Assembly (NCBI GenBank): GCA_963803145.1 | Contig: CAWDLW010000015.1 | Location: 1 to 64,000, forward strand | Source: Methanotrichaceae archaeon | GTDB taxonomy: Archaea > Halobacteriota > Methanosarcinia > Methanotrichales > Methanotrichaceae | Direction: 5' to 3' | Length of the DNA: 64,000 nt | In this document: piece after piece, positions 1 to 64,000 of the stretch | Layout: every line of letters starts with the position of its first letter | How positions within the stretch are numbered: position 1 is the first letter of the stretch | The notes under the pieces: model-generated | The model's input: only the letters and a program-made list of their open reading frames with translations | Database searches by the model: none | What the model was told of the DNA's origin: nothing | Position numbers and translations under genes: made by a program

Positions 1-243
1 CTCCCAAAGGTGATCGAAGTACTCCTGCAGGAGTGCGAAGAGCCGGCAACTGAGGCTGCAATAGTTATCGAGGGCAAGGTGACCAACCAGGAGATACCTG
101 AGGGCATGCGGCTGAAGGTGATTTATCCTGATCCATCAAATCCAAGCGCCGATATCTTAGAGAATGGCGGCAAATCGAAGGTAGAGGTTTCGCAAGAGGA
201 CGGAGAGAAGTATCTTGGCTGGCTGGTGGAGATGGATAATTGA
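1..243 (+). CDS. hypothetical protein, probably the C-terminal part of a gene starting before the window
   Basis: Open frame from the window edge to the stop at 243; no recognisable motif. Confidence 0.45.
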   Translation, partial: LPKVIEVLLQECEEPATEAAIVIEGKVTNQEIPEGMRLKVIYPDPSNPSADILENGGKSKVEVSQEDGEKYLGWLVEMDN

Positions 244-522
244 GAACAGCCAATTCGATTTTTATTTTAAGATGCTGCAACCCAAGCGACCTGATTGTTT
301 CCTTTTTCCTTTGTAAGGATAGACTGAGCTTTCTTAGGTTTTTCGCTATCAATGGAAGTCACAAAGGCATTATCATATTACAGAATATGATTGATGATTT
401 CTGAATTTCAGTCTCCAGCTTAAGACAATCGAAAAACGCAAGTAATCTCTCGGCCTCTGACCCTTTTGGGATATGCTCATTAGAAAAAAAGAAATGCCTG
501 AGAAAAAAGATTTCTCTATCGC

Positions 523-1308
523 CTAATATAGTCTCTCGCAATCGCTGTCCGGAGGTATGTAGCTATCAGTGGCTACCGTCTGGCCGTTGCAGTCCCATAT
601 GTATTCCTGGCCCGGGGTGTTGTCGCTAAATATATCGCTATATTGGTTCATCGTATGGCCTATTATGTTGCCCATATCGTTGGATTCCTGCAATGCCATG
701 TTGGCTTGGTTTAAGGCATAGTTAGTCGCTAACCTGTTGTTTACCATCTGTTGCTGCTGGTTCCATGTTGTAGTCTGAATCATATGCATGCAAACCGCCT
801 CGACTGCCTCCATCTCAGATATTGGAGCGATGAAATTGTACATCAATGCGATATACCATTTATTACCGTTAGAAGCTGTCTGGAAATATACTATGCCGCC
901 CTCGTTCTGGTCGGCCATGTAGGCTACAACGCCGCCTCCATTCTGCAAATCTTGGGATGATCTTTCCTGTATCCCTGTGCCGGAAGGTTGAATATAATTC
1001 TGGAAATAGTATTCGGCCATCTGCTTTCCCGACATCATCGGAGTCGATGCTGTGGAATAAACTGCCTGGATTCTAGGATCTCCGATACAGATTAGTATCG
1101 TTTTATCCGGGGATTGCGTATCGACGTAATAACTGGTAGCACCCGTCGAATCTGCAAAGCTGTTGCCCTGCGTGTACCATCCTGCAGGAACTTCCATACT
1201 AAACATTCCTTCTGGGTCAACAAATGTCGCATATTGAACATCATTTTGCGCCAGGGCCGGCATAAATAAAACCAAAGCACACAATATCAAACCGATCCTT
1301 GTTTTCAT
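523..1308 (-). CDS. secreted hypothetical protein (PsbP-like N-terminal motif possible)
   Basis: 261-aa ORF with signal peptide MKTRIGLILCALVLFMPALA, a 'TFVDPEGMFSMEVPAGW' motif and a GGAG RBS upstream. Confidence 0.65.
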   Translation of the reverse strand: MKTRIGLILCALVLFMPALAQNDVQYATFVDPEGMFSMEVPAGWYTQGNSFADSTGATSYYVDTQSPDKTILICIGDPRIQAVYSTASTPMMSGKQMAEYYFQNYIQPSGTGIQERSSQDLQNGGGVVAYMADQNEGGIVYFQTASNGNKWYIALMYNFIAPISEMEAVEAVCMHMIQTTTWNQQQQMVNNRLATNYALNQANMALQESNDMGNIIGHTMNQYSDIFSDNTPGQEYIWDCNGQTVATDSYIPPDSDCERLY

Positions 1309-1425
1309 AGGAGTCTCCTCCTTAATGATTATTATAACTAATTAATGCCGTACCTATTTAAGAGTGTATGTTTAGCTTGTCTGTGGCTGCAAACGCTTGA
1401 AAATTCAGGGATAGATATGGTAAAT

Positions 1426-1725
1426 CTACTCCTCCACAAGGCAGAACTCCATTGGCCACTCTCCGGCCTCGTTGTGACCATGCTTAAGGAGCCACTGCCC
1501 TTGCTTTTTGCGTTTGCGTGAATACGATGCATGTCCCTCCAGGCCTTCTTCGCAGCGCAGCTTGAGCATTTCATCTATCTCTGATATGTCGGTCCCGAAG
1601 ACCTCGGCCAGGATCTCCATCGCTGCCTGGAGCTCCAGGGCTTTTGGGTCGATCTTTGCTGAAGATACATTATCCCTCACCAGCATTCTCCTGGGTCTCC
1701 TTATCTGCTCAAGGACTCCTGCCAT
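1426..1725 (-). CDS. hypothetical protein
   Basis: 99-aa ATG-started ORF with plausible composition and an AT-rich upstream region. Confidence 0.55.
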   Translation of the reverse strand: MAGVLEQIRRPRRMLVRDNVSSAKIDPKALELQAAMEILAEVFGTDISEIDEMLKLRCEEGLEGHASYSRKRKKQGQWLLKHGHNEAGEWPMEFCLVEE

Positions 1726-2161
1726 AGTATGTTTATTCTACGCGTAAGAATAAGTAGTTTTGGGGTAAATAAATGACAAAACACCATATTATCATAAAAT
1801 AAAGTATGAATAACATACAAATGAAGGATAATTCTTCCAGCTGGAAGAAGGAAATTATTCAACGATCAATTGGTAGATGAGTCAGGCTGAATCAATTGGT
1901 TTGGATAATTAGGATTCATTAACAACTAAAAAGCTTCCTTTGAGGAGATTAGAACTCGCCGAGTGTGAACTGGTTCTGCAGCTCGATATCCCTTTGTCTG
2001 GATTTATGCTCGCCAGGCAGCATATCCGCTAGCTGAAAAGCTTTCTTGATGGCTGCATTATCAACCGATTAGGGGACAGCTAAAAACATACAAATAATTT
2101 AAATACTGTAATTGCCAATGATGTATGAGTCTTAAAAAATTGCGAATCAAAGGAGAGACGT

Positions 2162-4367
2162 GTGGCAGTTAAAATATGCGGGATTTCGCTGATCCTTATC
2201 TGGCTGCTCATGGGGTCAGCTTTGGCAGGCTCCTCTTTCCAGCCTGCCCAGAATGACACTGAATCGAACAACACGCTAATTAATACCTCGGCAATCGATA
2301 ATGAATCTGTTCGGGCAGAGATGCTGAAGCTGCCTCTCAGTTTCATAGAGAATCAGGGGCAAGTTTCCGGAGATGTAAGGTTCATGGTCAAGGCATCGCA
2401 CGAGACCATCTATTTTACACCTTCCAATGTGCTATTTGCATTGTCCTCGAAGAACAATACATCAATAGTCAAAATGAGCTTTGAAGGTGCAAAGCCGGGC
2501 CAATTAGCTGGTGAAGGACTACTTCCCGGCACAGCAAACTTCTTCATCGGCAATAACTCATCAAAATGGGTCACAGACATTTCTACTTACAGCACTATCA
2601 GGTACGAGAACCTTTATCCAGGAATCGATCTGGTCTTCAAAGGCACAGAAGGAAACCTGAAACATGAGCTGCAGCTGAAGCCCGGCGCGGACCCGGCTAA
2701 AATCGTTCTGACCTATAGCGGCCAGGATAACCTGAGCCTCGACAAAAATGGATCGATCCTGATCAAGACTGCAGCAGGCAACCTCACAGACTCTGCGCCC
2801 TTCTGCTACCAGGACATCAATGGGAGCAGGGCGATTATTGAGGGGAAGTATCGAAGAATTGGCGCCAAAAGTATAGGGTTTGAGATCAGCAATTACAACC
2901 AGAGCCTGCCTCTGGTGATAGATCCCCTGCTGAGATATTCTACCTATCTAGGTGGTAAGGGTAATGATTATGGCGATGGCATAGCTTTAGACAGCAGCGG
3001 TAACGCTTATATTACAGGAGACACGAATTCGACCGACTTCCCGACCAAAAATGCATACCAGGCCGCAAATGCAGGAGGACGCGACGCTTTTGTCACCAAG
3101 CTGAGTCCTGCAGGGAATGAACTGGTCTACTCCACTTATCTGGGCGGTAGCGGCGTTGACAACAGCAATGGCATAGCCATAGACAGCAGCGGTAACGCTT
3201 ATGTTTCAGGCTGGACGAATTCGACCAACTTCCCGACCAAAAATGCATACCAGCCCGCAAATGCAGGAAAAGCTCGACGCTTTTGTCGCCAAGCTGAGTC
3301 CTGAAGGGAATAGACTGGTTTACTCCACTTATCTGGGCGGTAGCGGTGACGACCTTGGCTGGGGCATAGCTGTAGACAGCAGCGGTAACGCTTATGTTAC
3401 AGGATGGACGAATTCGACCAACTTCCCGACCAAAAATGCATACCAGGCCGCAAAAGCTGGAGATTTCGACGCTTTTGTCACCAAGCTGAACTCTGCAGGG
3501 AATAAACTGGTCTACTCCACTTATCTGGGCGGTAGCGGAGACGACGAAGGCTATGGCATAGCTGTAGACAGCAGCGGTAACGCTTATGTTACAGGAGAGA
3601 CGGGTTCGACCAACTTCCCGACTAAAAATGCATACCAGGCTGCGAATGCAGGATGCTCCGACGTTTTTGTCACCAAGCTGAGCCCTGCAGGGAATAAACT
3701 GGTCTACTCCACTTATCTGGGCGGTAGCATCTGCGAAAATGACAATGGCATAGCCGTAGACAGCAGCGGTAACGCTTATGTTACAGGAGAAACACCTTCG
3801 GCCAACTTCCCGACCAAAAACCCATACCAGGACACGTTTGCAGGGTACTTCGACGTTTTTGTCACCAAGCTGAGCCCTGTAGGGAACAAACTGGTCTACT
3901 CCACTTATCTGGGTGGTAGCGGACCCGATTGGGGCACTGGCATAGCCATAGATCACGGCGGTAACGCTTACATTACAGGATGGACGAATTCGACCAACTT
4001 CCCGACCAAAAATGCATATCAGCCCGCAAATGCAGGATACTACGACGCTTTTATAGCTGTCTTCACAAAAGCGCCTCCAAATACGCCATCCGAACCTTCA
4101 GGACCTGTTTCGGGTAAGATAAGAACACTCTACAGGTATACGACATCATCCACAGATCCCGAGGGAAGCAAAATCAAATATACCTTCAACTGGGGAGACG
4201 GCACAACATTTACAACACGTCTGGTCGACTCTGGAACAGAGGCATTCGCATATCATAGATGGACCAAAGAGGGAACATTCCAGGTTAAGGCCATGGCTGC
4301 AGATAGCAAAGGTGCAACATCAGAATATTCAAGTGCATTGGTGGTTCAGATATCCAAACCGTGGTGA
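2162..4367 (+). pseudogene. secreted SBBP beta-propeller repeat protein with C-terminal PKD-like domain, split by a +1 frameshift near 3268-3274
   Basis: Signal peptide, FIENQGQ motif, repeated YSTYLGG..D.G.GIAVDSSGNAYVTG units and a YTFNWGDG PKD motif; ORFs 2162-3304 and 3201-4367 join if one base is removed. Confidence 0.85.
2936..4060 (+). repeat. six tandem ~192-bp (64-aa) intragenic repeats
   Basis: The YSTYLGG codon block recurs at 2936, 3128, 3321, 3513, 3705 and 3897 (spacing 192, 193, 192, 192, 192). Confidence 0.9.
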
Positions 4368-4609
4368 GCGCCACTTGAAATAATGGCAATAATCATAGCT
4401 AGCAACTAAATATTGTATAGTCCCAGAACAGCGACCATCATTTTTTTAGTAACGAATGTCTCATCAGGTGGTAATGCTTCATAGAACGAACCCGCAGCTT
4501 TGATTCATTAGCTAGGGGCTGATCCATCTTAGCGCGCTGTGCCTAATGTTTTGCTTTCTCCTGCACTTTGGCCAGGTTTTGAGCTTGCGTGCCCTCTGGC
4601 GCTACATCT

Positions 4610-4738
4610 TCATTGGGTTGGGCATACTCCTTGGAAGCGATCTCTTATGAGATCCAATATGACCTTCTGGGTGGACCTTCCAGTGGCCTTGATCTGCACC
4701 TCAAGATCGTCAGGAATGAAAATCTTCAGATGGCACAT
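4610..4738 (-). CDS. possible small ribbon-helix-helix-like protein (42 aa)
   Basis: Manually translated MCHLKIFIPDDLEVQIKATGRSTQKVILDLIRDRFQGVCPTQ; shows a beta-strand-PDDL-helix-helix pattern. Confidence 0.35.
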   Translation of the reverse strand: MCHLKIFIPDDLEVQIKATGRSTQKVILDLIRDRFQGVCPTQ

Positions 4739-4769
4739 GCGATATTGGTCATGCGGGATACAGATAGAA

Positions 4770-4912
4770 TACTTGCTATGGGCCCTGCCAGGAGACTTGC
4801 AGGGATCTCTAAGCGAGAGTTTTTGGATGAGTTAGGTAAGAGAAAAATCGAGAGACATTATACAGCCGAGGAGTTTGAGGAGGATTTGGGATTTGCTAAA
4901 GGTGGTCTGTAA
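4770..4912 (+). pseudogene. UPF0175-family antitoxin, C-terminal fragment
   Basis: 'ARRLAGISKREFLDELGKRKI..HY..EEFEEDL' is typical of UPF0175; the N-terminus is missing. Confidence 0.65.
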
Positions 4913-5075
4913 CTCTTCTCCCCTTATCCACCTCTCAAAAGGGCATTAATGCTGATGCTTGATGAAGGCGAAACTGCATCAATCATGCTAGCCCTGGAGC
5001 AGAAAGCAGACTTGGTTATTTTAGATGACTATGACGGAAGAGTAGTGGCTAAAGAGTATAGACTCAATTTGATTC
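4893..5075 (+). pseudogene. DUF3368-type PIN toxin remnant (internal deletion, 3' truncated)
   Basis: Fragments 'KVVCNSSPLIHLSK' and 'LDEGETASIMLALEQKADLVILDDYDGR' in different frames. Confidence 0.7.
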
Positions 5076-5096
5076 AGCATTAGGATTTGCTATTCT

Positions 5097-5207
5097 AATT
5101 CGAGAGCCTACACTTTCTTCTGGGGCTAGAAACTAGCGGTCTTCCTAGCGCCCTCAATGCCGGGCGGGCTGCCCCTAACCCCTCGCTGGGGGAAGGTTTT
5201 GGAAAAC
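5097..5207 (+). repeat. structured intergenic repeat, copy R1 (core + A arm)
   Basis: Core TTCTTCTGGGGCTA..ACTAGCGG..CTAGCGCCCTCAATGCCGGGCG followed by CCCCTAACCCCTCGCTGGGGGAAGG.TTGGAAA. Confidence 0.9.
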
Positions 5208-5336
5208 ACAAATCATAATGTGGAAGGGATAAAAACGACTATTCCATCAATCTGCTCTGCCGAAGCATATGAGGGAATTCTAGACATCTTCCGAGCCAAA
5301 TTATTCATTTCTTTCTCTATCCACAATTAAAGCCGA

Positions 5337-5669
5337 TTAAGTTTCATCGATGATCCTTAATATCCTAGCTTTGAGAGCAGGCAAATCAATGCAAACCGTA
5401 TCCCATATCTCGTCCAAATCCAGCCCAAAGTAATGATGCACTAAAACATTTCGCATTGCTGTAACATTACTCCAAGGAATCTCGCTATAGCTTTGTCTAA
5501 TGGTGGGTGAAAGTTGATTTGCGGCCTCACCTATGACTTGAATATAATAGATAATCCATACCTGAATAAGTTCTTCTTCATAAAATGCTTGTCTGCCTTT
5601 GGCCGCATACTTCTCAATCTTTTCTATGGCCTCTAGTATATCCAACAGCCTTAGTCGATCATCCCTCAA
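5337..5669 (-). CDS. HEPN/DUF86 toxin (HepT-like)
   Basis: 'IGEAAN', 'EIPW' and RNVLVHHY (Rx4H) motifs; overlaps the upstream MNT gene. Confidence 0.9.
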   Translation of the reverse strand: MRDDRLRLLDILEAIEKIEKYAAKGRQAFYEEELIQVWIIYYIQVIGEAANQLSPTIRQSYSEIPWSNVTAMRNVLVHHYFGLDLDEIWDTVCIDLPALKARILRIIDET

Positions 5670-5956
5670 ATGGCTACCGCCTCACGAAGGACGCGGTCCC
5701 TGATCCTATCTCGCAGACCACGCTCGCTAACTACGTCCACTTTAATGCCCAAAAGCTCCTCCAGCTCCTGCTCTAGAGCAGCATGGCCGAGCAAAGTAGT
5801 GCCTCTTTTAAACTCCACCAGAAGATCTACATCGCTATTGGAGTCGGCCTCGCCTCGGGCTACGGAGCCGAAGATGCGCAAGTTATAGGCACCGTGCTTG
5901 GCGGCTATCTGCAGGATCTCCTCACGCCTGGATTTTAGGAGGTCGCTCTGATACAT
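5666..5956 (-). CDS. minimal nucleotidyltransferase (MNT/MntA) antitoxin
   Basis: IFGSVARGEA..SDVDLLVEF (GSx10DxD) motif. Confidence 0.9.
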   Translation of the reverse strand: MYQSDLLKSRREEILQIAAKHGAYNLRIFGSVARGEADSNSDVDLLVEFKRGTTLLGHAALEQELEELLGIKVDVVSERGLRDRIRDRVLREAVAI

Positions 5957-6080
5957 TCGCAGTAATTTCGCCTTTTGAATAGATCAAGGCTTCGGATGTT
6001 ACGGCCCAGAGAATTTGTGCAACAATCGACTCTTAAAAAATGATCGCTATTAAAGCACACTTAGTTCCGCATTAGGAGCG

Positions 6081-6400
6081 AATTCAAGAGCTTACACTTC
6101 TTCTGGGGCTAAAACTAACGGCCTTTCTAGCGCGCTCAGTTGCCGCGCGTGCTTCAAGTGATTGCAATTTTAAGAGCGTACATTGCGGAATCATTCTAGT
6201 TTTGCGTTTGTGCTGACTAATATAATTCAAAGCCTATACTTTCTTCTGGGTTTAAAACTAGCGGTTTCCTGGCCCCCTCAATCGCCGGGCGTGCTACCCC
6301 TAACCCCTCGCTGGGGGAAGGCTCTGGAAACATTGGATATAAGTTTGATGAAGACAAGATGAACGATTCCGTTAAACATTGAAGAGGCACTTTACCGCCC
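6081..6400 (+). repeat. composite repeat: R2 (core + B arm), R3 (core + A arm) and tail
   Basis: Two cores in tandem; B arm CAAGTGATTGCAATTTTAAGAGCGTACATTGC..TTTGCGTTTG; A arm CCCCTAACCCCTCGCTGGGGGAAGG. Confidence 0.9.
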
Positions 6401-6402
6401 AT

Positions 6403-6988
6403 TTATTCGCTGGCATTTGCCGCTGCCTCACAGTATTCCAGGACCATGGTCAAAGCTGAGACCCTGCCTTCAAGCTTCTTCTTGAGGATAACTATTGATG
6501 ATGCCTTGCCAATGACCTTTATCAAGCCCTCTGAAATGGCTGTGAGCCCGAATGCGAGTATAGCTGCCTCGGGTGTAAGCTCATCCCTCATCGGTATTCT
6601 CCCATCCCGGGCGCAGACCTTCCGACCATTCGCCGTAGCGGTGCGTTCTTACTAAAAGGCTGTTCTCATAGAGGATCAGCCTGTGCTCGCTGAAAAATTC
6701 TAACCCCTTTTCAAACTGTATCCTTTCTTTTCTAGTCAGAATGACAATCTCACAGCAGTAGCATTGCTCATAGATTTCGCTTAGCAGGAGCACCAGCGAT
6801 GTGACCTTCTCCAGGATCGCTTTCAAGACTGCTGACTCTCTTTCCAGAGTATCCTTTTTCAGATCGGCAATCTTGGCGGCCGTGGGATGAAGCTCATCCA
6901 GCGCTGTGCTCAGCCCTGATAACATGCCTGTGGTTACTGAATCGGTTGCTATCAGCGCGATGTTTTCGGAGAGGTTGGGGGCGGGCAC
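6403..6988 (-). pseudogene. ORF193-family hypothetical protein, copy 1 (frameshifted)
   Basis: Paralog of 14563-15144 and 19952-20530; one extra C at ~6586 (TCATCCCTCA vs TCATCCTCA). Confidence 0.85.
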
Positions 6989-7059
6989 TTAGATCACCCC
7001 TGCTGCTTTGGCGGGAGCGCTCACATGAAATATGAACCGTAAGCATACGTCCTTCGCCC

Positions 7060-7365
7060 TCTGGGCATCCATTAGGATAACATCGTAGGGCGACGCTTTG
7101 ATGCCTGTAACACTTCACGTCCATTGGCTGCTATGTCAGCATCGTATCCAATCTTCCTGAGCATTTGCAAGGTGACCTTCTGGTCCACTAGATTATCCTC
7201 GGCCAAGGGAATACGCAAAAAGGATGGTTGGCCTAATATTAGATGCGTCTCTGGCTGTTGAGAAATTGTTTTAGAGCGATCTAGCTTTCTAGTTGTGGCC
7301 GTTGCTATGATTGAATCTTCAGCAGCCGGATTAAACGTTCGCTGTACTCCGGAAAATATTTCCAA
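7060..7365 (-). pseudogene. response-regulator receiver domain fragment
   Basis: '[35 protein letters not shown]', then frameshifted 'YDVILMD' and truncation. Confidence 0.7.
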
Positions 7366-7419
7366 TTAAATATTTTAATTAAATAGTATTTTTAGTTTAT
7401 ATGTGTTCCGGTAGTCTAC

Positions 7420-8049
7420 CTATTTCATGTTGCTCCCGTCAGGAACCACGACATTCATAAGGATTTCTTTTATAGTCCAAATATGATCAGTCAAACCTGC
7501 AGCCATAGCTGGAGATCTTTGCGTCCAGCGTTGCTGTGATTTTGCTGAATCGATTCGTAACGACTTGTTAGGCCTGGCCAAATTATAAACCCAATCTTCC
7601 CAGGCACAAGAAACCCTATGCATCTCGATCTCTTTAGAGAAAGAAATGGTCTTTCTAACAAATCGCCCATTCATCTGTCTGGATGTTAGATGAGTCCTCT
7701 CGATATAGGCAGTATGGGTGCCCATTAGATCACAGACCCCTTTCGTATCACCAAAGACAACTTTGTAGTGGATACTAACAAGATGCCCTCCAGATCGTGT
7801 TTTGATTATCTGAATGCATTTCCAATCAGGCTCAGACTTCTTTCGAGTAGGCGGTCTTCCTCTACCAGAGTATTCAGGTACTTTCCCCCAAGTCTCGAGC
7901 ATGGCCTCCGGATAACTATCATAGCCATCAGTAGCGATAGCAGGAGGTTTATCCGGATTACCACGAGCCTTCAACTGGGCCATCAATTCCATAGAGACTT
8001 CGCTTTCACTCTTCCTGATTGATCGCCCAACTCTAAGGCGAGTATCCAT
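7420..8049 (-). CDS. IS1 InsB-like DDE transposase domain
   Basis: 'IATDGYDSY', 'HTAYIERTHLTSRQ' and 'SPAMAAGLTDHIWT' motifs. Confidence 0.85.
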   Translation of the reverse strand: MDTRLRVGRSIRKSESEVSMELMAQLKARGNPDKPPAIATDGYDSYPEAMLETWGKVPEYSGRGRPPTRKKSEPDWKCIQIIKTRSGGHLVSIHYKVVFGDTKGVCDLMGTHTAYIERTHLTSRQMNGRFVRKTISFSKEIEMHRVSCAWEDWVYNLARPNKSLRIDSAKSQQRWTQRSPAMAAGLTDHIWTIKEILMNVVVPDGSNMK

Positions 8050-8051
8050 AT

Positions 8052-8561
8052 CTATCGTTGTACCGCGCCAGAAGCTACCACGATCGTTCTCTTCTGGATA
8101 GCCCCCTTTTCGCCTTTATTTCCTACGTATGACCACATAGCATCCAGTTGAACACGAGTCAGTTTATAGTTTGCAAGCATTAGAGCCTCTAGCTCTTCAA
8201 CGTGGCTAGCTGCTTCGTGAAGCCAATCCATAACTGTTTCTTCTTTAATCCCCATAACCCGATGGATGGATGCCAGACTATTGCGTTCGGCCAGCAAGGC
8301 TAAGCATTTTAGAATTGTATCCTGGCTATGATGGCGACCATAGAATACTGTACCTATGTTTTCAACGAATGTCTTCCCACAGGTCTTGCATCGATAGCGT
8401 TGTGTTCCTTTGGCGGTTCGGCCAAATTTTATGATGTTTTCATTTTTTACTTTGCAATAGTCGATACACTCTTGGTTCCAGCAAAACGTGCTTGGAGGAA
8501 CCAATTGTTCATTCATCATTGTATTCCTCCAATTATATGATTGCAGTTGATAATATAACAA
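8052..8561 (-). CDS. IS1 InsA-like zinc-finger/HTH protein (N-terminal part of transposase)
   Basis: 'FGRTAKGTQRYRCKTCGKTF' zinc ribbon; ends near 'QLDAMWSYVGNK' and a probable frameshift site. Confidence 0.8.
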   Translation of the reverse strand: MLYYQLQSYNWRNTMMNEQLVPPSTFCWNQECIDYCKVKNENIIKFGRTAKGTQRYRCKTCGKTFVENIGTVFYGRHHSQDTILKCLALLAERNSLASIHRVMGIKEETVMDWLHEAASHVEELEALMLANYKLTRVQLDAMWSYVGNKGEKGAIQKRTIVVASGAVQR

Positions 8562-8717
8562 CTTATCTAAGGTAGACTACCTGTGTTCCAAAACCCAATA
8601 AATAGATGACTATTACACCTTTTGAGGATGTCTCATAAGCGCTAGTATCTAACAGAAATAAGGCTATGCGTATCCGATAGCATCAATCCTTTGTGTTGAT
8701 TTAACACGTTTTACTGA

Positions 8718-9092
8718 GTGTTCTTAATCTGTTCAATCATTCACGCTATCTTACGCCTATGTCCATCAGAAATATTTATAGTAGAGCAATGCGAATTAAA
8801 TGCGATGAAAATGGGGGACTACAAGGTTTATTACATAACTAAAGGACCGATTCGAGGACCTTGTGAGCATAAGCATCGAACCATTGACTATGCGTATCAC
8901 TGTTTAAGGCACGATATACAAGCCGCTGAAAAAGACGGCACTTCTTCGGACAGACGAATTTATGCAGTAGATAGCGGACAAGAGAGAGAGCTAGTAGAGC
9001 ATGAGATTAACGAATTAGATTATGCTAGAAGAACGGTATTGAAGAAAAAAGTTGTCAGGCAGGAACAAAGAAAATTGAACTCTGACATATGA
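8718..9092 (+). CDS. hypothetical protein (true start probably near 8805)
   Basis: ORF with a 'GPCEHKHRT' motif; function unknown. Confidence 0.55.
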   Translation: MFLICSIIHAILRLCPSEIFIVEQCELNAMKMGDYKVYYITKGPIRGPCEHKHRTIDYAYHCLRHDIQAAEKDGTSSDRRIYAVDSGQERELVEHEINELDYARRTVLKKKVVRQEQRKLNSDI

Positions 9093-9371
9093 ATTGATAT
9101 GCCTTGGGAATAAGTGTTTCCGCTTAAAGCTAAGGCTTGCATCATTGAGTATGATAAGGAGGCTCTTGCTACAAGGGCACTTCGATCAAATGAAAGCGCG
9201 TGATGGGAGTAATCGCTCTGACGGGCGATTTTTGCAAGGATCTCCTCTATTCATCCTTTATTCCCCTGTTCTATCAGTTGTTAAATTGAATTTGTTTTTA
9301 TTGTAGATGCTAGGGGAAATTATATCAATCCAGAGAGACAGTTATCACACAGCAAGAGGAAGCAAGATTAC

Positions 9372-9572
9372 ATGTATCCAATAATAGAGCTAGTAGGAAA
9401 AGACTCCATTTGCTGGGAATATGCTGTTCGAAACGCAATAGATACAGCATCAGAAAACCTTAGGGATCTTAGGATAGCCAAAGTTAAGGAGCTGGATGTA
9501 AAGATAGTTAATGGAAAGATATCCGAATACAGGGTTAAAATCGACCTTTCCTTCAAAGACGAGAAATGGTAG
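9372..9572 (+). CDS. dodecin-family protein
   Basis: 66 aa, 'IELVG.S..WE.AVRNAI..ASE.LRDLR...YRVK..LSFK'. Confidence 0.85.
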   Translation: MYPIIELVGKDSICWEYAVRNAIDTASENLRDLRIAKVKELDVKIVNGKISEYRVKIDLSFKDEKW

Positions 9573-10110
9573 TCTGGACTAACTCTATCTAAATTCCATA
9601 ATTTGCCGTTTTGAGTTTTATCCCCAATTTTGCTGTGATACTTCTTGGCCCATTTTTCAAAACCGCCCTTAAAGGCTGAAAACAACATCATCCTAGCTTC
9701 AGGTGTTATGCTTGATCTAGGGGCGCTCACTATCGGCTTTGTCTATAGGCTTGCTATGTAAGAGGACAAATCTGATTCTTCAGGATGCTACGAGGCTAAA
9801 GAGGATCCTCAACGACCTAAACTGACCAGAGTCGATAAAGAGCACTGCTCCTATCTTCATACCACGAAGAATAGTCAAGGAATATGCGCTGAAGCTCTAT
9901 CGAGAAACTATGAAAACGACTAATGAAATAAGGATGTAGATCAAAAGGCGGCGGATGGATAACGTAGTTGAGCTTATGGGCGTTTGAAGCGCCACTGCGA
10001 ACAGGCAATAATAAGCTAGCGTAATGAGGCATTTCCCAATCCTGAAGACAGCTCAATAAGATAGCGAAGTGTGAGTATTAAATAGGATAAAAAACAATAT
10101 CTATAGACCG

Positions 10111-11307
10111 ATGAGGGTCGGAATCTTTTCCTGGGAGAGCCTATATTCAATTAAAGTTGGTGGTGTTGCCCCATGCATCACGGAACTTTCAGAAGCTCTG
10201 GCTAGAAGAGGCCATGAGGTTCATATCTTTACTCGCCGTGGGGAGTTCGATACATATGATAAGATCAATGGCGTTCATTACCAGAGGGTAGATTCTGATG
10301 ACTCCGGTGATATAGTTGCCCAAATGAATAATATGAGCAACGCCATGTATGACCTGTTTGGAGAAGTTGAGAAGATATTTGGCAGGTTTGATATTGTTCA
10401 TTGCCATGATTGGCATCCTATTTGGGCATTAAATCGGATCAAGAAAGATTTCGGCCTGCCATATATCCTGACGATGCATAGCACCGAGTGGGGCAGGAAT
10501 GGGAACCATTTCGGATATGGCTTATCCCAGGAGATATCCCACCTGGAATGGCTGGGATCATATGAATCCTCAAAGGTCATAGTCACAACTAAACATATGA
10601 TGGATGAACTTAAGAGGATTTTTTCCGTTCCCAAAAGCAAAATCTGCATCATACCAAACGGCATAGTCGTTGGGAAGATGAGGAGAAACCTGGATGCAGG
10701 AAGGGTGAAAGAGCAGTACGGCATCCACCCGTTAGCACCTTTGGTGCTCTTTTGTGGCAGGATGAACATCCAGAAGGGTCCCGATCTCCTGGTCGAGGCC
10801 ATACCTCAGATATTGAAGAACCGGTTCGATATGAAGTTCGTCTTCATAGGCACTGGAGACATGAGGTCTCAGTGTGAACAGCGGGCTAGAGATCTGAATG
10901 CCGCACATGCCTGCAGGTTCCTGGGCTATACATCCGCCTCGATTAAGGAGAGGCTAATGAATGCCTGTGACATCATTTGCGTTCCCAGCAGGAATGAACC
11001 CTTCGGCGTGGTGGTATTGGAGGCCTGGGAGGTTTGTAAACCTGTGGTTGCCACAGAAGCAATCGGCATAATCAGGAATTTCGAAGATGGCCTCTTAGCA
11101 TACATCCAACCTGAGTCAATAGCATGGTGCATCAATAACCTGATCAGAAACCCGGAAGAAATGAAGAAACTGGCCATAGCTGGACGCAATAGATTGGAGG
11201 CTGAATTCGATTGGAACGAGATCGCCCGGAAGACCGAAGAGGTATATGCCATAGCCTCTAAAAGAGAGTTAGGGGTATCACAACCAAGCAGCAAAATCAT
11301 AGTTTAA
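10111..11307 (+). CDS. GT4 family glycosyltransferase (glycogen synthase-like)
   Basis: KVGGV, HCHDWH and PSRNEPFGVVVLEA motifs. Confidence 0.9.
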   Translation: MRVGIFSWESLYSIKVGGVAPCITELSEALARRGHEVHIFTRRGEFDTYDKINGVHYQRVDSDDSGDIVAQMNNMSNAMYDLFGEVEKIFGRFDIVHCHDWHPIWALNRIKKDFGLPYILTMHSTEWGRNGNHFGYGLSQEISHLEWLGSYESSKVIVTTKHMMDELKRIFSVPKSKICIIPNGIVVGKMRRNLDAGRVKEQYGIHPLAPLVLFCGRMNIQKGPDLLVEAIPQILKNRFDMKFVFIGTGDMRSQCEQRARDLNAAHACRFLGYTSASIKERLMNACDIICVPSRNEPFGVVVLEAWEVCKPVVATEAIGIIRNFEDGLLAYIQPESIAWCINNLIRNPEEMKKLAIAGRNRLEAEFDWNEIARKTEEVYAIASKRELGVSQPSSKIIV

Positions 11308-11685
11308 CGCTTACTTTTGGGGCTAATACCAGCGGCCTTCTGGCGCGCTCCAACGCCCGCACGGACATGAAGCAATTACAATCCAAGGGCGTGCATTATA
11401 AGCCACTCCTACTTTGCGTTTGGGCTGCTGCTAATTCAAGAGCTTACACTTCTTCCGGGGCTAATACTAGCGGCTATCTTAGCGCACTCAGTCGCCGCAC
11501 GGGCATCAAGTGATTGCAATTTTAAGAGCGTACATTGCAGAATCATTTTGATTTTGCGTTTGTGCTGACTAATATAATTCAAAGCCTATACTTTCTTCTG
11601 GTGCTAAAACTAACGGTTTTCCTAGCGCCCTCAATCGCCGGGCGGGCTACCCCTAACCCCTCGCTGGGGGAAGGTCTTGGAAAAA
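11308..11685 (+). repeat. triple repeat: R4 (diverged core + B), R5 (core + B), R6 (core + A)
   Basis: Three consecutive cores starting immediately after the glycosyltransferase stop codon. Confidence 0.9.
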
Positions 11686-11709
11686 AGCATGCGATAAAGG
11701 TGAAGGGGA

Positions 11710-12049
11710 TATGGATCAGATAAAGCCTGTCATCCTTCAAAGGGCAACTGCCTCCTTCACACCTTATCCCGGATGTACCAGTGCAGCCCTTCCGGCTCAA
11801 CCACATCCACTTTGCGGCCCAGAAGGTCCTGGAGATCCATGACCAGATTGCCAAGATCAAACAAATTCCTGCGCGACTCCAAAATCCACAAGGAAATCAA
11901 GATCGCTGTCCGGGCCTTCCTCGCCCCTGGCAACCGAGCCGAAGACCCTGCGTTACTGGCCCCGTGGGCCTCGGCAATGCGCAGGATCTCGCTTCGCCTC
12001 TGCTGAGGGATTCAAGACTGAGTTTTGGGCGATCTTGGGTCATGAGCAT
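11710..12049 (-). pseudogene. MNT antitoxin pseudogene plus the first codons of a HEPN toxin
   Basis: Frameshifted 'FGSVARGEEGPDSDLDFLVDF..DLQDLLGRKVDVV..GLHWYIRDKV', then 'KDDRLYLIHI' cut off at the repeat. Confidence 0.8.
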
Positions 12050-12114
12050 TTATTTGTTTATTTATGAATAACTATTTTTAACAGAGCATGGCGAACATGG
12101 ACCGCTACTAACAA

Positions 12115-12272
12115 AGAGAGTACACTTTTTTCTGGGGCTAATACTAATGGTGACGATAGCGCGCTCAGTCGCCACGCGGGCTTAAAGAGATTACAATTAA
12201 GACGCATACATTGCAGAACGACTCTGACCTTGCTTTTGGGCCTGTTAATATAATTCTAAAACTTAAACTTTC
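12115..12272 (+). repeat. repeat R7 (core + B arm) and the start of a further core
   Basis: CTGGGGCTAATACTAA..TAGCGCGCTCAGTCGCC core; diverged B arm; following AATTCTAAAACTTAAACTTTCT is cut off. Confidence 0.8.
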
Positions 12273-12319
12273 TTTCCCATGAAAAACCTTCACCGATGTT
12301 AGGTTTCTTATAGGAAAAC

Positions 12320-13615
12320 AGGCAGAAGACCCGCTCCCTTCAGGGGGCGGGATGAATGCCGTACGCTTTCCAGATTACTTTCGCTCCGTGCTCCATAGCT
12401 CTATATTCAAGCGCACTTAGAATAAAAACGAAATGAAGACTGCCTATAAGTTCAGAATGTATCCAACCAGGCGCCAAGAAGCTATGTTGGACCTGACACT
12501 CGAAACTTGTAGACATCTCTATAACCTAGCTTTGGCAGATAGGAAGAATGCCTATGAAGTTGAAGGCATTAGCAGAACCTATGAGGCTCAAGCTGCAATG
12601 CTGACGACTGATAAGAAGGACGGTAATTTCAAGTGTGTCTTCTCCCAGGTGCTTCAAGATGTTCTGAGAAGATTAGACAAGTCCTTCAAGTCATTCTTCC
12701 GAAGGGTCAAGGCAGGGGAAAAACCTGGATACCCTAGATTCAAGGGCCAAGGCTGGTATAAGTCGTTTACATATCCTCAAGTCGGATTCAAGCTCGAAGG
12801 CTCAAAGCTGACTCTCTCCAAGATCGGATCTATCAGGATATTCAAGCATCGAGAAGTCGAAGGTAAGATCAAGACTTGTACCATCAAGAAAGATAATCTA
12901 GGTCATTGGTATGCGATCTTAATATCTGAGATAAAAGATGTACCTCAGATTGAGCCAAAGACCGCCATTGGTGTAGATGTGGGCTTGAACAGCCTAGTTG
13001 CTCTTTCCACAGGTGAAACCGTTGAATATCCACGGTACTATGTCAAAGCTGAAAGTAAGCTTGCAGCAGCCCAAAGAGATCTTTCCAGGAAGAAGAAAGG
13101 ATCAAGCAATAGACGGAAAGCCAAGGCCAAAGTCGCCAAGCTTCACCAGAAGATCCAGAACCACAGAGACGAGTTCCTGCATCAAATATCCAGAAAGCTC
13201 GTAGATTCAGCAGATATAATCGTATTTGAAAACTTAAATATCCAAGGAATGCTAAAGAATCATCATCTAGCTAAGCACATTCAAGATCATGCTTGGGGCA
13301 AGTTAATCCAGTTCACAGAGAGCAAAGCTGCGAAGGCTGGCAAAGTGGTAGAACTGGTAGATGCGAGATATACATCTCAGAAATGCTCCCAGTGCGGTAT
13401 CATGGTTCCCAAGCAGCTGGCAGATCGAGTCCATCACTGCCCTAAATGCGGACTGGTGATGGACCGAGATCTCAATGCCAGCTTGAACATTCGCACCCTC
13501 GGACTGAGGGGAAGTGCCTATCAAGATTCGACCCCTACTTTGAGCAAACTATCAAAGCAAGTCAGATCGATGACGTAGGAAGCCCTGCCCCTTCAGGGGC
13601 ATGGGAGGAAGTCAC
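12320..13615 (+). mobile_element. IS200/IS605-family element, TnpB-only (IS1341-like); left boundary approximate
   Basis: Left hairpin CCCGCTCCCTTCAGGGGGCGGG; right hairpin GCCCCTTCAGGGGC ending GGAGGAAGTCAC at 13615; no tnpA. Confidence 0.85.
12433..13578 (+). CDS. tnpB: RNA-guided endonuclease TnpB
   Basis: AYKFRMYPT N-terminus; RuvC motifs GVDVG, FENL and DRDLNAS; CSQC..CPKC zinc finger. Confidence 0.95.
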   Translation: MKTAYKFRMYPTRRQEAMLDLTLETCRHLYNLALADRKNAYEVEGISRTYEAQAAMLTTDKKDGNFKCVFSQVLQDVLRRLDKSFKSFFRRVKAGEKPGYPRFKGQGWYKSFTYPQVGFKLEGSKLTLSKIGSIRIFKHREVEGKIKTCTIKKDNLGHWYAILISEIKDVPQIEPKTAIGVDVGLNSLVALSTGETVEYPRYYVKAESKLAAAQRDLSRKKKGSSNRRKAKAKVAKLHQKIQNHRDEFLHQISRKLVDSADIIVFENLNIQGMLKNHHLAKHIQDHAWGKLIQFTESKAAKAGKVVELVDARYTSQKCSQCGIMVPKQLADRVHHCPKCGLVMDRDLNASLNIRTLGLRGSAYQDSTPTLSKLSKQVRSMT

Positions 13616-13708
13616 AGACATCGAAGTCCGATGAGGGGAATTGAGACTACAAATATGCCCCCAGGATAACTATTAAAAGGTTTGCTACATACACATTATA
13701 GGATAGAT

Positions 13709-13915
13709 ATGGCCACCCTGGGTGAGTTCGTGGAGCAATTGCCTCCTGATATTCAGAAAGAGATCAAGGATTTTGCAGAGTTTTTGCTTTCTAAGAGGGC
13801 CAAGAAGAAACATAAAGTTCCATCTTTCGACTGGGAAGGGGCAATTAAGGATTTAGGAGAGCAGTACACATCAGTCGAGCTTCAGCACGAGATCTTAAGA
13901 TTGCGAGGAGATTAA
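13709..13915 (+). CDS. DUF2281-type antitoxin
   Basis: 'LPPDIQKEIKDFAEFLL..WEGAIKDL..YTSVELQH'; its stop overlaps the PIN start. Confidence 0.8.
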   Translation: MATLGEFVEQLPPDIQKEIKDFAEFLLSKRAKKKHKVPSFDWEGAIKDLGEQYTSVELQHEILRLRGD

Positions 13916-14307
13916 TGTATCTTTTGGATACGAATATATTTTTAGAGATCTTGCTAGAACGAGAAAACAGCAAAGCTGCAAAACATATCTTCATCAGTAA
14001 TCCATCTACTGATCTATTCATAACGGATTTTTCGCTTCATTCCTTGGGCGTTTTCCTATTTCAAAGAAATAAGCACGATGTCTATGAGCGCTTTGTCAAG
14101 GACATAGTAATAAAGACGGAAATTGGCGTGATCGGGCTGAACCCTGAAGAGGTTCCCATATTGGCTAGAGTCTCAAAGCGATTCAAATTGGATTTTGATG
14201 ATGCATATCAATATGCAGTTGCTGAAATACATGGCTTAGATATAGTAAGCTTTGATGCTGATTTCGATCGAACCGAGATAGGACGCAAGATACCAGATTC
14301 AAGATAG
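13915..14307 (+). CDS. PIN-domain (VapC-like) toxin
   Basis: MYLLDTNIFLE, LDFDDAYQY and SFDADFD motifs. Confidence 0.9.
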   Translation: MYLLDTNIFLEILLERENSKAAKHIFISNPSTDLFITDFSLHSLGVFLFQRNKHDVYERFVKDIVIKTEIGVIGLNPEEVPILARVSKRFKLDFDDAYQYAVAEIHGLDIVSFDADFDRTEIGRKIPDSR

Positions 14308-14310
14308 CGT

Positions 14311-14562
14311 TCTTCAAGTGTTTACAATTTTAAGAGCGTAAATTGCAGAATCATTCTGATTTTGCGTTTGCCTTGACAAGGATAATTCAGAGCATACACT
14401 TTCTTCTGAGGCTAACACTAGCGACCTTCTAGCGCGCTCAGTCGCCGCGCGGGCTGTCCCTAACCCCTCGCTGGGGGAAGGCTTTGGAAACATTGGCTAT
14501 ATGGTTGATGAGGACTGGATAAACGAGTGTTTATAACGTTTAGGAGAAACTTTGCCGAGCGT
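14311..14562 (+). repeat. B arm, repeat R8 (core + A) and tail
   Basis: Begins 3 bp after the PIN stop; same motifs as 6081-6400. Confidence 0.9.
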
Positions 14563-15144
14563 TTATTGTTTGGCATTTGCCGTTGCCTCACAGTATTCCA
14601 GAACCTTGGTTAAAGCTGAAAGCCTGCCTTCAAGCTTCTCTTTAAGTATAACTATTGATGAGGCATTGCCAAGAACCTTTATCAAGCCCTCTGAAATGGC
14701 TGTAAGCCCGAATGCGAGTATAGCTGCCTCGGGTGTAAGCTCATCCTCATCGGTATTCTCCCATCCCGGATGCAGACCTTCCGACCATTCGCCATAGCGG
14801 TGTGTCCTTGCGAGTAGGCCGTTCTCATAGAGAATCAGCCTGTATTCGCTGAAAAAGCCCAAACCCTCAAGCTGTATCCTTTCCTCTCTGGTCAGAATGA
14901 CAATCTCACGGCGGTAGCATTGCTCATAGTCATCGCTCAGCAGGGGCACCAGTGGCGTGACCTTCACCAGGATCGCTTTCAGGAGAGAGGCTTCTTTTTC
15001 TAGAGTTTCCTTTTTCAGATCGGCGATCTTTGAAGCTAGAGGATGAAGCTCGTCCAGCGCCGTGCTTAGCCCTGATAACATGCCTGCGGTTACTGGATCG
15101 GTGGCTATCAGGACGGTGTTTTTGGAGAGGTTGGGGGCGGGCAC
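14563..15144 (-). CDS. ORF193-family hypothetical protein, copy 2 (intact)
   Basis: 193 aa, GTG start after GGAGG; paralogous to two other copies in the window. Confidence 0.85.
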   Translation of the reverse strand: MPAPNLSKNTVLIATDPVTAGMLSGLSTALDELHPLASKIADLKKETLEKEASLLKAILVKVTPLVPLLSDDYEQCYRREIVILTREERIQLEGLGFFSEYRLILYENGLLARTHRYGEWSEGLHPGWENTDEDELTPEAAILAFGLTAISEGLIKVLGNASSIVILKEKLEGRLSALTKVLEYCEATANAKQ

Positions 15145-15316
15145 TTAGATCGCCTCCGATGCTAAAGATTCTAGCTTGTCAGCTAAGGTTTTTCCAGACA
15201 TTGTATTTCGCCTATGACCAATATTACTCCCAGATTTATAAGCTTTTTGGCAGCTGCTGGGAATATTGACAAGGAAATAAGGAAAATATATAAACTACGG
15301 CAGTCAACATCAGATC

Positions 15317-15466
15317 GTGCGTGAAATTACCACTGAATTAAAAATGGACTCTATGGGACGTGTTATGATACCAAAAGCATATAGAGATGAACTAAAGCTC
15401 ACGCCAGGCCAATTAGTCAAGGTTGTTATTAGCAATCCCTATGAGAAGTATGAAGGGCAGGGTTAA
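15317..15466 (+). CDS. AbrB/MazE/SpoVT-family DNA-binding protein (49 aa)
   Basis: Manually translated MREITTELKMDSMGRVMIPKAYRDELKLTPGQLVKVVIS; D..GR..IP...R..L...PG motif. Confidence 0.8.
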   Translation: MREITTELKMDSMGRVMIPKAYRDELKLTPGQLVKVVISNPYEKYEGQG

Positions 15467-15693
15467 CCTGACCTGCCCCTGGCATTGATTTGGGCGAAAT
15501 ACAATGCCGAAGAATGAAGCATATCGATTGAATATAGAGCTTTTCTGGTAGTACGTCATAGTTATTGGCGACAAGCTGGGCATCAACCAGGGTCCGTTCC
15601 AACGATGGCCGAATAACAAGAACCTCGTACCTTCTGGAAACGATTACATTTAAATTTCTGTTCGCTTTATTATACTACAGAGAACCACAACAT

Positions 15694-15990
15694 ATGCATA
15701 CGAATATTGAGGAGTTGCTAAAATCCAGGCGCCAGGATATTCTAGCTATAGCTGCCAGGCACGGTGCTCACAATGTACGGATTTTCGGCTCAGTTGCTAG
15801 AGGAGAGGCCGGGCCTGAGAGCGACCTGGATATTCTTGTAGAGATGGAGCCAGGGACTAGCTTAATGGATCATATAGCCCTTATGCAGGATCTCGAAGAC
15901 CTCCTGGGACGAAAGGTGGATGTGGTTAGCGATAAAGCCTTGCACTGGTATATCAGAGACCGAGTGCTTGCCGAGGCTACTCCTTTATGA
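15694..15990 (+). CDS. MNT antitoxin
   Basis: IFGSVARGEAGPESDLDILVE motif. Confidence 0.9.
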   Translation: MHTNIEELLKSRRQDILAIAARHGAHNVRIFGSVARGEAGPESDLDILVEMEPGTSLMDHIALMQDLEDLLGRKVDVVSDKALHWYIRDRVLAEATPL

Positions 15991-16079
15991 TGGACGATTG
16001 GGCTCTATTTGATCCATATCTGGGAGTGCATTGAGCGGATTGAGTCTTATGCTGAAGATGAGCTTCGATTGCTTCTGTG
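15987..16079 (+). pseudogene. HEPN/DUF86 toxin 5' fragment
   Basis: Frameshifted 'MMDD..LYLIHIWECIERIESYAE', truncated just before the repeat. Confidence 0.7.
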
Positions 16080-16080
16080 A

Positions 16081-16109
16081 AAAGCTACACTTTCTTCTGG
16101 GGCTAAAAC
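16081..16109 (+). repeat. repeat R9, left part (split by IS110)
   Basis: AAAGCTACACTTTCTTCTGGGGCTAAAAC; the repeat resumes at 18731. Confidence 0.9.
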
Positions 16110-16177
16110 GCCCATGATCCTTAAGGGTCATACGTGGCGGATGAAAAACCTCACATTCATGGCCAACTATGTTTAGT

Positions 16178-16330
16178 CTGATATGGGCAGTGAAGGCAGC
16201 TTTAATTTTGAGATCATGATCTCGCGGCTAAAACTGGCCAATAATCCCGCGAATACGGGGCTGCGTCGTTGAACGCGTATGGGAAATTGCCCCTTATGAG
16301 GGTTTAATCTTAATCATCTGCCCATATCAG
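16178..16330 (+). ncRNA. putative IS110 bridge RNA
   Basis: Enclosed by a 13-bp stem CTGATATGGGCAG/CTGCCCATATCAG; contains GGCTAAAACT (16226-16235, target match) and ATGGGAAA (16279-16286, donor match). Confidence 0.7.
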
Positions 16331-16343
16331 GATAGCGACATAT

Positions 16344-18688
16344 ATGGGCAAACGAAGAGATAGAGTTTGCGGAGCAGATGTCCATAAAGATCTCATAGTA
16401 GCCACGATCGAAGATGCAGATGGGACTGAAATCCAGGAACAGTTTGGCACGACTCGTTCTGAGCTAGAGAGATTCAGGAATTGGCTCATAGCCAATAATT
16501 GCGAGCAAGTAGCATTCGAAGCTACAGGTGTTTACTGGTTTCCAGTATACGATTGCCTGAGTCCCTCTATTGATACAATTGTAGCAAATCCATGGATGGT
16601 CAAAGGACTTGTAGGGGATAAGTCGGATTCTCATGACGCTAAGAGGATTGCAGGTAACTGCTTGGATGGCAAAATCAAGAGATCAAGAGTCTTTTCCAAT
16701 GAGGATAGAGCCCTCAGAATGATGACCCGTGCCAGATCAGGATATATAAAGACTCAAACTCAACTTAGAAACAGAGTTCATAAGTATCTAGCACTTTGCG
16801 GCATAAAGCTGAGTTCTTGTATTTCAGACATCTTTGGTAAATCAGGCAGGATTATCTTGGACGGCCTGGTTGAAGGCAAGGATGCAGACTCGATCCTGGA
16901 CAGCATCACTTCAAAGAAGATCAAGAAAAAGCGAGACGTCATCAAAGCGGCTCTTGCAAACGGTCTTGATGATACTTCGAGAATGCTTGTTAAGGATAAT
17001 CTAGAGCTCCTTGATCTTCTGAAAAAGAAGATAGATAAAACAAGTCTTGAAGTGCTTAGCAAATTTCAGAAAAGCGCTAAAGATCTGGCAATAGTTATGT
17101 CAATTCCAGGAATAAGTTTTAGATCAGGGTCGACCATCTTGGCAGAAATCGGTGACTATCACGATTTCCAAACCCCAGAACAAATCGCTAAATGGTGTGG
17201 ATTGGTTCCTGGACTACATGAATCTGCAGGGAAAAAGAAGCAATGTGGTATTACGAAACAGGGGTCCAAGAGTCTCAGAACTATGCTTGTCGAGATAGCT
17301 CAAGTGATAGCTAAGATGAGAAATAACAAGAACAAGCTCTCAAGGTACTTCCATAGATTATCGGCCAGAAAGAGTTACAATGTAGCGATCACTGCTTTAG
17401 CACGGAAATTATAGTTAATCATTGAGCTTATTGCCCTATAGATACATTTAATAATTAATGCGTGAAAATACATAGGCATGGGTAGAAAACCTATAATAAT
17501 TAGGCATATATCAAAGATAGACCTTGATAAATTATATAAAAAAGAGACTGATCTAAGGATTAAGGAACGGTTATTGGCAATAATACATTTATATGAAGGG
17601 AAAAACGTATATGAGGTAGCTGATATTTTAAAAAGGGGCGAGAGGACAATAAAATATTGGTTAAGCAGATGGAATAATCAAGGCTATAATGGATTGACAC
17701 CAAAGAATAGAAATGGCAAAAAGCCAAAGATGTCTCTTGATGAATGGGATAGAGTTATTAAAGAAATTGAAGACAAAGGAATGACGATAAAAGACGTATT
17801 AAAATATGTAAGGGATACAAGAGGTATAGATTTTTCATATAAATATGGCTGGCGAATTTTAAGAGTAGTGAAAAAAGTTAAGTATGGGAAACCATACATC
17901 AGAAATGAAAAGAGGCCTGCAGATGCAGAAAGTTTTTTAAAAAAGGATAAAATCAGTGCTGACCACTGTTACTGATCCTGTTATAGGATTTCTTGATGAA
18001 AGCTCTTTACAACAGCGCCCTAATACACGTAGAGTCTTAAACACTCATTTAATAAATTATAAACCTGGAAAGGTTAGATCAAGAACTATTTTTGGATTTA
18101 TAGCATTAAATGGCAATGATGAGGTTATGGTTTCCAACTCCTCTAAGAAGGAAGCGTTGATGGCATTTGCTCAAAATATAAGAAATAATAATATTATGAG
18201 GCCAATTTGTATACTTTTAGATAATGCTAGAATTCATTTGGCCAAGAAATTTAGAAAACTAGCTGAGGAAATCGATATTCACTTAATTTATAATATCCCC
18301 TATTCACCAGATTTGAATCCTATAGAATTCGGTTGGAAGGATTTCAAAAGAGAGATCGCCAAATACACTGATTTCGATGAAGCTATTATAGCTAGCCAAG
18401 ATTGCGCTTTAGAAATATTTTATTCCAAAAAGGATGGATATTCAAAGTCCTGGGTGGAGCGATTTCTTAGTGCAAAAAGCTAGGAGATTAACTATAATCA
18501 CAATAATTTATCATCTGCTGATCAATCAAGAGCTATATCAAGATAACAAATGCACTACTGATACATCAAAACCAGTCAAAAGGGACCTCCTCTATCTATC
18601 CAAAGATGAGCGATTGAAGGATGGAGTGGCTGCTATCGTAGACGCCTTTTATCACTTGAAGAATAGACATTCGGTAGGGGGTGGATAG
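16344..18688 (+). pseudogene. IS110 recombinase/transposase, interrupted at 17411 by IS630
   Basis: GADVHK, FEATGVYW, KSDSHDA and GLVPGLHESAG motifs; excising IS630 restores ALARKLITIIYHLL. Confidence 0.9.
17412..18494 (+). mobile_element. IS630-family insertion sequence (two ORFs, probable -1 frameshift)
   Basis: TIRs TAGTTAATC/GATTAACTA with TA duplication; HTH ORF 17478-17975 and DDE ORF 17956-18483 (FLDES, LDNARIH, PYSPDLNPIE). Confidence 0.92.
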
Positions 18689-18730
18689 CACCCCATTTCT
18701 TTTAATTGAGGAAGGTTTTTCATGGGAAAC

Positions 18731-18860
18731 TAACGGCCATCCTAGCGCGCTCAGTCGCCGCGCGGGCTACCCCTAACCCCTCGCTGGGGGAAGGCTTTGG
18801 AAATATGGGGATAAAGTTGATGTGGACAAGATGAACGATTCCGCTTAACGTTGAAGAGGA
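18731..18860 (+). repeat. repeat R9, right part (rest of core + A arm + tail)
   Basis: TAACGGCCATCCTAGCGCGCTCAGTCGCCGCGCGGGCTACCCCTAACCCCTCGCTGGGGGAAGG. Confidence 0.9.
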
Positions 18861-18977
18861 ATTTAATACAATAAAGACGGCCTATCACAAATCGATATCA
18901 TTAGCCGAGCATAATGGTCTTAAGCATTTTGACAGTCCATCAAAAAATTCAACTAATAAAACATCGAATACAATAGC

Positions 18978-19178
18978 ATGTCTGAAGTAAAGACAACGAT
19001 ATCCCTGCCATCAGGTTTGGCCAAACAAGCCCAGGAACAGATACAGGCGGGATGGTTTCCAGATATCAACAGTCTCGTCGTCGAGGCCCTACGGCGATAT
19101 CTGGAAACCCATCGAGATGAACTGATGGAGCGTTTCATTCGAGAGGATGTCGGATGGGGACTTCACGGAGATGAGTGA
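18978..19178 (+). CDS. CopG/RHH-type antitoxin
   Basis: 66 aa, 'TISLPSGL....IQAGWFPDINSLVVEALRRYL'; overlaps the PIN gene. Confidence 0.75.
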   Translation: MSEVKTTISLPSGLAKQAQEQIQAGWFPDINSLVVEALRRYLETHRDELMERFIREDVGWGLHGDE

Positions 19179-19686
19179 AGCCGTTCTGGATGCAGGGCCT
19201 CTTATCCATCTCTCAGAGCTGGAAGCGCTGGACACTCTTATGGATTTCTCGGCGCTATTTGTCCCTATGGCAGTCCAGGAAGAGGTGAAATGCCATCAGC
19301 CCAATGCATTGAAGCATCCAGGTCTTTCGCTTCAGCACGTCTTTGCGCCACTTCCATCGCCATCCCTCCTGACAATGGGTCGCGCTCTGGCTTTGGATAA
19401 AGGTGAGATGGAGGCTTTGAGCCTAATGGACCTTCATCCCAAGGCGATTTTCCTGACCGATGATTCTGCTGCCAGACTTGCTGCAGAGCATCGAGGGATC
19501 AAGGCTCACGGCACGATCGGCATATTGATCCGCAGCGTTCGTAAAGGCCATACGACAGAACGAGAGGCTATCGACCTTTTGAGAGATCTGCGCAGCAGAT
19601 CAACCTTGTACATCCGGCCAGCTCTTCTTGAAGAAATTATCCAGACCCTCGAAAAAGAATGGAAGCTTGTCCTTGAGAAACAGTAG
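19171..19686 (+). CDS. PIN-domain toxin (DUF3368-like)
   Basis: AVLDAGPLIHL, LDKGEMEAL, FLTDD.AAR and HGTIGIL motifs. Confidence 0.85.
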   Translation: MSEAVLDAGPLIHLSELEALDTLMDFSALFVPMAVQEEVKCHQPNALKHPGLSLQHVFAPLPSPSLLTMGRALALDKGEMEALSLMDLHPKAIFLTDDSAARLAAEHRGIKAHGTIGILIRSVRKGHTTEREAIDLLRDLRSRSTLYIRPALLEEIIQTLEKEWKLVLEKQ

Positions 19687-19765
19687 AACTGCCGTTTGCA
19701 TCAATCACTCTTCATGCAAGTGATCAGGTCGGCACTTATACGAGGTAATTGGCTTCGCACAGATG

Positions 19766-19950
19766 ATATAATTCAGAGCCTATACATTCTTCTGGGGCTA
19801 AGACTAGCGGTTTCCTGGCGCCCTCAATCGCCGGGCAGGCTGCCCCTAGCCCCTCGCTGGGGGAAGGCTTTGGAAAAGATAGGCCATAAGGTTGATTGGA
19901 CAGATACGAACGATCTCGCCTAACGTTAAGAGGCACTTTACCGCCCATTT
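19766..19950 (+). repeat. repeat R10 (core + A arm + tail)
   Basis: Same motifs as R3; directly downstream of ORF193 copy 3. Confidence 0.9.
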
Positions 19951-19951
19951 A

Positions 19952-20530
19952 TTAGTTGGCACTCGCCGTTGTCTCACAGTATTCCAGGGCCTTGGTCAAC
20001 GCTAAGATCCTGCCTTCAAGCTTCTCTTTGAGGATAGCTATTGATGAGGCGTCGCCAAGAACCTTTATCAAGCCCTCTGAAATGGCTGTGAGCCCGAATG
20101 CGAGTATAGCTGCCTCGGGTGTAAGCTCATCCTCATCGGTATTCTCCCATCCCGGGCGCAGACCTTCCGACCATTCGCCGTAGCGGTGCGTTCTAACTAA
20201 GAGGCCGTTCTCATAGAGGATCAGCCTGTACTCGCTGAAAAAGCCAAAACCCTCAAGCTGTATCCTTTCTTCTCTGGTCAGAATGACAATCTCACGGCGG
20301 TAGCATTGCTCATAGTCCTCGCTCAGCAGGGGCACAAGTGGCGTGACCTTCTCCAGGATCGCTTTTAGGATAGAGGCTTCTTTTTCCAGAGTTTCCTTTT
20401 TCAGATCGGCAATCCTGGAAGCGTTGGGATGAAGTTCATCCAGCGCCGTGCTCAGCCCTGATAACATGCCTGCGGTTACTGGATCGGTGGCTATCAGAAT
20501 GGCGTTTTCAGAGAGGTTGGGGGTGGGCAC
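19952..20530 (-). CDS. ORF193-family hypothetical protein, copy 3 (intact)
   Basis: 192 aa, closely similar to 14563-15144. Confidence 0.85.
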   Translation of the reverse strand: MPTPNLSENAILIATDPVTAGMLSGLSTALDELHPNASRIADLKKETLEKEASILKAILEKVTPLVPLLSEDYEQCYRREIVILTREERIQLEGFGFFSEYRLILYENGLLVRTHRYGEWSEGLRPGWENTDEDELTPEAAILAFGLTAISEGLIKVLGDASSIAILKEKLEGRILALTKALEYCETTASAN

Positions 20531-20712
20531 TTAGATCGCCTCCGATGCTTTGGCTGGAGCGCTTACAGTAGTCTTAAAGATAGTTCTTCCAAACATTGTA
20601 TTTCACCGATTACTAACTTAGCTGCTATGTATATAATCTTAATGGCACTCAATGCCATTTAATGCCATTGGAGAGGGAAGTTATTTAAATAACGTTTGAA
20701 AAATGGTATTTT

Positions 20713-20850
20713 ATGCGCGAAATAACCACTGAGTTGAAGATAGACAAACAAGGTCGCATTGTTATCCCTGAGATTTACAGGCAGGAGTTAGGGATAGAGC
20801 CCGGCCAACTGGTGAAAATAACTATCAGCAATCCTAAGAAGAATGATTAA
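20713..20850 (+). CDS. AbrB/MazE/SpoVT-family DNA-binding protein (45 aa)
   Basis: Manually translated MREITTELKIDKQGRIVIPEIYRQELGIEPGQLVKITIS. Confidence 0.85.
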   Translation: MREITTELKIDKQGRIVIPEIYRQELGIEPGQLVKITISNPKKND

Positions 20851-21019
20851 GGGCGGATTATCCGCCCTGGCGTTGGTTTTGGTGAAACACAATGCCGAAT
20901 AAAGGGCTGTATCGATGGGATATAGAGATTTTCCTATGGTACGTCATAATCTAAACCGATATGCAGTTTGATTTTTTTATAGGAAAATACAATTGATTGA
21001 GCATCAGGACCTCACATAA

Positions 21020-21170
21020 CATTCAAAGACTTTGTACTACTTCTGGGGGCTAACACTAGCGGCCTTCTGGCGCGCTCAGTCGCCGCGCGGGCTACCCCTA
21101 ACCCCTCGTTGGGGGGAAAGCTTTGGAAAACATATGATGAAAAGTTGAAGAGAAAATGATTAACGATTCC
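21020..21170 (+). repeat. repeat R11 (core + A arm + partial tail)
   Basis: CTTCTGGGGGCTAACACTAGCGGCCTTCTGGCGCGCTCAGTCGCCGCGCGGGCTACCCCTAACCCC. Confidence 0.9.
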
Positions 21171-21241
21171 CTTTTGTTGGGACTCGATAATTCTCGCTTC
21201 CCACAGCAATAGCGGGTTATCACTATTACCTTCATTAGAGT

Positions 21242-24200
21242 TTATGCGAGCCTGTTTTCGTCAAGAATACTATTAAGGAATGAACTGATCTCTGGATTAT
21301 CAGCAGATTTAGCAATCCATTGAAGATCGCTTAGTGTGGATAGTGGTAATGTTTCGAGAGAGCCTCTATTTTTGCTCGGCTGATGTAATGAGGAGGTCAA
21401 GAACTTCAAAACCTGTTCGCATGCATATGGCGATTTTGTTATTCTGGCTAATCGTAGCAAGACCGCAAGGGCAGTTGGTTCTTGTTGGAGGATCCGATCG
21501 AATTCTAGCTTTTTAAACCATTTATCTATAGTTTCATCAGGTCTTTTGAAAAAACTTTCGGCCCCTGCCTTATGTATTATTTGCATATAAACAAGCGCAG
21601 CCTTTGGGCTCCGCCTGCACAATAGGAGAATTTCATTTGGATCTAGCATCTGTTCAAAATCTAGGTTCCGTATCAAATTATCATCAACAAACTCACTTGC
21701 CAATTGCACCCAAGTTAACGCCATATTCGGATCGCGATTGCTTATTGCACGCAAGTATCGTATGTCAAGTACATGTTCGAATAACATCTGACCCGAATCC
21801 TGTAACAAATGCTTCATCCCTAATTCCTTTATCAATTGCACCCAAACTAACGCTGTCTTTGGACTCTCATTGCTCATTTCTAGCAGATTATGGAGGTCTA
21901 GCTTCTGTTTAAGAAACTCAGAATCCAATCGCTGGAGCAAGCGCCCTCCTTCAAAGTTCTTTGTTATTTGTACCCAAGTCAACGCCAACTCCGGATTAAG
22001 CTCGATTAGTCTTGCGAGATAATGCGGCTCTATTACATGATCAAAATCGAAGTGGCGCATATAGTGGTAGCCTCCAACGTTCAATAACTCTTGGGTCAAT
22101 GCCAATGCTATCTCTGGATTCAGCATGTTTAATTTTGCCAGATAGCGTAAATCGACAAACATATCAAAGGCTCGGCCAATAAAATATTCGATCCATTCAA
22201 AATCATTAACTTCTTTTGCCATTTTGAAGAACATGAACGCTGCTTCTGGATTTAATCTAAGGGCCTCAACAGCCATTCTTGGATGAATTGCTTTTCTCAG
22301 GAAATCATTCCTGGTTTTTCCCCTCCTCAGTTGTGCCATCATATGATGAAGACTCAATGCTATATATTCTAGGTCTTCCTTTTTATTATACTTAAAAGCC
22401 ATCTCTAGGGCTTGCTCAATTTCTTGCGCAAATTCCGGCGCTTTTTTGGAGGATATTCGAGGCCTATTCTTAAGTCTCTCCATCGCAATATGGAACTTCA
22501 TGTCCAGCCTCTCTGATTCTAGCCGCTTAGCTAGGTCATCGATTGCTAATTGATTATGCTTCGATGGCTCATACAATAGAAGACCAATAAGACCACTTGA
22601 AATGTTATCTCCAAGAGAAATCGCCACTCTAAGGCAGGTTTCCAACCGATTTTGGCTATCAGTTATCTGGAACTTCTCTTTCGCTTGAACTTTAATTTGA
22701 GATTCTAGTCTCTCTGAAAGCATAACCGCTGCTATACCATTCAAATTATCCAATGAGAACCACGATCTCCAAATATGTATCAGCCTGTCCCACGGGCGCG
22801 CACCATCTTCATATATGCCAATCTGGTTCTCATCAAAATAAAATGGCTTATCGGCAACGGCTATTCGCATAAGGATCAGATTAATGCTATAGATAGCGAT
22901 ATGTCCTAAAAGTGGATGACTACTGAAAGGTATCCTATACCCTTCTACTGCAATCTCTCCTCGTATCATAGATGGCATCTCACCTTTGCTGAGAAGCCGC
23001 TTAATTTGATTCAAAAATATTATATCAATGTTAGATAGAAATTCTTGCTTTGGCATTTGTTTACGATTTAGTGCATGATCTATCCACTCACGCATCATTT
23101 CAAGTACAACTGGGCGAGTGAATAGCGGTGTATAAACCAAACTAGCAAACCATAACCTGGATGGACCATCAGCATCGCTAAGTCGCTTCTCAAGGTCTAG
23201 ATGACTATCTTCATCATCCTGCAGCCTTTTCAAGGAAGCAACTTCTGCTATAGCCTGTCGAATGATAAAGTCTGCAGAAAGAAACTCCCCAAAAGTATTA
23301 TGGAGGAATTCGAAAGCAGCCGTCTCCTCATGATACTCAGACGCACCTGCTTTAACTTGTGCCGTTGATTTATGAACAAAAAAGAATCGTCCAAGCAGTA
23401 GCTCAGCCTGTGTCATTAAACGTCCATCACTAGCCAAAACCGGGCGTTCTAGGCCAAAAAACTTGATATCTTCATTTAGTTCTGAAGAAAGTATGTGAAG
23501 CTTCCTGCGGTTGTACATACCCAATGCAGCCACAGCTAGGCGCTGCATCTCCAAATCTAATTCTTTCATCTTTTTAGGTGGCTCAAGACCTTTAAACTCT
23601 TGATCCTTCATTTTTTCTCTTTCTATGAATCGGCGTAGCAAACTATCGTAAAGAATTGTTCGATCAAGCGCTTTGCTTTTCCTGAGTTGGTTGTCTTCCG
23701 AATCATAAAGTGCTAACATTAGCAAAAGGAGTGGCTGCTCTGCCAATGATAGAATCTTAGAGGATTCCTCATCGCTATCTTTAGGTAGGGCGAACTCATC
23801 GATCTCTGCCTCCTTGAAGTAACTCACATTTTCTTGGTTCCAAATTGAAATCCAACGATCGCACTGTTGCCGATTAAACTCAAGGAGACGAATGATTGTC
23901 GCGCCCTGAGGAATATCCGCTTTATCGATCAGTGTGATTCTACTCGTGACTATGGCGCGTAGAGGCCTTCCCTGCACAGTCTCATTATTCTGGAAATCCT
24001 GGACATCCTTCAGATATCCTGAGAACACCTTCCCGCTAGCTTGCAATAATTCATCATAGCCATCAAGTATCACCAGCGGGGGACAATTCTTAAATGAGCT
24101 GCTGAACGTTGCCCAGTTCATATCGTAACCAGTAATCCTATGGATTCGTTCTTCAATTTGTCTCATAATAGAAGCATCAGCATCAACTTCACGCAATGGA

Positions 24201-26521
24201 ATGCGAATTATTGTGTAATGTTCCGACATCAGTTGTGCAGAAAGAACCTTTGTTAACAAGGATTTGCCACTACCTGGATGCCCAAGAATTACCAATGGCC
24301 CATCTGTGCTGTAGGGAGAACTGAGATAACTAAGCAAGAAGGCCCCTAAATCCTCCCGCCTTTCCCAGTCAATCCAGGTCGCCTCGTCTTCTAAGCTCTT
24401 CACTTCGCTTGTCCATTGGAGAACTTTGAACGATTGCGGGATAAAGGCGGCGCCTATTTTAGGAAAGTGAAGACGGGGTCTATCTCCTTGCGATTTCTCT
24501 TCCTCTGCTATCGGCTCATCTATCTTTTTATCGTAATGACGCTTTAAACCATCTGCAATCTCAACGGCTCGACTAATCTTTAGGGTTTCTGGAATACTTA
24601 TAACCGCTTCGTGCATTTTCACGAGGCCAATATCGATTGCAGTCTTGCTATCCTTCGCTAGAGCAGCCTGCTTCTGAACATACTCAGAGAGCGAACCAAT
24701 CAAGGCTTTAGTTTCCTTGAGCTCGTGAAGATACGCCCATACGGCAAAATCCTCATAGCGTCTGGCAAGCTCAAAGTATTGTGCCTCAAAATGTTTGGCT
24801 GCTTCCTGAGGAACCTTTTCTAGCATATTATAGTCCAAAACCAAACATTTATTACCTACATCAACAATAGAACTCTTGTGTCCCATCCAGAACAAATTCA
24901 TATTAAAAAGCATATGATCGTCGAAGAGCTTGATAGAAGGATAAAGACTTTAGAGATTAGTACAAGAGTGCTAAAACGTTTATACTTCATTAAACATAGA
25001 TACAACGGAAAAAGCGTAGAAGAAGCATGCGATTTAGTCGGAGCAAAAAAGCCTGTTGGATATATTTGGCAAGATCGTTGGAATAATGAAGGATATAACG
25101 GACTGATTCCACGATTTGCTGGTGGTAGGCCATCAAAACTCTCAAAAGATCAAAAGGATAGACTACTTGAGCTTCTTGAACAAAAAGACAATTGGGCTTC
25201 TGAAGAGGTTAGAGATCTCATCTATAGAGAGTTTAATGTAGAATATACTTTGAAGCAAATAAGAATTATTTTAAAGAAATATGGAATGAAATGCGCTAAG
25301 CCTTATCCTCATGACTACCGCAGGCCAGAAAATGCAGAAGAAATTTTAAAAAAAGATTACCTGCTATAGAGGAAAATATAATAATTGGTTTCATAGATGA
25401 GGCATCTCCTCAGACGACTTCTAACACGCAAAAGTTATGGTCGTTCTATAAGCCAGAAATAGCTAAAAATACCAGTAAATATAAAGCAAATGCTTTTGGT
25501 TTTTATCCTCTTAATGGATCACCTGTAATAGAATTCAAAGAGGAATCAAAAACTTGGGATTTTTGCGACTTTCTCAGAGATATAAGAATTGCAAACCCTG
25601 AAAAGACAATAATCGGACTTGCTGATAACTCTAGGCCACATAAAACACAAGATACATTAGTGTTCGCTGAAGAATGCGATATCAAATTGGTATTTTTGCC
25701 GCCATATTCTCCTGATTTGAATCCTATTGAGTTTATCTGGAAAAGCATTAAGCGAATTATTTCCCGCAATTTTATCAAAGATGCTAATCATTTGAAGGAG
25801 ATAATAGAAAGTGCTTTCCTTAAATACGCTGCAAAGCTGAGCTTTGCACGAGGATGGATCGAGCGCTTTCTTAGTTCTGAAGATAAGTCTAAAGTGTTTG
25901 GTTCTTAACTATAATGATCTGCTTTTGCTCTTTCTCTTCGGCCTCTTTCCCAATTCCCAAATTCTGTATATAATCACGGAAGCTTTCCGCCATTTGTTCC
26001 CAAAGCTCCGAATTCCGCTTAACTTGTTGAGCCAAAGTTTCTGCAGGATGCGGAAACGACACGGATAGAGCTGTAAGAGAGTTTGCTATAGCAACCTTCA
26101 GATCACTAGAAGGTAATTCCGATTCACAAAGATCTTTACCCTGAGCACTCTTTGCAAGAGAAATCATTTTTTCTTTTCTTAAATTAATTTTTTTTCGAAG
26201 GTTTATTGGGATTTGTTGATCTAAAGCATCGAAGAATGCGGTAAAACATATAAGGCAGTAAGCTATCTCCATACGTTGCTGCTTCATAAGATAATTATCA
26301 TCGGTCTTACTGGCAATCACATCAGATAAGCCATGACCAATCTTCACAATTTCATTTTTCATTGTAATCAATGGCGGAACAGCGACAATAGCTGCAGGAC
26401 CAAGGACTATGGGAGAGCACATTAAGGCAAGACCAAGTAGCTTATCAACAGCATCAATCGATTTGGAATCATCCTTTTTGATGAAATCACATACCTGTTC
26501 AAATGTTAGGTCAAGTGACAT
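21242..26521 (-). pseudogene. large NACHT/STAND NTPase (~1400 aa) interrupted by IS630
   Basis: Walker A GHPGSGKS, Walker B ILDGYDE, VTSR, QPLLL and FEFLHNTFGEF motifs; removing the IS rejoins QKQII-NMLEKVP in frame. Confidence 0.88.
24831..25911 (+). mobile_element. IS630-family insertion sequence
   Basis: Imperfect TIRs TAGTCCAAAACCAAACA / TGTTTGGTTCTTAACTA with TA duplication; HTH ORF plus DDE part (LPPYSPDLNPIE). Confidence 0.9.
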
Positions 26522-26839
26522 TATTCATTCCTACTCATCTATTGGCTGTTAGCGGAATTAATCTCGCTTACAGTAGCGAATATGGCGTACTGGACTGGTC
26601 ACTTTAATCTCCGCTGAATCCCTCGAGCGCCCGAGTTGTTAAGGTTAAACGGTTATAAACTTATTTATTTCTCGCTAATGATTTCTTTTTTGAAAATTAT
26701 AATCTCTTTTGAGGTAATTCTAATTAACAGAGGAAACAAGAAATAGCTAGCAAAAACAATATCCGGATCATTTATCCTTGCCATACCTCCAAGCTAAGCA
26801 TGGCATTTAACCGTCTCATTAATCTACTGGTAAATTAAA

Positions 26840-26938
26840 CGCCGAGGGTGAGATTCGAACTCACGAGACCCTTGCGAGTCACCAGCTATCTAGGAGGGAG
26901 CACTCCAGGCTGGCGCCCTACCGCTAGACGACCTCGGC
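26840..26938 (-). tRNA. tRNA-Ser(GGA) with 15-nt intron at 37/38 (26888-26902)
   Basis: Acceptor stem GCCGAGG/CCTCGGC, TTCGAAT T-loop, long variable arm, anticodon GGA and a bulge-helix-bulge motif. Confidence 0.93.
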
Positions 26939-26959
26939 CCTTTATGATTTTGCTTGATT

Positions 26960-28141
26960 TTACTTCGATTGATTTTGCTTCGCTTCCATCGTGTGACCCT
27001 GGCTCCAATCCCGTCTCTCGGCCAGTTTCCACGCCTTTGGATAGGTGCCCGGCTCCATTATTACCCTTTCGGTCCTGGCCACAATCCCATTCTCCGACCT
27101 GAGCGTCTCCTGGCTCATCATATCAGCCCTGGCAATCGCCACCGCCTCTCCCTTGAGTGTGAACAGGGCAACATCGTCGCCTTTATTTATATCCGTCTCA
27201 AGGCTGAGAAGCCCAGGCGCCGCAAGCGGCGCGCCGTGGCATATCGCATCAACGGCATTATCTGCGATGACAAGCTTGGGAAGGTGCTTGAGCGCCGCCT
27301 CGACCGGCAGAACCACTTGGCGAAGCTGGCTCTCATCTCCAGTCTCCTTCCAGACCTCATAGGCATCCTTGACCTGGTGAAGGGTAACCAGCGTCTGGTC
27401 CTCACGGAAGGGCCCTGCCTTGCTTCTGCGCAGCTCCTCCATATTTGCGCCCGTACCTAAGGCGAGGCCGATATCGTAGCAGAGCTTTCTCATGTACGTC
27501 CCTGCCTCGCAGCCGACACGCATGAGCACGCGCTGCTCCTCGATCTCCAGAACTTCGAGGTAATAGATCTCCCTGGTTCTAAGCTGCTTTACCACCGATG
27601 ATTTAAGGGGCGGCTTCTGAAATATTGGGCCGACGAACTCGCCGCAGACCTCAAGTATGCGCTTCCTCGGCTGAGGCTTATGTATGCGCATGATGCAGAT
27701 GTACTCCTTGCCTGCGAGGAGGAGTGTATCCATCACCCTTGTGGCATCGCCTAAAAGAACGGGTAAAATTCCCGATACTTTAGGGTCCAGTGTTCCGCTG
27801 TGGCCTGCCTTGTCGACGTCCAGAATCCTCTTGACCCAGGACACAACCTCATGGCTAGTCGGACCTGATGGCTTATCCAGGTTTATGGCGCCGAGCTTCA
27901 GGTGTACATCGATGCTTCTTTTCTCCGGGGGCATTCCGAAGGCGGGGTCAGTCTTTGCAGTTCTCTTGACAAGGACCGACCTGACTTTGTCGGAAGGAAG
28001 AGAGTTTTTGCTACTTTTGGTGTCTGTTTTGCAGGCATTAACATCTCTAAAAGTATTGATGTTATCAATATTATTAATATTATCATTGTTATTGCTATTG
28101 CTATTATTAGCGCTCATAATCGTAATCATAATCTCTGGCAC
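26960..28141 (-). CDS. cbf5: H/ACA RNA-guided pseudouridine synthase Cbf5 (TruB family)
   Basis: LDKPSGPTSHEV and GHSGTLDPKV motifs, PUA domain. Confidence 0.95.
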   Translation of the reverse strand: MPEIMITIMSANNSNSNNNDNINNIDNINTFRDVNACKTDTKSSKNSLPSDKVRSVLVKRTAKTDPAFGMPPEKRSIDVHLKLGAINLDKPSGPTSHEVVSWVKRILDVDKAGHSGTLDPKVSGILPVLLGDATRVMDTLLLAGKEYICIMRIHKPQPRKRILEVCGEFVGPIFQKPPLKSSVVKQLRTREIYYLEVLEIEEQRVLMRVGCEAGTYMRKLCYDIGLALGTGANMEELRRSKAGPFREDQTLVTLHQVKDAYEVWKETGDESQLRQVVLPVEAALKHLPKLVIADNAVDAICHGAPLAAPGLLSLETDINKGDDVALFTLKGEAVAIARADMMSQETLRSENGIVARTERVIMEPGTYPKAWKLAERRDWSQGHTMEAKQNQSK

Positions 28142-28650
28142 GCCGATACTGCTGCCATGACTATGCCGAATGTGCCCTGCTCATCGAACTTCGCTGTATC
28201 CACGATAAGATCGTATACGCTTAAATCGTTGATATCGACGTTGTAGTATTTGCGATAACGCCGAGCCTCGCTTTCCTCTCTGATCCTCGTCTCATGAAGC
28301 GCATCTTCGAAGAGCTTCGACTCTCGCTGCGATATGCGCTCAGCCCGGATCTTCTGATCTGTCTTGAGAAGGACCTTCAGATCTGCATTAAGGAGATGTC
28401 CAGACAGCCTCCCCTCAAAGATGCCTGGACCTTCCTTTGCAAGCGCCCTCTGGGCATCATCTATCATATAATCAATCTCGGGCCCTCGTTCTGCGAGCCT
28501 ATTCAGCTCTTTGACAGAGATGGCTCTTTCGCCTGCAACCTTTCTGAACAGCTCGCCTGAGTTTATCCACCTTATTCCGAGTTCAGTTGCTAACTTACGT
28601 GCTAGTGTGGTCGTTCCCGTCCCCGGTGCACCGCTTATGGTTATAATCAT
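28126..28650 (-). CDS. cmk: cytidylate kinase
   Basis: ITISGAPGTGTTT P-loop; conserved operon position. Confidence 0.9.
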   Translation of the reverse strand: MIITISGAPGTGTTTLARKLATELGIRWINSGELFRKVAGERAISVKELNRLAERGPEIDYMIDDAQRALAKEGPGIFEGRLSGHLLNADLKVLLKTDQKIRAERISQRESKLFEDALHETRIREESEARRYRKYYNVDINDLSVYDLIVDTAKFDEQGTFGIVMAAVSACQRL

Positions 28651-28653
28651 GCT

Positions 28654-29274
28654 TCAGCTCATGCTCCCTATATTCAGGGCTTTCCGTACCACCTGCGATA
28701 TGGGTATTGAGCAGACAAAGTACCAGTAATACCAATATGCTATCGGCCCTATAACAGTGTGGGTAACTGCCTGCGGGCCCCAGAATGGAAAGTTCACGAC
28801 AGGTATGGGCAAACCTGAGAGGCTTGGAGTTATGTACCAGTAAGCCCACATAAAGAGCGGTATAGAGACGATACCTATGTAGAGCATAGGACGGAACTGC
28901 ATCTGCATCATCTTGCCCTGCTGTGAGATCATCTTCATCTGCTCCGCTTGGAGCTTCTGCAGCCTTGCCTGATCACCTGACAGCTGAGCCTCCTTCATCT
29001 CGCTCTGCAGCCTTCTCATAGTCTCCTGCTGCTTTTTGAGGAAGTCCCAGTCCATCGTGTACTTCTGAATCAGGCTTGCATAAAGGCCGGTCATGGCTGC
29101 AAGTATGAATAGCACCACATTAAATGGCAGAAATGCAGGCAGCCAACCCAAGATATGGTTCATGGCCACTCCCAGGAGGTGCCTCAAATCCGGGAAGACC
29201 ATTATCCCGAAAAATAAGAAAAAGCCAACTGCCAAGGCTAGAGTATCTAGCGACTTGGACAGTTTCTGGTTCAT
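28654..29274 (-). CDS. DUF106 / EMC3-TMCO1 (Oxa1 superfamily) membrane protein
   Basis: Transmembrane segments, coiled coil, MQFRPM and WYYWYFVCS motifs; follows secY. Confidence 0.85.
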   Translation of the reverse strand: MNQKLSKSLDTLALAVGFFLFFGIMVFPDLRHLLGVAMNHILGWLPAFLPFNVVLFILAAMTGLYASLIQKYTMDWDFLKKQQETMRRLQSEMKEAQLSGDQARLQKLQAEQMKMISQQGKMMQMQFRPMLYIGIVSIPLFMWAYWYITPSLSGLPIPVVNFPFWGPQAVTHTVIGPIAYWYYWYFVCSIPISQVVRKALNIGSMS

Positions 29275-30884
29275 GAAGAGGCTCCGAAGAACTTCTGCAT
29301 CATCGGATACATCTCTTGGACCTGCTCGCTGGCTATCTGCTCATAGAGCCTGTAAACTATGCTCACTGCCAGCAGTAGCCCTGTGCCTCCGGCGCTGCCC
29401 AATGTTCCAAGGCAGCTGGCGATCAGTGTTAGAAGGCCAATGATAATTCCGCCGATGACGGTGACCTTGGGTATATACCTCTCCATCAGCCGCTCGATGC
29501 TTGCCGGGTTTCTTCTGTAGCCGGGTACCTGCAGGCCAGAATTATGGATCTTCTCTGCGACGCTCTTTGCGCCCATTCCTGTGGTCTCGATCCAGAATAT
29601 GGCGAAGATTATGCCTCCAATGATCAGGAAGGCTGAATCTGTGAGCACATGCAGACCCATCTGCCAGCCTGCAATCGGTGAGAAGCCCAGCTCAGCTATT
29701 CCTGGGACGCTCTGGGATGCCAGGCTCGGTATCCAATCGCTCGGTCCGTGGATTGGAGACAGGTAGAACATGAGTCCCGATATAGGTGTTGGCGATGAAG
29801 CACTGACGGCTGCTCCTGTAGAAGTGGTGTACCGTGCTGTTGAGACAAAGGTACCCATGAGGCTGGTGTAGCCTGTATAGATCGTTGTAACTCCATTGCC
29901 CGTTACTGTGGCTGTTGTTATAGAGCCTACTTTTGCTGCCAGGAGTGCGCCGATCAACTCTATGTTAGCCTGTATTGCCCTCACAAGGATCATGGGAAGA
30001 ACGCTGGCGTAGACGAGCTTCACTGGGAACCTTCCACGTGCGCCACGCACACGGCTATGGGCGAGTGGAATCTCTATTCTCGTGGACTCGACAAATACTA
30101 CCAGTAGTATTATTAACGCTGTTGAGATGAGCGCCAGAATTCCGCCTGTGATAAATATATAATTGACGCCTTGTGCTGTAAACACCTGGTTCACGCTTAA
30201 TAGGCCTAAGCGGAAGATTTCAAACCACTTGGGGATTATTCCTACAGGCAGACCCGCATCTCCAGGAGCCCAGTTGATTAAACCCGTAACAAGCTGCTGG
30301 CTTATACCTGCAACTATGAATAGTCCAACGCCTGAGCCAACGCCCCACTTGGATACGACCTCATCCATGAATAGGATGAGTACGCCGCCTATGAAGACTT
30401 GTATGAATATTAACAGAGATATTGCGCCAAGAGGTAAGCCTAAGGTAGCGGCCAAGTTCTGATCAGGCAGTAGATATCCGCCAAGAACCTGAGGTAATGC
30501 CTCAACAGCTACCATCACGAAGACTAAAGCCTTCTGGGTGCCCTGGAAGACAGCCTGATCTCTGGGATCGCTTAGATCCAGTTTTATTATATCAGCACCC
30601 ACGAGCAGCTGCAGCACGATTGATGCAGTGACTATAGGCCCTATGCCGAGGAGCATCATGGATCCGAAGGACCCTGCGAAGAATGCCCTGTAGGCGCTAA
30701 AAAGGTCTATAGAACTCTTCGATAGCCCGAAGAGAGGTACATTTCCCAGGGCGAAGTAGAGCAGCAATATCCCGAGAGTCCAGCTGAGCTTTCTCTTGAA
30801 ATGAACGTGCCCTGTTGGGCGCTCCACGGCCGGGAGCCTGCGCACAAAGGGCTCTATCGCATAAAAGAAGCTATGCTGGTTCAT
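29271..30884 (-). CDS. secY: preprotein translocase subunit SecY
   Basis: LGIGPIVTASIVLQLL, KWGVGSG and GTGLLLAV motifs. Confidence 0.97.
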   Translation of the reverse strand: MNQHSFFYAIEPFVRRLPAVERPTGHVHFKRKLSWTLGILLLYFALGNVPLFGLSKSSIDLFSAYRAFFAGSFGSMMLLGIGPIVTASIVLQLLVGADIIKLDLSDPRDQAVFQGTQKALVFVMVAVEALPQVLGGYLLPDQNLAATLGLPLGAISLLIFIQVFIGGVLILFMDEVVSKWGVGSGVGLFIVAGISQQLVTGLINWAPGDAGLPVGIIPKWFEIFRLGLLSVNQVFTAQGVNYIFITGGILALISTALIILLVVFVESTRIEIPLAHSRVRGARGRFPVKLVYASVLPMILVRAIQANIELIGALLAAKVGSITTATVTGNGVTTIYTGYTSLMGTFVSTARYTTSTGAAVSASSPTPISGLMFYLSPIHGPSDWIPSLASQSVPGIAELGFSPIAGWQMGLHVLTDSAFLIIGGIIFAIFWIETTGMGAKSVAEKIHNSGLQVPGYRRNPASIERLMERYIPKVTVIGGIIIGLLTLIASCLGTLGSAGGTGLLLAVSIVYRLYEQIASEQVQEMYPMMQKFFGASS

Positions 30885-31258
30885 GCCACTACTGCCTGAC
30901 CACCAGCAGCCTCAATCTTACCCTTGGCCGATGCTGAGAAACTAGCGGCACTGATTGTGAGCTTCCTTGTAACTCGCCCACGGCCAAGCACCTTCATCTT
31001 GCCCAGATCGATATTTCCGTCTGTTGATGCCATCTGATCCAGCATATCCACGTTGATGACATCGATCTTCTCGCAGACGGGTTGGCGAGTGAACCCATGC
31101 TTGCCCATCTGTGTGCCGAGAAGTATTGAGCGCATGAAGTGGTGCTTGCATTTGCCCACATCCCCGCGGCCGCCTCTAGACCCGCCGCCCCGAGCATTCT
31201 TGTGCTTTCCGTGGTAGGTCCTTTGTCCCCTCTTTTCTTTAGTCTTTGGTCTAACCAT
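30881..31258 (-). CDS. rpl15: 50S ribosomal protein uL15
   Basis: RGGGSRGGRG, KVLGRG and KIEAAGG motifs. Confidence 0.92.
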   Translation of the reverse strand: MVRPKTKEKRGQRTYHGKHKNARGGGSRGGRGDVGKCKHHFMRSILLGTQMGKHGFTRQPVCEKIDVINVDMLDQMASTDGNIDLGKMKVLGRGRVTRKLTISAASFSASAKGKIEAAGGQAVVA

Positions 31259-31263
31259 TTATT

Positions 31264-31716
31264 TTACCTCATCTTAACGATAAGATCCGCTATGTCGTCG
31301 CGGAAGCCCAGATCTCCGCCTTGCCGAGCGGTCTTCTTGGTGCTCTTCAGGCCCTTTCTAGCCGGGTGCAGCCTGAAGACAGGCTTTATGCCTAGATCCT
31401 TAAGACTGACTATGCCTGAGTTCACAGCCTCAGCAAGCTCCTTTACTGAAGCGTAGCCCTTCTCTTTCAGGAACTGCTCAGTCAGGCGTCTATTTCCGCT
31501 AAGCCTTCCACGCTTCGTGAGAAGCATTGCAAGGGTCTTCTCATCGACCTTGCCCCAGGCTACATAGTCCTTTACCTTCTGTATCATGCCGCGGTAATGA
31601 GGATCTTCTTTCACGACTACACAGTGATTGATCCTGCTGATTCGCAGCATATCCAGAGTATCTCTTATCTCCGGCCTGGTATTTACCTCGCCTCTGAGCC
31701 TCACTATGGCAAACAT
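31264..31716 (-). CDS. rpl30: 50S ribosomal protein uL30
   Basis: AIVRLRG and VFRLHP motifs. Confidence 0.93.
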   Translation of the reverse strand: MFAIVRLRGEVNTRPEIRDTLDMLRISRINHCVVVKEDPHYRGMIQKVKDYVAWGKVDEKTLAMLLTKRGRLSGNRRLTEQFLKEKGYASVKELAEAVNSGIVSLKDLGIKPVFRLHPARKGLKSTKKTARQGGDLGFRDDIADLIVKMR

Positions 31717-31718
31717 GG

Positions 31719-32363
31719 TCAGGCCCTCACTGTTATAGTGTTTAGTAGCGCATTGTAAGTAGCTTTGGCAAAGTTAAGCGTAGTCCTTGTGGAACCTTCT
31801 GTCCTTGTCCACACATCCCTTATGCCGGCCATATCCATGACCTTTTTGGCTGTATCGCCTGCTGCGATACCAAGCCCGCGTGGCGCCGGCAGGAGGTATA
31901 TCCTGACGGATCCGGCCTCACCCATGACCTCATAAGGCACTGTATGGGCCTGACCGCAGCCGCACTCCCATGAGCCGCATCCTCGCTTGATCTTGAGCAG
32001 ATTCAGCTTGGCATTATCTATGCCCTTCTTGATAGCCGCTCCGACCTGGACGTCCTTACCCTCGCCGAGTCCAATGTAACCATCTTTGTTGCCTACGATC
32101 ACTGTGGTTCTGAACTTGACCCTTCTTCCTGAGTCGGTCATCCGCTGCACCATGTTGATGTCCAGAACCTCATCTTCCAGTCCCGGAACGAGCGCATCGA
32201 TAAGCCCGGATTCCTTTACAGGCAGCCCTGATTTAATTGCCTCGTCAAAGGTTGTCACCTGGCCGTCATATACGAGCTTGCCAAGTCTAGTCTTGGGGAC
32301 CCATTCCGCTTGGTAATAATCACGCTTCTGCTTCTGCTTATCTCTCTGTCCTCTCTGAACCAT
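31719..32363 (-). CDS. rps5: 30S ribosomal protein uS5
   Basis: [19 protein letters not shown] and RGCGSWEC motifs. Confidence 0.95.
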
Positions 32364-32367
32364 GGTC

Positions 32368-32886
32368 TCACCCCAATATTTTCTCCTTGGCGGCCTCGAA
32401 TTGGGCCACGATGTCCTTCTTTGTATACTCTTTTATATGTTCGCCACGAATCCTGTCATCTTCCGGGAATATCTCTGGGCTATGGGGCAGATCTATTCCG
32501 GCATCCACGACGCCCTTGATGGCCGCATAGACCCTTCCTCCTTTTGTGGATGAGTGAAGGCCAATGTCCGCCACACCAACGCTTTGTCCCATGGCCAGCA
32601 TCTTCTTTCCGAAGAGAAGGCCTGTGAGGTATGCTGCCGGCAGGTTGCCTGTTGCAAAGGTATATCCGAAGTCCTTAAGCTCCATGGAGTTTACAGTCAG
32701 AAGTGTCTTGTCGCCCAAAGCTTCAGCGATCACAAGCTGAATCATTGTATTAGCGTTACTTTTCCTGACCACTACTCTAGGTTTCTTTGATAGTATAAGT
32801 TTGTATCTTACGTGATAATTGGTTCTGCCCTCTCTCCGTCTTCTGAAGGGCACTTTGTATCTAGGTCCGGTTGCCAAATTATTCAC
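32368..32886 (-). CDS. rpl18: 50S ribosomal protein uL18
   Basis: [20 protein letters not shown]. Confidence 0.95.
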
Positions 32887-33349
32887 CTCTGGCTAACCCT
32901 TTAGTCTTGATATAGGCATTGAGATGCGCCGTGCTTCTGTATTCTCCGCCCTTGGACTTTCGATAAAGCATCCTGTAGGTATGCCTATCGATTTGATCAG
33001 TTTCGCGAAGCTCAGTGAGCCTCTTCCGCAAAGCGCGAATTTTAGCCATCCACTGCTCTTTGCGCGGAGATCGTGCTCCCTTGGCTCCTTTCCGATGACC
33101 ATACCCTTTTCTATGGCCATAGGCGCGTGCTTCTGCACGCGCTCTGAAGCGTGCTCGACTGTTGCCCTTCTTTGGCTTGGATTTTATGTTTCCAGTCTCG
33201 ATCTGGGCGCGAATATCTTCTCTGGTTATAGCATCAGCTATATCGCCTGCTGCCTCTGAATCAGGATTGATCCAGACACGGCTTTCGCCTACATTCAGCT
33301 CAGATGCTGCAAGCCTTCGCTGTGTAGTGAAGTCTGACATCTCAGGCAC
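32879..33349 (-). CDS. rpl19e: 50S ribosomal protein eL19
   Basis: QRRLAA..GESRVW and AITREDIR motifs. Confidence 0.95.
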
Positions 33350-33731
33350 CTACCTTGGGATTCAAAATCTTCAGGCTCATCTCTGTGGCCTTAGCCTGTA
33401 TTTCCAGGCGCTTCTTCATTCCAACTGCCGAGGATATGCGAACCGCATAGCCCTGGGCGTTCTCTAAATCGTGGATATTGCTTACCAATATTTCCCTAAA
33501 GCCAGAAGGATGAAACCCTCGTACAGACTTTGGGCTTCCATATCCCGGCCGAACGAGCCTGCCCTTGGCAGCAATCCCCGATCTAAGTTTATTGTGTAGG
33601 CCCACTGGCTTACGCCAGCTTATGGGGAGCCTCTTCTTCTTATGTGAATCATGACGGTTGAAATCAGGCTTCTTTGCCTTCTGTCTAGCCCTGATCTTCA
33701 GCAACTTATCTGCCACTGATATCACCTTCAC
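33342..33731 (-). CDS. rpl32e: 50S ribosomal protein eL32
   Basis: KKPDFNR..WRKPVG and RGFHPSG motifs. Confidence 0.95.
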   Translation of the reverse strand: MKVISVADKLLKIRARQKAKKPDFNRHDSHKKKRLPISWRKPVGLHNKLRSGIAAKGRLVRPGYGSPKSVRGFHPSGFREILVSNIHDLENAQGYAVRISSAVGMKKRLEIQAKATEMSLKILNPKVGA

Positions 33732-34258
33732 CTTTTCTCCACCAGGTATACACCGTCTTGGAATACCCGGATATCGAACCCACGCACTCTCGTCGCCTGC
33801 TCAATGTTGGCCATGGTCTGGCCGACATTCTCTTTATTGATTCCAGTGATCACTAGCTCATCCTTATTGATCTCGACTTTGACTCCGTCCAGGATTTTTG
33901 CTGATCGAGCATTTCTCTCGCCAAGGAAGTTGTTTATAGCAACCACTCCAGGATTCGCTTTGATCTGTATTGGGAAGTGCGAATAGACTGCTTTCATCCT
34001 GTACTCATAACCCTTCGTGACACCTAAGACCATGTTTTTGATATGTGCCTCAAGGGTTCCCACCATTGCCCTCTGCTGCTTCCTATCGACACTGGAATTC
34101 ACTATCAGGCTGGAATCAACTTTTTTAATCTCTATATGCGGATAATAGAGCCTTCTGGAGATCTGTCCCTTTGGGCCCTTCACAGTCACAGTATAGCGAT
34201 CAATGGCGATATCCACACCTTCAGGGATCTCTATCTCTCGTGCTATCTCTTTAACCAT
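33728..34258 (-). CDS. rpl6: 50S ribosomal protein uL6
   Basis: IEIPEGV, YSHFPI and DIRVFQDGVY motifs; start set to the ATG at 34258. Confidence 0.95.
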   Translation of the reverse strand: MVKEIAREIEIPEGVDIAIDRYTVTVKGPKGQISRRLYYPHIEIKKVDSSLIVNSSVDRKQQRAMVGTLEAHIKNMVLGVTKGYEYRMKAVYSHFPIQIKANPGVVAINNFLGERNARSAKILDGVKVEINKDELVITGINKENVGQTMANIEQATRVRGFDIRVFQDGVYLVEKR

Positions 34259-34266
34259 GAGACCAC

Positions 34267-34665
34267 CTAATAAACATAGGCTAGCAACTGCCCGCCAAGT
34301 GATTGAGACCTGGCATCGGTATGGGCCATGACGCCCTTGTTGGTGCTCAGTATCAGCAGGCCGAAGTTTCTGGCCGGAAGATATCGCTTCTCCCATTTCT
34401 CTAACTCAGTCACCTTGGTGGCGAACCTTGGCTTTATAACGCCGCATCGGTTGATCCTGCCAAGTAGCTTTACCTTGAACATCCCCGACTTTCCGTCATC
34501 TATGAACTCAAACTCGCCGATATATCCTCTGTCGGCTATCACTTTCAGAGTTCTGCCAACTAGCTTGGAGGCCGGGTGAATAATACATTCGGGCTTGCCT
34601 ACGCTCTCTGCGTTCTTTATCACAGACATAGCATCGGCCAGCGGATCCAATAACAATTTGATCAC
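34267..34665 (-). CDS. rps8: 30S ribosomal protein uS8
   Basis: LDPLADAM and GGQLLAYVY motifs. Confidence 0.95.
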
Positions 34666-34818
34666 CTACGAATATTTCTCGAAGCCCATCTCAGGGGCGA
34701 CCTCTCTAAAGCACTGCCTGCAGAGGTATATTCCATACTTTCTGACAAGTCCGTTTCTACGGCCACAGCGTTTGCAGCTATTTGCGCCCCTTCCAAAGAT
34801 CTTCTTGCCTTTCTTCAT
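34666..34818 (-). CDS. rps14: 30S ribosomal protein uS14 (zinc finger)
   Basis: Manually translated [20 protein letters not shown]...[16 protein letters not shown]. Confidence 0.93.
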
Positions 34819-35333
34819 GCTGCTGCCTCCAAGATCTCTACGCCAAACTTCTTATGAACAAATTCCATTGTATCAGCTTTGTTGAGCCTTTGTCTGATAG
34901 GAAGCTTCTTCTGGGCGACACGTCTTCTGGCAATCCTGTAGCCTGCCCTCTTCATGGCGACAGATACATCCATTCCAAAGATGCCTATCTCAGGATCGTA
35001 CCTCATCCCTGGGAAGTCCGTATGCTCCTCTATCCCAAAAGAGAAGTTTCCCTGCTCATCGAACTGGCCCTTTTTCAGGCTGCTTCCTGCGGCCTTCAAG
35101 GCTATGGACAGGAAATCCTCAGCGGCCTTTCCGCGAAGCGTGAGCTTTGCACCTATTGGCTCATTCTTCTTTATCCCGAAGTTGGGAAGGGTCTTTTTGG
35201 CGATCGAACGAACTGGCGATTGGTGAGTTATCTGCTTGAGAATTGTCTCAGCATTGACGAGCCTCTGGCCGCTTTCTCCGACACCAACATGGACTACCAC
35301 TTTGTCTATGCGGGGCTCAAGCATTACATTCAT
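34815..35333 (-). CDS. rpl5: 50S ribosomal protein uL5
   Basis: [12 protein letters not shown] and FSFGIEEH motifs. Confidence 0.95.
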
Positions 35334-36040
35334 CTAATTGCCCCCAGCTTTATCATAGGCTCATCCCTGCCGATCATGTAGACATAATCGGTAATCGTCT
35401 CGAACTCCTTCTCTTTATCCCCTGTTATTACAATTCTATTGGGTTGGGAGCTCTTCATGATTATGATATTCTTGATCTTTCCGATCTGGCCTGTATGCTT
35501 TCCGCCGATAACCATTGCAGTATTTCCGACTTTGAACTCGATTCTTTCCTCGATGTTTCTATCAGGTATGGATAGAATCAATGAATCGCTTCCCTTGAAC
35601 TCGCCCTCGGCAAGCTTATTTGATCCATCGGATAGATTGAGCTGCTGCTTATTTCCCTTCAGCATGGTCTTGTCTACGATCTTAACCAGCTTCTTAGCAT
35701 CGCCTTGCTCGATGGGGCTTAGGTAGAACATGCCTCGGGTATCCTTCAGTGCTCTATACTGCTGGTTTAGCAGTGGAACGGAGATGATATCGAACATGCC
35801 GATGGGCAGCTTATAGTCCTTCTTTACATTTCCGTCTACCAGCAACTTGCCCTCATAAAGGATCCTCTTAGCCTCACGTGCATTATCGGCAAGCTTGAGC
35901 ATATCCCTAATAACAGTCAGGAGGGGGATGCTATTCTCGGCCGAATGTGGACCGGGGCTGCTTTTTGCCACCCACTGATGATTCTTCCTGTGTATCGGCC
36001 AGCTTCTTGGAACCGTTATTCTCTTCTGATGCCTGCTCAT
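35330..36040 (-). CDS. rps4e: 30S ribosomal protein eS4
   Basis: HQKR..PRSWPI.RK and PGPH motifs. Confidence 0.95.
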
Positions 36041-36408
36041 TGCGATCGCCTCGCAAAGATCTTTTCCCGCTCCTCGTCTTCCAGGTCCAGTTTCGTTATC
36101 ACCACATTGGAGGGATGTATTGGCCTTGGAACCTCTGTACCGTCTGCGCGGAAGTTGCTCACTCCGTGGACCTTAATGGTGCACTTTTTCAGGCTTACTT
36201 CCTCTACTTCGCCCTCAGTGCCCGCATTGTCTCCGCGTAGCACCTTGACTGTATCGCCCTTGCGCACCTGAGCGTTCCTTTTCTTGAGCTCCTCACGTAA
36301 GTCTTTGCTCAGGGGAGCGCGCATATACTTCTGCCTAAGATGCAGAGGTGCATTATATCGCTCTTTACGCTGTTTGCGTGGCTGTTTACTATTCATAATA
36401 ATCATCAC
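36037..36408 (-). CDS. rpl24: 50S ribosomal protein uL24
   Basis: SKQPRKQRK and IHPSNV motifs. Confidence 0.95.
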
Positions 36409-36803
36409 ACTATCATGGATGCCGCAGATGCAATCTTTCCAAAGCGCTCAGCCACCTCACGAGCCACAGGTCCCTTAACCTCAGAGCCTTTGGGCACACC
36501 ATCATCATCTACAATAACTGCGGCGTTATCCTCAAAGCTCACCCTTAGGCCATCGGGTCTTCTGAACTCCTTCTTCTGGCGGATGATCACTGCCTTGAAC
36601 ATCTGCTTGCGCATCTCTGGGGTTCCTTTCTTCACAGATACTACTACCATATCTCCGATTCCCGCACAGGGCATTCGGTTCTTTGCGCCGCGGTATTTTG
36701 TTACCGCTATGACGAATAGCGTTCGCGCACCTGTATTGTCAACGCAGTCCAGGTATGCGCCAGTGTTGATCGCCCTTGGAATCTTGGCCTTATGTCCTTT
36801 CAT
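36405..36803 (-). CDS. rpl14: 50S ribosomal protein uL14
   Basis: CVDNTGA and FEDNAAVI motifs. Confidence 0.96.
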
Positions 36804-37129
36804 CTCAGCACCTCTACCACAACGTAGGCTTTGGTCTTGCTGAGAGGCCTACACTCCGCTATTTTGACCTGATCCCCCGCTTTAGCGTCTATACATGGCG
36901 GGTTATGTGCGTGAATCTTGGATCTTCTCTTTTCAAATCGCTCAAACTTTGTATCTTTCTTCTCGAACTCGCGTAATACCACCACGGTGCTCTCCATCTT
37001 ATCGCTGACCACTTTGCAATCGAAGACCTGGCCGCGGACAGGGAGGCTGCCATGGAAGGGACAATTCGGGTCGTTGCAGGCCTTCTCCGGCGCTTTCACG
37101 TCCAGTCCGATATCCCTCATAACTTCCAC
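36800..37129 (-). CDS. rps17: 30S ribosomal protein uS17
   Basis: CPFHG and ECRPLSKTK motifs. Confidence 0.95.
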
Positions 37130-37410
37130 CTCGTTCTCTGAATTCTCTTGTTTATTCTGTTCTCAGGCTGTGAGATCAAGATCGAGCCCATGATCTTCAA
37201 CCTCTGCCCCTCGGGCAAGTCGAAGATCAAGCTCGTGTTCTTCTTAGGGATGCGCTTGATGCCTTGCATAGTCTCCAAAAGGAACATGTTCCTGGTCTCA
37301 TCCACAATGCAGCCGGAGAGGCCAGCCTGGCCTGGATCCGTGCTATCTGCCACAGTAACCCTAAAGCCAATTAGCTCGTGCCTTGCTATATTCTCCGGAT
37401 TTAAGCTCAC
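37117..37410 (-). CDS. rnp1: ribonuclease P protein component 1 (Rpp29)
   Basis: HELIG and G.IVDETRN motifs. Confidence 0.9.
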
Positions 37411-37607
37411 TTTTTGCGCTCCGTCTGGACAGTTTTAATCCTGGCAATCGTCCTCCGAATATCCTTGATCCTTCCAGGCTTCTCGGGCGCACCACCTGCT
37501 ACGACTATGCCTCTCTCCCGGATAAGATCGGTCTCTAGCTTGCGGAGTTCCTCGGCAACCTCTTCCTCACTCATATTCCTGATTTCATCGATCCTGAATA
37601 TCGCCAT
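37407..37607 (-). CDS. rpl29: 50S ribosomal protein uL29
   Basis: [16 protein letters not shown]. Confidence 0.93.
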
Positions 37608-37613
37608 TTAAGA

Positions 37614-38453
37614 TCACTCCGCGGGTTTGCTCTCTTCCGGCTCTTCGGAGGGAGTTGATTCTGGTGCTGTCTCTTCTGCCTTCGGAGGCTCCTCAACGGT
37701 TGCACTCTCTGTAGAGGGTTCCGCTTCCAAAAGCTGGTCGAGCTCGCTCTTCTTCTCAGGCACAGCTGTAGCAGGTGCTGGCACAGTCTCAGGTACAGTT
37801 GCGGGTGCTATTGGAGCCGCAATCTCTGCTGGCTTCTCCAGTAACTCAGGCGGTGCCTGGGGCGGTACGATCTGGAACTGATCCGGCGGCCTTGTATCAG
37901 GGGGTATTATCCTAACTTGGCACCCGATCACACCCAGCTTTTTGATGGCAATTGAATAGCCCTTATCAACGATATCATCTGCAGGTTTTCCCGAGTGTTT
38001 GATGTATCCTGCGATGAACTTTTCAGAGCGTGATCTGGGACCTGTCAGCTTGCCGCTTATTATTATCTCACAGCCTAAGGCTCCAGCATCCATAACCCTG
38101 CGGAGCATGGACTGTCCCGCCTTGCGGAAGTACCAGCCGCGCTCGAGAGAGCTTGCGAGCCTGTTGGCGACGACTTGACCATTCAGGTCTCCCTTGCCGA
38201 CGTCCTGCACATCTATCTGTGGATTATCAAGGTGGAACTTGCGATCAAGGTCTCGAGTTATCTTTCTGATCAGCTTGCCGCCTTTTCCGATAACCATTCC
38301 CGGCTTCTCTGCATAGACGGTTATTTGCGTGCCCATGGGGGTTCTGTTCATCACCATGCCACCATATCCTGCCCTCTCAAGCTCCTCTGCCAGGTACTCG
38401 TGGACAAGGGCCTTGGTGATTCCCTCCTGCACGAACTTCTTCTCGACGGCCAT
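37614..38453 (-). CDS. rps3: 30S ribosomal protein uS3 (acidic Pro/Glu tail)
   Basis: [11 protein letters not shown] domain; [10 protein letters not shown]. Confidence 0.96.
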
Positions 38454-38920
38454 CAGCTCTTCACCTCTGTCAGGATCAGTTCTACCGATACTGTTTCAGT
38501 ATTCTTGGGTGTGGCACGTCCCATTGCCCTCGGCATCCATCCTCGGATCGTCCTGCCTTTCAAAGCGCCAGCATGGTAGATCTTGAGATTCTCTGATTCA
38601 AGGCCCTTGTATTCTGCGTTTGCCATGGCGTTCTTGAGAACCTCGAGCACTGCTTTGGCACACTTCTGCGGATATCGACCTGCATCGGCTCCCACTAAAC
38701 CGTGCCTATGGGCAACGTTTCTCCGATATCGCCTGAATGGAACGGCCCTCTTCAAGGCGATCACATCCTCCAGAAAGGTCTCTGCGTTCTTGACGCGCAT
38801 GCCTCTCAGGCTTCTGCAGATCTCACGAGTTGCTTTGGGTGAGATGTGAAACTCCATACCCATTGCCCTTGAAGAGCGTCCTGCAGGCGTAAGCGAATAG
38901 TTTAGTCTTCCCACTTTCAC
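38453..38920 (-). CDS. rpl22: 50S ribosomal protein uL22
   Basis: GRYPQK and PRAMGRA motifs. Confidence 0.95.
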
Positions 38921-38923
38921 ACC

Positions 38924-39343
38924 TCACTTCAGCGGCACATACTTGCTCGATCTAGTCGCACCAACACCGGCAGCGCCATGCTGGACTCTGCCTCTTGTGA
39001 GCGCGAACTCGCCGAGGTAATGTCCTATCATCTCAGGAATTATCTCGACCTTCTCGAATGCCTTGCCGTTATGTACCTCAACGCTTTTTCCAACCATCTC
39101 CGGGAACACAAGCATATCCCTGATATGCGTTCTGACTGACTCCTTCTTCCGTGTATCAGTCAAGAGCTTTTTATGTTCCTTGGATAATCCTCTTTTTATC
39201 GTTCTGCGCTGCCGTGCCGGAAGCAACTCGGCAAGCTCCTCTATGCTCAGCTTTGAGAGGTCGGATACCTTCCGGCCTCTGTATAAGAACTCTTCCTTCC
39301 TCTTCGGAAGCTTGGATCCTGATTTCTTAGCCAAACTTACCAC
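38924..39343 (-). CDS. rps19: 30S ribosomal protein uS19
   Basis: GHYLGEFA and [11 protein letters not shown] motifs. Confidence 0.96.
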
Positions 39344-40066
39344 CTAGCGCTTGCCGGTTCTCCTCGCGGCTATCGATCCTACCTTTCGCCCTGGGGGCGT
39401 GTTCCTGCTGCAGGTCTTTGGCCTGCCGGGGTGCTGACGCCCGCCGCCACCGAAGGGATGGTCTACGGCGTTCATTGCAACACCTCTGACTATGGGCCAC
39501 TTCTTGGCCTTGGATTGGAACTTGAAGAAGCTCTTCCCTGCCTTGACTAAGGGCTTATCAAGCCTTCCGCCTCCCGATACAACGCCTATTGTAGCTAGGC
39601 ATTTGGGGTTGAGCCATTTCATTTCTCCGCTAGGGAGCTGAACAACTGTGGCTCTGGCGTCGTGTGCCACAAGAATTGCACACACACCTGATGATCGAGC
39701 GAACTGGCCGCCATGTCCAGGCTGCGACTCGACGTTGCAGATCGGCACACCCTCAGGAATCTCAGCAAGAGGCAAAGTATTGCCAGGCTCGATTGGAGCT
39801 GATATGCCGCATGCGATCTCCTGGCCAATGTACATACCCTCTGGAACGAGGATGTACCTCTCCTCGTCATTGTCCAGAGCGACGAGGGCTACGGGCGCGC
39901 TCCTGGCAGGGTCGCGCATTATATCCAGCACAATGCCCTTGATGGTCTGCTTCTCATCAACCTTGATGTGAACGATGTCTGCTCTGTACCTGTGAGAGGG
40001 TGCCCTGTATGTGGGCGTTCCTTTTCCTCTATTCTGAGATATAAGTCGATGTCCCATAAAACCCAC
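39344..40066 (-). CDS. rpl2: 50S ribosomal protein uL2
   Basis: RGVAMNAVDHPFGGG. Confidence 0.97.
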   Translation of the reverse strand: MGFMGHRLISQNRGKGTPTYRAPSHRYRADIVHIKVDEKQTIKGIVLDIMRDPARSAPVALVALDNDEERYILVPEGMYIGQEIACGISAPIEPGNTLPLAEIPEGVPICNVESQPGHGGQFARSSGVCAILVAHDARATVVQLPSGEMKWLNPKCLATIGVVSGGGRLDKPLVKAGKSFFKFQSKAKKWPIVRGVAMNAVDHPFGGGGRQHPGRPKTCSRNTPPGRKVGSIAARRTGKR

Positions 40067-40315
40067 CTACAGCAATCCTAACCTGGTCGCAAGCTCGTTC
40101 GCACTACCCTCTTTGATCAATTTGACGACCGCCTTCTTATCACCACGGGAGGTGATCATTGTCCTGACAGAGGCGATCTGAATGTCATAAAGTTCCTCGA
40201 GGGCCTTCTTAATCTCCGGCTTTGTGGCTCTCATGTCCACAAGAAACTCGAGCGTATTCTCGGAGTCGATCATGCCGGTGACCTTCTCAGTGATATAAGG
40301 ACTTTTAATAATCAT
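40067..40315 (-). CDS. rpl23: 50S ribosomal protein uL23
   Basis: P.ITEK, ATKPEIK and KKAVVKL motifs. Confidence 0.93.
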
Positions 40316-41082
40316 TTATTTGTCTCCTGGCTCTTTTCATTCAACCTCTGCAAAGATGCCTCAGTCCAGATTGTGAGCCTACCGGCCTTCGTTCCAGGAG
40401 CGAGCAGCTCTGCATTCAGCTTCTCTACAGTAACGAAATCTACGCCAGGAAGGTTTCTCGCTGCTTTCCCTATGCCTTGATCCTGGGCTGTGACTATGAG
40501 CAAGCTCTTTCTGTTCTTGTATTTCCTTCCTCTCATCTTTCCGCGGCCTGCTCGTATGTTCCTGCCGATCTTGGCTCTTTCAACATCGCTCCAAAGGCCT
40601 GCTGCAACAAGGAATTTTCTGACATCAGCAGTCTTTGTGAGAGTCTCGATATCATTCTGGGCTACCACAGGCAGCTCGCGCTCGAATCTGTGTCCCCTGG
40701 CAGCGACTAGTTCCTTGGAGGCGGTTGCTGCTATCGCAGAGCGAATAGCCTTACGCCTTTCTTTTATGTTGATCTTCTCCGACCTGTCCGCGTTCGGCTG
40801 GGGTGCATGCGATCTTCTTCCGCCCTTTGCCTGGGGTATACCTGCAGCCCTTCTTCCATTGACAACCCTCGGAACTCTGGAGACGCCATGTCCCGGTCCC
40901 CATGATCGAGCTGAGGTGTTCATTCCGGCATAGAAGTGAGGACCGTACGGCTGGAGCCTGTTGGCTTGGGCAGAGAGAACGGCCCTCTTGATCAGGTCAG
41001 GCCTGAACTCCTCCTCAAAGGTGGATGGAAGCTCGACCTCTCCGACAGTATTTCCAGATAAATCAATAACGTTTGCCTTCAT
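40312..41082 (-). CDS. rpl4: 50S ribosomal protein uL4
   Basis: [13 protein letters not shown] and LAPG..AGRLTIW motifs. Confidence 0.96.
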
Positions 41083-42086
41083 CTCAATCCCTGTTTAGAC
41101 TCTTGGCTCACATAGAGGAACTGCGGTGCTTTCACAAAGCTTCCTCCAGGCCTGATTGCGCTTCTCATCCTGACAAGTCTCTTGATAGGCCCCGGCAGGC
41201 TTCCCTTTATCAAAACATATTGGTTTCTTACAAGGCCGTATCCAGGGAATCCCCCAGCAGGTGTAATCTCCATGCCATCTGTGCCTATAGCCATCAGACG
41301 CTTATTGACCTCAGTCCTTTGATGGTAGCCCATCTGGCCGAGCTGTGGAACTCTCCAGCTTATATGCGCCGGATGCCAGGGTCCTAGGTTGCCCACGTGG
41401 CGCTTCTTTCCTGTTCTAGCATGCTTTCTCTTGGCGATTGCAATGCCCCAGCGCCTGACCGGTCCTTGGGTACCCTTTCCCTTTGTGACTGCTGTAACAT
41501 CCAGCATATCTCCAGTTTGGAAGACACTAGTGATCGGAACCTGCTGGCCCAGGATACTCTCTGCGAACTGAATACGCTCAGATATGCTTCTGCCGGTTAT
41601 GGGCATCTCCATAAGCTCTGGCATCTTTTTTGGAATTCCTGTTACAAGGGCCGGGTTGGTGTGTGCCAGAACCCTTACATCGGCGATGTCCTCGCCCAGC
41701 GCCTGGAGATCACCAATGGAGCTTCCATGGGTCTTTTTGGGCACCGTAATGGCTCGTATTAGATCATTGGACAGATTCTCTGCCCACGACTCGCCTGCAG
41801 GGCGCAGCCCGCCATTATAATTTTCATAAACGCGTACCGCCAGTATGTTCATGGGCGGCACCTCAAGAACAGTCACAGGAACGCTGATTTCCATGCCCTC
41901 TGTGAGACTCCTAGGTCTGTCGTCTACCATCACGACGTGAGTCATGCCGGCCTTGTAGCCAGCAAAGCCTGCAACTCGTGATTTATCTCCTTCAGACCAG
42001 CATCTTATCCTGGGGACCTCGCTCTTCGCCCGTTTCCTCGGGCTGAAGGCCAGCGAACCTCGTCTAGGTCGGTGTATATGTGCCAT
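41079..42086 (-). CDS. rpl3: 50S ribosomal protein uL3
   Basis: [14 protein letters not shown] and GYKAGMTH motifs. Confidence 0.97.
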
Positions 42087-42926
42087 TTAGTCCTCCACGC
42101 GCACCAGGTTGAGCAGAGCTAACGTAGCGAAGACTGCCTCCTCTAACCTAACTGTCTCAGTTCCCTGATGCGGAATGGTGTTAATCATGCAATACTCATC
42201 CATTGCTTCTTTGCTCAAGAACGCTTCAACGCCTCGTGCGGGGGAGCCGAATACCACTGCAAGATCACGCTTCTGGCCTATTTCTCCACCGATCTTCTGT
42301 AGGATCTCCGGAGTCAGGAGCGGTCCCTTTCTGGAGGTGAGCAGCACTAAGGCCGCCATTGGTTTAAGGCAGTCCTCTAGGCTCTTCACTATCTCTGTTT
42401 CGTACCCCCAGTACTGAGGGATATCCTTCAGATCTACAGGCTCAGCGGCGAGGGGTTTCAGCGAAAAGATCCTGATGTTCAGGCGCTGCCCTACCGTATA
42501 ATTCTTCTTCGTCCGGAGGGGAATTGGGCGATCGACACCGATTTCCACCCATACGCCTTTATCAGATCCGACGCCTTCGACGACTGCTCCGACTCTGTAC
42601 TCGCCGACTTTGAGCGCTGACGTCTTTGAGTCAACGGGATGATGAGGTGTGCGGAGCGGCGGCAGTATTCCAACATGTCTCAGCTCCTCCCTTCTAGGGA
42701 TGAGTAGCTTCCGCAGGTACTGCGGCGTATCCATGTACTGCAGCACCATGCTTATGAACCTGGAATCATCGAATTCGGGATCCTTATAGATGATGATCCT
42801 GTTCATGCGGAAAACTGCGGCTGCCCTTGCGATGAGGCCGACCTTGAATGTGCGTATATGTATGTCCCGCGTCTCCATGGTTAGGGAGGATGGGATAAGG
42901 AGGGCCCTTTCGCTGCGACCTGTCAT
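42087..42926 (-). CDS. SPOUT-family RNA methyltransferase (DUF171 type)
   Basis: TPQYLRK, GILPPL and NTIPHQGTETVRLEEA motifs. Confidence 0.88.
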   Translation of the reverse strand: MTGRSERALLIPSSLTMETRDIHIRTFKVGLIARAAAVFRMNRIIIYKDPEFDDSRFISMVLQYMDTPQYLRKLLIPRREELRHVGILPPLRTPHHPVDSKTSALKVGEYRVGAVVEGVGSDKGVWVEIGVDRPIPLRTKKNYTVGQRLNIRIFSLKPLAAEPVDLKDIPQYWGYETEIVKSLEDCLKPMAALVLLTSRKGPLLTPEILQKIGGEIGQKRDLAVVFGSPARGVEAFLSKEAMDEYCMINTIPHQGTETVRLEEAVFATLALLNLVRVED

Positions 42927-43056
42927 CAGATGTCCAATTTGAAAGGAAATTACCTATATAAAAAGGTTTGTAACCTGGAACGATTAGGACAGTCAATAAT
43001 CCAATTTGTTAGCTGCGCCTTTTATCAATCGTTTCCATCCTATCCAACCGTTTCAA

Positions 43057-43641
43057 TTACGGTTCCCTCAACGGCTCAAATGTCCTCGGGTCCAGAGAGA
43101 TCTTATTTTGGCAATAGCTGCAGATGGTTTCAAGGTATGAGCCATTTCTCAGAGCATCATCCACCTCATCCTGTGGCGTGAGATACTGCGTCATCTCCTC
43201 ACAGCACTTGGGACAGGAGACCTTCAACCATTCGAGCGTGCTCAGGTCTCTTATAGTCTTTATCAGAAGACCGATCGCATCCTTATAATCGCTAGGGTTG
43301 AAGCTTATAGGCCTTAAGTGTTCTATTAAAAATGGTAACTTTGTGTTCTTCTCCAGCAGCGGAATGATCAAGAGATCTATCCCCTTAGCAAAGCCGATCT
43401 CCTGGTTGATTGTCGTGGATCTGCAGCCATCTTCGGTTAGCAGTGGAACAAGACATTCAGAGTTACGTATGCCGAAGGAGGCGCGCTCTGCATGAGATAT
43501 TCCCGGGCAGATGTTATTCATGTTTACATAGCTCTCCAAGCCAACTCTCCAGAGGGCCTGTGAAAGCTCAAGCGCCATTCCTTCATCACGCTCGCTGTGA
43601 GAAATATATATCCTCGTGATCATTGCCCATATTAATACCAT
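43057..43641 (-). CDS. TIR-like domain protein with C-terminal zinc ribbon
   Basis: IYISHS..D and NQEIGFA (TIR-like); CPKC..CSYC. Confidence 0.7.
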   Translation of the reverse strand: MVLIWAMITRIYISHSERDEGMALELSQALWRVGLESYVNMNNICPGISHAERASFGIRNSECLVPLLTEDGCRSTTINQEIGFAKGIDLLIIPLLEKNTKLPFLIEHLRPISFNPSDYKDAIGLLIKTIRDLSTLEWLKVSCPKCCEEMTQYLTPQDEVDDALRNGSYLETICSYCQNKISLDPRTFEPLREP

Positions 43642-43903
43642 CAGGCTTCAAAAAGTTATTTATTACAGCCCAGGATAAAAGTGCTAACAACAGCATAGTT
43701 GGTAATATGTCGTTCTTCATACGAAACAGGATGTCTATCAGGCTCTATCAAGCCGAAGAAATGCCAGCCGTCCCATGGCAATCCTTGATATTAGGATGCT
43801 GCCTATGAGCCTGTAATAATATTCTAACTTGCTGTAGTTGAAGGGTAACTTATAGATAATAATAAAACATGGTTATTCATTGTAATTAAAGCTGGGGGTA
43901 GAA

Positions 43904-46900
43904 ATGACAGCCGAAAACCTTTCCCAAAGGGTAATCGAGCTTTCCCAACTCTTAGAGGAACTCCATGCAATGTGCATGAGCAATTCAGCAAATGCACCCG
44001 AAATTTTATCTAAAGCCTTGGAGAGTTTGCAAGCCAGCCTTGGGGAGCTGTCAGTAACTAAGGACGAGCTGTGCCAGCAGAACGATGCATTGCGCCAGAA
44101 CGAGGAAAAGTATCGCACTATCGTTGAGACCGCCAATGAGGGCATAATCATGGTCGATACAGAATCTCGAATAACCTATGTTAATAATAGGTTTGCTGAA
44201 ATGCTTGGATATACCCCGGAGGAATTGATCGGCAGGAACTCAGTTGATTTTTATGATAAGGAATACATTGCTCTGGCATTATCAAAGCGCGAACAACGGA
44301 GACAGTCGGGCGCAAAGGATAGTTTTGAGTTCAAACTGATTCGTAAAGACGGCTCAACGCTCTGGGTGATGGTGAACACATCATCGCTACTTGATAAAGA
44401 GGGCAAGTTTGCAGGTTCTCTGGGAATGCTAACAGATATCACCGAACGCAAGCTGGCAGAAGAGGCCCTGCGGGAAAGCAAGGAGAAGTATCGTGCTATT
44501 ATTGAGACAGCCAATGACGGAATTACAATTATTCAGAATGGTATAGTGAAATATGCAAACCCATATTTAGTGAAACTATGGGGTGGAACTTTTGAGGAGA
44601 TCATCGATACATCTTTTCTAAATTATATACATTCTGATGAACGTTCTAAGGTGATGGATCAGTATACCCGGCGCATGAGAGGTGAAAGCGTTGCATCAGT
44701 ATATGAAACAACGCTCATGCGGAAAGATGGAAGCAAAGTATATGTTGAGGTACGCGGGGATGTAATTACCTTTTGCGGGATGACTGCAGATCTCGTAATA
44801 GTCCGTGATACTACTGAGCGTAAGCGTCTGGGAGAGGAACTCAAAAAATCGGAGGAAAAATCCCGATTACTTATAAAATATGCGCCCAGCATGATCTACG
44901 AGGTCGATTTTAGAGGCCCCAAGTTTGTAAGCGTCAATGATGTGATGTGCTCGGTACTAGGCTATACCCAAGAGGAGCTTCTAGCAATGAGCCCTCTTGA
45001 TCTCTTGGAAGGCGAAAGCAAAAAGATCTTTCAGGACAGGATAGAGAAGCATCTTGCAGGGGATAGACCATCCGATTCGATAGAATACACAGGTAAGGCA
45101 AAAGATGGGCGCATAGTCTATGGTCTCCTAAATATTTCGTTTACTTATGAAGATGGAAAGCCGGTAGGGGCAGTAGTAGTCGCCCATGACATTACTGAAC
45201 GCAAGCGTATGGAAGAGGAGCTTCTCAGGTCCAAAGATGAGCTAGAGCGGAGGGTTCAGGAGAGGACAGCTGAGCTAGTTTGGATGAATCAGGAGCTTGA
45301 GTCTAACATCGAAGAGCTCAAGAAGGCAGAGGGATTATTGAAGCTCCAATATGATCTGGCTGTTGCCTTGAGCTCTGCCAGAGACCTGAATGAAGCCCTG
45401 AACTTGATAATGGATACCGCCCTAAAGGTAGAAAGCATTGATGGCGGAGCCATTTATTCTGTGAATGATGATGAAAGTGTAGATCTGATGCTACGCAAAG
45501 GCCTTTCAGATGAGTTCATCCAGGGCTGCTCCCACTACGATGCAGGTTCAATACGAGCTCTTATTGTTGCGTTTGGCGAAGAGATCTACAAGGATTTCAA
45601 TACTATCTGTAAACAGCCATTTAAGGATATTCCGAAGGAGGGCTTGAGATCTACAGCAATCCTTCCTGTGAAGTATAAAGGTCGAGTGATTGCTGATCTC
45701 AACCTTGCCTCCCGAACGTATGATGAAATTCCCTTTGAAGCCCGCACAACCCTGGGGGCCATAGCTGCTTCTATAGGAAGGGTTATCGCAAGGCTCAAGG
45801 CAGAGGATGAGCTGAGGAAGGCCAAGGAGGCTGCAGAAGCAGCCTTGCGTGCCAAATCCGAGTTTCTAGCTGTCATGAGCCATGAGCTTCGCACTCCTTT
45901 GAATGGTATCCTGGGGATGGCAGGCCTGCTGGCCATGGAGAACTTGAGCTACGAGCAGCGTGAGTCTGTCGATATTATTAGAAGCAGCAGCGAATCTCTT
46001 CTGGTAGTTATAAACGATATCCTGAACTTCACCAAGATAGAGAGCGGAAAGGTAGTTCTGGAAAAGAAGACCTTCAATCTGAGAGGATGCGTCAATGATG
46101 CTGTGAACCTGCTATCTTCCAAGGCCAAAGCGAAGGGCCTGGATATCGCTTGCTCCATAGATAAAAATATTCTTGAGACTATCATAAGCGATCAGCTGAG
46201 GCTACGACAGGTTCTATTGAACCTCTTGGATAATGCCATAAAATTTACTGATAAAGGCAGGATCGATGTTTCAGTGTCAGACGGCAATCTTGAGAACGGC
46301 AGGCAAGAGATCCTTTTCTCTATCAAAGATACAGGCATCGGCATATCAGAGAATGATATTTCGAAGCTTTTCCAGCCTTTCAGCCAGGTGGATATGTCGA
46401 ATACTCGCAAGTATGGAGGCACCGGGCTCGGATTGGCCATATCAAGACAGCTCGTTGAGTTAATGGGAGGCAAAATCTGGGTGGAATCCGAGGCAGGCAA
46501 GGGTTCTACATTCCATTTCACCATAATCGCTGAAGAGCTTGATGATAATGCCTCTGATAATTCCGGGCAGGCTTCGCAGACTAATGTACTGAAGAAAGGC
46601 CCTATGGGGAAATGCCGAGTTCTACTGGCTGAGGATAACCAGATGAATCGAGCTGTGACTTTGCGCATGCTCAAGAAGCTGGGATACACAGCAGATGCGG
46701 TAGCGAGCGGCAGGGAGGCAATAGAATCTTTACATGGCCAGCACTATGATCTCATATTAATGGATGTACAGATGCCCGATACCGACGGCCTGGAGGCCGC
46801 AAAGAAAATACGAAAGCTTTGGCCTGACAATGGTCCGAGGATAATTGCTCTCACAGCGCACGCCCTCGAAGGAGATAGAGAAAGATGCATCGAGGCTGGC

Positions 46901-46987
46901 ATGGATGATTACATCGCAAAGCCGGTTGCGATAGATGAGCTGGCAGAGTTGCTGAGCAGATATCAGCCGTCAAAGAATAGCCTGTAA
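43904..46987 (+). CDS. multi-PAS/GAF hybrid sensor histidine kinase
   Basis: PAS repeats, MSHELRTPLN H-box, GGTGLGL and a C-terminal receiver. Confidence 0.95.
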   Translation: MTAENLSQRVIELSQLLEELHAMCMSNSANAPEILSKALESLQASLGELSVTKDELCQQNDALRQNEEKYRTIVETANEGIIMVDTESRITYVNNRFAEMLGYTPEELIGRNSVDFYDKEYIALALSKREQRRQSGAKDSFEFKLIRKDGSTLWVMVNTSSLLDKEGKFAGSLGMLTDITERKLAEEALRESKEKYRAIIETANDGITIIQNGIVKYANPYLVKLWGGTFEEIIDTSFLNYIHSDERSKVMDQYTRRMRGESVASVYETTLMRKDGSKVYVEVRGDVITFCGMTADLVIVRDTTERKRLGEELKKSEEKSRLLIKYAPSMIYEVDFRGPKFVSVNDVMCSVLGYTQEELLAMSPLDLLEGESKKIFQDRIEKHLAGDRPSDSIEYTGKAKDGRIVYGLLNISFTYEDGKPVGAVVVAHDITERKRMEEELLRSKDELERRVQERTAELVWMNQELESNIEELKKAEGLLKLQYDLAVALSSARDLNEALNLIMDTALKVESIDGGAIYSVNDDESVDLMLRKGLSDEFIQGCSHYDAGSIRALIVAFGEEIYKDFNTICKQPFKDIPKEGLRSTAILPVKYKGRVIADLNLASRTYDEIPFEARTTLGAIAASIGRVIARLKAEDELRKAKEAAEAALRAKSEFLAVMSHELRTPLNGILGMAGLLAMENLSYEQRESVDIIRSSSESLLVVINDILNFTKIESGKVVLEKKTFNLRGCVNDAVNLLSSKAKAKGLDIACSIDKNILETIISDQLRLRQVLLNLLDNAIKFTDKGRIDVSVSDGNLENGRQEILFSIKDTGIGISENDISKLFQPFSQVDMSNTRKYGGTGLGLAISRQLVELMGGKIWVESEAGKGSTFHFTIIAEELDDNASDNSGQASQTNVLKKGPMGKCRVLLAEDNQMNRAVTLRMLKKLGYTADAVASGREAIESLHGQHYDLILMDVQMPDTDGLEAAKKIRKLWPDNGPRIIALTAHALEGDRERCIEAGMDDYIAKPVAIDELAELLSRYQPSKNSL

Positions 46988-47174
46988 ACTTTCTTTTGAG
47001 TTGGGCCCATGTGCCGGGTAGACCTCTAGTGGACGTGATTTCCCAAGACTTCCGGCTTTATTTATGTATTATAAAAAATCCTATTAGATATCAATCCACA
47101 GTTTATTTTTAATCCATATGTTTGAAATAGAATTTATATAAGTAGTTGCTTGTAGATAAGGGGGTTTTTGGTGA

Positions 47175-47561
47175 ATGGCGATTAGCCATATGCGCATTTT
47201 GCTTGCCGATGATAATGAATCAAATCGGAAAGTAACTATGCTTATGCTGGCTCGCCTGGGCTACAAATACGATGCAGTCTCAAGCGGATTTGAGGCAATC
47301 CAGGCCGTTAGCAATAGCCATTATGATCTGGTGCTTATGGATGTAGTCATGCCTGAAATAGATGGCCTGGAAGCCACTAGGGAAATACGCAAGATTGGCC
47401 AAAATGGGCTAAAAATAATAGCAATTACAGCCTACGTTGTTCCTGGTATCAGAGAGATGTGCCTGGAAGCAGGCATGGATGATTGTATTACAAAGCCTAT
47501 TAGAATTGGGGATCTGGCAGAGGTGCTGAAGAAATACCAGACGATACGGGATGGCCCATAG
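47175..47561 (+). CDS. stand-alone response regulator (receiver)
   Basis: LLADDN, LMDVVMP and TKP motifs. Confidence 0.92.
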   Translation: MAISHMRILLADDNESNRKVTMLMLARLGYKYDAVSSGFEAIQAVSNSHYDLVLMDVVMPEIDGLEATREIRKIGQNGLKIIAITAYVVPGIREMCLEAGMDDCITKPIRIGDLAEVLKKYQTIRDGP

Positions 47562-47902
47562 CTTTCTCCTGATGCAGGGCCTGCAGACAAGGATTGCCTC
47601 ATTAGTAGCGCTATCCATATTGTGCCCGGCAGAATAATAGACTTAAGATAATCCCAGAGCAGTGGTGCCTTCAGCGTTGTTTTCTATAGGCATGGTTTTC
47701 TGGAGGTCTCTCTTAGAGTAAGGTCTAGGGATAAGTGTAAAACCAACGTGCTTTGCCCTTACGTATTGTTATTAGTCTATATATCTTACTTAACATATAC
47801 ATGTAAATAGTGCCAAGCATAGCTAATAGATATTTTGATATTATAATTTTTGAGAAAAGGTTATATAAGTTGAGGCTTACAGATTCTAAGGGGTGGGAGC
47901 TG

Positions 47903-48286
47903 ATGGCCAGAGATAGCATCAACAATGTGCACATTTTGGTCGTTGAAGATAATGCCTCTAACAGAAGAGTAGCAAAGATAATGCTCGAGCGCCTGGGCTA
48001 CAAGGCTGACGTAGTCTCGAGTGGGCTTGAGGCTATAGAGGCCGTTCGCAATAGCCATTACGACCTGGTGCTTATGGATATTGTAATGCCGGAGATGGAT
48101 GGTCTCGAAGCTTCCAGAGAAATGCGTAAGCTCGGGCAAGAGAAGCTAAAAATAATAGCAATTACTGCCTACGTTGTTCCTGGTATTATGGAGATGTGCC
48201 TAAAAGCAGGTATGGATGATTGTATTACCAAGCCCATACGTATGAAGGATCTGGAACTAGCTCTGAAAAGGATTAATCGTCCTTGA
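47903..48286 (+). CDS. stand-alone response regulator (tandem paralog)
   Basis: VVEDN and LMDIVMP motifs; similar to 47175-47561. Confidence 0.92.
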   Translation: MARDSINNVHILVVEDNASNRRVAKIMLERLGYKADVVSSGLEAIEAVRNSHYDLVLMDIVMPEMDGLEASREMRKLGQEKLKIIAITAYVVPGIMEMCLKAGMDDCITKPIRMKDLELALKRINRP

Positions 48287-48307
48287 ACAGGCAAGAATTG
48301 GATGCAT

Positions 48308-49000
48308 TTATTTGCTTTTTGCATCGTGCTTCCTCAGCATGCATACAACCTCCTCACGAGAGAGGTCGTACCAATTTCTGTAGGCATCTGCCACTGCAAA
48401 GCTATATCCCGACCTGATGTTTAGGCAGACTATCATGTCGACATAATTCGAGAGCATTTCTATTGTATTAAGAGAGGCTGTCGGAACCGCTACCACGATC
48501 ATTGCAGGCTTTCGCCTCCGAACCAGCTGGGCCGCAGCCATCATTGTATAGCCCGATGCGAGGCCATCATCCACCAATATTGCTATCTTGCCTTCGAGAT
48601 CCGGCATTGGTCTGCCCCGCCGGAAGATATTGTTCCTTGCTTCAAGCTCCGCCTTAACTGGCTCTGCAAGCTCCTCGATCTCCTCATCTGATAGCCTAAG
48701 CATTTTGACCATTGAATCGTTCAGGAGCATATCGCCCTCAAGGCTTATGGCCCCAAAGCCTGCCTCTGTGTTGCCGGGTATTGGTATCTTTCTTATTATT
48801 AGAAGATCGAATGGAAGATCTAAATATGAGGATGCAGCCAGTCCTACAGGCACGCCTCCTGATGGTATTGCCAGAACTATTGCATTTTTTCCGCGGAACT
48901 GCTCAAGCATTTTGGCGAGATGCACCCCGGCATCATCCCTGTCCTCAAATACAAAAGATTTGTTCCTAAACTCGGGATCGTCGATGACGGTAGCGGCCAT
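48308..49000 (-). CDS. phosphoribosyltransferase-family protein
   Basis: ILVDDGLASGYT PRPP-binding motif. Confidence 0.9.
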   Translation of the reverse strand: MAATVIDDPEFRNKSFVFEDRDDAGVHLAKMLEQFRGKNAIVLAIPSGGVPVGLAASSYLDLPFDLLIIRKIPIPGNTEAGFGAISLEGDMLLNDSMVKMLRLSDEEIEELAEPVKAELEARNNIFRRGRPMPDLEGKIAILVDDGLASGYTMMAAAQLVRRRKPAMIVVAVPTASLNTIEMLSNYVDMIVCLNIRSGYSFAVADAYRNWYDLSREEVVCMLRKHDAKSK

Positions 49001-49300
49001 TTAAATCATCCATGGTTGAACTATATTCAATGATTTAAGATTATGTCTGTCATAATATATAAGCGCCTTGCGGGTTACATGCTATCGTTGCATCCAATTA
49101 TCAGTAGGCAATCATCCGAGATGTTTAAATATTATGATCACTAACTATTGGTTAGTAATATCGGATAAGCAGATTAGCATGTCGCATATAAGAATTGCTA
49201 ATATAATTAAGAATTATGTCTATACCGGTCAAAATAAAGTACGATAAATCAAAAGTGCATAAGTTTAAGTTAATAAGCTCGTCTAATAAATTGGAGTCCT

Positions 49301-51658
49301 ATGCCCATTGGTGTCTATATCTGTCACTGCGGCCTAAATATCGCAGGCGTCCTGAACGTTGTTGAGCTGAGAAGCTTTGCTGAGAAGCTGCCAGACGTAG
49401 TTGTGGCCAGGGACATCCCGTTTTCATGCTCTGATATCGGCCAGGAGCAGATTCAGAAGGACATTTCCGAATACAAGCTTGACCGCATTGTTGTGGCAGC
49501 ATGTTCTCCGAGGCTACATGAGCCCACATTCAGAAGGGCTATCGCCAAGGCGGGATTGAACCCCTATATGCTTGAGATGGCTAACATCAGAGAGCAATGT
49601 TCATGGGTTCACATGGACCAGCCTGCTCAGGCGACGCAGAAGGCAAAGGATCTAATTCGCATGGCTGTGGCAAAGGCCGCGCTCCTCAAGCCTCTTGAGA
49701 CCGAAAGCATCCCAGTCAGCAAGGATGTTCTTGTGATCGGCGGAGGAGTGGCCGGAATCGCTGCAGCTTTGGATATTGCAGATGCCGGACTTCATGTTTA
49801 TCTCGTCGAGCGCAGGCCAACAATTGGCGGATACATGGCGTTGTTAACGGATGTATTTCCCACAAACGATTGCTCTATTTGCGTCCTTGCGCCGAAGATG
49901 TCTGAGGTCTTCAATCATCCCAATATTACCCTTATCACCTATGCAGAGATTCTCAATATCGAGGGCAGTGTCGGCAACTTTACTGTGACGGGCACGAGGC
50001 GAGCCAGGTTCGTCGATGAGAAGCTCTGCAAGGGCTGCATAAATGAATGCGCTGGAGTATGTCCAGTAGAAGTTCCAAGCGAGTATGATTTCGGCATAGG
50101 CAAGAGAAAAGCGATTTATGTTCCATACCCTCAGGCAGTTCCCCTCGTTGCATGTGTAGATCCAACGGCATGCATCGGCTGCGCCCTCTGCGTCGAGGCA
50201 TGTCCCGCAAAGGCCGTCAAGTTCGAGCAGGAGCCGCAGGAGTTCAAGATCAATGTTGGCGCGATAATTGTATCCACAGGGTGGCAGCCCTTCGATGCGG
50301 CTCGCAAGGAGGAGTACGGCTACGGCAGGTACAGGGATGTTATAACTACGCTTCAGCTTGAGAGGATGTTAAACGCATCGGGCCCGACGAAAGGCGAGGT
50401 TGTCAGGCCATCAACGGGAAAGATAGCTGAGTCAATAGCATTCCTTCAGTGTGTGGGCTCAAGGGATGCGACAGTTGGCAATGTTTACTGCTCCCGCATC
50501 TGCTGTATGGCGTCTCTTAAGAACGCTCAGCTTGTAAAGGAAAAATATCCTAATACAGATATTACTATTTATTATATGGATCTCAGGGCCTGCGGTGAAG
50601 GCTATGAGGAATTTTATATTCGCGCGCAGAAGCTGGGGATTAACTTTGTGCGTGCGAGAGTCTCCAGGATAGACCAGGAAAACGGCGATATCTACGTGAT
50701 CTACGAAGATACAAACACTGGTGAAATCAAGAGAATAAGGTACGATATGGCCGTTCTCTCTATAGGCCTCGAACCGGACCAGAATGCGAGCGTTCTTGGC
50801 AATCTTCTCGGACTGTCTCGAAGACCTGACAGATTCTTCGAGATTGCACACCCAAAGATGAGGCCTGTCGAGGCTCATATCGATGGAGTCTTCATCGCAG
50901 GCTGTGCATCAGGCCCAAAGGATATACAGGCATCGATTGCCCAGGGCAGCGCCGCAGCTGCAAAGGCTATCAAGCTTCTGCAGAAGGGCGAGCTTCAGCT
51001 TGAGCCGACCTCAGCATACGTAAATCAGGACTTATGCACAAAGTGCAAGCTATGTGTCGATATCTGTCCTAAGAGAGCGATATCTGTGAAAAGCCCTGCA
51101 TATGTTGACGAGGCATCCTGCAAAGGATGCGGCTCCTGTGCTGCGGCTTGCCCAGTGAATGCTATAGATATGCGGCTCTTTTCTGATGAGCAGATTCTAG
51201 CCCAAGTTCGGGCCGCAACTGAGGATAAAAGCGAATTTCCACTAATCGTTGCGTTCTTGTGCAACTGGTGCAGTTATGGTGCGGCTGATCTGGCAGGCAC
51301 CTCAAGAATACAATATCCTACGAACGCACGAAATATCCGCGTCATGTGCGCAGGCCGGGTTGATCCGAGCTTCATTCTTGAGGCATTGAAGCGGGGTGCG
51401 GATGGAGTACTTGTCGCAGGCTGCCGTCTTGGAGAGTGCCATTACCAGAAGGGCAATTACCAGGCACTTCAGAGGGTGAATGTGCTCCGCGGCGTTCTAG
51501 AAAAGATAGGCATTAATCCTGGACGCGTGAAGATAATCTGGTGTGCTGCGAGTGAAGGCGAGATCTTCGCTCGCCAACTCAAGCAGTTCGTAGACGAGCT
51601 GAGGGCAATGGGGCCGGTTGGAACTGAGCTGAAAGGCAAGGAGGCGCCGCAAGAGTGA
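49301..51658 (+). CDS. hdrA: heterodisulfide reductase subunit A fused to an MvhD domain
   Basis: GVYICHCG, ACSPR.HE, VIGGGVAG and CVGSRD motifs; C-terminal LCNWCSY..MCAGRV..GC..GECHY. Confidence 0.95.
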   Translation: MPIGVYICHCGLNIAGVLNVVELRSFAEKLPDVVVARDIPFSCSDIGQEQIQKDISEYKLDRIVVAACSPRLHEPTFRRAIAKAGLNPYMLEMANIREQCSWVHMDQPAQATQKAKDLIRMAVAKAALLKPLETESIPVSKDVLVIGGGVAGIAAALDIADAGLHVYLVERRPTIGGYMALLTDVFPTNDCSICVLAPKMSEVFNHPNITLITYAEILNIEGSVGNFTVTGTRRARFVDEKLCKGCINECAGVCPVEVPSEYDFGIGKRKAIYVPYPQAVPLVACVDPTACIGCALCVEACPAKAVKFEQEPQEFKINVGAIIVSTGWQPFDAARKEEYGYGRYRDVITTLQLERMLNASGPTKGEVVRPSTGKIAESIAFLQCVGSRDATVGNVYCSRICCMASLKNAQLVKEKYPNTDITIYYMDLRACGEGYEEFYIRAQKLGINFVRARVSRIDQENGDIYVIYEDTNTGEIKRIRYDMAVLSIGLEPDQNASVLGNLLGLSRRPDRFFEIAHPKMRPVEAHIDGVFIAGCASGPKDIQASIAQGSAAAAKAIKLLQKGELQLEPTSAYVNQDLCTKCKLCVDICPKRAISVKSPAYVDEASCKGCGSCAAACPVNAIDMRLFSDEQILAQVRAATEDKSEFPLIVAFLCNWCSYGAADLAGTSRIQYPTNARNIRVMCAGRVDPSFILEALKRGADGVLVAGCRLGECHYQKGNYQALQRVNVLRGVLEKIGINPGRVKIIWCAASEGEIFARQLKQFVDELRAMGPVGTELKGKEAPQE

Positions 51659-51975
51659 TGGATATAGAGAAGGATATGGAGGTCGAAGGCTCAGTTATCC
51701 GCTGCAAGCAGAAGACAAAGGAATCAGAAAAGAAATTGGATTACGATTACAAAAGATGTGCAGGCTGCTCCATATGTATAGATCTCTGTCCCAAGAAAGC
51801 ACTCTCAGAAGGGCCTCTGAAGGAGATCGCCAAAGGCATGGATGCGCCTCCGGTGTTGATAGATCTGGATTCATGCGTCTTTTGCGGGATGTGTGCGAAC
51901 TTCTGCCCACTGCATGCTTTTAGAATGACCATCGAGGAGAAGCCGCAGGAAGTAACAGCTACAGGAAGCGATTGA
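51655..51975 (+). CDS. 2x[4Fe-4S] ferredoxin
   Basis: Two CxxCxxCxxxCP motifs. Confidence 0.88.
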   Translation: MMDIEKDMEVEGSVIRCKQKTKESEKKLDYDYKRCAGCSICIDLCPKKALSEGPLKEIAKGMDAPPVLIDLDSCVFCGMCANFCPLHAFRMTIEEKPQEVTATGSD

Positions 51976-53114
51976 CAACGATGGCAGACAAAACTAAGAG
52001 TTTCAGTGAGCTCGAGCAATATCCGAAGCTGGTAGAGGAAGCTGTGCCGAACGAGAAGTGCCTGCCCTGCATACTCTGTGAGCCGGTCTGCCCAACGAAA
52101 GCGATAAAAGTTACATTTAATAAAACGAGAGATGACTTCGGCCCACTCAGGAAAGATATCGAGGGCAAGATAGAAATCGACAGGGAAAAGTGCAATCTCT
52201 GCGGCAGATGTGCCAGGTTCTGCAAGGCTTTTTTGCTTTTAGAGAAGGGCGAGAAGGAAAGGGAAAAGGAGCCGAGGGAGCTTGTTCCTTACGATCAATT
52301 GCTCGTTGACGAGGAGCTGTGCGATTATTGCGGCCTTTGCGCGTCACTCTGTCCTGAGGAGGCCATCAAGGTCGAGGGAAAGCCCCTGGATGAAGAGCTG
52401 AAGTTCGAGGGCAAGATAGAGATTGATAAAGATTTGTGCATAGGCTGTGGACGCTGTGCCTTGGTCTGCCCATACAAAGCGATGGATGTGAAGAAACCCT
52501 TCGAGGGCGAGATCAAAATGGTTGAGAAGCGCCTGATAAAATGCGATCCACAGGGCTGCCAGGCATGTTTCAATGTCTGTCCTGCAAAGTGCTGGTATGT
52601 AGATAGCCGCGGAAAGGCAGCGCCTGTAAAAGAGCAGTGCATCCTATGCGGAGCCTGTGCAAAGGCCTGCCCTGTCGATGCAATTGATGTTAGCAGATCT
52701 AAAGTCATCCACACAGCGATTGCAGAAACTCCCTGGGCAGCTGAATGGAGGGAGGCGATATCATCCATCATCACAGGCGAGCGGCAGCGGCCCGATGTGA
52801 GCATGGCTGTGGCACCTCCTGAAATTGAGAGGCCGCCGCTGCCCAAGCCTGAAAAGCCGAAGATAGATCCCGAGCTTCTAAAACTTGTGGACGAGGCCAT
52901 CTCTTCCCTTGAGCCGATATTGGAAAAGCCAAAGGTACGGCAGATCATGGAGCACGAAAATCCAGAGGAAGCGAGTGCCAAGATTGTGCAGCGGCTGAAG
53001 AAGGAAGTCTCGATGAAGAAAGGCACGGGGAGGAAAGGCACGGAGATGGAAGGCTCGAAGGAAGAAAGTTCGAGGAAGAAAGGCTTGAAGGAGGCCGCAG
53101 TGGGGGCGAAGTGA
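51972..53114 (+). CDS. polyferredoxin (FwdF/MvhB-like)
   Basis: About six 4Fe-4S motifs. Confidence 0.88.
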   Translation: MTTMADKTKSFSELEQYPKLVEEAVPNEKCLPCILCEPVCPTKAIKVTFNKTRDDFGPLRKDIEGKIEIDREKCNLCGRCARFCKAFLLLEKGEKEREKEPRELVPYDQLLVDEELCDYCGLCASLCPEEAIKVEGKPLDEELKFEGKIEIDKDLCIGCGRCALVCPYKAMDVKKPFEGEIKMVEKRLIKCDPQGCQACFNVCPAKCWYVDSRGKAAPVKEQCILCGACAKACPVDAIDVSRSKVIHTAIAETPWAAEWREAISSIITGERQRPDVSMAVAPPEIERPPLPKPEKPKIDPELLKLVDEAISSLEPILEKPKVRQIMEHENPEEASAKIVQRLKKEVSMKKGTGRKGTEMEGSKEESSRKKGLKEAAVGAK

Positions 53115-53115
53115 G

Positions 53116-53637
53116 ATGGCGGATAAGGAGTTCAAGCGGGAGGTTATAAGGCTGGCAGGGCCAGAGGTGCTGACCTGCATACAATGTGGAACATGCTCAG
53201 CAAGCTGTCCGACAGCGCATCTCATGAAGCCGAGCATTCGCAGGCTGATGAAGCTTGTTCTTGAGGGTGAGAAGGATGAGGCTCTTAGCAGCAATAGCAT
53301 ATGGCTGTGCACATCCTGCCAGCTCTGCACTGTGCGCTGCCCAAGAGGAATCAGGCCTAAGGCCGTTGTTGGTGCGCTGAAGGAAATTGCTGAAAAAGGA
53401 GGCATCAAAGGCCGGGACCAAGCTTACGATGAGGCGTTCCAGCGCCAGATAAAGGAATGTGGGCGGATATCAGAGCTTCCGCTTACAGGAGAATATATTC
53501 TTATTGAGCCCAAAGCAGCGGTCCAGGCAATGGAGATGGGGCTTGAGATGGCTTCAAAGGGAAAGATAAGCCTTGAGAAGGAGAAGGTCATGAGGCCCGA
53601 AGAGGTAAAAAGAATCATCGAGGAGCTGAGCAAATGA
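53116..53637 (+). CDS. hdrC: heterodisulfide reductase subunit C
   Basis: CIQCGTCSASCP and WLCTSCQLCTVRCPR motifs. Confidence 0.92.
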   Translation: MADKEFKREVIRLAGPEVLTCIQCGTCSASCPTAHLMKPSIRRLMKLVLEGEKDEALSSNSIWLCTSCQLCTVRCPRGIRPKAVVGALKEIAEKGGIKGRDQAYDEAFQRQIKECGRISELPLTGEYILIEPKAAVQAMEMGLEMASKGKISLEKEKVMRPEEVKRIIEELSK

Positions 53638-54500
53638 CTGAGCCCGAGCAGATGAAGCTCGCCTACTATCCGGGCTGCGTCTCTAAGTCGACGGGAAAGG
53701 AGATGGATCTCTCGACGAGGGCTGTCTGCAATGCATTGGGAGTAGCGCTACAGGAGCTCGATGACTGGAACTGCTGCGGCGCAACACATGTACCGAGTGA
53801 GCTTGTGGCGACAGGTCTCGCTGCCCGCAACCTTGCCCAGACGGATCTGCCAATAATGACTGCTTGCGCCATCTGCTATAGCAATCTTAGAAGCGCAGTA
53901 CAGAGGATGGAGGACCCACAGGTAAGGGCAAAGGTAAATGCAGTTCTCACGGAAAAATATACTGGCGCAGAGGTAAGGCATGCCCTCGATGTGATCCTGG
54001 AAGTCCTGCAAAAAAATAGTGACGTAATAGCAGTGCCGCTGAAGGACCTAAAGGTAGCGCCCTATTATGGCTGTTTGATGACCAGGCCGAAAGGCGTCGA
54101 GAGTCCTGAGTTCCCGACTATTCTTGAAAAACTCATAAAGCTGCTTGGAGCAGAGCCGCTGGACTTCAGGCTGAAAACGTTCTGCTGCGGAGGCCCTATA
54201 TTCATGCCTAGAAGCGAGGCTGCTGAGGATATAGCCTATAAGATCTTAAAGGAGGCGAAGCTGGCGGGGGCTGAGGTGATTGTTACATTGTGCCCGCTGT
54301 GCCACCTAATGCTTGACGCCAAGCAGAAGGCTCTGGAGATCAGACATGGGGAGAAGATCGGGATTCCTGTGCTTTATGTAACTCAGCTCGTGGGCATTGC
54401 CCTTGGTCTCGGTCCTGATGAGCTGGGATTAAACATGAATTCTGTGTCGCCGATGCCTGTTGTTGAGAAGATTTACGAGAGGATGGCGCAGGAAGGGTAG
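53634..54500 (+). CDS. hdrB: heterodisulfide reductase subunit B
   Basis: YYPGC, two CCG motifs and CPLCH. Confidence 0.93.
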   Translation: MTEPEQMKLAYYPGCVSKSTGKEMDLSTRAVCNALGVALQELDDWNCCGATHVPSELVATGLAARNLAQTDLPIMTACAICYSNLRSAVQRMEDPQVRAKVNAVLTEKYTGAEVRHALDVILEVLQKNSDVIAVPLKDLKVAPYYGCLMTRPKGVESPEFPTILEKLIKLLGAEPLDFRLKTFCCGGPIFMPRSEAAEDIAYKILKEAKLAGAEVIVTLCPLCHLMLDAKQKALEIRHGEKIGIPVLYVTQLVGIALGLGPDELGLNMNSVSPMPVVEKIYERMAQEG

Positions 54501-54680
54501 CGCTGATAGCGAGCTAAACTAAGCTGTTGAAGGCCGAAGACAAACAAGCTAATAGGCTTGTAGATCGTCTGCATATCTGCCAAAGACAAGATGATTATTT
54601 CAAAATTTCTTTGGTCGAAAAAATGCCTGGGATAAAATATCAGTGTATTTTTAATGTGAAAAGTTAACTTGTTTAAGTCT

Positions 54681-55163
54681 CTATGCGTCGGCACCTCGCG
54701 CACCCTGTAGCCCTGCTGCGGGGCGCCCTGACGCCGTTTGATTTCTGACAAGTACAGGACACTTGCTAAGCGTATCCGCCAGTTCACTCATCCTCACGGG
54801 CTTGGCTATATAACCATCCATGCCTGCTTCAATGCATCTCTCCTTGCCATCTGGAATGACATACGCAGTAAGTGCAATGATTATGGGCCGCTTCGAAGAA
54901 GGATAGCGTTTACGAATCTCCTTAGTTGCCGCAAAGCCATCCATCTTCGGCATGACAATATCCATCAGAACAAGGTCATACATCCGCTTTTCAAAGGCAT
55001 TCAGCACCTGCAAGCCATTATTTACGGCATCCGCATTATAGCCCAAGCGCTTGAGCATTATCAGAGTCACCCTCTGATTTGCCGGATCATCCTCAGCGAG
55101 CAATACATTCGGAGGGCTGCCGCTATCTATCCTTCCGTTAAGCTCTATACTAGCGAAATACAT
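54681..55163 (-). CDS. stand-alone response regulator
   Basis: LLAEDD, LMDIVMP and AKP motifs. Confidence 0.9.
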   Translation of the reverse strand: MYFASIELNGRIDSGSPPNVLLAEDDPANQRVTLIMLKRLGYNADAVNNGLQVLNAFEKRMYDLVLMDIVMPKMDGFAATKEIRKRYPSSKRPIIIALTAYVIPDGKERCIEAGMDGYIAKPVRMSELADTLSKCPVLVRNQTASGRPAAGLQGARGADA

Positions 55164-55325
55164 ACCCCCATAATGCTGTGGCTCATTTTGTGGTATACGT
55201 TGTGATCAAACAATTTAAATTTTTTGGGAGAAGTGTCAACGCATATTTTTTTAGGATTCGTCTTTATAGAGCAGGTATTTCCCAGAGCTTACCATATGAT
55301 TATTGTTAAGGGGATCTATCTCGCT

Positions 55326-57509
55326 TCAGATCCTATTGAACAGGTCCGCCTCAGCGCCCCCTTCCTCTTTCCGGTATGCTGACCTCATCGATGCGTCTAT
55401 TGCCTTACGATAGAACTTCTCTGTATATTCCTTCGCCATCCTGCGGGCGCTGAAGTTTGGCCCTCCCATCTTCATGGCCTCCTTCATTATCTCTACCCAG
55501 AGATGCGGCACACCCTCATCGTCTGCATCATAGTAGATGGGAACAGCCTTCTTCTCCAGGATATCGTAGATCGCAGCTGCATCTTTTGCATCTCTGTCAG
55601 GACCTTCTGCCCCCTGAAACGCCCAGCCGTTCTTTCCATCATAGCCCTCGATCCACCAGCCATCAAGGATGGATAGCTGAGGAACGCCGTTTATCGCAGC
55701 CTTCATCCCGCTCGTTCCTGACGCCTCCATTGGCGGAAGCGGGTTATTTACCCAGATATCCACGCCATGCACGAGATACTGGGCCAAGAGCTCATCATAG
55801 TCCTCAACAAAGGCTATTCGCCCTCCGAAGGTCTGGTCCTTTGCCGCATTGAATACCTGCTGAAGCAGCTGCTTGCTCTGCTGGTCATCCTGATGCGCCT
55901 TTCCTGCGAAGATTATTTGAACGGGCCTCCAGGGATCATTCACTATTCTCTTCAGCCTCTCCATATCCTGCAAAAGCAAGGCCGGCCTCTTATACGAGGC
56001 AAATCTGCGTGCAAATCCCAGAGTCAAAACAGGAGCATCAAGCAGAACTCCTGATGCCATGACAAGTCGCGGATCTGCCGTTCCCGAATCCATCCACTTC
56101 TGCCTCGCTCTTTCCCTGATCCTAGTTATGAGGATATCCTTCATAGCCAAGTGGTGGCTCCAGATAACTTCGTCGGGAATCTCGTCTATCAGCTCCCAGA
56201 TTCGGGGTTTATCGTGCTCCTCGAGCCAGTTCCTGCCTAGATATCTGCTGAATATAACCTCTCCAAGCCTTTTATCGATCCACGTGGGAACATGCACGCC
56301 ATTGGTGACATAATCTATGGGCACCTCGTTCTCGGGGAGATCTGGCCAGAGCCGATGCCACATCTTGCGTGTTACCTCCTGGTGCTTGCGGCTCACAGCA
56401 TTGCGATAAGCTGCCGATCTAAGGGCGAAAACTGTCATGTTGAATCCGCTTGGGCTCGCAGGATTGATACCAAGCTCGAAAAAGGCATCACGGCTCATCT
56501 CAAGCGCAGGGAGGTATGGCCCAAAGTACTTATCCATGAGTTGGAACGCGAAGACATCATGGCCCGCAGGCACGGGAGTATGGGTTGTAAAGACAGTAGT
56601 AGCCTTGACAGCTTCGAAGGCATCGCGGTAGCTCTCTCCTGATTCGACCATCTCCCTGATGCGCTCAAGAACGGCAAAGGCTGGATGGCCCTCGTTTAGG
56701 TGAAGTATTGAATAATGCAATCCCAAAGCCTTCAGGACTCTTATGCCGCCAATGCCTAAGACGATCTCCTGTCGGAGTCTTTGCTCAGGGTCTCCAGTGT
56801 ATAGGCGATCGGATATGCATCTATTCCAGGGATCATTAGCCTCGCTGGATGTATCAATCAGGTAAAGGTTGGTCTTTCCCACCTGGACCTTCCATACCTC
56901 AAGATATATGGGAGGATCTATGATTGGCACCTTTACGGAGAGGGGCTCACCTTTCTCATCCAGAACCCTTCTAATAGGCGCATTCTCCCGGTCCAGGATC
57001 TCACATGCTCCAACCTGCCACCCGTCGGGAGATAACTCCTGCCGAAGATATCCCTGAGGATACATGAAGCCGACACCTGTTGTCGGAATGCCCAGATCGC
57101 TGCATTCCTTAAGAAAGTCTCCAGCCAAAAAGCCTAGTCCTCCGGCATAAAATGGAAGAGCATGGTGTAGTCCATATTCAGCGGAAAAGTAGGCTATGGC
57201 ATATCTGCCTGGATCTGCAATGTTTGCACAGAACCAGCCGCTGGATACATCCATGTAGCTCTCGAACCTCGCCATGACCGCATCATAGTGTCTCAAGAAG
57301 TGCGGATCGTTTGAGGCGGCATCAAGAGCATCCTTTTCTATCCGGTTGAGCATTTTAACTGGATTGCTATTGCTCAGATACCACCCAGTACGGTTAAGAA
57401 GCCTGAAAATATTCCTCCCCTCCGGATTCCAAGCCCACCAGAGGTTGTAGGCCAGCTCCCTCAGACCTGAGATCCTCTCCGGGAGGTCGGGAAACTTGAT
57501 ATCATCCAT
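55326..57509 (-). CDS. glgP: alpha-glucan (glycogen) phosphorylase
   Basis: YAGGLG.LAGD, HLNEGHP and EASGTSGMK (PLP lysine) motifs. Confidence 0.95.
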   Translation of the reverse strand: MDDIKFPDLPERISGLRELAYNLWWAWNPEGRNIFRLLNRTGWYLSNSNPVKMLNRIEKDALDAASNDPHFLRHYDAVMARFESYMDVSSGWFCANIADPGRYAIAYFSAEYGLHHALPFYAGGLGFLAGDFLKECSDLGIPTTGVGFMYPQGYLRQELSPDGWQVGACEILDRENAPIRRVLDEKGEPLSVKVPIIDPPIYLEVWKVQVGKTNLYLIDTSSEANDPWNRCISDRLYTGDPEQRLRQEIVLGIGGIRVLKALGLHYSILHLNEGHPAFAVLERIREMVESGESYRDAFEAVKATTVFTTHTPVPAGHDVFAFQLMDKYFGPYLPALEMSRDAFFELGINPASPSGFNMTVFALRSAAYRNAVSRKHQEVTRKMWHRLWPDLPENEVPIDYVTNGVHVPTWIDKRLGEVIFSRYLGRNWLEEHDKPRIWELIDEIPDEVIWSHHLAMKDILITRIRERARQKWMDSGTADPRLVMASGVLLDAPVLTLGFARRFASYKRPALLLQDMERLKRIVNDPWRPVQIIFAGKAHQDDQQSKQLLQQVFNAAKDQTFGGRIAFVEDYDELLAQYLVHGVDIWVNNPLPPMEASGTSGMKAAINGVPQLSILDGWWIEGYDGKNGWAFQGAEGPDRDAKDAAAIYDILEKKAVPIYYDADDEGVPHLWVEIMKEAMKMGGPNFSARRMAKEYTEKFYRKAIDASMRSAYRKEEGGAEADLFNRI

Positions 57510-57760
57510 AAAGTTGCCATCTCCACATCATTGTAAAACGTATGTGCCTCTTAAGATATATCTTCCGATTTTGTATATAAGCTCAGATGCCAAACGTGAA
57601 TGAATTGATATATATTAAATACATATTTATTTTTAAATGAACGACTCGCGGCTTGAAGTGGGTACGCAGCAGTCGTTTGACTCTCATGCATTGGACTCAT
57701 TCTCGCCAGATGAGTAATAGGAAAAGCGTATATTCTTAGAGCTAGAAGGCACTGAATTAT

Positions 57761-59332
57761 ATGCCAAAGGAGATCCAGGTAGAGAATCGAAAATTTATTC
57801 TCAGTTATATATCGGATAATCCTGGCTCCCATTTAAGGAAAATTGCAAGGGATCTTGATATAAGCTTGAGTACTTTGAGGTATCACCTCGAATACCTGGA
57901 AAAGAAAGGAGAGATTAGTTGCCAAAAGCAAAACAATTTGAAAGTATATTTCCTCCCAGATAAGCTAAAGCCTCATGAGAAGATGCTGGTACCTATGCTG
58001 CAACAGAAACACTACCGAGACATCATTCTCGCTTTATTAGAGACTCCTGGGTTAACATCTTCCCAAATAGCGGATAAGTTATCAATGGGTAACTCTTCTG
58101 CCTCAAAATACATTAACATACTAGAGGATCAGGAGATATTGCTTCACCGGAAATCTGGCAGAGAGAAAAACTATTTTGTAAATAATGAACAGAACATCAT
58201 CGAACTTATGACCACATATAAAAAGTTCGTTGCAGATGTGAGTTATGAAGTTCGTACGCCCATGAATACAATTATGGGCATGACCAGCCTCCTTTTGGAA
58301 GAGGACATCACCCCTGAGCAGAAGGATTACATTGAGACCATAAGGAAAAGCGGCGAGGCCATGATGGTCCTTATCAACGATATCTTTGATCTCTCCAAGA
58401 CCGATAAAGATGGAGTGGCATTGGAGCATCAGCCGTTCAGCCTTCGAGGCTGCATCGAGGAGTCATTGGAAATCGTATCTGCTCAAGCCGATAAAAAAGG
58501 CTTGAACATGGTCTTCGCTATCAAGTACGGCACACCGGATACAATCGTTGGGGATCACGGAAGGCTTAGACAGGTTTTGGTTAATTTGCTTTCCAATGCG
58601 GTTAAGTTCACGGATGCTGGAGAGATCGATGTATCTGTCTCTTCTAAAGCTCTCGGAGATAACAAATGCCAAATCTCTTTCGCCATCAAAGATACCGGTA
58701 TAGGTATACCTATGGACAAAATGGCTCACATCTTCCAGCCTTTTAACCAGGCGGAGATGGATATTAGCGGCACAAACGGAGGTGCTGGTTTAGGATTACC
58801 CATAAGCAAGCGCCTTGTAGAGCTCATGGGTGGAACCATCTGGGCAGAGAGTGAGGTAGGCACTGGCTCAACCTTTTACTTCACAATCGAGACCAAAGCG
58901 GTCTCAGGTATATCCTCTAAACGTGAGAATTCCAACAAGCCAAATGAAAATTTAGCCGAGCGATATCCTTTACGCATCCTTGTGGCTGAGGATGATCCTT
59001 ACAACCAAAAAGTCCTCTTAGAGATGCTCAGAAAGATGGGGTACAGGGCTGATGCCGTGGCTGATGGCACAGAGGTCCTCCAAGCCCTCGAAATCGAGCC
59101 TTATGACTTAATCCTCATGGATATCAAGATGCCACAGATGGATGGTATCAAGGCTACCCACGAAATACGCAAGCTCTGGCCTAATAATGGGCCAAAGATA
59201 GTAGCGATCACAGCTTATGCCATGGCTGGAGACAAGGAGCGGTGCCTGGGAGCTGGCATGGATGATTATATCGCAAAGCCGGTTGCTATAGATAACCTGG
59301 CAGGGATACTAAGCAAGTATCAGCGATCCTAG
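57761..59332 (+). CDS. double winged-HTH fused to a hybrid histidine-kinase-like/receiver module
   Basis: NPGSH..IARDL..STLRYHL wHTH; HATPase G boxes; receiver; H-box reads SYEVRTP. Confidence 0.88.
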   Translation: MPKEIQVENRKFILSYISDNPGSHLRKIARDLDISLSTLRYHLEYLEKKGEISCQKQNNLKVYFLPDKLKPHEKMLVPMLQQKHYRDIILALLETPGLTSSQIADKLSMGNSSASKYINILEDQEILLHRKSGREKNYFVNNEQNIIELMTTYKKFVADVSYEVRTPMNTIMGMTSLLLEEDITPEQKDYIETIRKSGEAMMVLINDIFDLSKTDKDGVALEHQPFSLRGCIEESLEIVSAQADKKGLNMVFAIKYGTPDTIVGDHGRLRQVLVNLLSNAVKFTDAGEIDVSVSSKALGDNKCQISFAIKDTGIGIPMDKMAHIFQPFNQAEMDISGTNGGAGLGLPISKRLVELMGGTIWAESEVGTGSTFYFTIETKAVSGISSKRENSNKPNENLAERYPLRILVAEDDPYNQKVLLEMLRKMGYRADAVADGTEVLQALEIEPYDLILMDIKMPQMDGIKATHEIRKLWPNNGPKIVAITAYAMAGDKERCLGAGMDDYIAKPVAIDNLAGILSKYQRS

Positions 59333-59356
59333 AATGGTCTATGAACTTTCTTTAGA

Positions 59357-59633
59357 GCCTTTGAAGCCTTCTTTTCCGTTATGAAACTTTCTGATGACAA
59401 CGTTTAATATTTCATGATAATGATATTTAGTACTCTTCGCAATTCATAGCCTCATTGGTATTTTACTTCTCGGTTTGTGCTATATTTCTTATTTTGTACT
59501 ATATTTCTCAATTCGTGCTATAATTCGCAGCATGTGTCATAAAATGCATATATGTAGCAAATGTACTATGGCTTGGTGAGATAGGTCAATAACTGAATGT
59601 CTCCGTGGTTCCCACCTCTCTAAGTATTGTTCT
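59357..59633 (+). repeat. ~277-bp duplicated non-coding segment, copy 1
   Basis: Colinear with 63647-63923. Confidence 0.85.
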
Positions 59634-59672
59634 ATCTTGCGGCGTTCCAAAGCTAAGCGGGAGGATTGAATA

Positions 59673-59930
59673 ATGAGATCTAATGATAATTCAAAGAGAA
59701 GAAAGAGCCCTACCAAGGGACAAGAGCAAAGCGCTAAAGCTCCAAAGCAGGAGGCAATCGAGGCTGAAGAGCTCTATGACGATATATCAGGCGCTTTCCT
59801 TGTGAAATATAAGATCAATGATAAGGGCATAGGGCAAATAAGCTTGCCGCCCAGCCTCTCGATGGTGCTACAATCTGACCAAATATACATTTCGCCGTCT
59901 GGAGGTGGTCTGTTTATCCGATCGATTTAG
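59673..59930 (+). CDS. hypothetical protein (possible AbrB-like C-terminus)
   Basis: GGAGG RBS; 'KINDKGIGQISLPPSL'. Confidence 0.55.
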   Translation: MRSNDNSKRRKSPTKGQEQSAKAPKQEAIEAEELYDDISGAFLVKYKINDKGIGQISLPPSLSMVLQSDQIYISPSGGGLFIRSI

Positions 59931-60046
59931 CCATGAGCGAGTCAGGAGCTATGCCATCATCTAAGTTGGGTGCATAAGCAATACCGGGACGATATTAAGG
60001 CGTAATTAGTTATAACCAGTTCAATGCAACTTTGTAAAGATAAGGG

Positions 60047-60334
60047 GTGGATAAATTGTTGACGGATATGGAATTGGAGAATCTGGACGGGGCCATTAAG
60101 GCCATCGGCCAGGTTAACACCTGTATGACTGCGTCTGTAATAGAAGGTGCTAAGAAATCCCTAATTGAAAAAGGCTATGAGGGCGCAGGAGCTTATGCTG
60201 CCCAGCTTACTGGAACAGATGATAACACCGAATTGTTGAGAATTCTGACCATCCTCCAGAAGTATAAACTCGGACAGGAAGCTGCGGTCAAGGTTCTGGA
60301 CAATCTGAACCACGTGTCTTCAGGAAAATGGTAA
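60047..60334 (+). CDS. hypothetical protein
   Basis: 95-aa ORF. Confidence 0.55.
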   Translation: MDKLLTDMELENLDGAIKAIGQVNTCMTASVIEGAKKSLIEKGYEGAGAYAAQLTGTDDNTELLRILTILQKYKLGQEAAVKVLDNLNHVSSGKW

Positions 60335-60382
60335 GTTAGAGAGTGTAATAAAAACCGGTCAAGGTATAAATGGGTGATTATT

Positions 60383-60520
60383 ATGGCTATATGTACATTT
60401 TGCGGCAAGCCTGCAGAGAAGGAAGTTGGTAAAAAAGGAGTTTGCAAGGTTTGTGCAAGGGAAATTATCAAGACTTTTAAAGATGAACTAACAGGAAAAT
60501 CCTCTAAATCAAAGAGCTAA
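60383..60520 (+). CDS. small zinc-finger protein (45 aa)
   Basis: Manually translated MAICTFCGKPAEKEVGKKGVCKVCAREII..; GGTGA RBS. Confidence 0.7.
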   Translation: MAICTFCGKPAEKEVGKKGVCKVCAREIIKTFKDELTGKSSKSKS

Positions 60521-60583
60521 CTGAAAAGCAAAATTTTTTATTTAATTCTTTAAATGAATTAATTCGTATTCTTTATCTTAGGC

Positions 60584-63478
60584 TTAGGAGGAGTTAATAC
60601 TACATAGCAGCGTAACAAGATCGTCAACTTTCACAGGCTTTGCAATATAACCATCCATGCCGGCTTCTAAAAACTTCTCTTTATCGCCTTCCATAGCAAA
60701 TGCGGTTATAGCTACAACCTTCGGTCCATTTTCGGGCCAGAGCTTGCGTATCTCCTTGGTGGCGGTAAGCCCATCCATCTGTGGCATTCTGATATCCATG
60801 AGGATCAAGTCGTAAGGCCGGATTTGAAGAGCTTGGAGTACTTCGATGCCGTCTGCTACAGCATCCGCCCTATAGCCCAGGCCTTTAAGCATTTCAACAA
60901 GCACCTTTTGATTTGAAGGGATATCATCGGCAACGAGGATTGACAGAGGCTTCTGGCCTGAAAGGCTCTCATAAGCAGCTGCTCTATTCTTTTCCTTTAA
61001 ATTCAGTTGCTTGCCCGGGATAATCTCTGCAGGAATAGTAAATTTGAAAGTCGAGCCAATGCCCTCCTCACTTTTGGCCCAGATCTCACCGCCCAAGAGC
61101 TCGACATGCTTCTTACAGATGGCGAGGCCCAGTCCAGCGCCATCACGCTTGCGGCTTATTACGTATTCAAGCTGTGTAAATGGCTGAAAGAGCCTCTCCA
61201 TCTTATCCTGGGGCATGCCAATACCTGCGTCCTTGACTGCAAATGTTATCTGCCGCTTGTTGCCTTCGATAACTTTCGAAGAGACTGATATCGATATATC
61301 ACCGTTATCTGTAAACTTAACTGCATTGGATAGCAAATTGACTAAAATCTGTCTAAGCCTGTCGTGATCACTAATTATGGTATCTGGTGTGCCGTAGCTA
61401 ATGGAGAAGACCATGCTCAGACCCTTCTGCTCAGCCTGAAGTGCTACCAAATCCATGGCTTCCCCGACGCAGTGCTTGAGGCTGAAAGGCTGGCACTCTA
61501 TTGATATCTTCTCTTTCTCAGCTTTGGATAATTCTAATATATCGCTGATAATAGATAGGAGAGCTTGGCCGCCGTTCCTGATGCTATTGATGTATTCCTT
61601 CTGAGTTTGTGTGAGGTTATCATCTAAGAGTAGGCTTGAGAAACCAATAACCGCATTCAGAGGTGTTCTAAGTTCATGGCTCATATTTGCGAGGAATGCG
61701 GCCTTGGCCTCTGCTGCAGCTTCGGCTGCCTTTCTGGCCTTTTGATGCTCTGCGATCTCAACCTGGAGTTTTTTATTCGCTTTAAATAAATCCTCGGTTC
61801 TTTCGTTGACCTTCTGCTCAAGTTCGTCTTTGGATTTTCTTAACTCCTCTTCCATACGCTTGCGCTCGGCAATTTCCGACTGGAGTTGGGCATTGGCGGC
61901 TTCAAGCTTGAAGGTCCTCTCTATAACCAAATCTTCGAGGTGACTGCGATATTTATCTAGCTCAACCTCAGCCCGTCTGCGCTCAGTCATATCGCGGGCT
62001 GCAGCGAAGACGCCTACGACCTGGCCCATATAGTTCTTGTAGACTGACGCATTGTATAGAACCGGTGTTTTATGGCCGTCACAGTGCTGTATCTCCAGAG
62101 GATAATCTCGAACATAGCCCTCTTTAAAGACTTTCTCATAGCCAGCGCGGGCACTCTCTGGATCAGTGAAATAGTCTGAGAAATCTGTGCCGACGAGTTC
62201 TTCAAAGCGATAACCCGTCGCGCTTTCTGTAGCAGCGTTAACATCGGTGATCTTTCCATCAGGGCCAATGGTCACTAAGGGATCTAGACTGGCTTCAATT
62301 AAGCTCCTGTTATAAGCCCACGCTGCACGAAGCGCTCCTTCTGCATTTTTGCGCTCGGTAATATCGATGCCCATCTCCATGATAAAGAAAGTGCCATCCG
62401 AGTCGGTAAATGGAAAGTCGAAAATATCATAATTGCAGCCATCAGGGCCTATCCACTCCCAATGATGGGGCTCGTTTGTCTTCAGCACTGTATAAGTCTC
62501 GCAGATTTCGCAGGGCTCGTTTCTTCCGAATAAATACTCAAAGCATCTGCGACCCCGGGACTCGCCGAACCTTTCGCGGAAGACACGGTTAGCAAAGGGC
62601 ACATGATAATCGGGTGTCAATAGTATCACGTAAGCTGGAAGCGTCTCCAGGACAGCGCCAAGCCGTTGGTGTTCTGCCTTAGTGGCCTCCTCAGCTCCCT
62701 TCCGTTCAGCTATCTCTATTTGTAGCCGGACGTTAGCCTGCTCAAGCTCCTCAGTCCTTTCCTTGACGTGTATTTCCAGATTGTCCTTTGCTTCCATCAG
62801 TGCCTCTTCCGCAGCCTTGCGATCAGTAATATCGATGATAGCGATCCTGATTTGTTTTATATTCAGCAGGTGGTTTTCAGTTGCTATACCCTCTATGCGG
62901 GCATAGACTGTAGGCATTTTACCTCTGAGAAGGGTCAGCTCGCAGGTCTGCTTTGTAGGGTTTTCAAATGCCAATTTGCAGAAATCATCAAATAGCGGAC
63001 GATCTTCTGGTGCAACAAAATGCATAAAGCGCTTGCTCATCAAACTTCCACGTTCCATACCAAAGAGCGTAGCTCCTGCAAGGTTGGCCTCCAGTGTCTG
63101 TCCCTGGGTATTTAAAGTGAACAATCCAATAGGAGAAAAGTCATATAGATCAGAGCACTTTGCCAGCGCCCCCTCCGTTTCAAGTTTGGCGCGCTTCAGC
63201 TCCTCATTCTGCATCTCAAGCTCAATCTGGTGGACCTGCAACTCGTGCACCAGAGCCAGGGAATCTGTGCTCTCCCCCACAGACTTAACATATTCCTCGT
63301 TTTGCTGCTTGAGCACCTTCTCAGCAATCTGTAGATCCTCAAGGCTGGTTTGAAGACTCTTCAGGGCACTCGATAGGATTTCGTGAGCATTAGCTGGATT
63401 GCTCACGTATTTTGCCTGGAGTCCTTCTATACTCCGTGAGAGCTTGGAGATCCTCTGGGAAATGATATCAGCGGTCAT
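60584..63478 (-). CDS. multi-PAS hybrid sensor histidine kinase
   Basis: HELQVHQIELEMQNEEL, PAS domains, MSHELRTPLN H-box and receiver. Confidence 0.95.
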   Translation of the reverse strand: MTADIISQRISKLSRSIEGLQAKYVSNPANAHEILSSALKSLQTSLEDLQIAEKVLKQQNEEYVKSVGESTDSLALVHELQVHQIELEMQNEELKRAKLETEGALAKCSDLYDFSPIGLFTLNTQGQTLEANLAGATLFGMERGSLMSKRFMHFVAPEDRPLFDDFCKLAFENPTKQTCELTLLRGKMPTVYARIEGIATENHLLNIKQIRIAIIDITDRKAAEEALMEAKDNLEIHVKERTEELEQANVRLQIEIAERKGAEEATKAEHQRLGAVLETLPAYVILLTPDYHVPFANRVFRERFGESRGRRCFEYLFGRNEPCEICETYTVLKTNEPHHWEWIGPDGCNYDIFDFPFTDSDGTFFIMEMGIDITERKNAEGALRAAWAYNRSLIEASLDPLVTIGPDGKITDVNAATESATGYRFEELVGTDFSDYFTDPESARAGYEKVFKEGYVRDYPLEIQHCDGHKTPVLYNASVYKNYMGQVVGVFAAARDMTERRRAEVELDKYRSHLEDLVIERTFKLEAANAQLQSEIAERKRMEEELRKSKDELEQKVNERTEDLFKANKKLQVEIAEHQKARKAAEAAAEAKAAFLANMSHELRTPLNAVIGFSSLLLDDNLTQTQKEYINSIRNGGQALLSIISDILELSKAEKEKISIECQPFSLKHCVGEAMDLVALQAEQKGLSMVFSISYGTPDTIISDHDRLRQILVNLLSNAVKFTDNGDISISVSSKVIEGNKRQITFAVKDAGIGMPQDKMERLFQPFTQLEYVISRKRDGAGLGLAICKKHVELLGGEIWAKSEEGIGSTFKFTIPAEIIPGKQLNLKEKNRAAAYESLSGQKPLSILVADDIPSNQKVLVEMLKGLGYRADAVADGIEVLQALQIRPYDLILMDIRMPQMDGLTATKEIRKLWPENGPKVVAITAFAMEGDKEKFLEAGMDGYIAKPVKVDDLVTLLCSINSS

Positions 63479-63646
63479 TTCTACATCGGCCCTAAATGCG
63501 ACTGATAGTATGTTTTATTATCTATATGTTACCCTTCAGCTATTGTTATTTGGCCAGTATTAGATTAAGGAGAAACTCAAGAGGTTTAACATTTATCATC
63601 CGTGGAACTCTGTTTTGCTGCGGCCTGATCCCTCTCCTCCTTCAGC

Positions 63647-63923
63647 GCCTTTGAAGCCTCCTTTTCCGTTATGAAACTTTCTGATGATGACGTTTAATAT
63701 TTCGAGAAAATAATATTTAATACTCTTCGCTATACATAGCTCCATTGATATTACACTTCTCGATTTGTGCTATGTTTCTTAATTTGTACTATATTTCTCA
63801 ATTTGTGCTATACTTCTCAACATGTGTCATAAAAGACATATATGCGGCAAACATATTATGGCTTGGCGGGATTGGGCAATAGCTGAAGATCTCTGTGGTT
63901 TCCACCACTCTAAATATTGTTCT
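63647..63923 (+). repeat. ~277-bp duplicated non-coding segment, copy 2
   Basis: Colinear with 59357-59633. Confidence 0.85.
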
Positions 63924-64000
63924 CTCCTAAATTGTAGAAGGGAAAAATGACCGATCCGTTCATAGTGATATAAAACAGAACACAACACGCAGCATATAAT

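Follow-up and report, generated by a model that had tools for sequence, protein, structure and literature searches.

A structured intergenic repeat of about 200 nt at the junctions of toxin-antitoxin and defence gene blocks in Methanotrichaceae

What has brought a string of toxin-antitoxin (TA) and defence genes together at this locus, and what is the repeat that lies between them? The preliminary description of the window (the whole stretch of 64,000 nucleotides that was analysed) listed about 11 same-orientation copies of a repeat with a core of ~75 bp. A profile of the repeat, here called R, was built on 44 full copies of the same genome, and an nhmmer-type search with it yielded 12 matches in the window, all on the + strand, which amount to 11 copies because an insertion sequence splits one of them (Table 1). 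These matches agree with the places listed before; the repeat itself thus stands, its size does not, as the R unit measures ~200 nt, covering profile positions 3-203, with an extra 5' extension in some copies. A repeat search grouped the window's repeats into the families D4 (seven copies, 92 nt), D5 (six copies, 72 nt) and D7 (eight copies, 30 nt). The two alternative arms reported earlier are real: full copies run on into a second hairpin, half copies do not and end at profile position 105, followed by a different sequence and then, ~45 nt on, by a full copy. About 11 such doublets were counted by eye genome-wide from the table of profile matches. Two repeats had also been said to abut stop codons, and they do: the TAA at 11305-11307 runs straight into repeat sequence and the TAG of the PIN gene at 14305-14307 into the 5' extension of R.

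Table 1. Copies of R, cargo genes, insertion sequences and the bordering tRNA gene in the window
Feature	Position	Strand	Evidence
UPF0175 antitoxin-like gene, just upstream of first R	4589..4912	+	PF03683, E 1.3e-11
R copy 1, full (profile 3-199)	5068..5263	+	nhmmer; covariance model R1
MNT (5666-5956) and HepT/HEPN (5337-5669) TA pair, antisense to R	5337..5956	-	PF01909 E 6.7e-15; PF01934 E 4.5e-25
R half copy (profile 5-105) opening a doublet	6062..6153	+	profile search; sequence
R full copy (profile 4-202)	6196..6391	+	profile search
ORF193, broken (one TGA read through)	6403..6988	-	sequence comparison
IS1-like insertion sequence, InsA-like and DDE ORFs	7420..8561	-	Pfam
GT4 glycosyltransferase, non-TA cargo	10111..11307	+	PF00534 E 5.2e-31
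R fragment (profile 34-102), directly after glycosyltransferase stop codon	11296..11364	+	profile search; sequence
R half copy (profile 7-104) opening a doublet	11411..11504	+	profile search
R full copy (profile 3-181)	11547..11726	+	profile search; covariance model R1
R half copy (profile 30-105)	12107..12182	+	profile search
TnpB (IS605 OrfB) gene of an insertion sequence	12433..13578	+	Pfam
DUF2281 antitoxin (13682-13915) and PIN toxin (13915-14307)	13682..14307	+	PF10047 E 8.6e-17; PF01850 E 1.6e-16
R full copy (profile 3-203)	14355..14552	+	profile search; 5' extension from 14307
ORF193, intact, antisense to R; stop codon 10 nt past R end	14563..15144	-	sequence
MNT nucleotidyltransferase	15565..15990	+	PF01909 E 5.3e-13
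R 5' piece (profile 38-67), cut by IS110-family insertion	16080..16109	+	profile search
IS110-family element inside R, transposase 16344-17414	16110..18726	+	Pfam
R 3' piece (profile 64-203) of copy begun at 16080	18727..18864	+	profile search
Small ParD/RHH-like ORF and PIN-like DUF3368 gene (19147-19686)	18978..19686	+	weak matches
R copy (profile 21-195)	19759..19931	+	profile search
ORF193, intact, antisense to R	19952..20530	-	sequence comparison
R full copy (profile 3-200), last of array	20992..21189	+	profile search
STAND/NACHT-type NTPase body	21242..24913	-	Pfam
tRNA gene, 99 nt, right edge of variable island	26840..26938	-	RF00005, 44.5 bits

Pfam searches bear out the described layout, with TA and defence genes between the copies of R, and the cargo calls UPF0175, MNT-HEPN, DUF2281-PIN, MNT, PIN-like/DUF3368 and STAND NTPase. 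The ParD/RHH-like ORF (TIGR02606, E 4.9e-4; NCBIfam) and the PIN-like DUF3368 gene (PF11848, E 1.3e-5; Pfam) match under the family cut-offs. The AbrB label of the module formerly called ORF193/AbrB was not confirmed; ORF193, present in three copies of which one is broken, matches no family in Pfam, NCBIfam or PADLOC.

R consists of a 5' region in at least three alternative forms, which precede one conserved core of two hairpins, and a 3' tail of ~60 nt. In hairpin B a 5-bp stem closes a loop of 9 nt (TCARTCGCC), and hairpin C consists of CCCC, five bases and GGGG. Compensatory base changes are clear in one of these two core hairpins, hairpin B: across six genomes and 131 distinct copies, CG stands at pair 58-95 in 102 and UA in 23, and pair 59-76 is GC in 69, CG in 32 and AU in 12. 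Hairpin B as a whole has 31 A-C mismatches and 17 G-T wobbles, numbers that do not tell the folding strand from the other. The covariation score was reached by none of 500 shuffles and slid partners scored far lower. Thermodynamic folds of six window copies were no better than those of shuffled sequences (z -1.05 to +0.99), no long palindrome was found in R, three copies tested had no terminal inverted repeats, and no Rfam family matched R, with the region searched at E up to 1 and the entire window at gathering scores. Homologous recombination alone does not account for a hairpin with a freely covarying stem and a conserved loop kept across genera; there must be some partner that reads the structure, be it a protein, an RNA or a process on single-stranded DNA. 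By eye, the consensus shows A+T-rich TATA-like stretches in the 3' tail and ~25-30 nt upstream of the first hairpin, and the G+C-rich hairpin C leads directly into a T-rich run; the upstream TATA-like stretch is not kept in copies of other genera.

How is R distributed? The genome of 4.13 Mb holds 128 profile matches, which fall into 12 clusters of at least three (70 matches), 14 pairs and 30 singletons. Neighbouring copies less than 6 kb apart, a set that takes in split copies and doublets, have the same orientation in 59 of 72 pairs across the whole genome (binomial p 4e-8). PIN and HepT Pfam matches lie less than 1 kb from R in 13 of 21 cases, as against 5.0% of the genome so placed (p 1.6e-12), and the cargo of the other arrays, which stands on either strand relative to R, includes ParE, HicAB, MazEF, UPF0175, MqsA, TumE, PIN and HEPN/MNT. 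A repeat scattered without cargo, which the preliminary description had named as speaking against its reading, is seen in part, in the 30 singletons, the 14 pairs and the copies beside housekeeping genes in other genera. Among 14 loci inspected, several singletons lie between large ordinary-looking genes, and one singleton is common to all three species of the genus. The copies are old, judging from their divergence: the median nearest-neighbour identity of 63 full copies is 85.7%, with no near-identical set or young copies among them, versus mostly 97-100% for insertion sequences of the same genome among the matches listed. Among 185,579 species genomes the strict core pattern matched in Methanotrichaceae assemblies only, and it had no match in viral contigs. 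The covariance-model search proposed earlier, run on other genomes with model R1, finds R patchy between genera and very unequal in copy number (49-51 or more, 18, 15, 7, 1-2 and 0). In other genera the core mostly adjoins housekeeping genes, e.g., those for topoisomerase, HisG, thermosome and Ham1.

Comparison of the copies with their flanks shows R to be a mosaic junction, with the 5' part tied to the upstream and the 3' part to the downstream DNA, in line with the earlier statement that cassettes are joined at the repeat. In 22 pairs of copies the downstream flanks are related, and in 19 of these the upstream flanks are unrelated; such pairs are alike from profile column 131 on (identity 0.86 versus 0.71 for all pairs) and not in the 5' part, the excess beginning at columns 131-140. 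Upstream flanks are related in 17 pairs, chiefly doublets with a common half copy, and these pairs are alike at columns 11-40 and 71-80. One repeat of the sister species (genome G002) is a clean hybrid of two repeats of the genome studied (G000): 22 of 26 informative columns agree with one switch just 3' of hairpin C, between columns 132 and 134. Cargo order, compared between species, is permuted with orientation kept, as the blocks of the array on contig C23 of G000 recur in the array on C4 of G002 in changed order and all in one orientation. Of five foreign copies with both flanks traceable to repeats of G000, three join different repeats and two are collinear. At one singleton locus, moreover, the break in synteny falls at R, and a second haplotype of the window locus differs in content. 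In G001 the core is gone from one locus and the tail is kept from about column 150 before the downstream gene; the rest of the spacer differs throughout, leaving no clean empty site or target duplication. A cargo duplication with 97% identity begins near column 205, and where the starts of an epimerase gene are duplicated the break falls within the gene. Junctions thus lie at several places (columns 132-134, ~150 and ~205), of which the first alone is resolved to a few bases.

The preliminary description took the repeat for a recombination or integration site in enzyme-run accretion. Its role as a junction holds; a fixed breakpoint and an enzyme were not found. Accretion by a dedicated enzyme encoded elsewhere may be inferred at most, because the copies are scattered and old, the junctions lie at several places and no enzyme is tied to R, and homologous recombination between copies fits the data equally well. 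That no integrase is in view applies near R and genome-wide: in this genome, 99.3% complete, no integron integrase was found (best TIGR02249 match 48.8 bits, cut-off 265), nor any serine recombinase, nor a RAYT-type gene accompanying R. There are 13 tyrosine-recombinase matches, the nearest ~4.4 kb from any array, and no recombinase stands beside any array examined. Intact HUH genes are limited to three identical IS200/IS605 copies, all far from R and with no profile matches near them. No enzyme could be tied to R.

Which known systems come closest? Sedentary chromosomal integrons and integrase-less attC clusters (CALIN; PMC4889954) share with R small TA-rich cassettes, a species-typical structured repeat of ~100-200 nt in one orientation, a cassette order that varies between relatives and arrays without adjacent integrase. 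Integrons are described in archaea (PMC9668308), in a paper whose main text lacks the words Methanothrix, Methanosaeta, Methanotrich and Methanosarcin. As stated before, R is not a canonical attC; on inspection it has neither inverted RYYYAAC / GTTRRRY boxes nor a long palindrome, whereas attC is one long imperfect palindrome. Unlike integrons, R occurs in 12 arrays and many singletons and not on one platform, in a genome without integron integrase, its cargo is often antisense, and copies lie between ordinary genes as well. Bacterial REP/BIME elements (PMC2817692; PMC3184786) are, like R, high-copy extragenic repeats on short G+C-rich hairpins, lineage-restricted, located at gene ends and hot spots for rearrangement; they too are reported to be specific targets of IS110-family elements. 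R differs in being composite, five to ten times longer, head-to-tail instead of alternating, archaeal, strongly tied to TA cassettes in this genus and without RAYT-type gene. In pdif modules of Acinetobacter plasmids, genes, often TA pairs, are bounded by short recombination sites and vary in order; the sites themselves are XerC/XerD sites of 28 bp that alternate in orientation, on plasmids. R blocks resemble these modules in being discrete, often TA, of varied order and bounded by putative recombination sites; nothing like the pdif sites was seen here. IS200/IS605 elements and their palindrome-associated relatives are strand-specific, with subterminal hairpins and cleavage at a fixed short distance from the hairpin, and have neither inverted terminal repeats nor target duplication. 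In contrast to these, the tail of R, which would correspond to a left end, lacks a hairpin to match, the resident copies contain no R-like sequence and there are no young copies of R.

The reading we prefer, with about an even chance of being right, is that R is an old intergenic repeat of ~200 nt, most like a REP/BIME element, that became a portable junction of TA cassettes mostly through homology; its length, its mostly single orientation and the lack of an accompanying RAYT-type gene speak against that class. In this genus R would part small blocks of genes, chiefly for TA and defence, each with an R tail at the front and the 5' part and hairpins at the back, so that a complete R would arise where two blocks abut. 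Same-orientation direct repeats would recombine in the conserved core, for which the homologous recombination of the cell itself would be the simplest means, and this would duplicate, delete and loop out blocks, re-insert them at any other R, and build and reshuffle arrays with the cargo uninverted. Mosaic copies, reshuffling between species, hairpin covariation and restriction to one lineage are observed; homologous recombination is the proposed agent. The hairpins may be kept for action on the transcript or on single-stranded DNA, as an end-of-transcript or insulator device, and the tail may be promoter or leader of the next gene, which makes R a putative terminator and promoter.

A preferred crossover just 3' of hairpin C would suit a site-specific enzyme too. 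We regard it as unlikely that R belongs to a site-specific cassette system with integron-like logic and unrelated parts, in which an enzyme with its gene elsewhere (a recombinase of tyrosine or HUH type, or something new) would read hairpins B and C, probably single-stranded, and cut a few bases 3' of hairpin C, cassettes leaving as circles and entering other copies. A covarying stem with a conserved loop is what is expected of a structure-read site, the best-resolved junction and the onset of excess identity lie directly after hairpin C or nearby (columns 132-134 and 131-140), orientation is kept within arrays and after reshuffling, several cargo genes end 0-3 bp from the repeat, and the patchy genera with very unequal copy numbers resemble a mobile system. 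The enzymes of this genome, with tyrosine recombinases at least ~4.4 kb off the arrays, no serine recombinases, distant HUH genes and an integron-integrase score of 48.8 bits versus 265, do not fit, nor do the junctions at ~150 in G001, at ~205 and within the epimerase gene, the age of the copies with no near-identical set, and the many single copies between ordinary genes.

Alternatively, R could be or have been a non-autonomous transposon, either a MITE or an IS200/IS605 relative of the palindrome-associated kind. It would have entered intergenic sequence on its own and accumulated in TA and defence islands, which tolerate insertions, and the cassette pattern would be a by-product. High copy number in few genera only, the singletons between ordinary genes, the locus with R in G000 and no core in G001, the modular 5' part with at least three forms ahead of one core, and the IS200/IS605 transposase and TnpB genes of the genome would agree with this; we consider it quite improbable, given that the three copies tested lack terminal inverted repeats, that the G001 site keeps the tail in an otherwise different spacer and is no clean empty site, that young copies and profile matches near the IS200/IS605 copies are missing, and that random insertion would not yield 59 of 72 same-orientation neighbours. 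An equally poor prospect is that R acts mainly as an expressed RNA, either a small structured RNA or an untranslated region, which would control its TA and defence neighbours and be present many times since every cassette requires one. An RNA agrees with the hairpin covariation, with the TATA-like stretches and T-rich run seen by eye in the consensus and with the tail retained in G001 despite loss of the core, but R matches no Rfam family, copies of other genera have not kept the upstream TATA-like stretch, cargo lies on either strand, and an RNA role alone leaves mosaicism and reshuffling unexplained.

Insertion sequences have also entered the array. In 8 of 8 full or near-full copies, an IS110-family element occupies one and the same position in R, and IS110 elements are reported to target REP sequences likewise in Pseudomonas. 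The window's IS110-family element is itself interrupted by an IS630-like element (ORFs 17478-18483), and the segment 17409-18495 is skipped in other contigs and metagenome contigs that carry it. The IS1-like element has at least five further copies (98.7-100% identical) and the TnpB-bearing one a copy on contig C8 (97.8%). An IS630-like HTH ORF splits the N-terminal NNH7 part of the NTPase (25889-26521; Pfam) from its body. The MNT-HepT block has a 94.7% identical counterpart in the syntenic G002 locus, and synteny with G002 picks up again at 26833, next to the tRNA gene, which probably carries an intron, to judge by its length.

The ~200-nt intergenic repeat lying between the toxin-antitoxin (TA) and defence gene blocks of the window, here called R, is a recombination junction for cassettes. 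It consists of a 5' region that occurs in alternative forms, a core with two hairpins, B and C, and a 3' tail, and its profile was made by aligning 44 full copies from the window's own genome (4.13 Mb in 51 contigs, of which C15 begins with the 64 kb of the window). The repeat noticed in the preliminary description is real: a repeat search recovers its copies, and the profile gives 12 matches between 5068 and 21189, all on the + strand, one copy being split by inserted IS elements. Three are half copies that end at profile position 105 and run on into another sequence, and in two of these a full copy follows ~45 nt further on. The gene blocks are listed in the table.

Gene blocks and other features of the window
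Feature	Position (strand)	Place	Basis
73-nt conserved stretch	1441-1513	exactly at left edge of syntenic island	
UPF0175 gene		before first R	Pfam
MNT + HepT pair		cargo	Pfam
DUF2281 + PIN pair		cargo	Pfam
Lone MNT		cargo	Pfam
PIN-like DUF3368 gene behind small ParD-like ORF		cargo	Pfam, family search
GT4 glycosyltransferase		cargo	Pfam
ORF193, broken	6403-6988 (-)		no family
ORF193	14563-15144 (-)		no family
ORF193	19952-20530 (-)		no family
IS1-like insertion sequence			Pfam
TnpB insertion sequence			Pfam
IS110 insertion sequence	16110-18726		Pfam
IS630-like insertion sequence			Pfam
STAND NTPase gene	21242-26521 (-)	after last R	Pfam
NTPase body of this gene	21242-24913		
IS630-like HTH ORF	24878-25369 (+)		
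NNH7 N-terminal ORF	25889-26521		
tRNA gene, 99 nt	26840-26938 (-)	right edge of island	Rfam, 44.5 bits
L4-Archaeoglobi ribosomal protein leader	42472-42565 (-)		Rfam, 57.9 bits

A profile search of the whole genome gave 128 matches in 56 groups, namely 12 clusters of at least three (70 matches), 14 pairs and 30 singletons, with the same orientation in 59 of 72 neighbouring pairs. The larger clusters, on C8, C23, C20, C12 and C15, hold cargo of this same type: ParE, HicA/HicB, MazE/MazF, UPF0175, PIN, MqsA, TumE, HEPN/MNT, DUF4258/DUF2283, further copies of ORF193 (a 193-residue ORF without family) and pieces of sugar-metabolism genes. A scatter of R through the genome with no tie to cargo is thus borne out in one respect, as the singletons and pairs exist and inspected singleton loci often lie between large, ordinary-looking genes, but the tie itself is there: 13 of the 21 PIN and HepT Pfam matches in the genome (15 PIN, 6 HepT) lie within 1 kb of R, a zone covering 5.0% of the genome. 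The R copies are old, with a median nearest-neighbour identity of 85.7% and a maximum of 95.8% that reflects a local duplication, whereas the IS copies listed in this genome are mostly 97–100% identical. A different repeat of ~170 nt, with copies 85–91% identical, lies between two R copies at C43:9811-10107. It is also scattered over other contigs, with at least eight further places in all, and probably represents a MITE-like element distinct from R.

The junction role is visible within R itself. Comparison of 63 full copies gave 22 pairs whose downstream DNA is related, and in 19 of these the upstream DNA is unrelated. Such pairs exceed the average likeness only from profile column 131 on, and pairs with related upstream DNA do so within the 5' part alone. 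A hybrid repeat in the sister species follows one repeat of the window's genome on its 5' side, upstream flank included, and a second such repeat on its 3' side, again together with the flank. The change-over falls immediately 3' of hairpin C: one switch between columns 132 and 134 accounts for 22 of the 26 columns that are informative. An automated search for recombinants between species among 44 foreign repeats returned three triads, one of them informative. Cargo order varies between relatives, as the idea of exchangeable cassettes had implied: blocks of the C23 array reappear in an array on contig C4 of the sister species, reordered and with the same orientation throughout, and the C8 array likewise has its blocks reordered against a relative with orientation kept.

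Junctions also fall elsewhere. Near column 150, the third species of the genus lacks the R core at one housekeeping locus and keeps the tail; near column 205, a duplicated stretch of cargo on C23 (97% identical) starts only past the tail; and in the epimerase copies on C8 the breaks fall inside the gene. At the latter locus (C8:432055-435252) R and the first 100–360 nt of an NAD-dependent epimerase gene occur three times in tandem, copies 1 and 2 being truncated and followed by what we read from the translations as HicB/HicA-like pairs, and copy 3 being the intact gene. Three singleton loci compared across the genus behave differently: one has R in all three species, at the second the core is missing in the third species with the tail kept and the spacer unrelated, and at the third synteny breaks at R.

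The core is conserved in structure as well as in sequence. In a set of 131 distinct copies about 92% of cells in hairpin B are paired and 67 carry changes on both sides, which fall on two positions of the stem, one alternating between CG and UA and the other among GC, CG and AU. None of 500 shuffles reached its covariation score, and partners slid by 1–3 columns score far lower. The 9-nt loop reads TCAGTCGCC or TCAATCGCC in 96 of the 131 copies. Hairpin C is near-invariant; in four copies one flanking pair is CG instead of UA. The covariation of hairpin B shows that the structure is read by something; the pairs do not tell which strand folds. Too poorly supported to be accepted were a closing stem, paired in only 72.5% of cells, and a first hairpin A1 (72.9%) together with its alternative A2 (72.2%). 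Whole-R folds are no stabler than shuffles, and for six copies of the window, DNA folding of either strand gave small local hairpins only (z -1.05 to +0.99). The R tail was also considered as a general promoter motif and discarded, 58 of 64 tail matches adjoining a core.

How do these arrays compare with known systems? As in integrons, R sites are co-oriented and bound single cassettes of about 0.5–3 kb, which are reshuffled between relatives with junctions within R, and the layout works like that of a sedentary integron or integrase-less attC clusters (PMC4889954) and of archaeal integrons (PMC9668308). Nevertheless, the R arrays have neither of the features that define an integron, the integrase and the attC structure. 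The preliminary description saw no integrase within the window, and this extends to the whole genome, where the best TIGR02249 match reaches 48.8 bits, the cut-off being 265. It was also correct that R is not a clean attC: by inspection no RYYYAAC/GTTRRRY pair stands at its ends, there is no long hairpin fold, and the long palindrome and inverted R''/R' core sites of attC are lacking.

What, then, could move the cassettes? The simplest account, about equally likely to be right or wrong, is that junctions are driven by homology and that R is an old REP-like intergenic module. Cassettes would carry the two halves of R at their ends, recombination within the conserved core would move and duplicate them, and the most economical agent would be homologous recombination of one direct repeat with another; the hairpin structure might be read in a transcript-level function or by a recombinase. 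Like REP or BIME sequences R is high-copy and extragenic, has G+C-rich stem-loops and is the specific target of an IS110-family element; unlike them it is longer, is arranged head-to-tail instead of alternating, is tied to TA cassettes and comes without a RAYT (Y1 HUH) gene. That R primarily acts as an RNA-regulatory element seems quite improbable: hairpin B is the kind of structure a transcript could present, yet no relevant Rfam match was found over 4500-22000 at E up to 1, where only a human lncRNA model matched by chance, and Rfam 15 at gathering scores reported only the tRNA and the L4 leader in the whole window. An extinct non-autonomous transposon, which the high copy number and the dispersal of the copies would fit, is similarly hard to credit, as three R copies tested with their flanks have, unlike MITEs, no terminal inverted repeats.

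A dedicated recombination system that reads the hairpins is unlikely, even though the covariation of hairpin B would suit it. The proposal that R is a site for an enzyme encoded elsewhere holds as regards the site, since the hybrid and the reshuffling show the junction role, but no enzyme could be tied to R. There is no serine recombinase in the genome, and none of its 13 tyrosine-recombinase matches adjoins an array, the nearest PF00589 match being ~4.4 kb away. A search for HUH genes (PF01797) found fragments and three identical intact genes of IS200/IS605 type located elsewhere; the only one near R is a 33-residue fragment (E 0.0012) ~1.2 kb from the C23 array. The apparent spread of junction places, the age of the copies and the lack of terminal inverted repeats further argue against a precise system. 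The four readings are not fully exclusive of each other. It could even be imagined, though we consider it doubtful, that Methanotrichaceae possess a second cassette platform unrelated to integrons, in which hairpins B and C are read single-stranded and an enzyme cuts a few bases 3' of C. TA and defence cassettes would then loop out and re-insert at any of ~100 chromosomal R sites, a distributed, integrase-less archaeal analogue of the Vibrio superintegron.

Archaeal TA and defence genes cluster, and here the joints of such clusters are visible as a structured repeat that bounds cassettes and carries the crossover points, with an order that varies between species. R thereby offers a concrete and testable way into the question of how islands are assembled in archaea of this kind, in which integron machinery is not recognisable. 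If a dedicated enzyme exists, it would represent a new recombination system; if not, R shows to what extent plain homology between REP-like repeats mimics an integron.

ORF193 is the commonest cargo, with 24 matches in the window's genome, 20 in the sister species, one in the third species and eight in a further genome (G042). Its relatives form only 55 representative clusters, all unnamed, in an atlas of 1.84 billion proteins. AlphaFold models it with confidence (pLDDT 90.9) as a long helix with a sheet of four strands and a bundle of helices, for which no clear structural relative emerged (Foldseek best E 0.035; VIA best Z 7.1 over 53 residues). In other copies an ORF of ~74 residues with a weak AbiEi-like match (E 0.0038) lies upstream, and the two may constitute a new TA-like pair. 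As the missing recombination enzyme ORF193 was rejected because its presence and copy number do not follow R across genomes: it was not found in four R-bearing genomes (G011, G015, G016 and G023), and the third species has one ORF193 versus ~50 R copies.

R is confined to one family of acetate-using methanogens. Of the searches suggested earlier, BLAST with one R copy as query detected R in 7 of 41 related genomes, and a covariance model of the core detected it in 18 of the 77 family genomes scanned. A strict core pattern scanned over 185,579 species, one genome each, hit 47 stretches, all in Methanotrichaceae archaeon records of four assemblies, and no viral contig. By the covariance model the counts in the 77 genomes are very unequal: the window's genus has at least ~50 in each of its three genomes, genus g10 has 18 twice, one g15 genome has 15, g14 has seven, several others have one or two, and 16 g8 and seven g6 genomes have none. 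In other genera the core is kept and the 5' part is swapped for other hairpin-forming sequences; the copies inspected there mostly adjoin housekeeping genes (topoisomerase, HisG, thermosome, Ham1, SAICAR synthase, isocitrate dehydrogenase), with TA genes near 3 of 12 loci. Among titles and abstracts on archaeal integrons, MITEs, TA systems and Methanothrix/Methanosaeta repeats, none was found to describe R.

The window's own locus is a variable island of ~25 kb. The tRNA gene at its right edge was detected by Rfam, ARAGORN reporting no tRNA in the window, and, judging by its length, probably contains an intron. From 26833 on the window is again syntenic with the sister species, in which the equivalent of the island measures 8.7 kb and holds a single R along with three cassettes shared with the window. 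The 73-nt stretch at the left edge is 96% identical in the sister species, far better conserved than its surroundings, and matched neither a tRNA nor an Rfam family. The STAND/NACHT gene seems to be in two pieces, the N-terminal ORF being cut off from the NTPase body by the HTH ORF. A second version of the left flank occurs on C42:1-6718; compared with window 1684-6270 it is 98.8% identical over 1684-5131 and 100% over 5595-6270, and it has IS110 in the first R, different cargo behind and an extra RHH-PIN piece. These two versions mean that the assembly, whose contamination estimate is 6.77%, holds two strains or a duplicated locus.

The 1532-bp IS110-family element is a repeat-specific archaeal IS110. 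All eight full or near-full copies (in the window and on C8, C18, C27, C42, C23, C34 and C9) adjoin an R fragment that starts or ends at profile position 64–67, the exception being a partial copy of 876 nt on C25 without such a fragment. For ISPpu9 and ISPpu10, targeting of REP or conserved intergenic repeats has been reported, and R with its element provides a natural example of an IS110 directed at a repeat in archaea. An IS630-like element interrupts the copy in the window. Metagenome contigs from four runs, compared with 3000-22500, are short, and their joints inside R look the same as R copies elsewhere; a joint that skips the IS630-like insert (17409 to 18495) occurs in each of the four runs.
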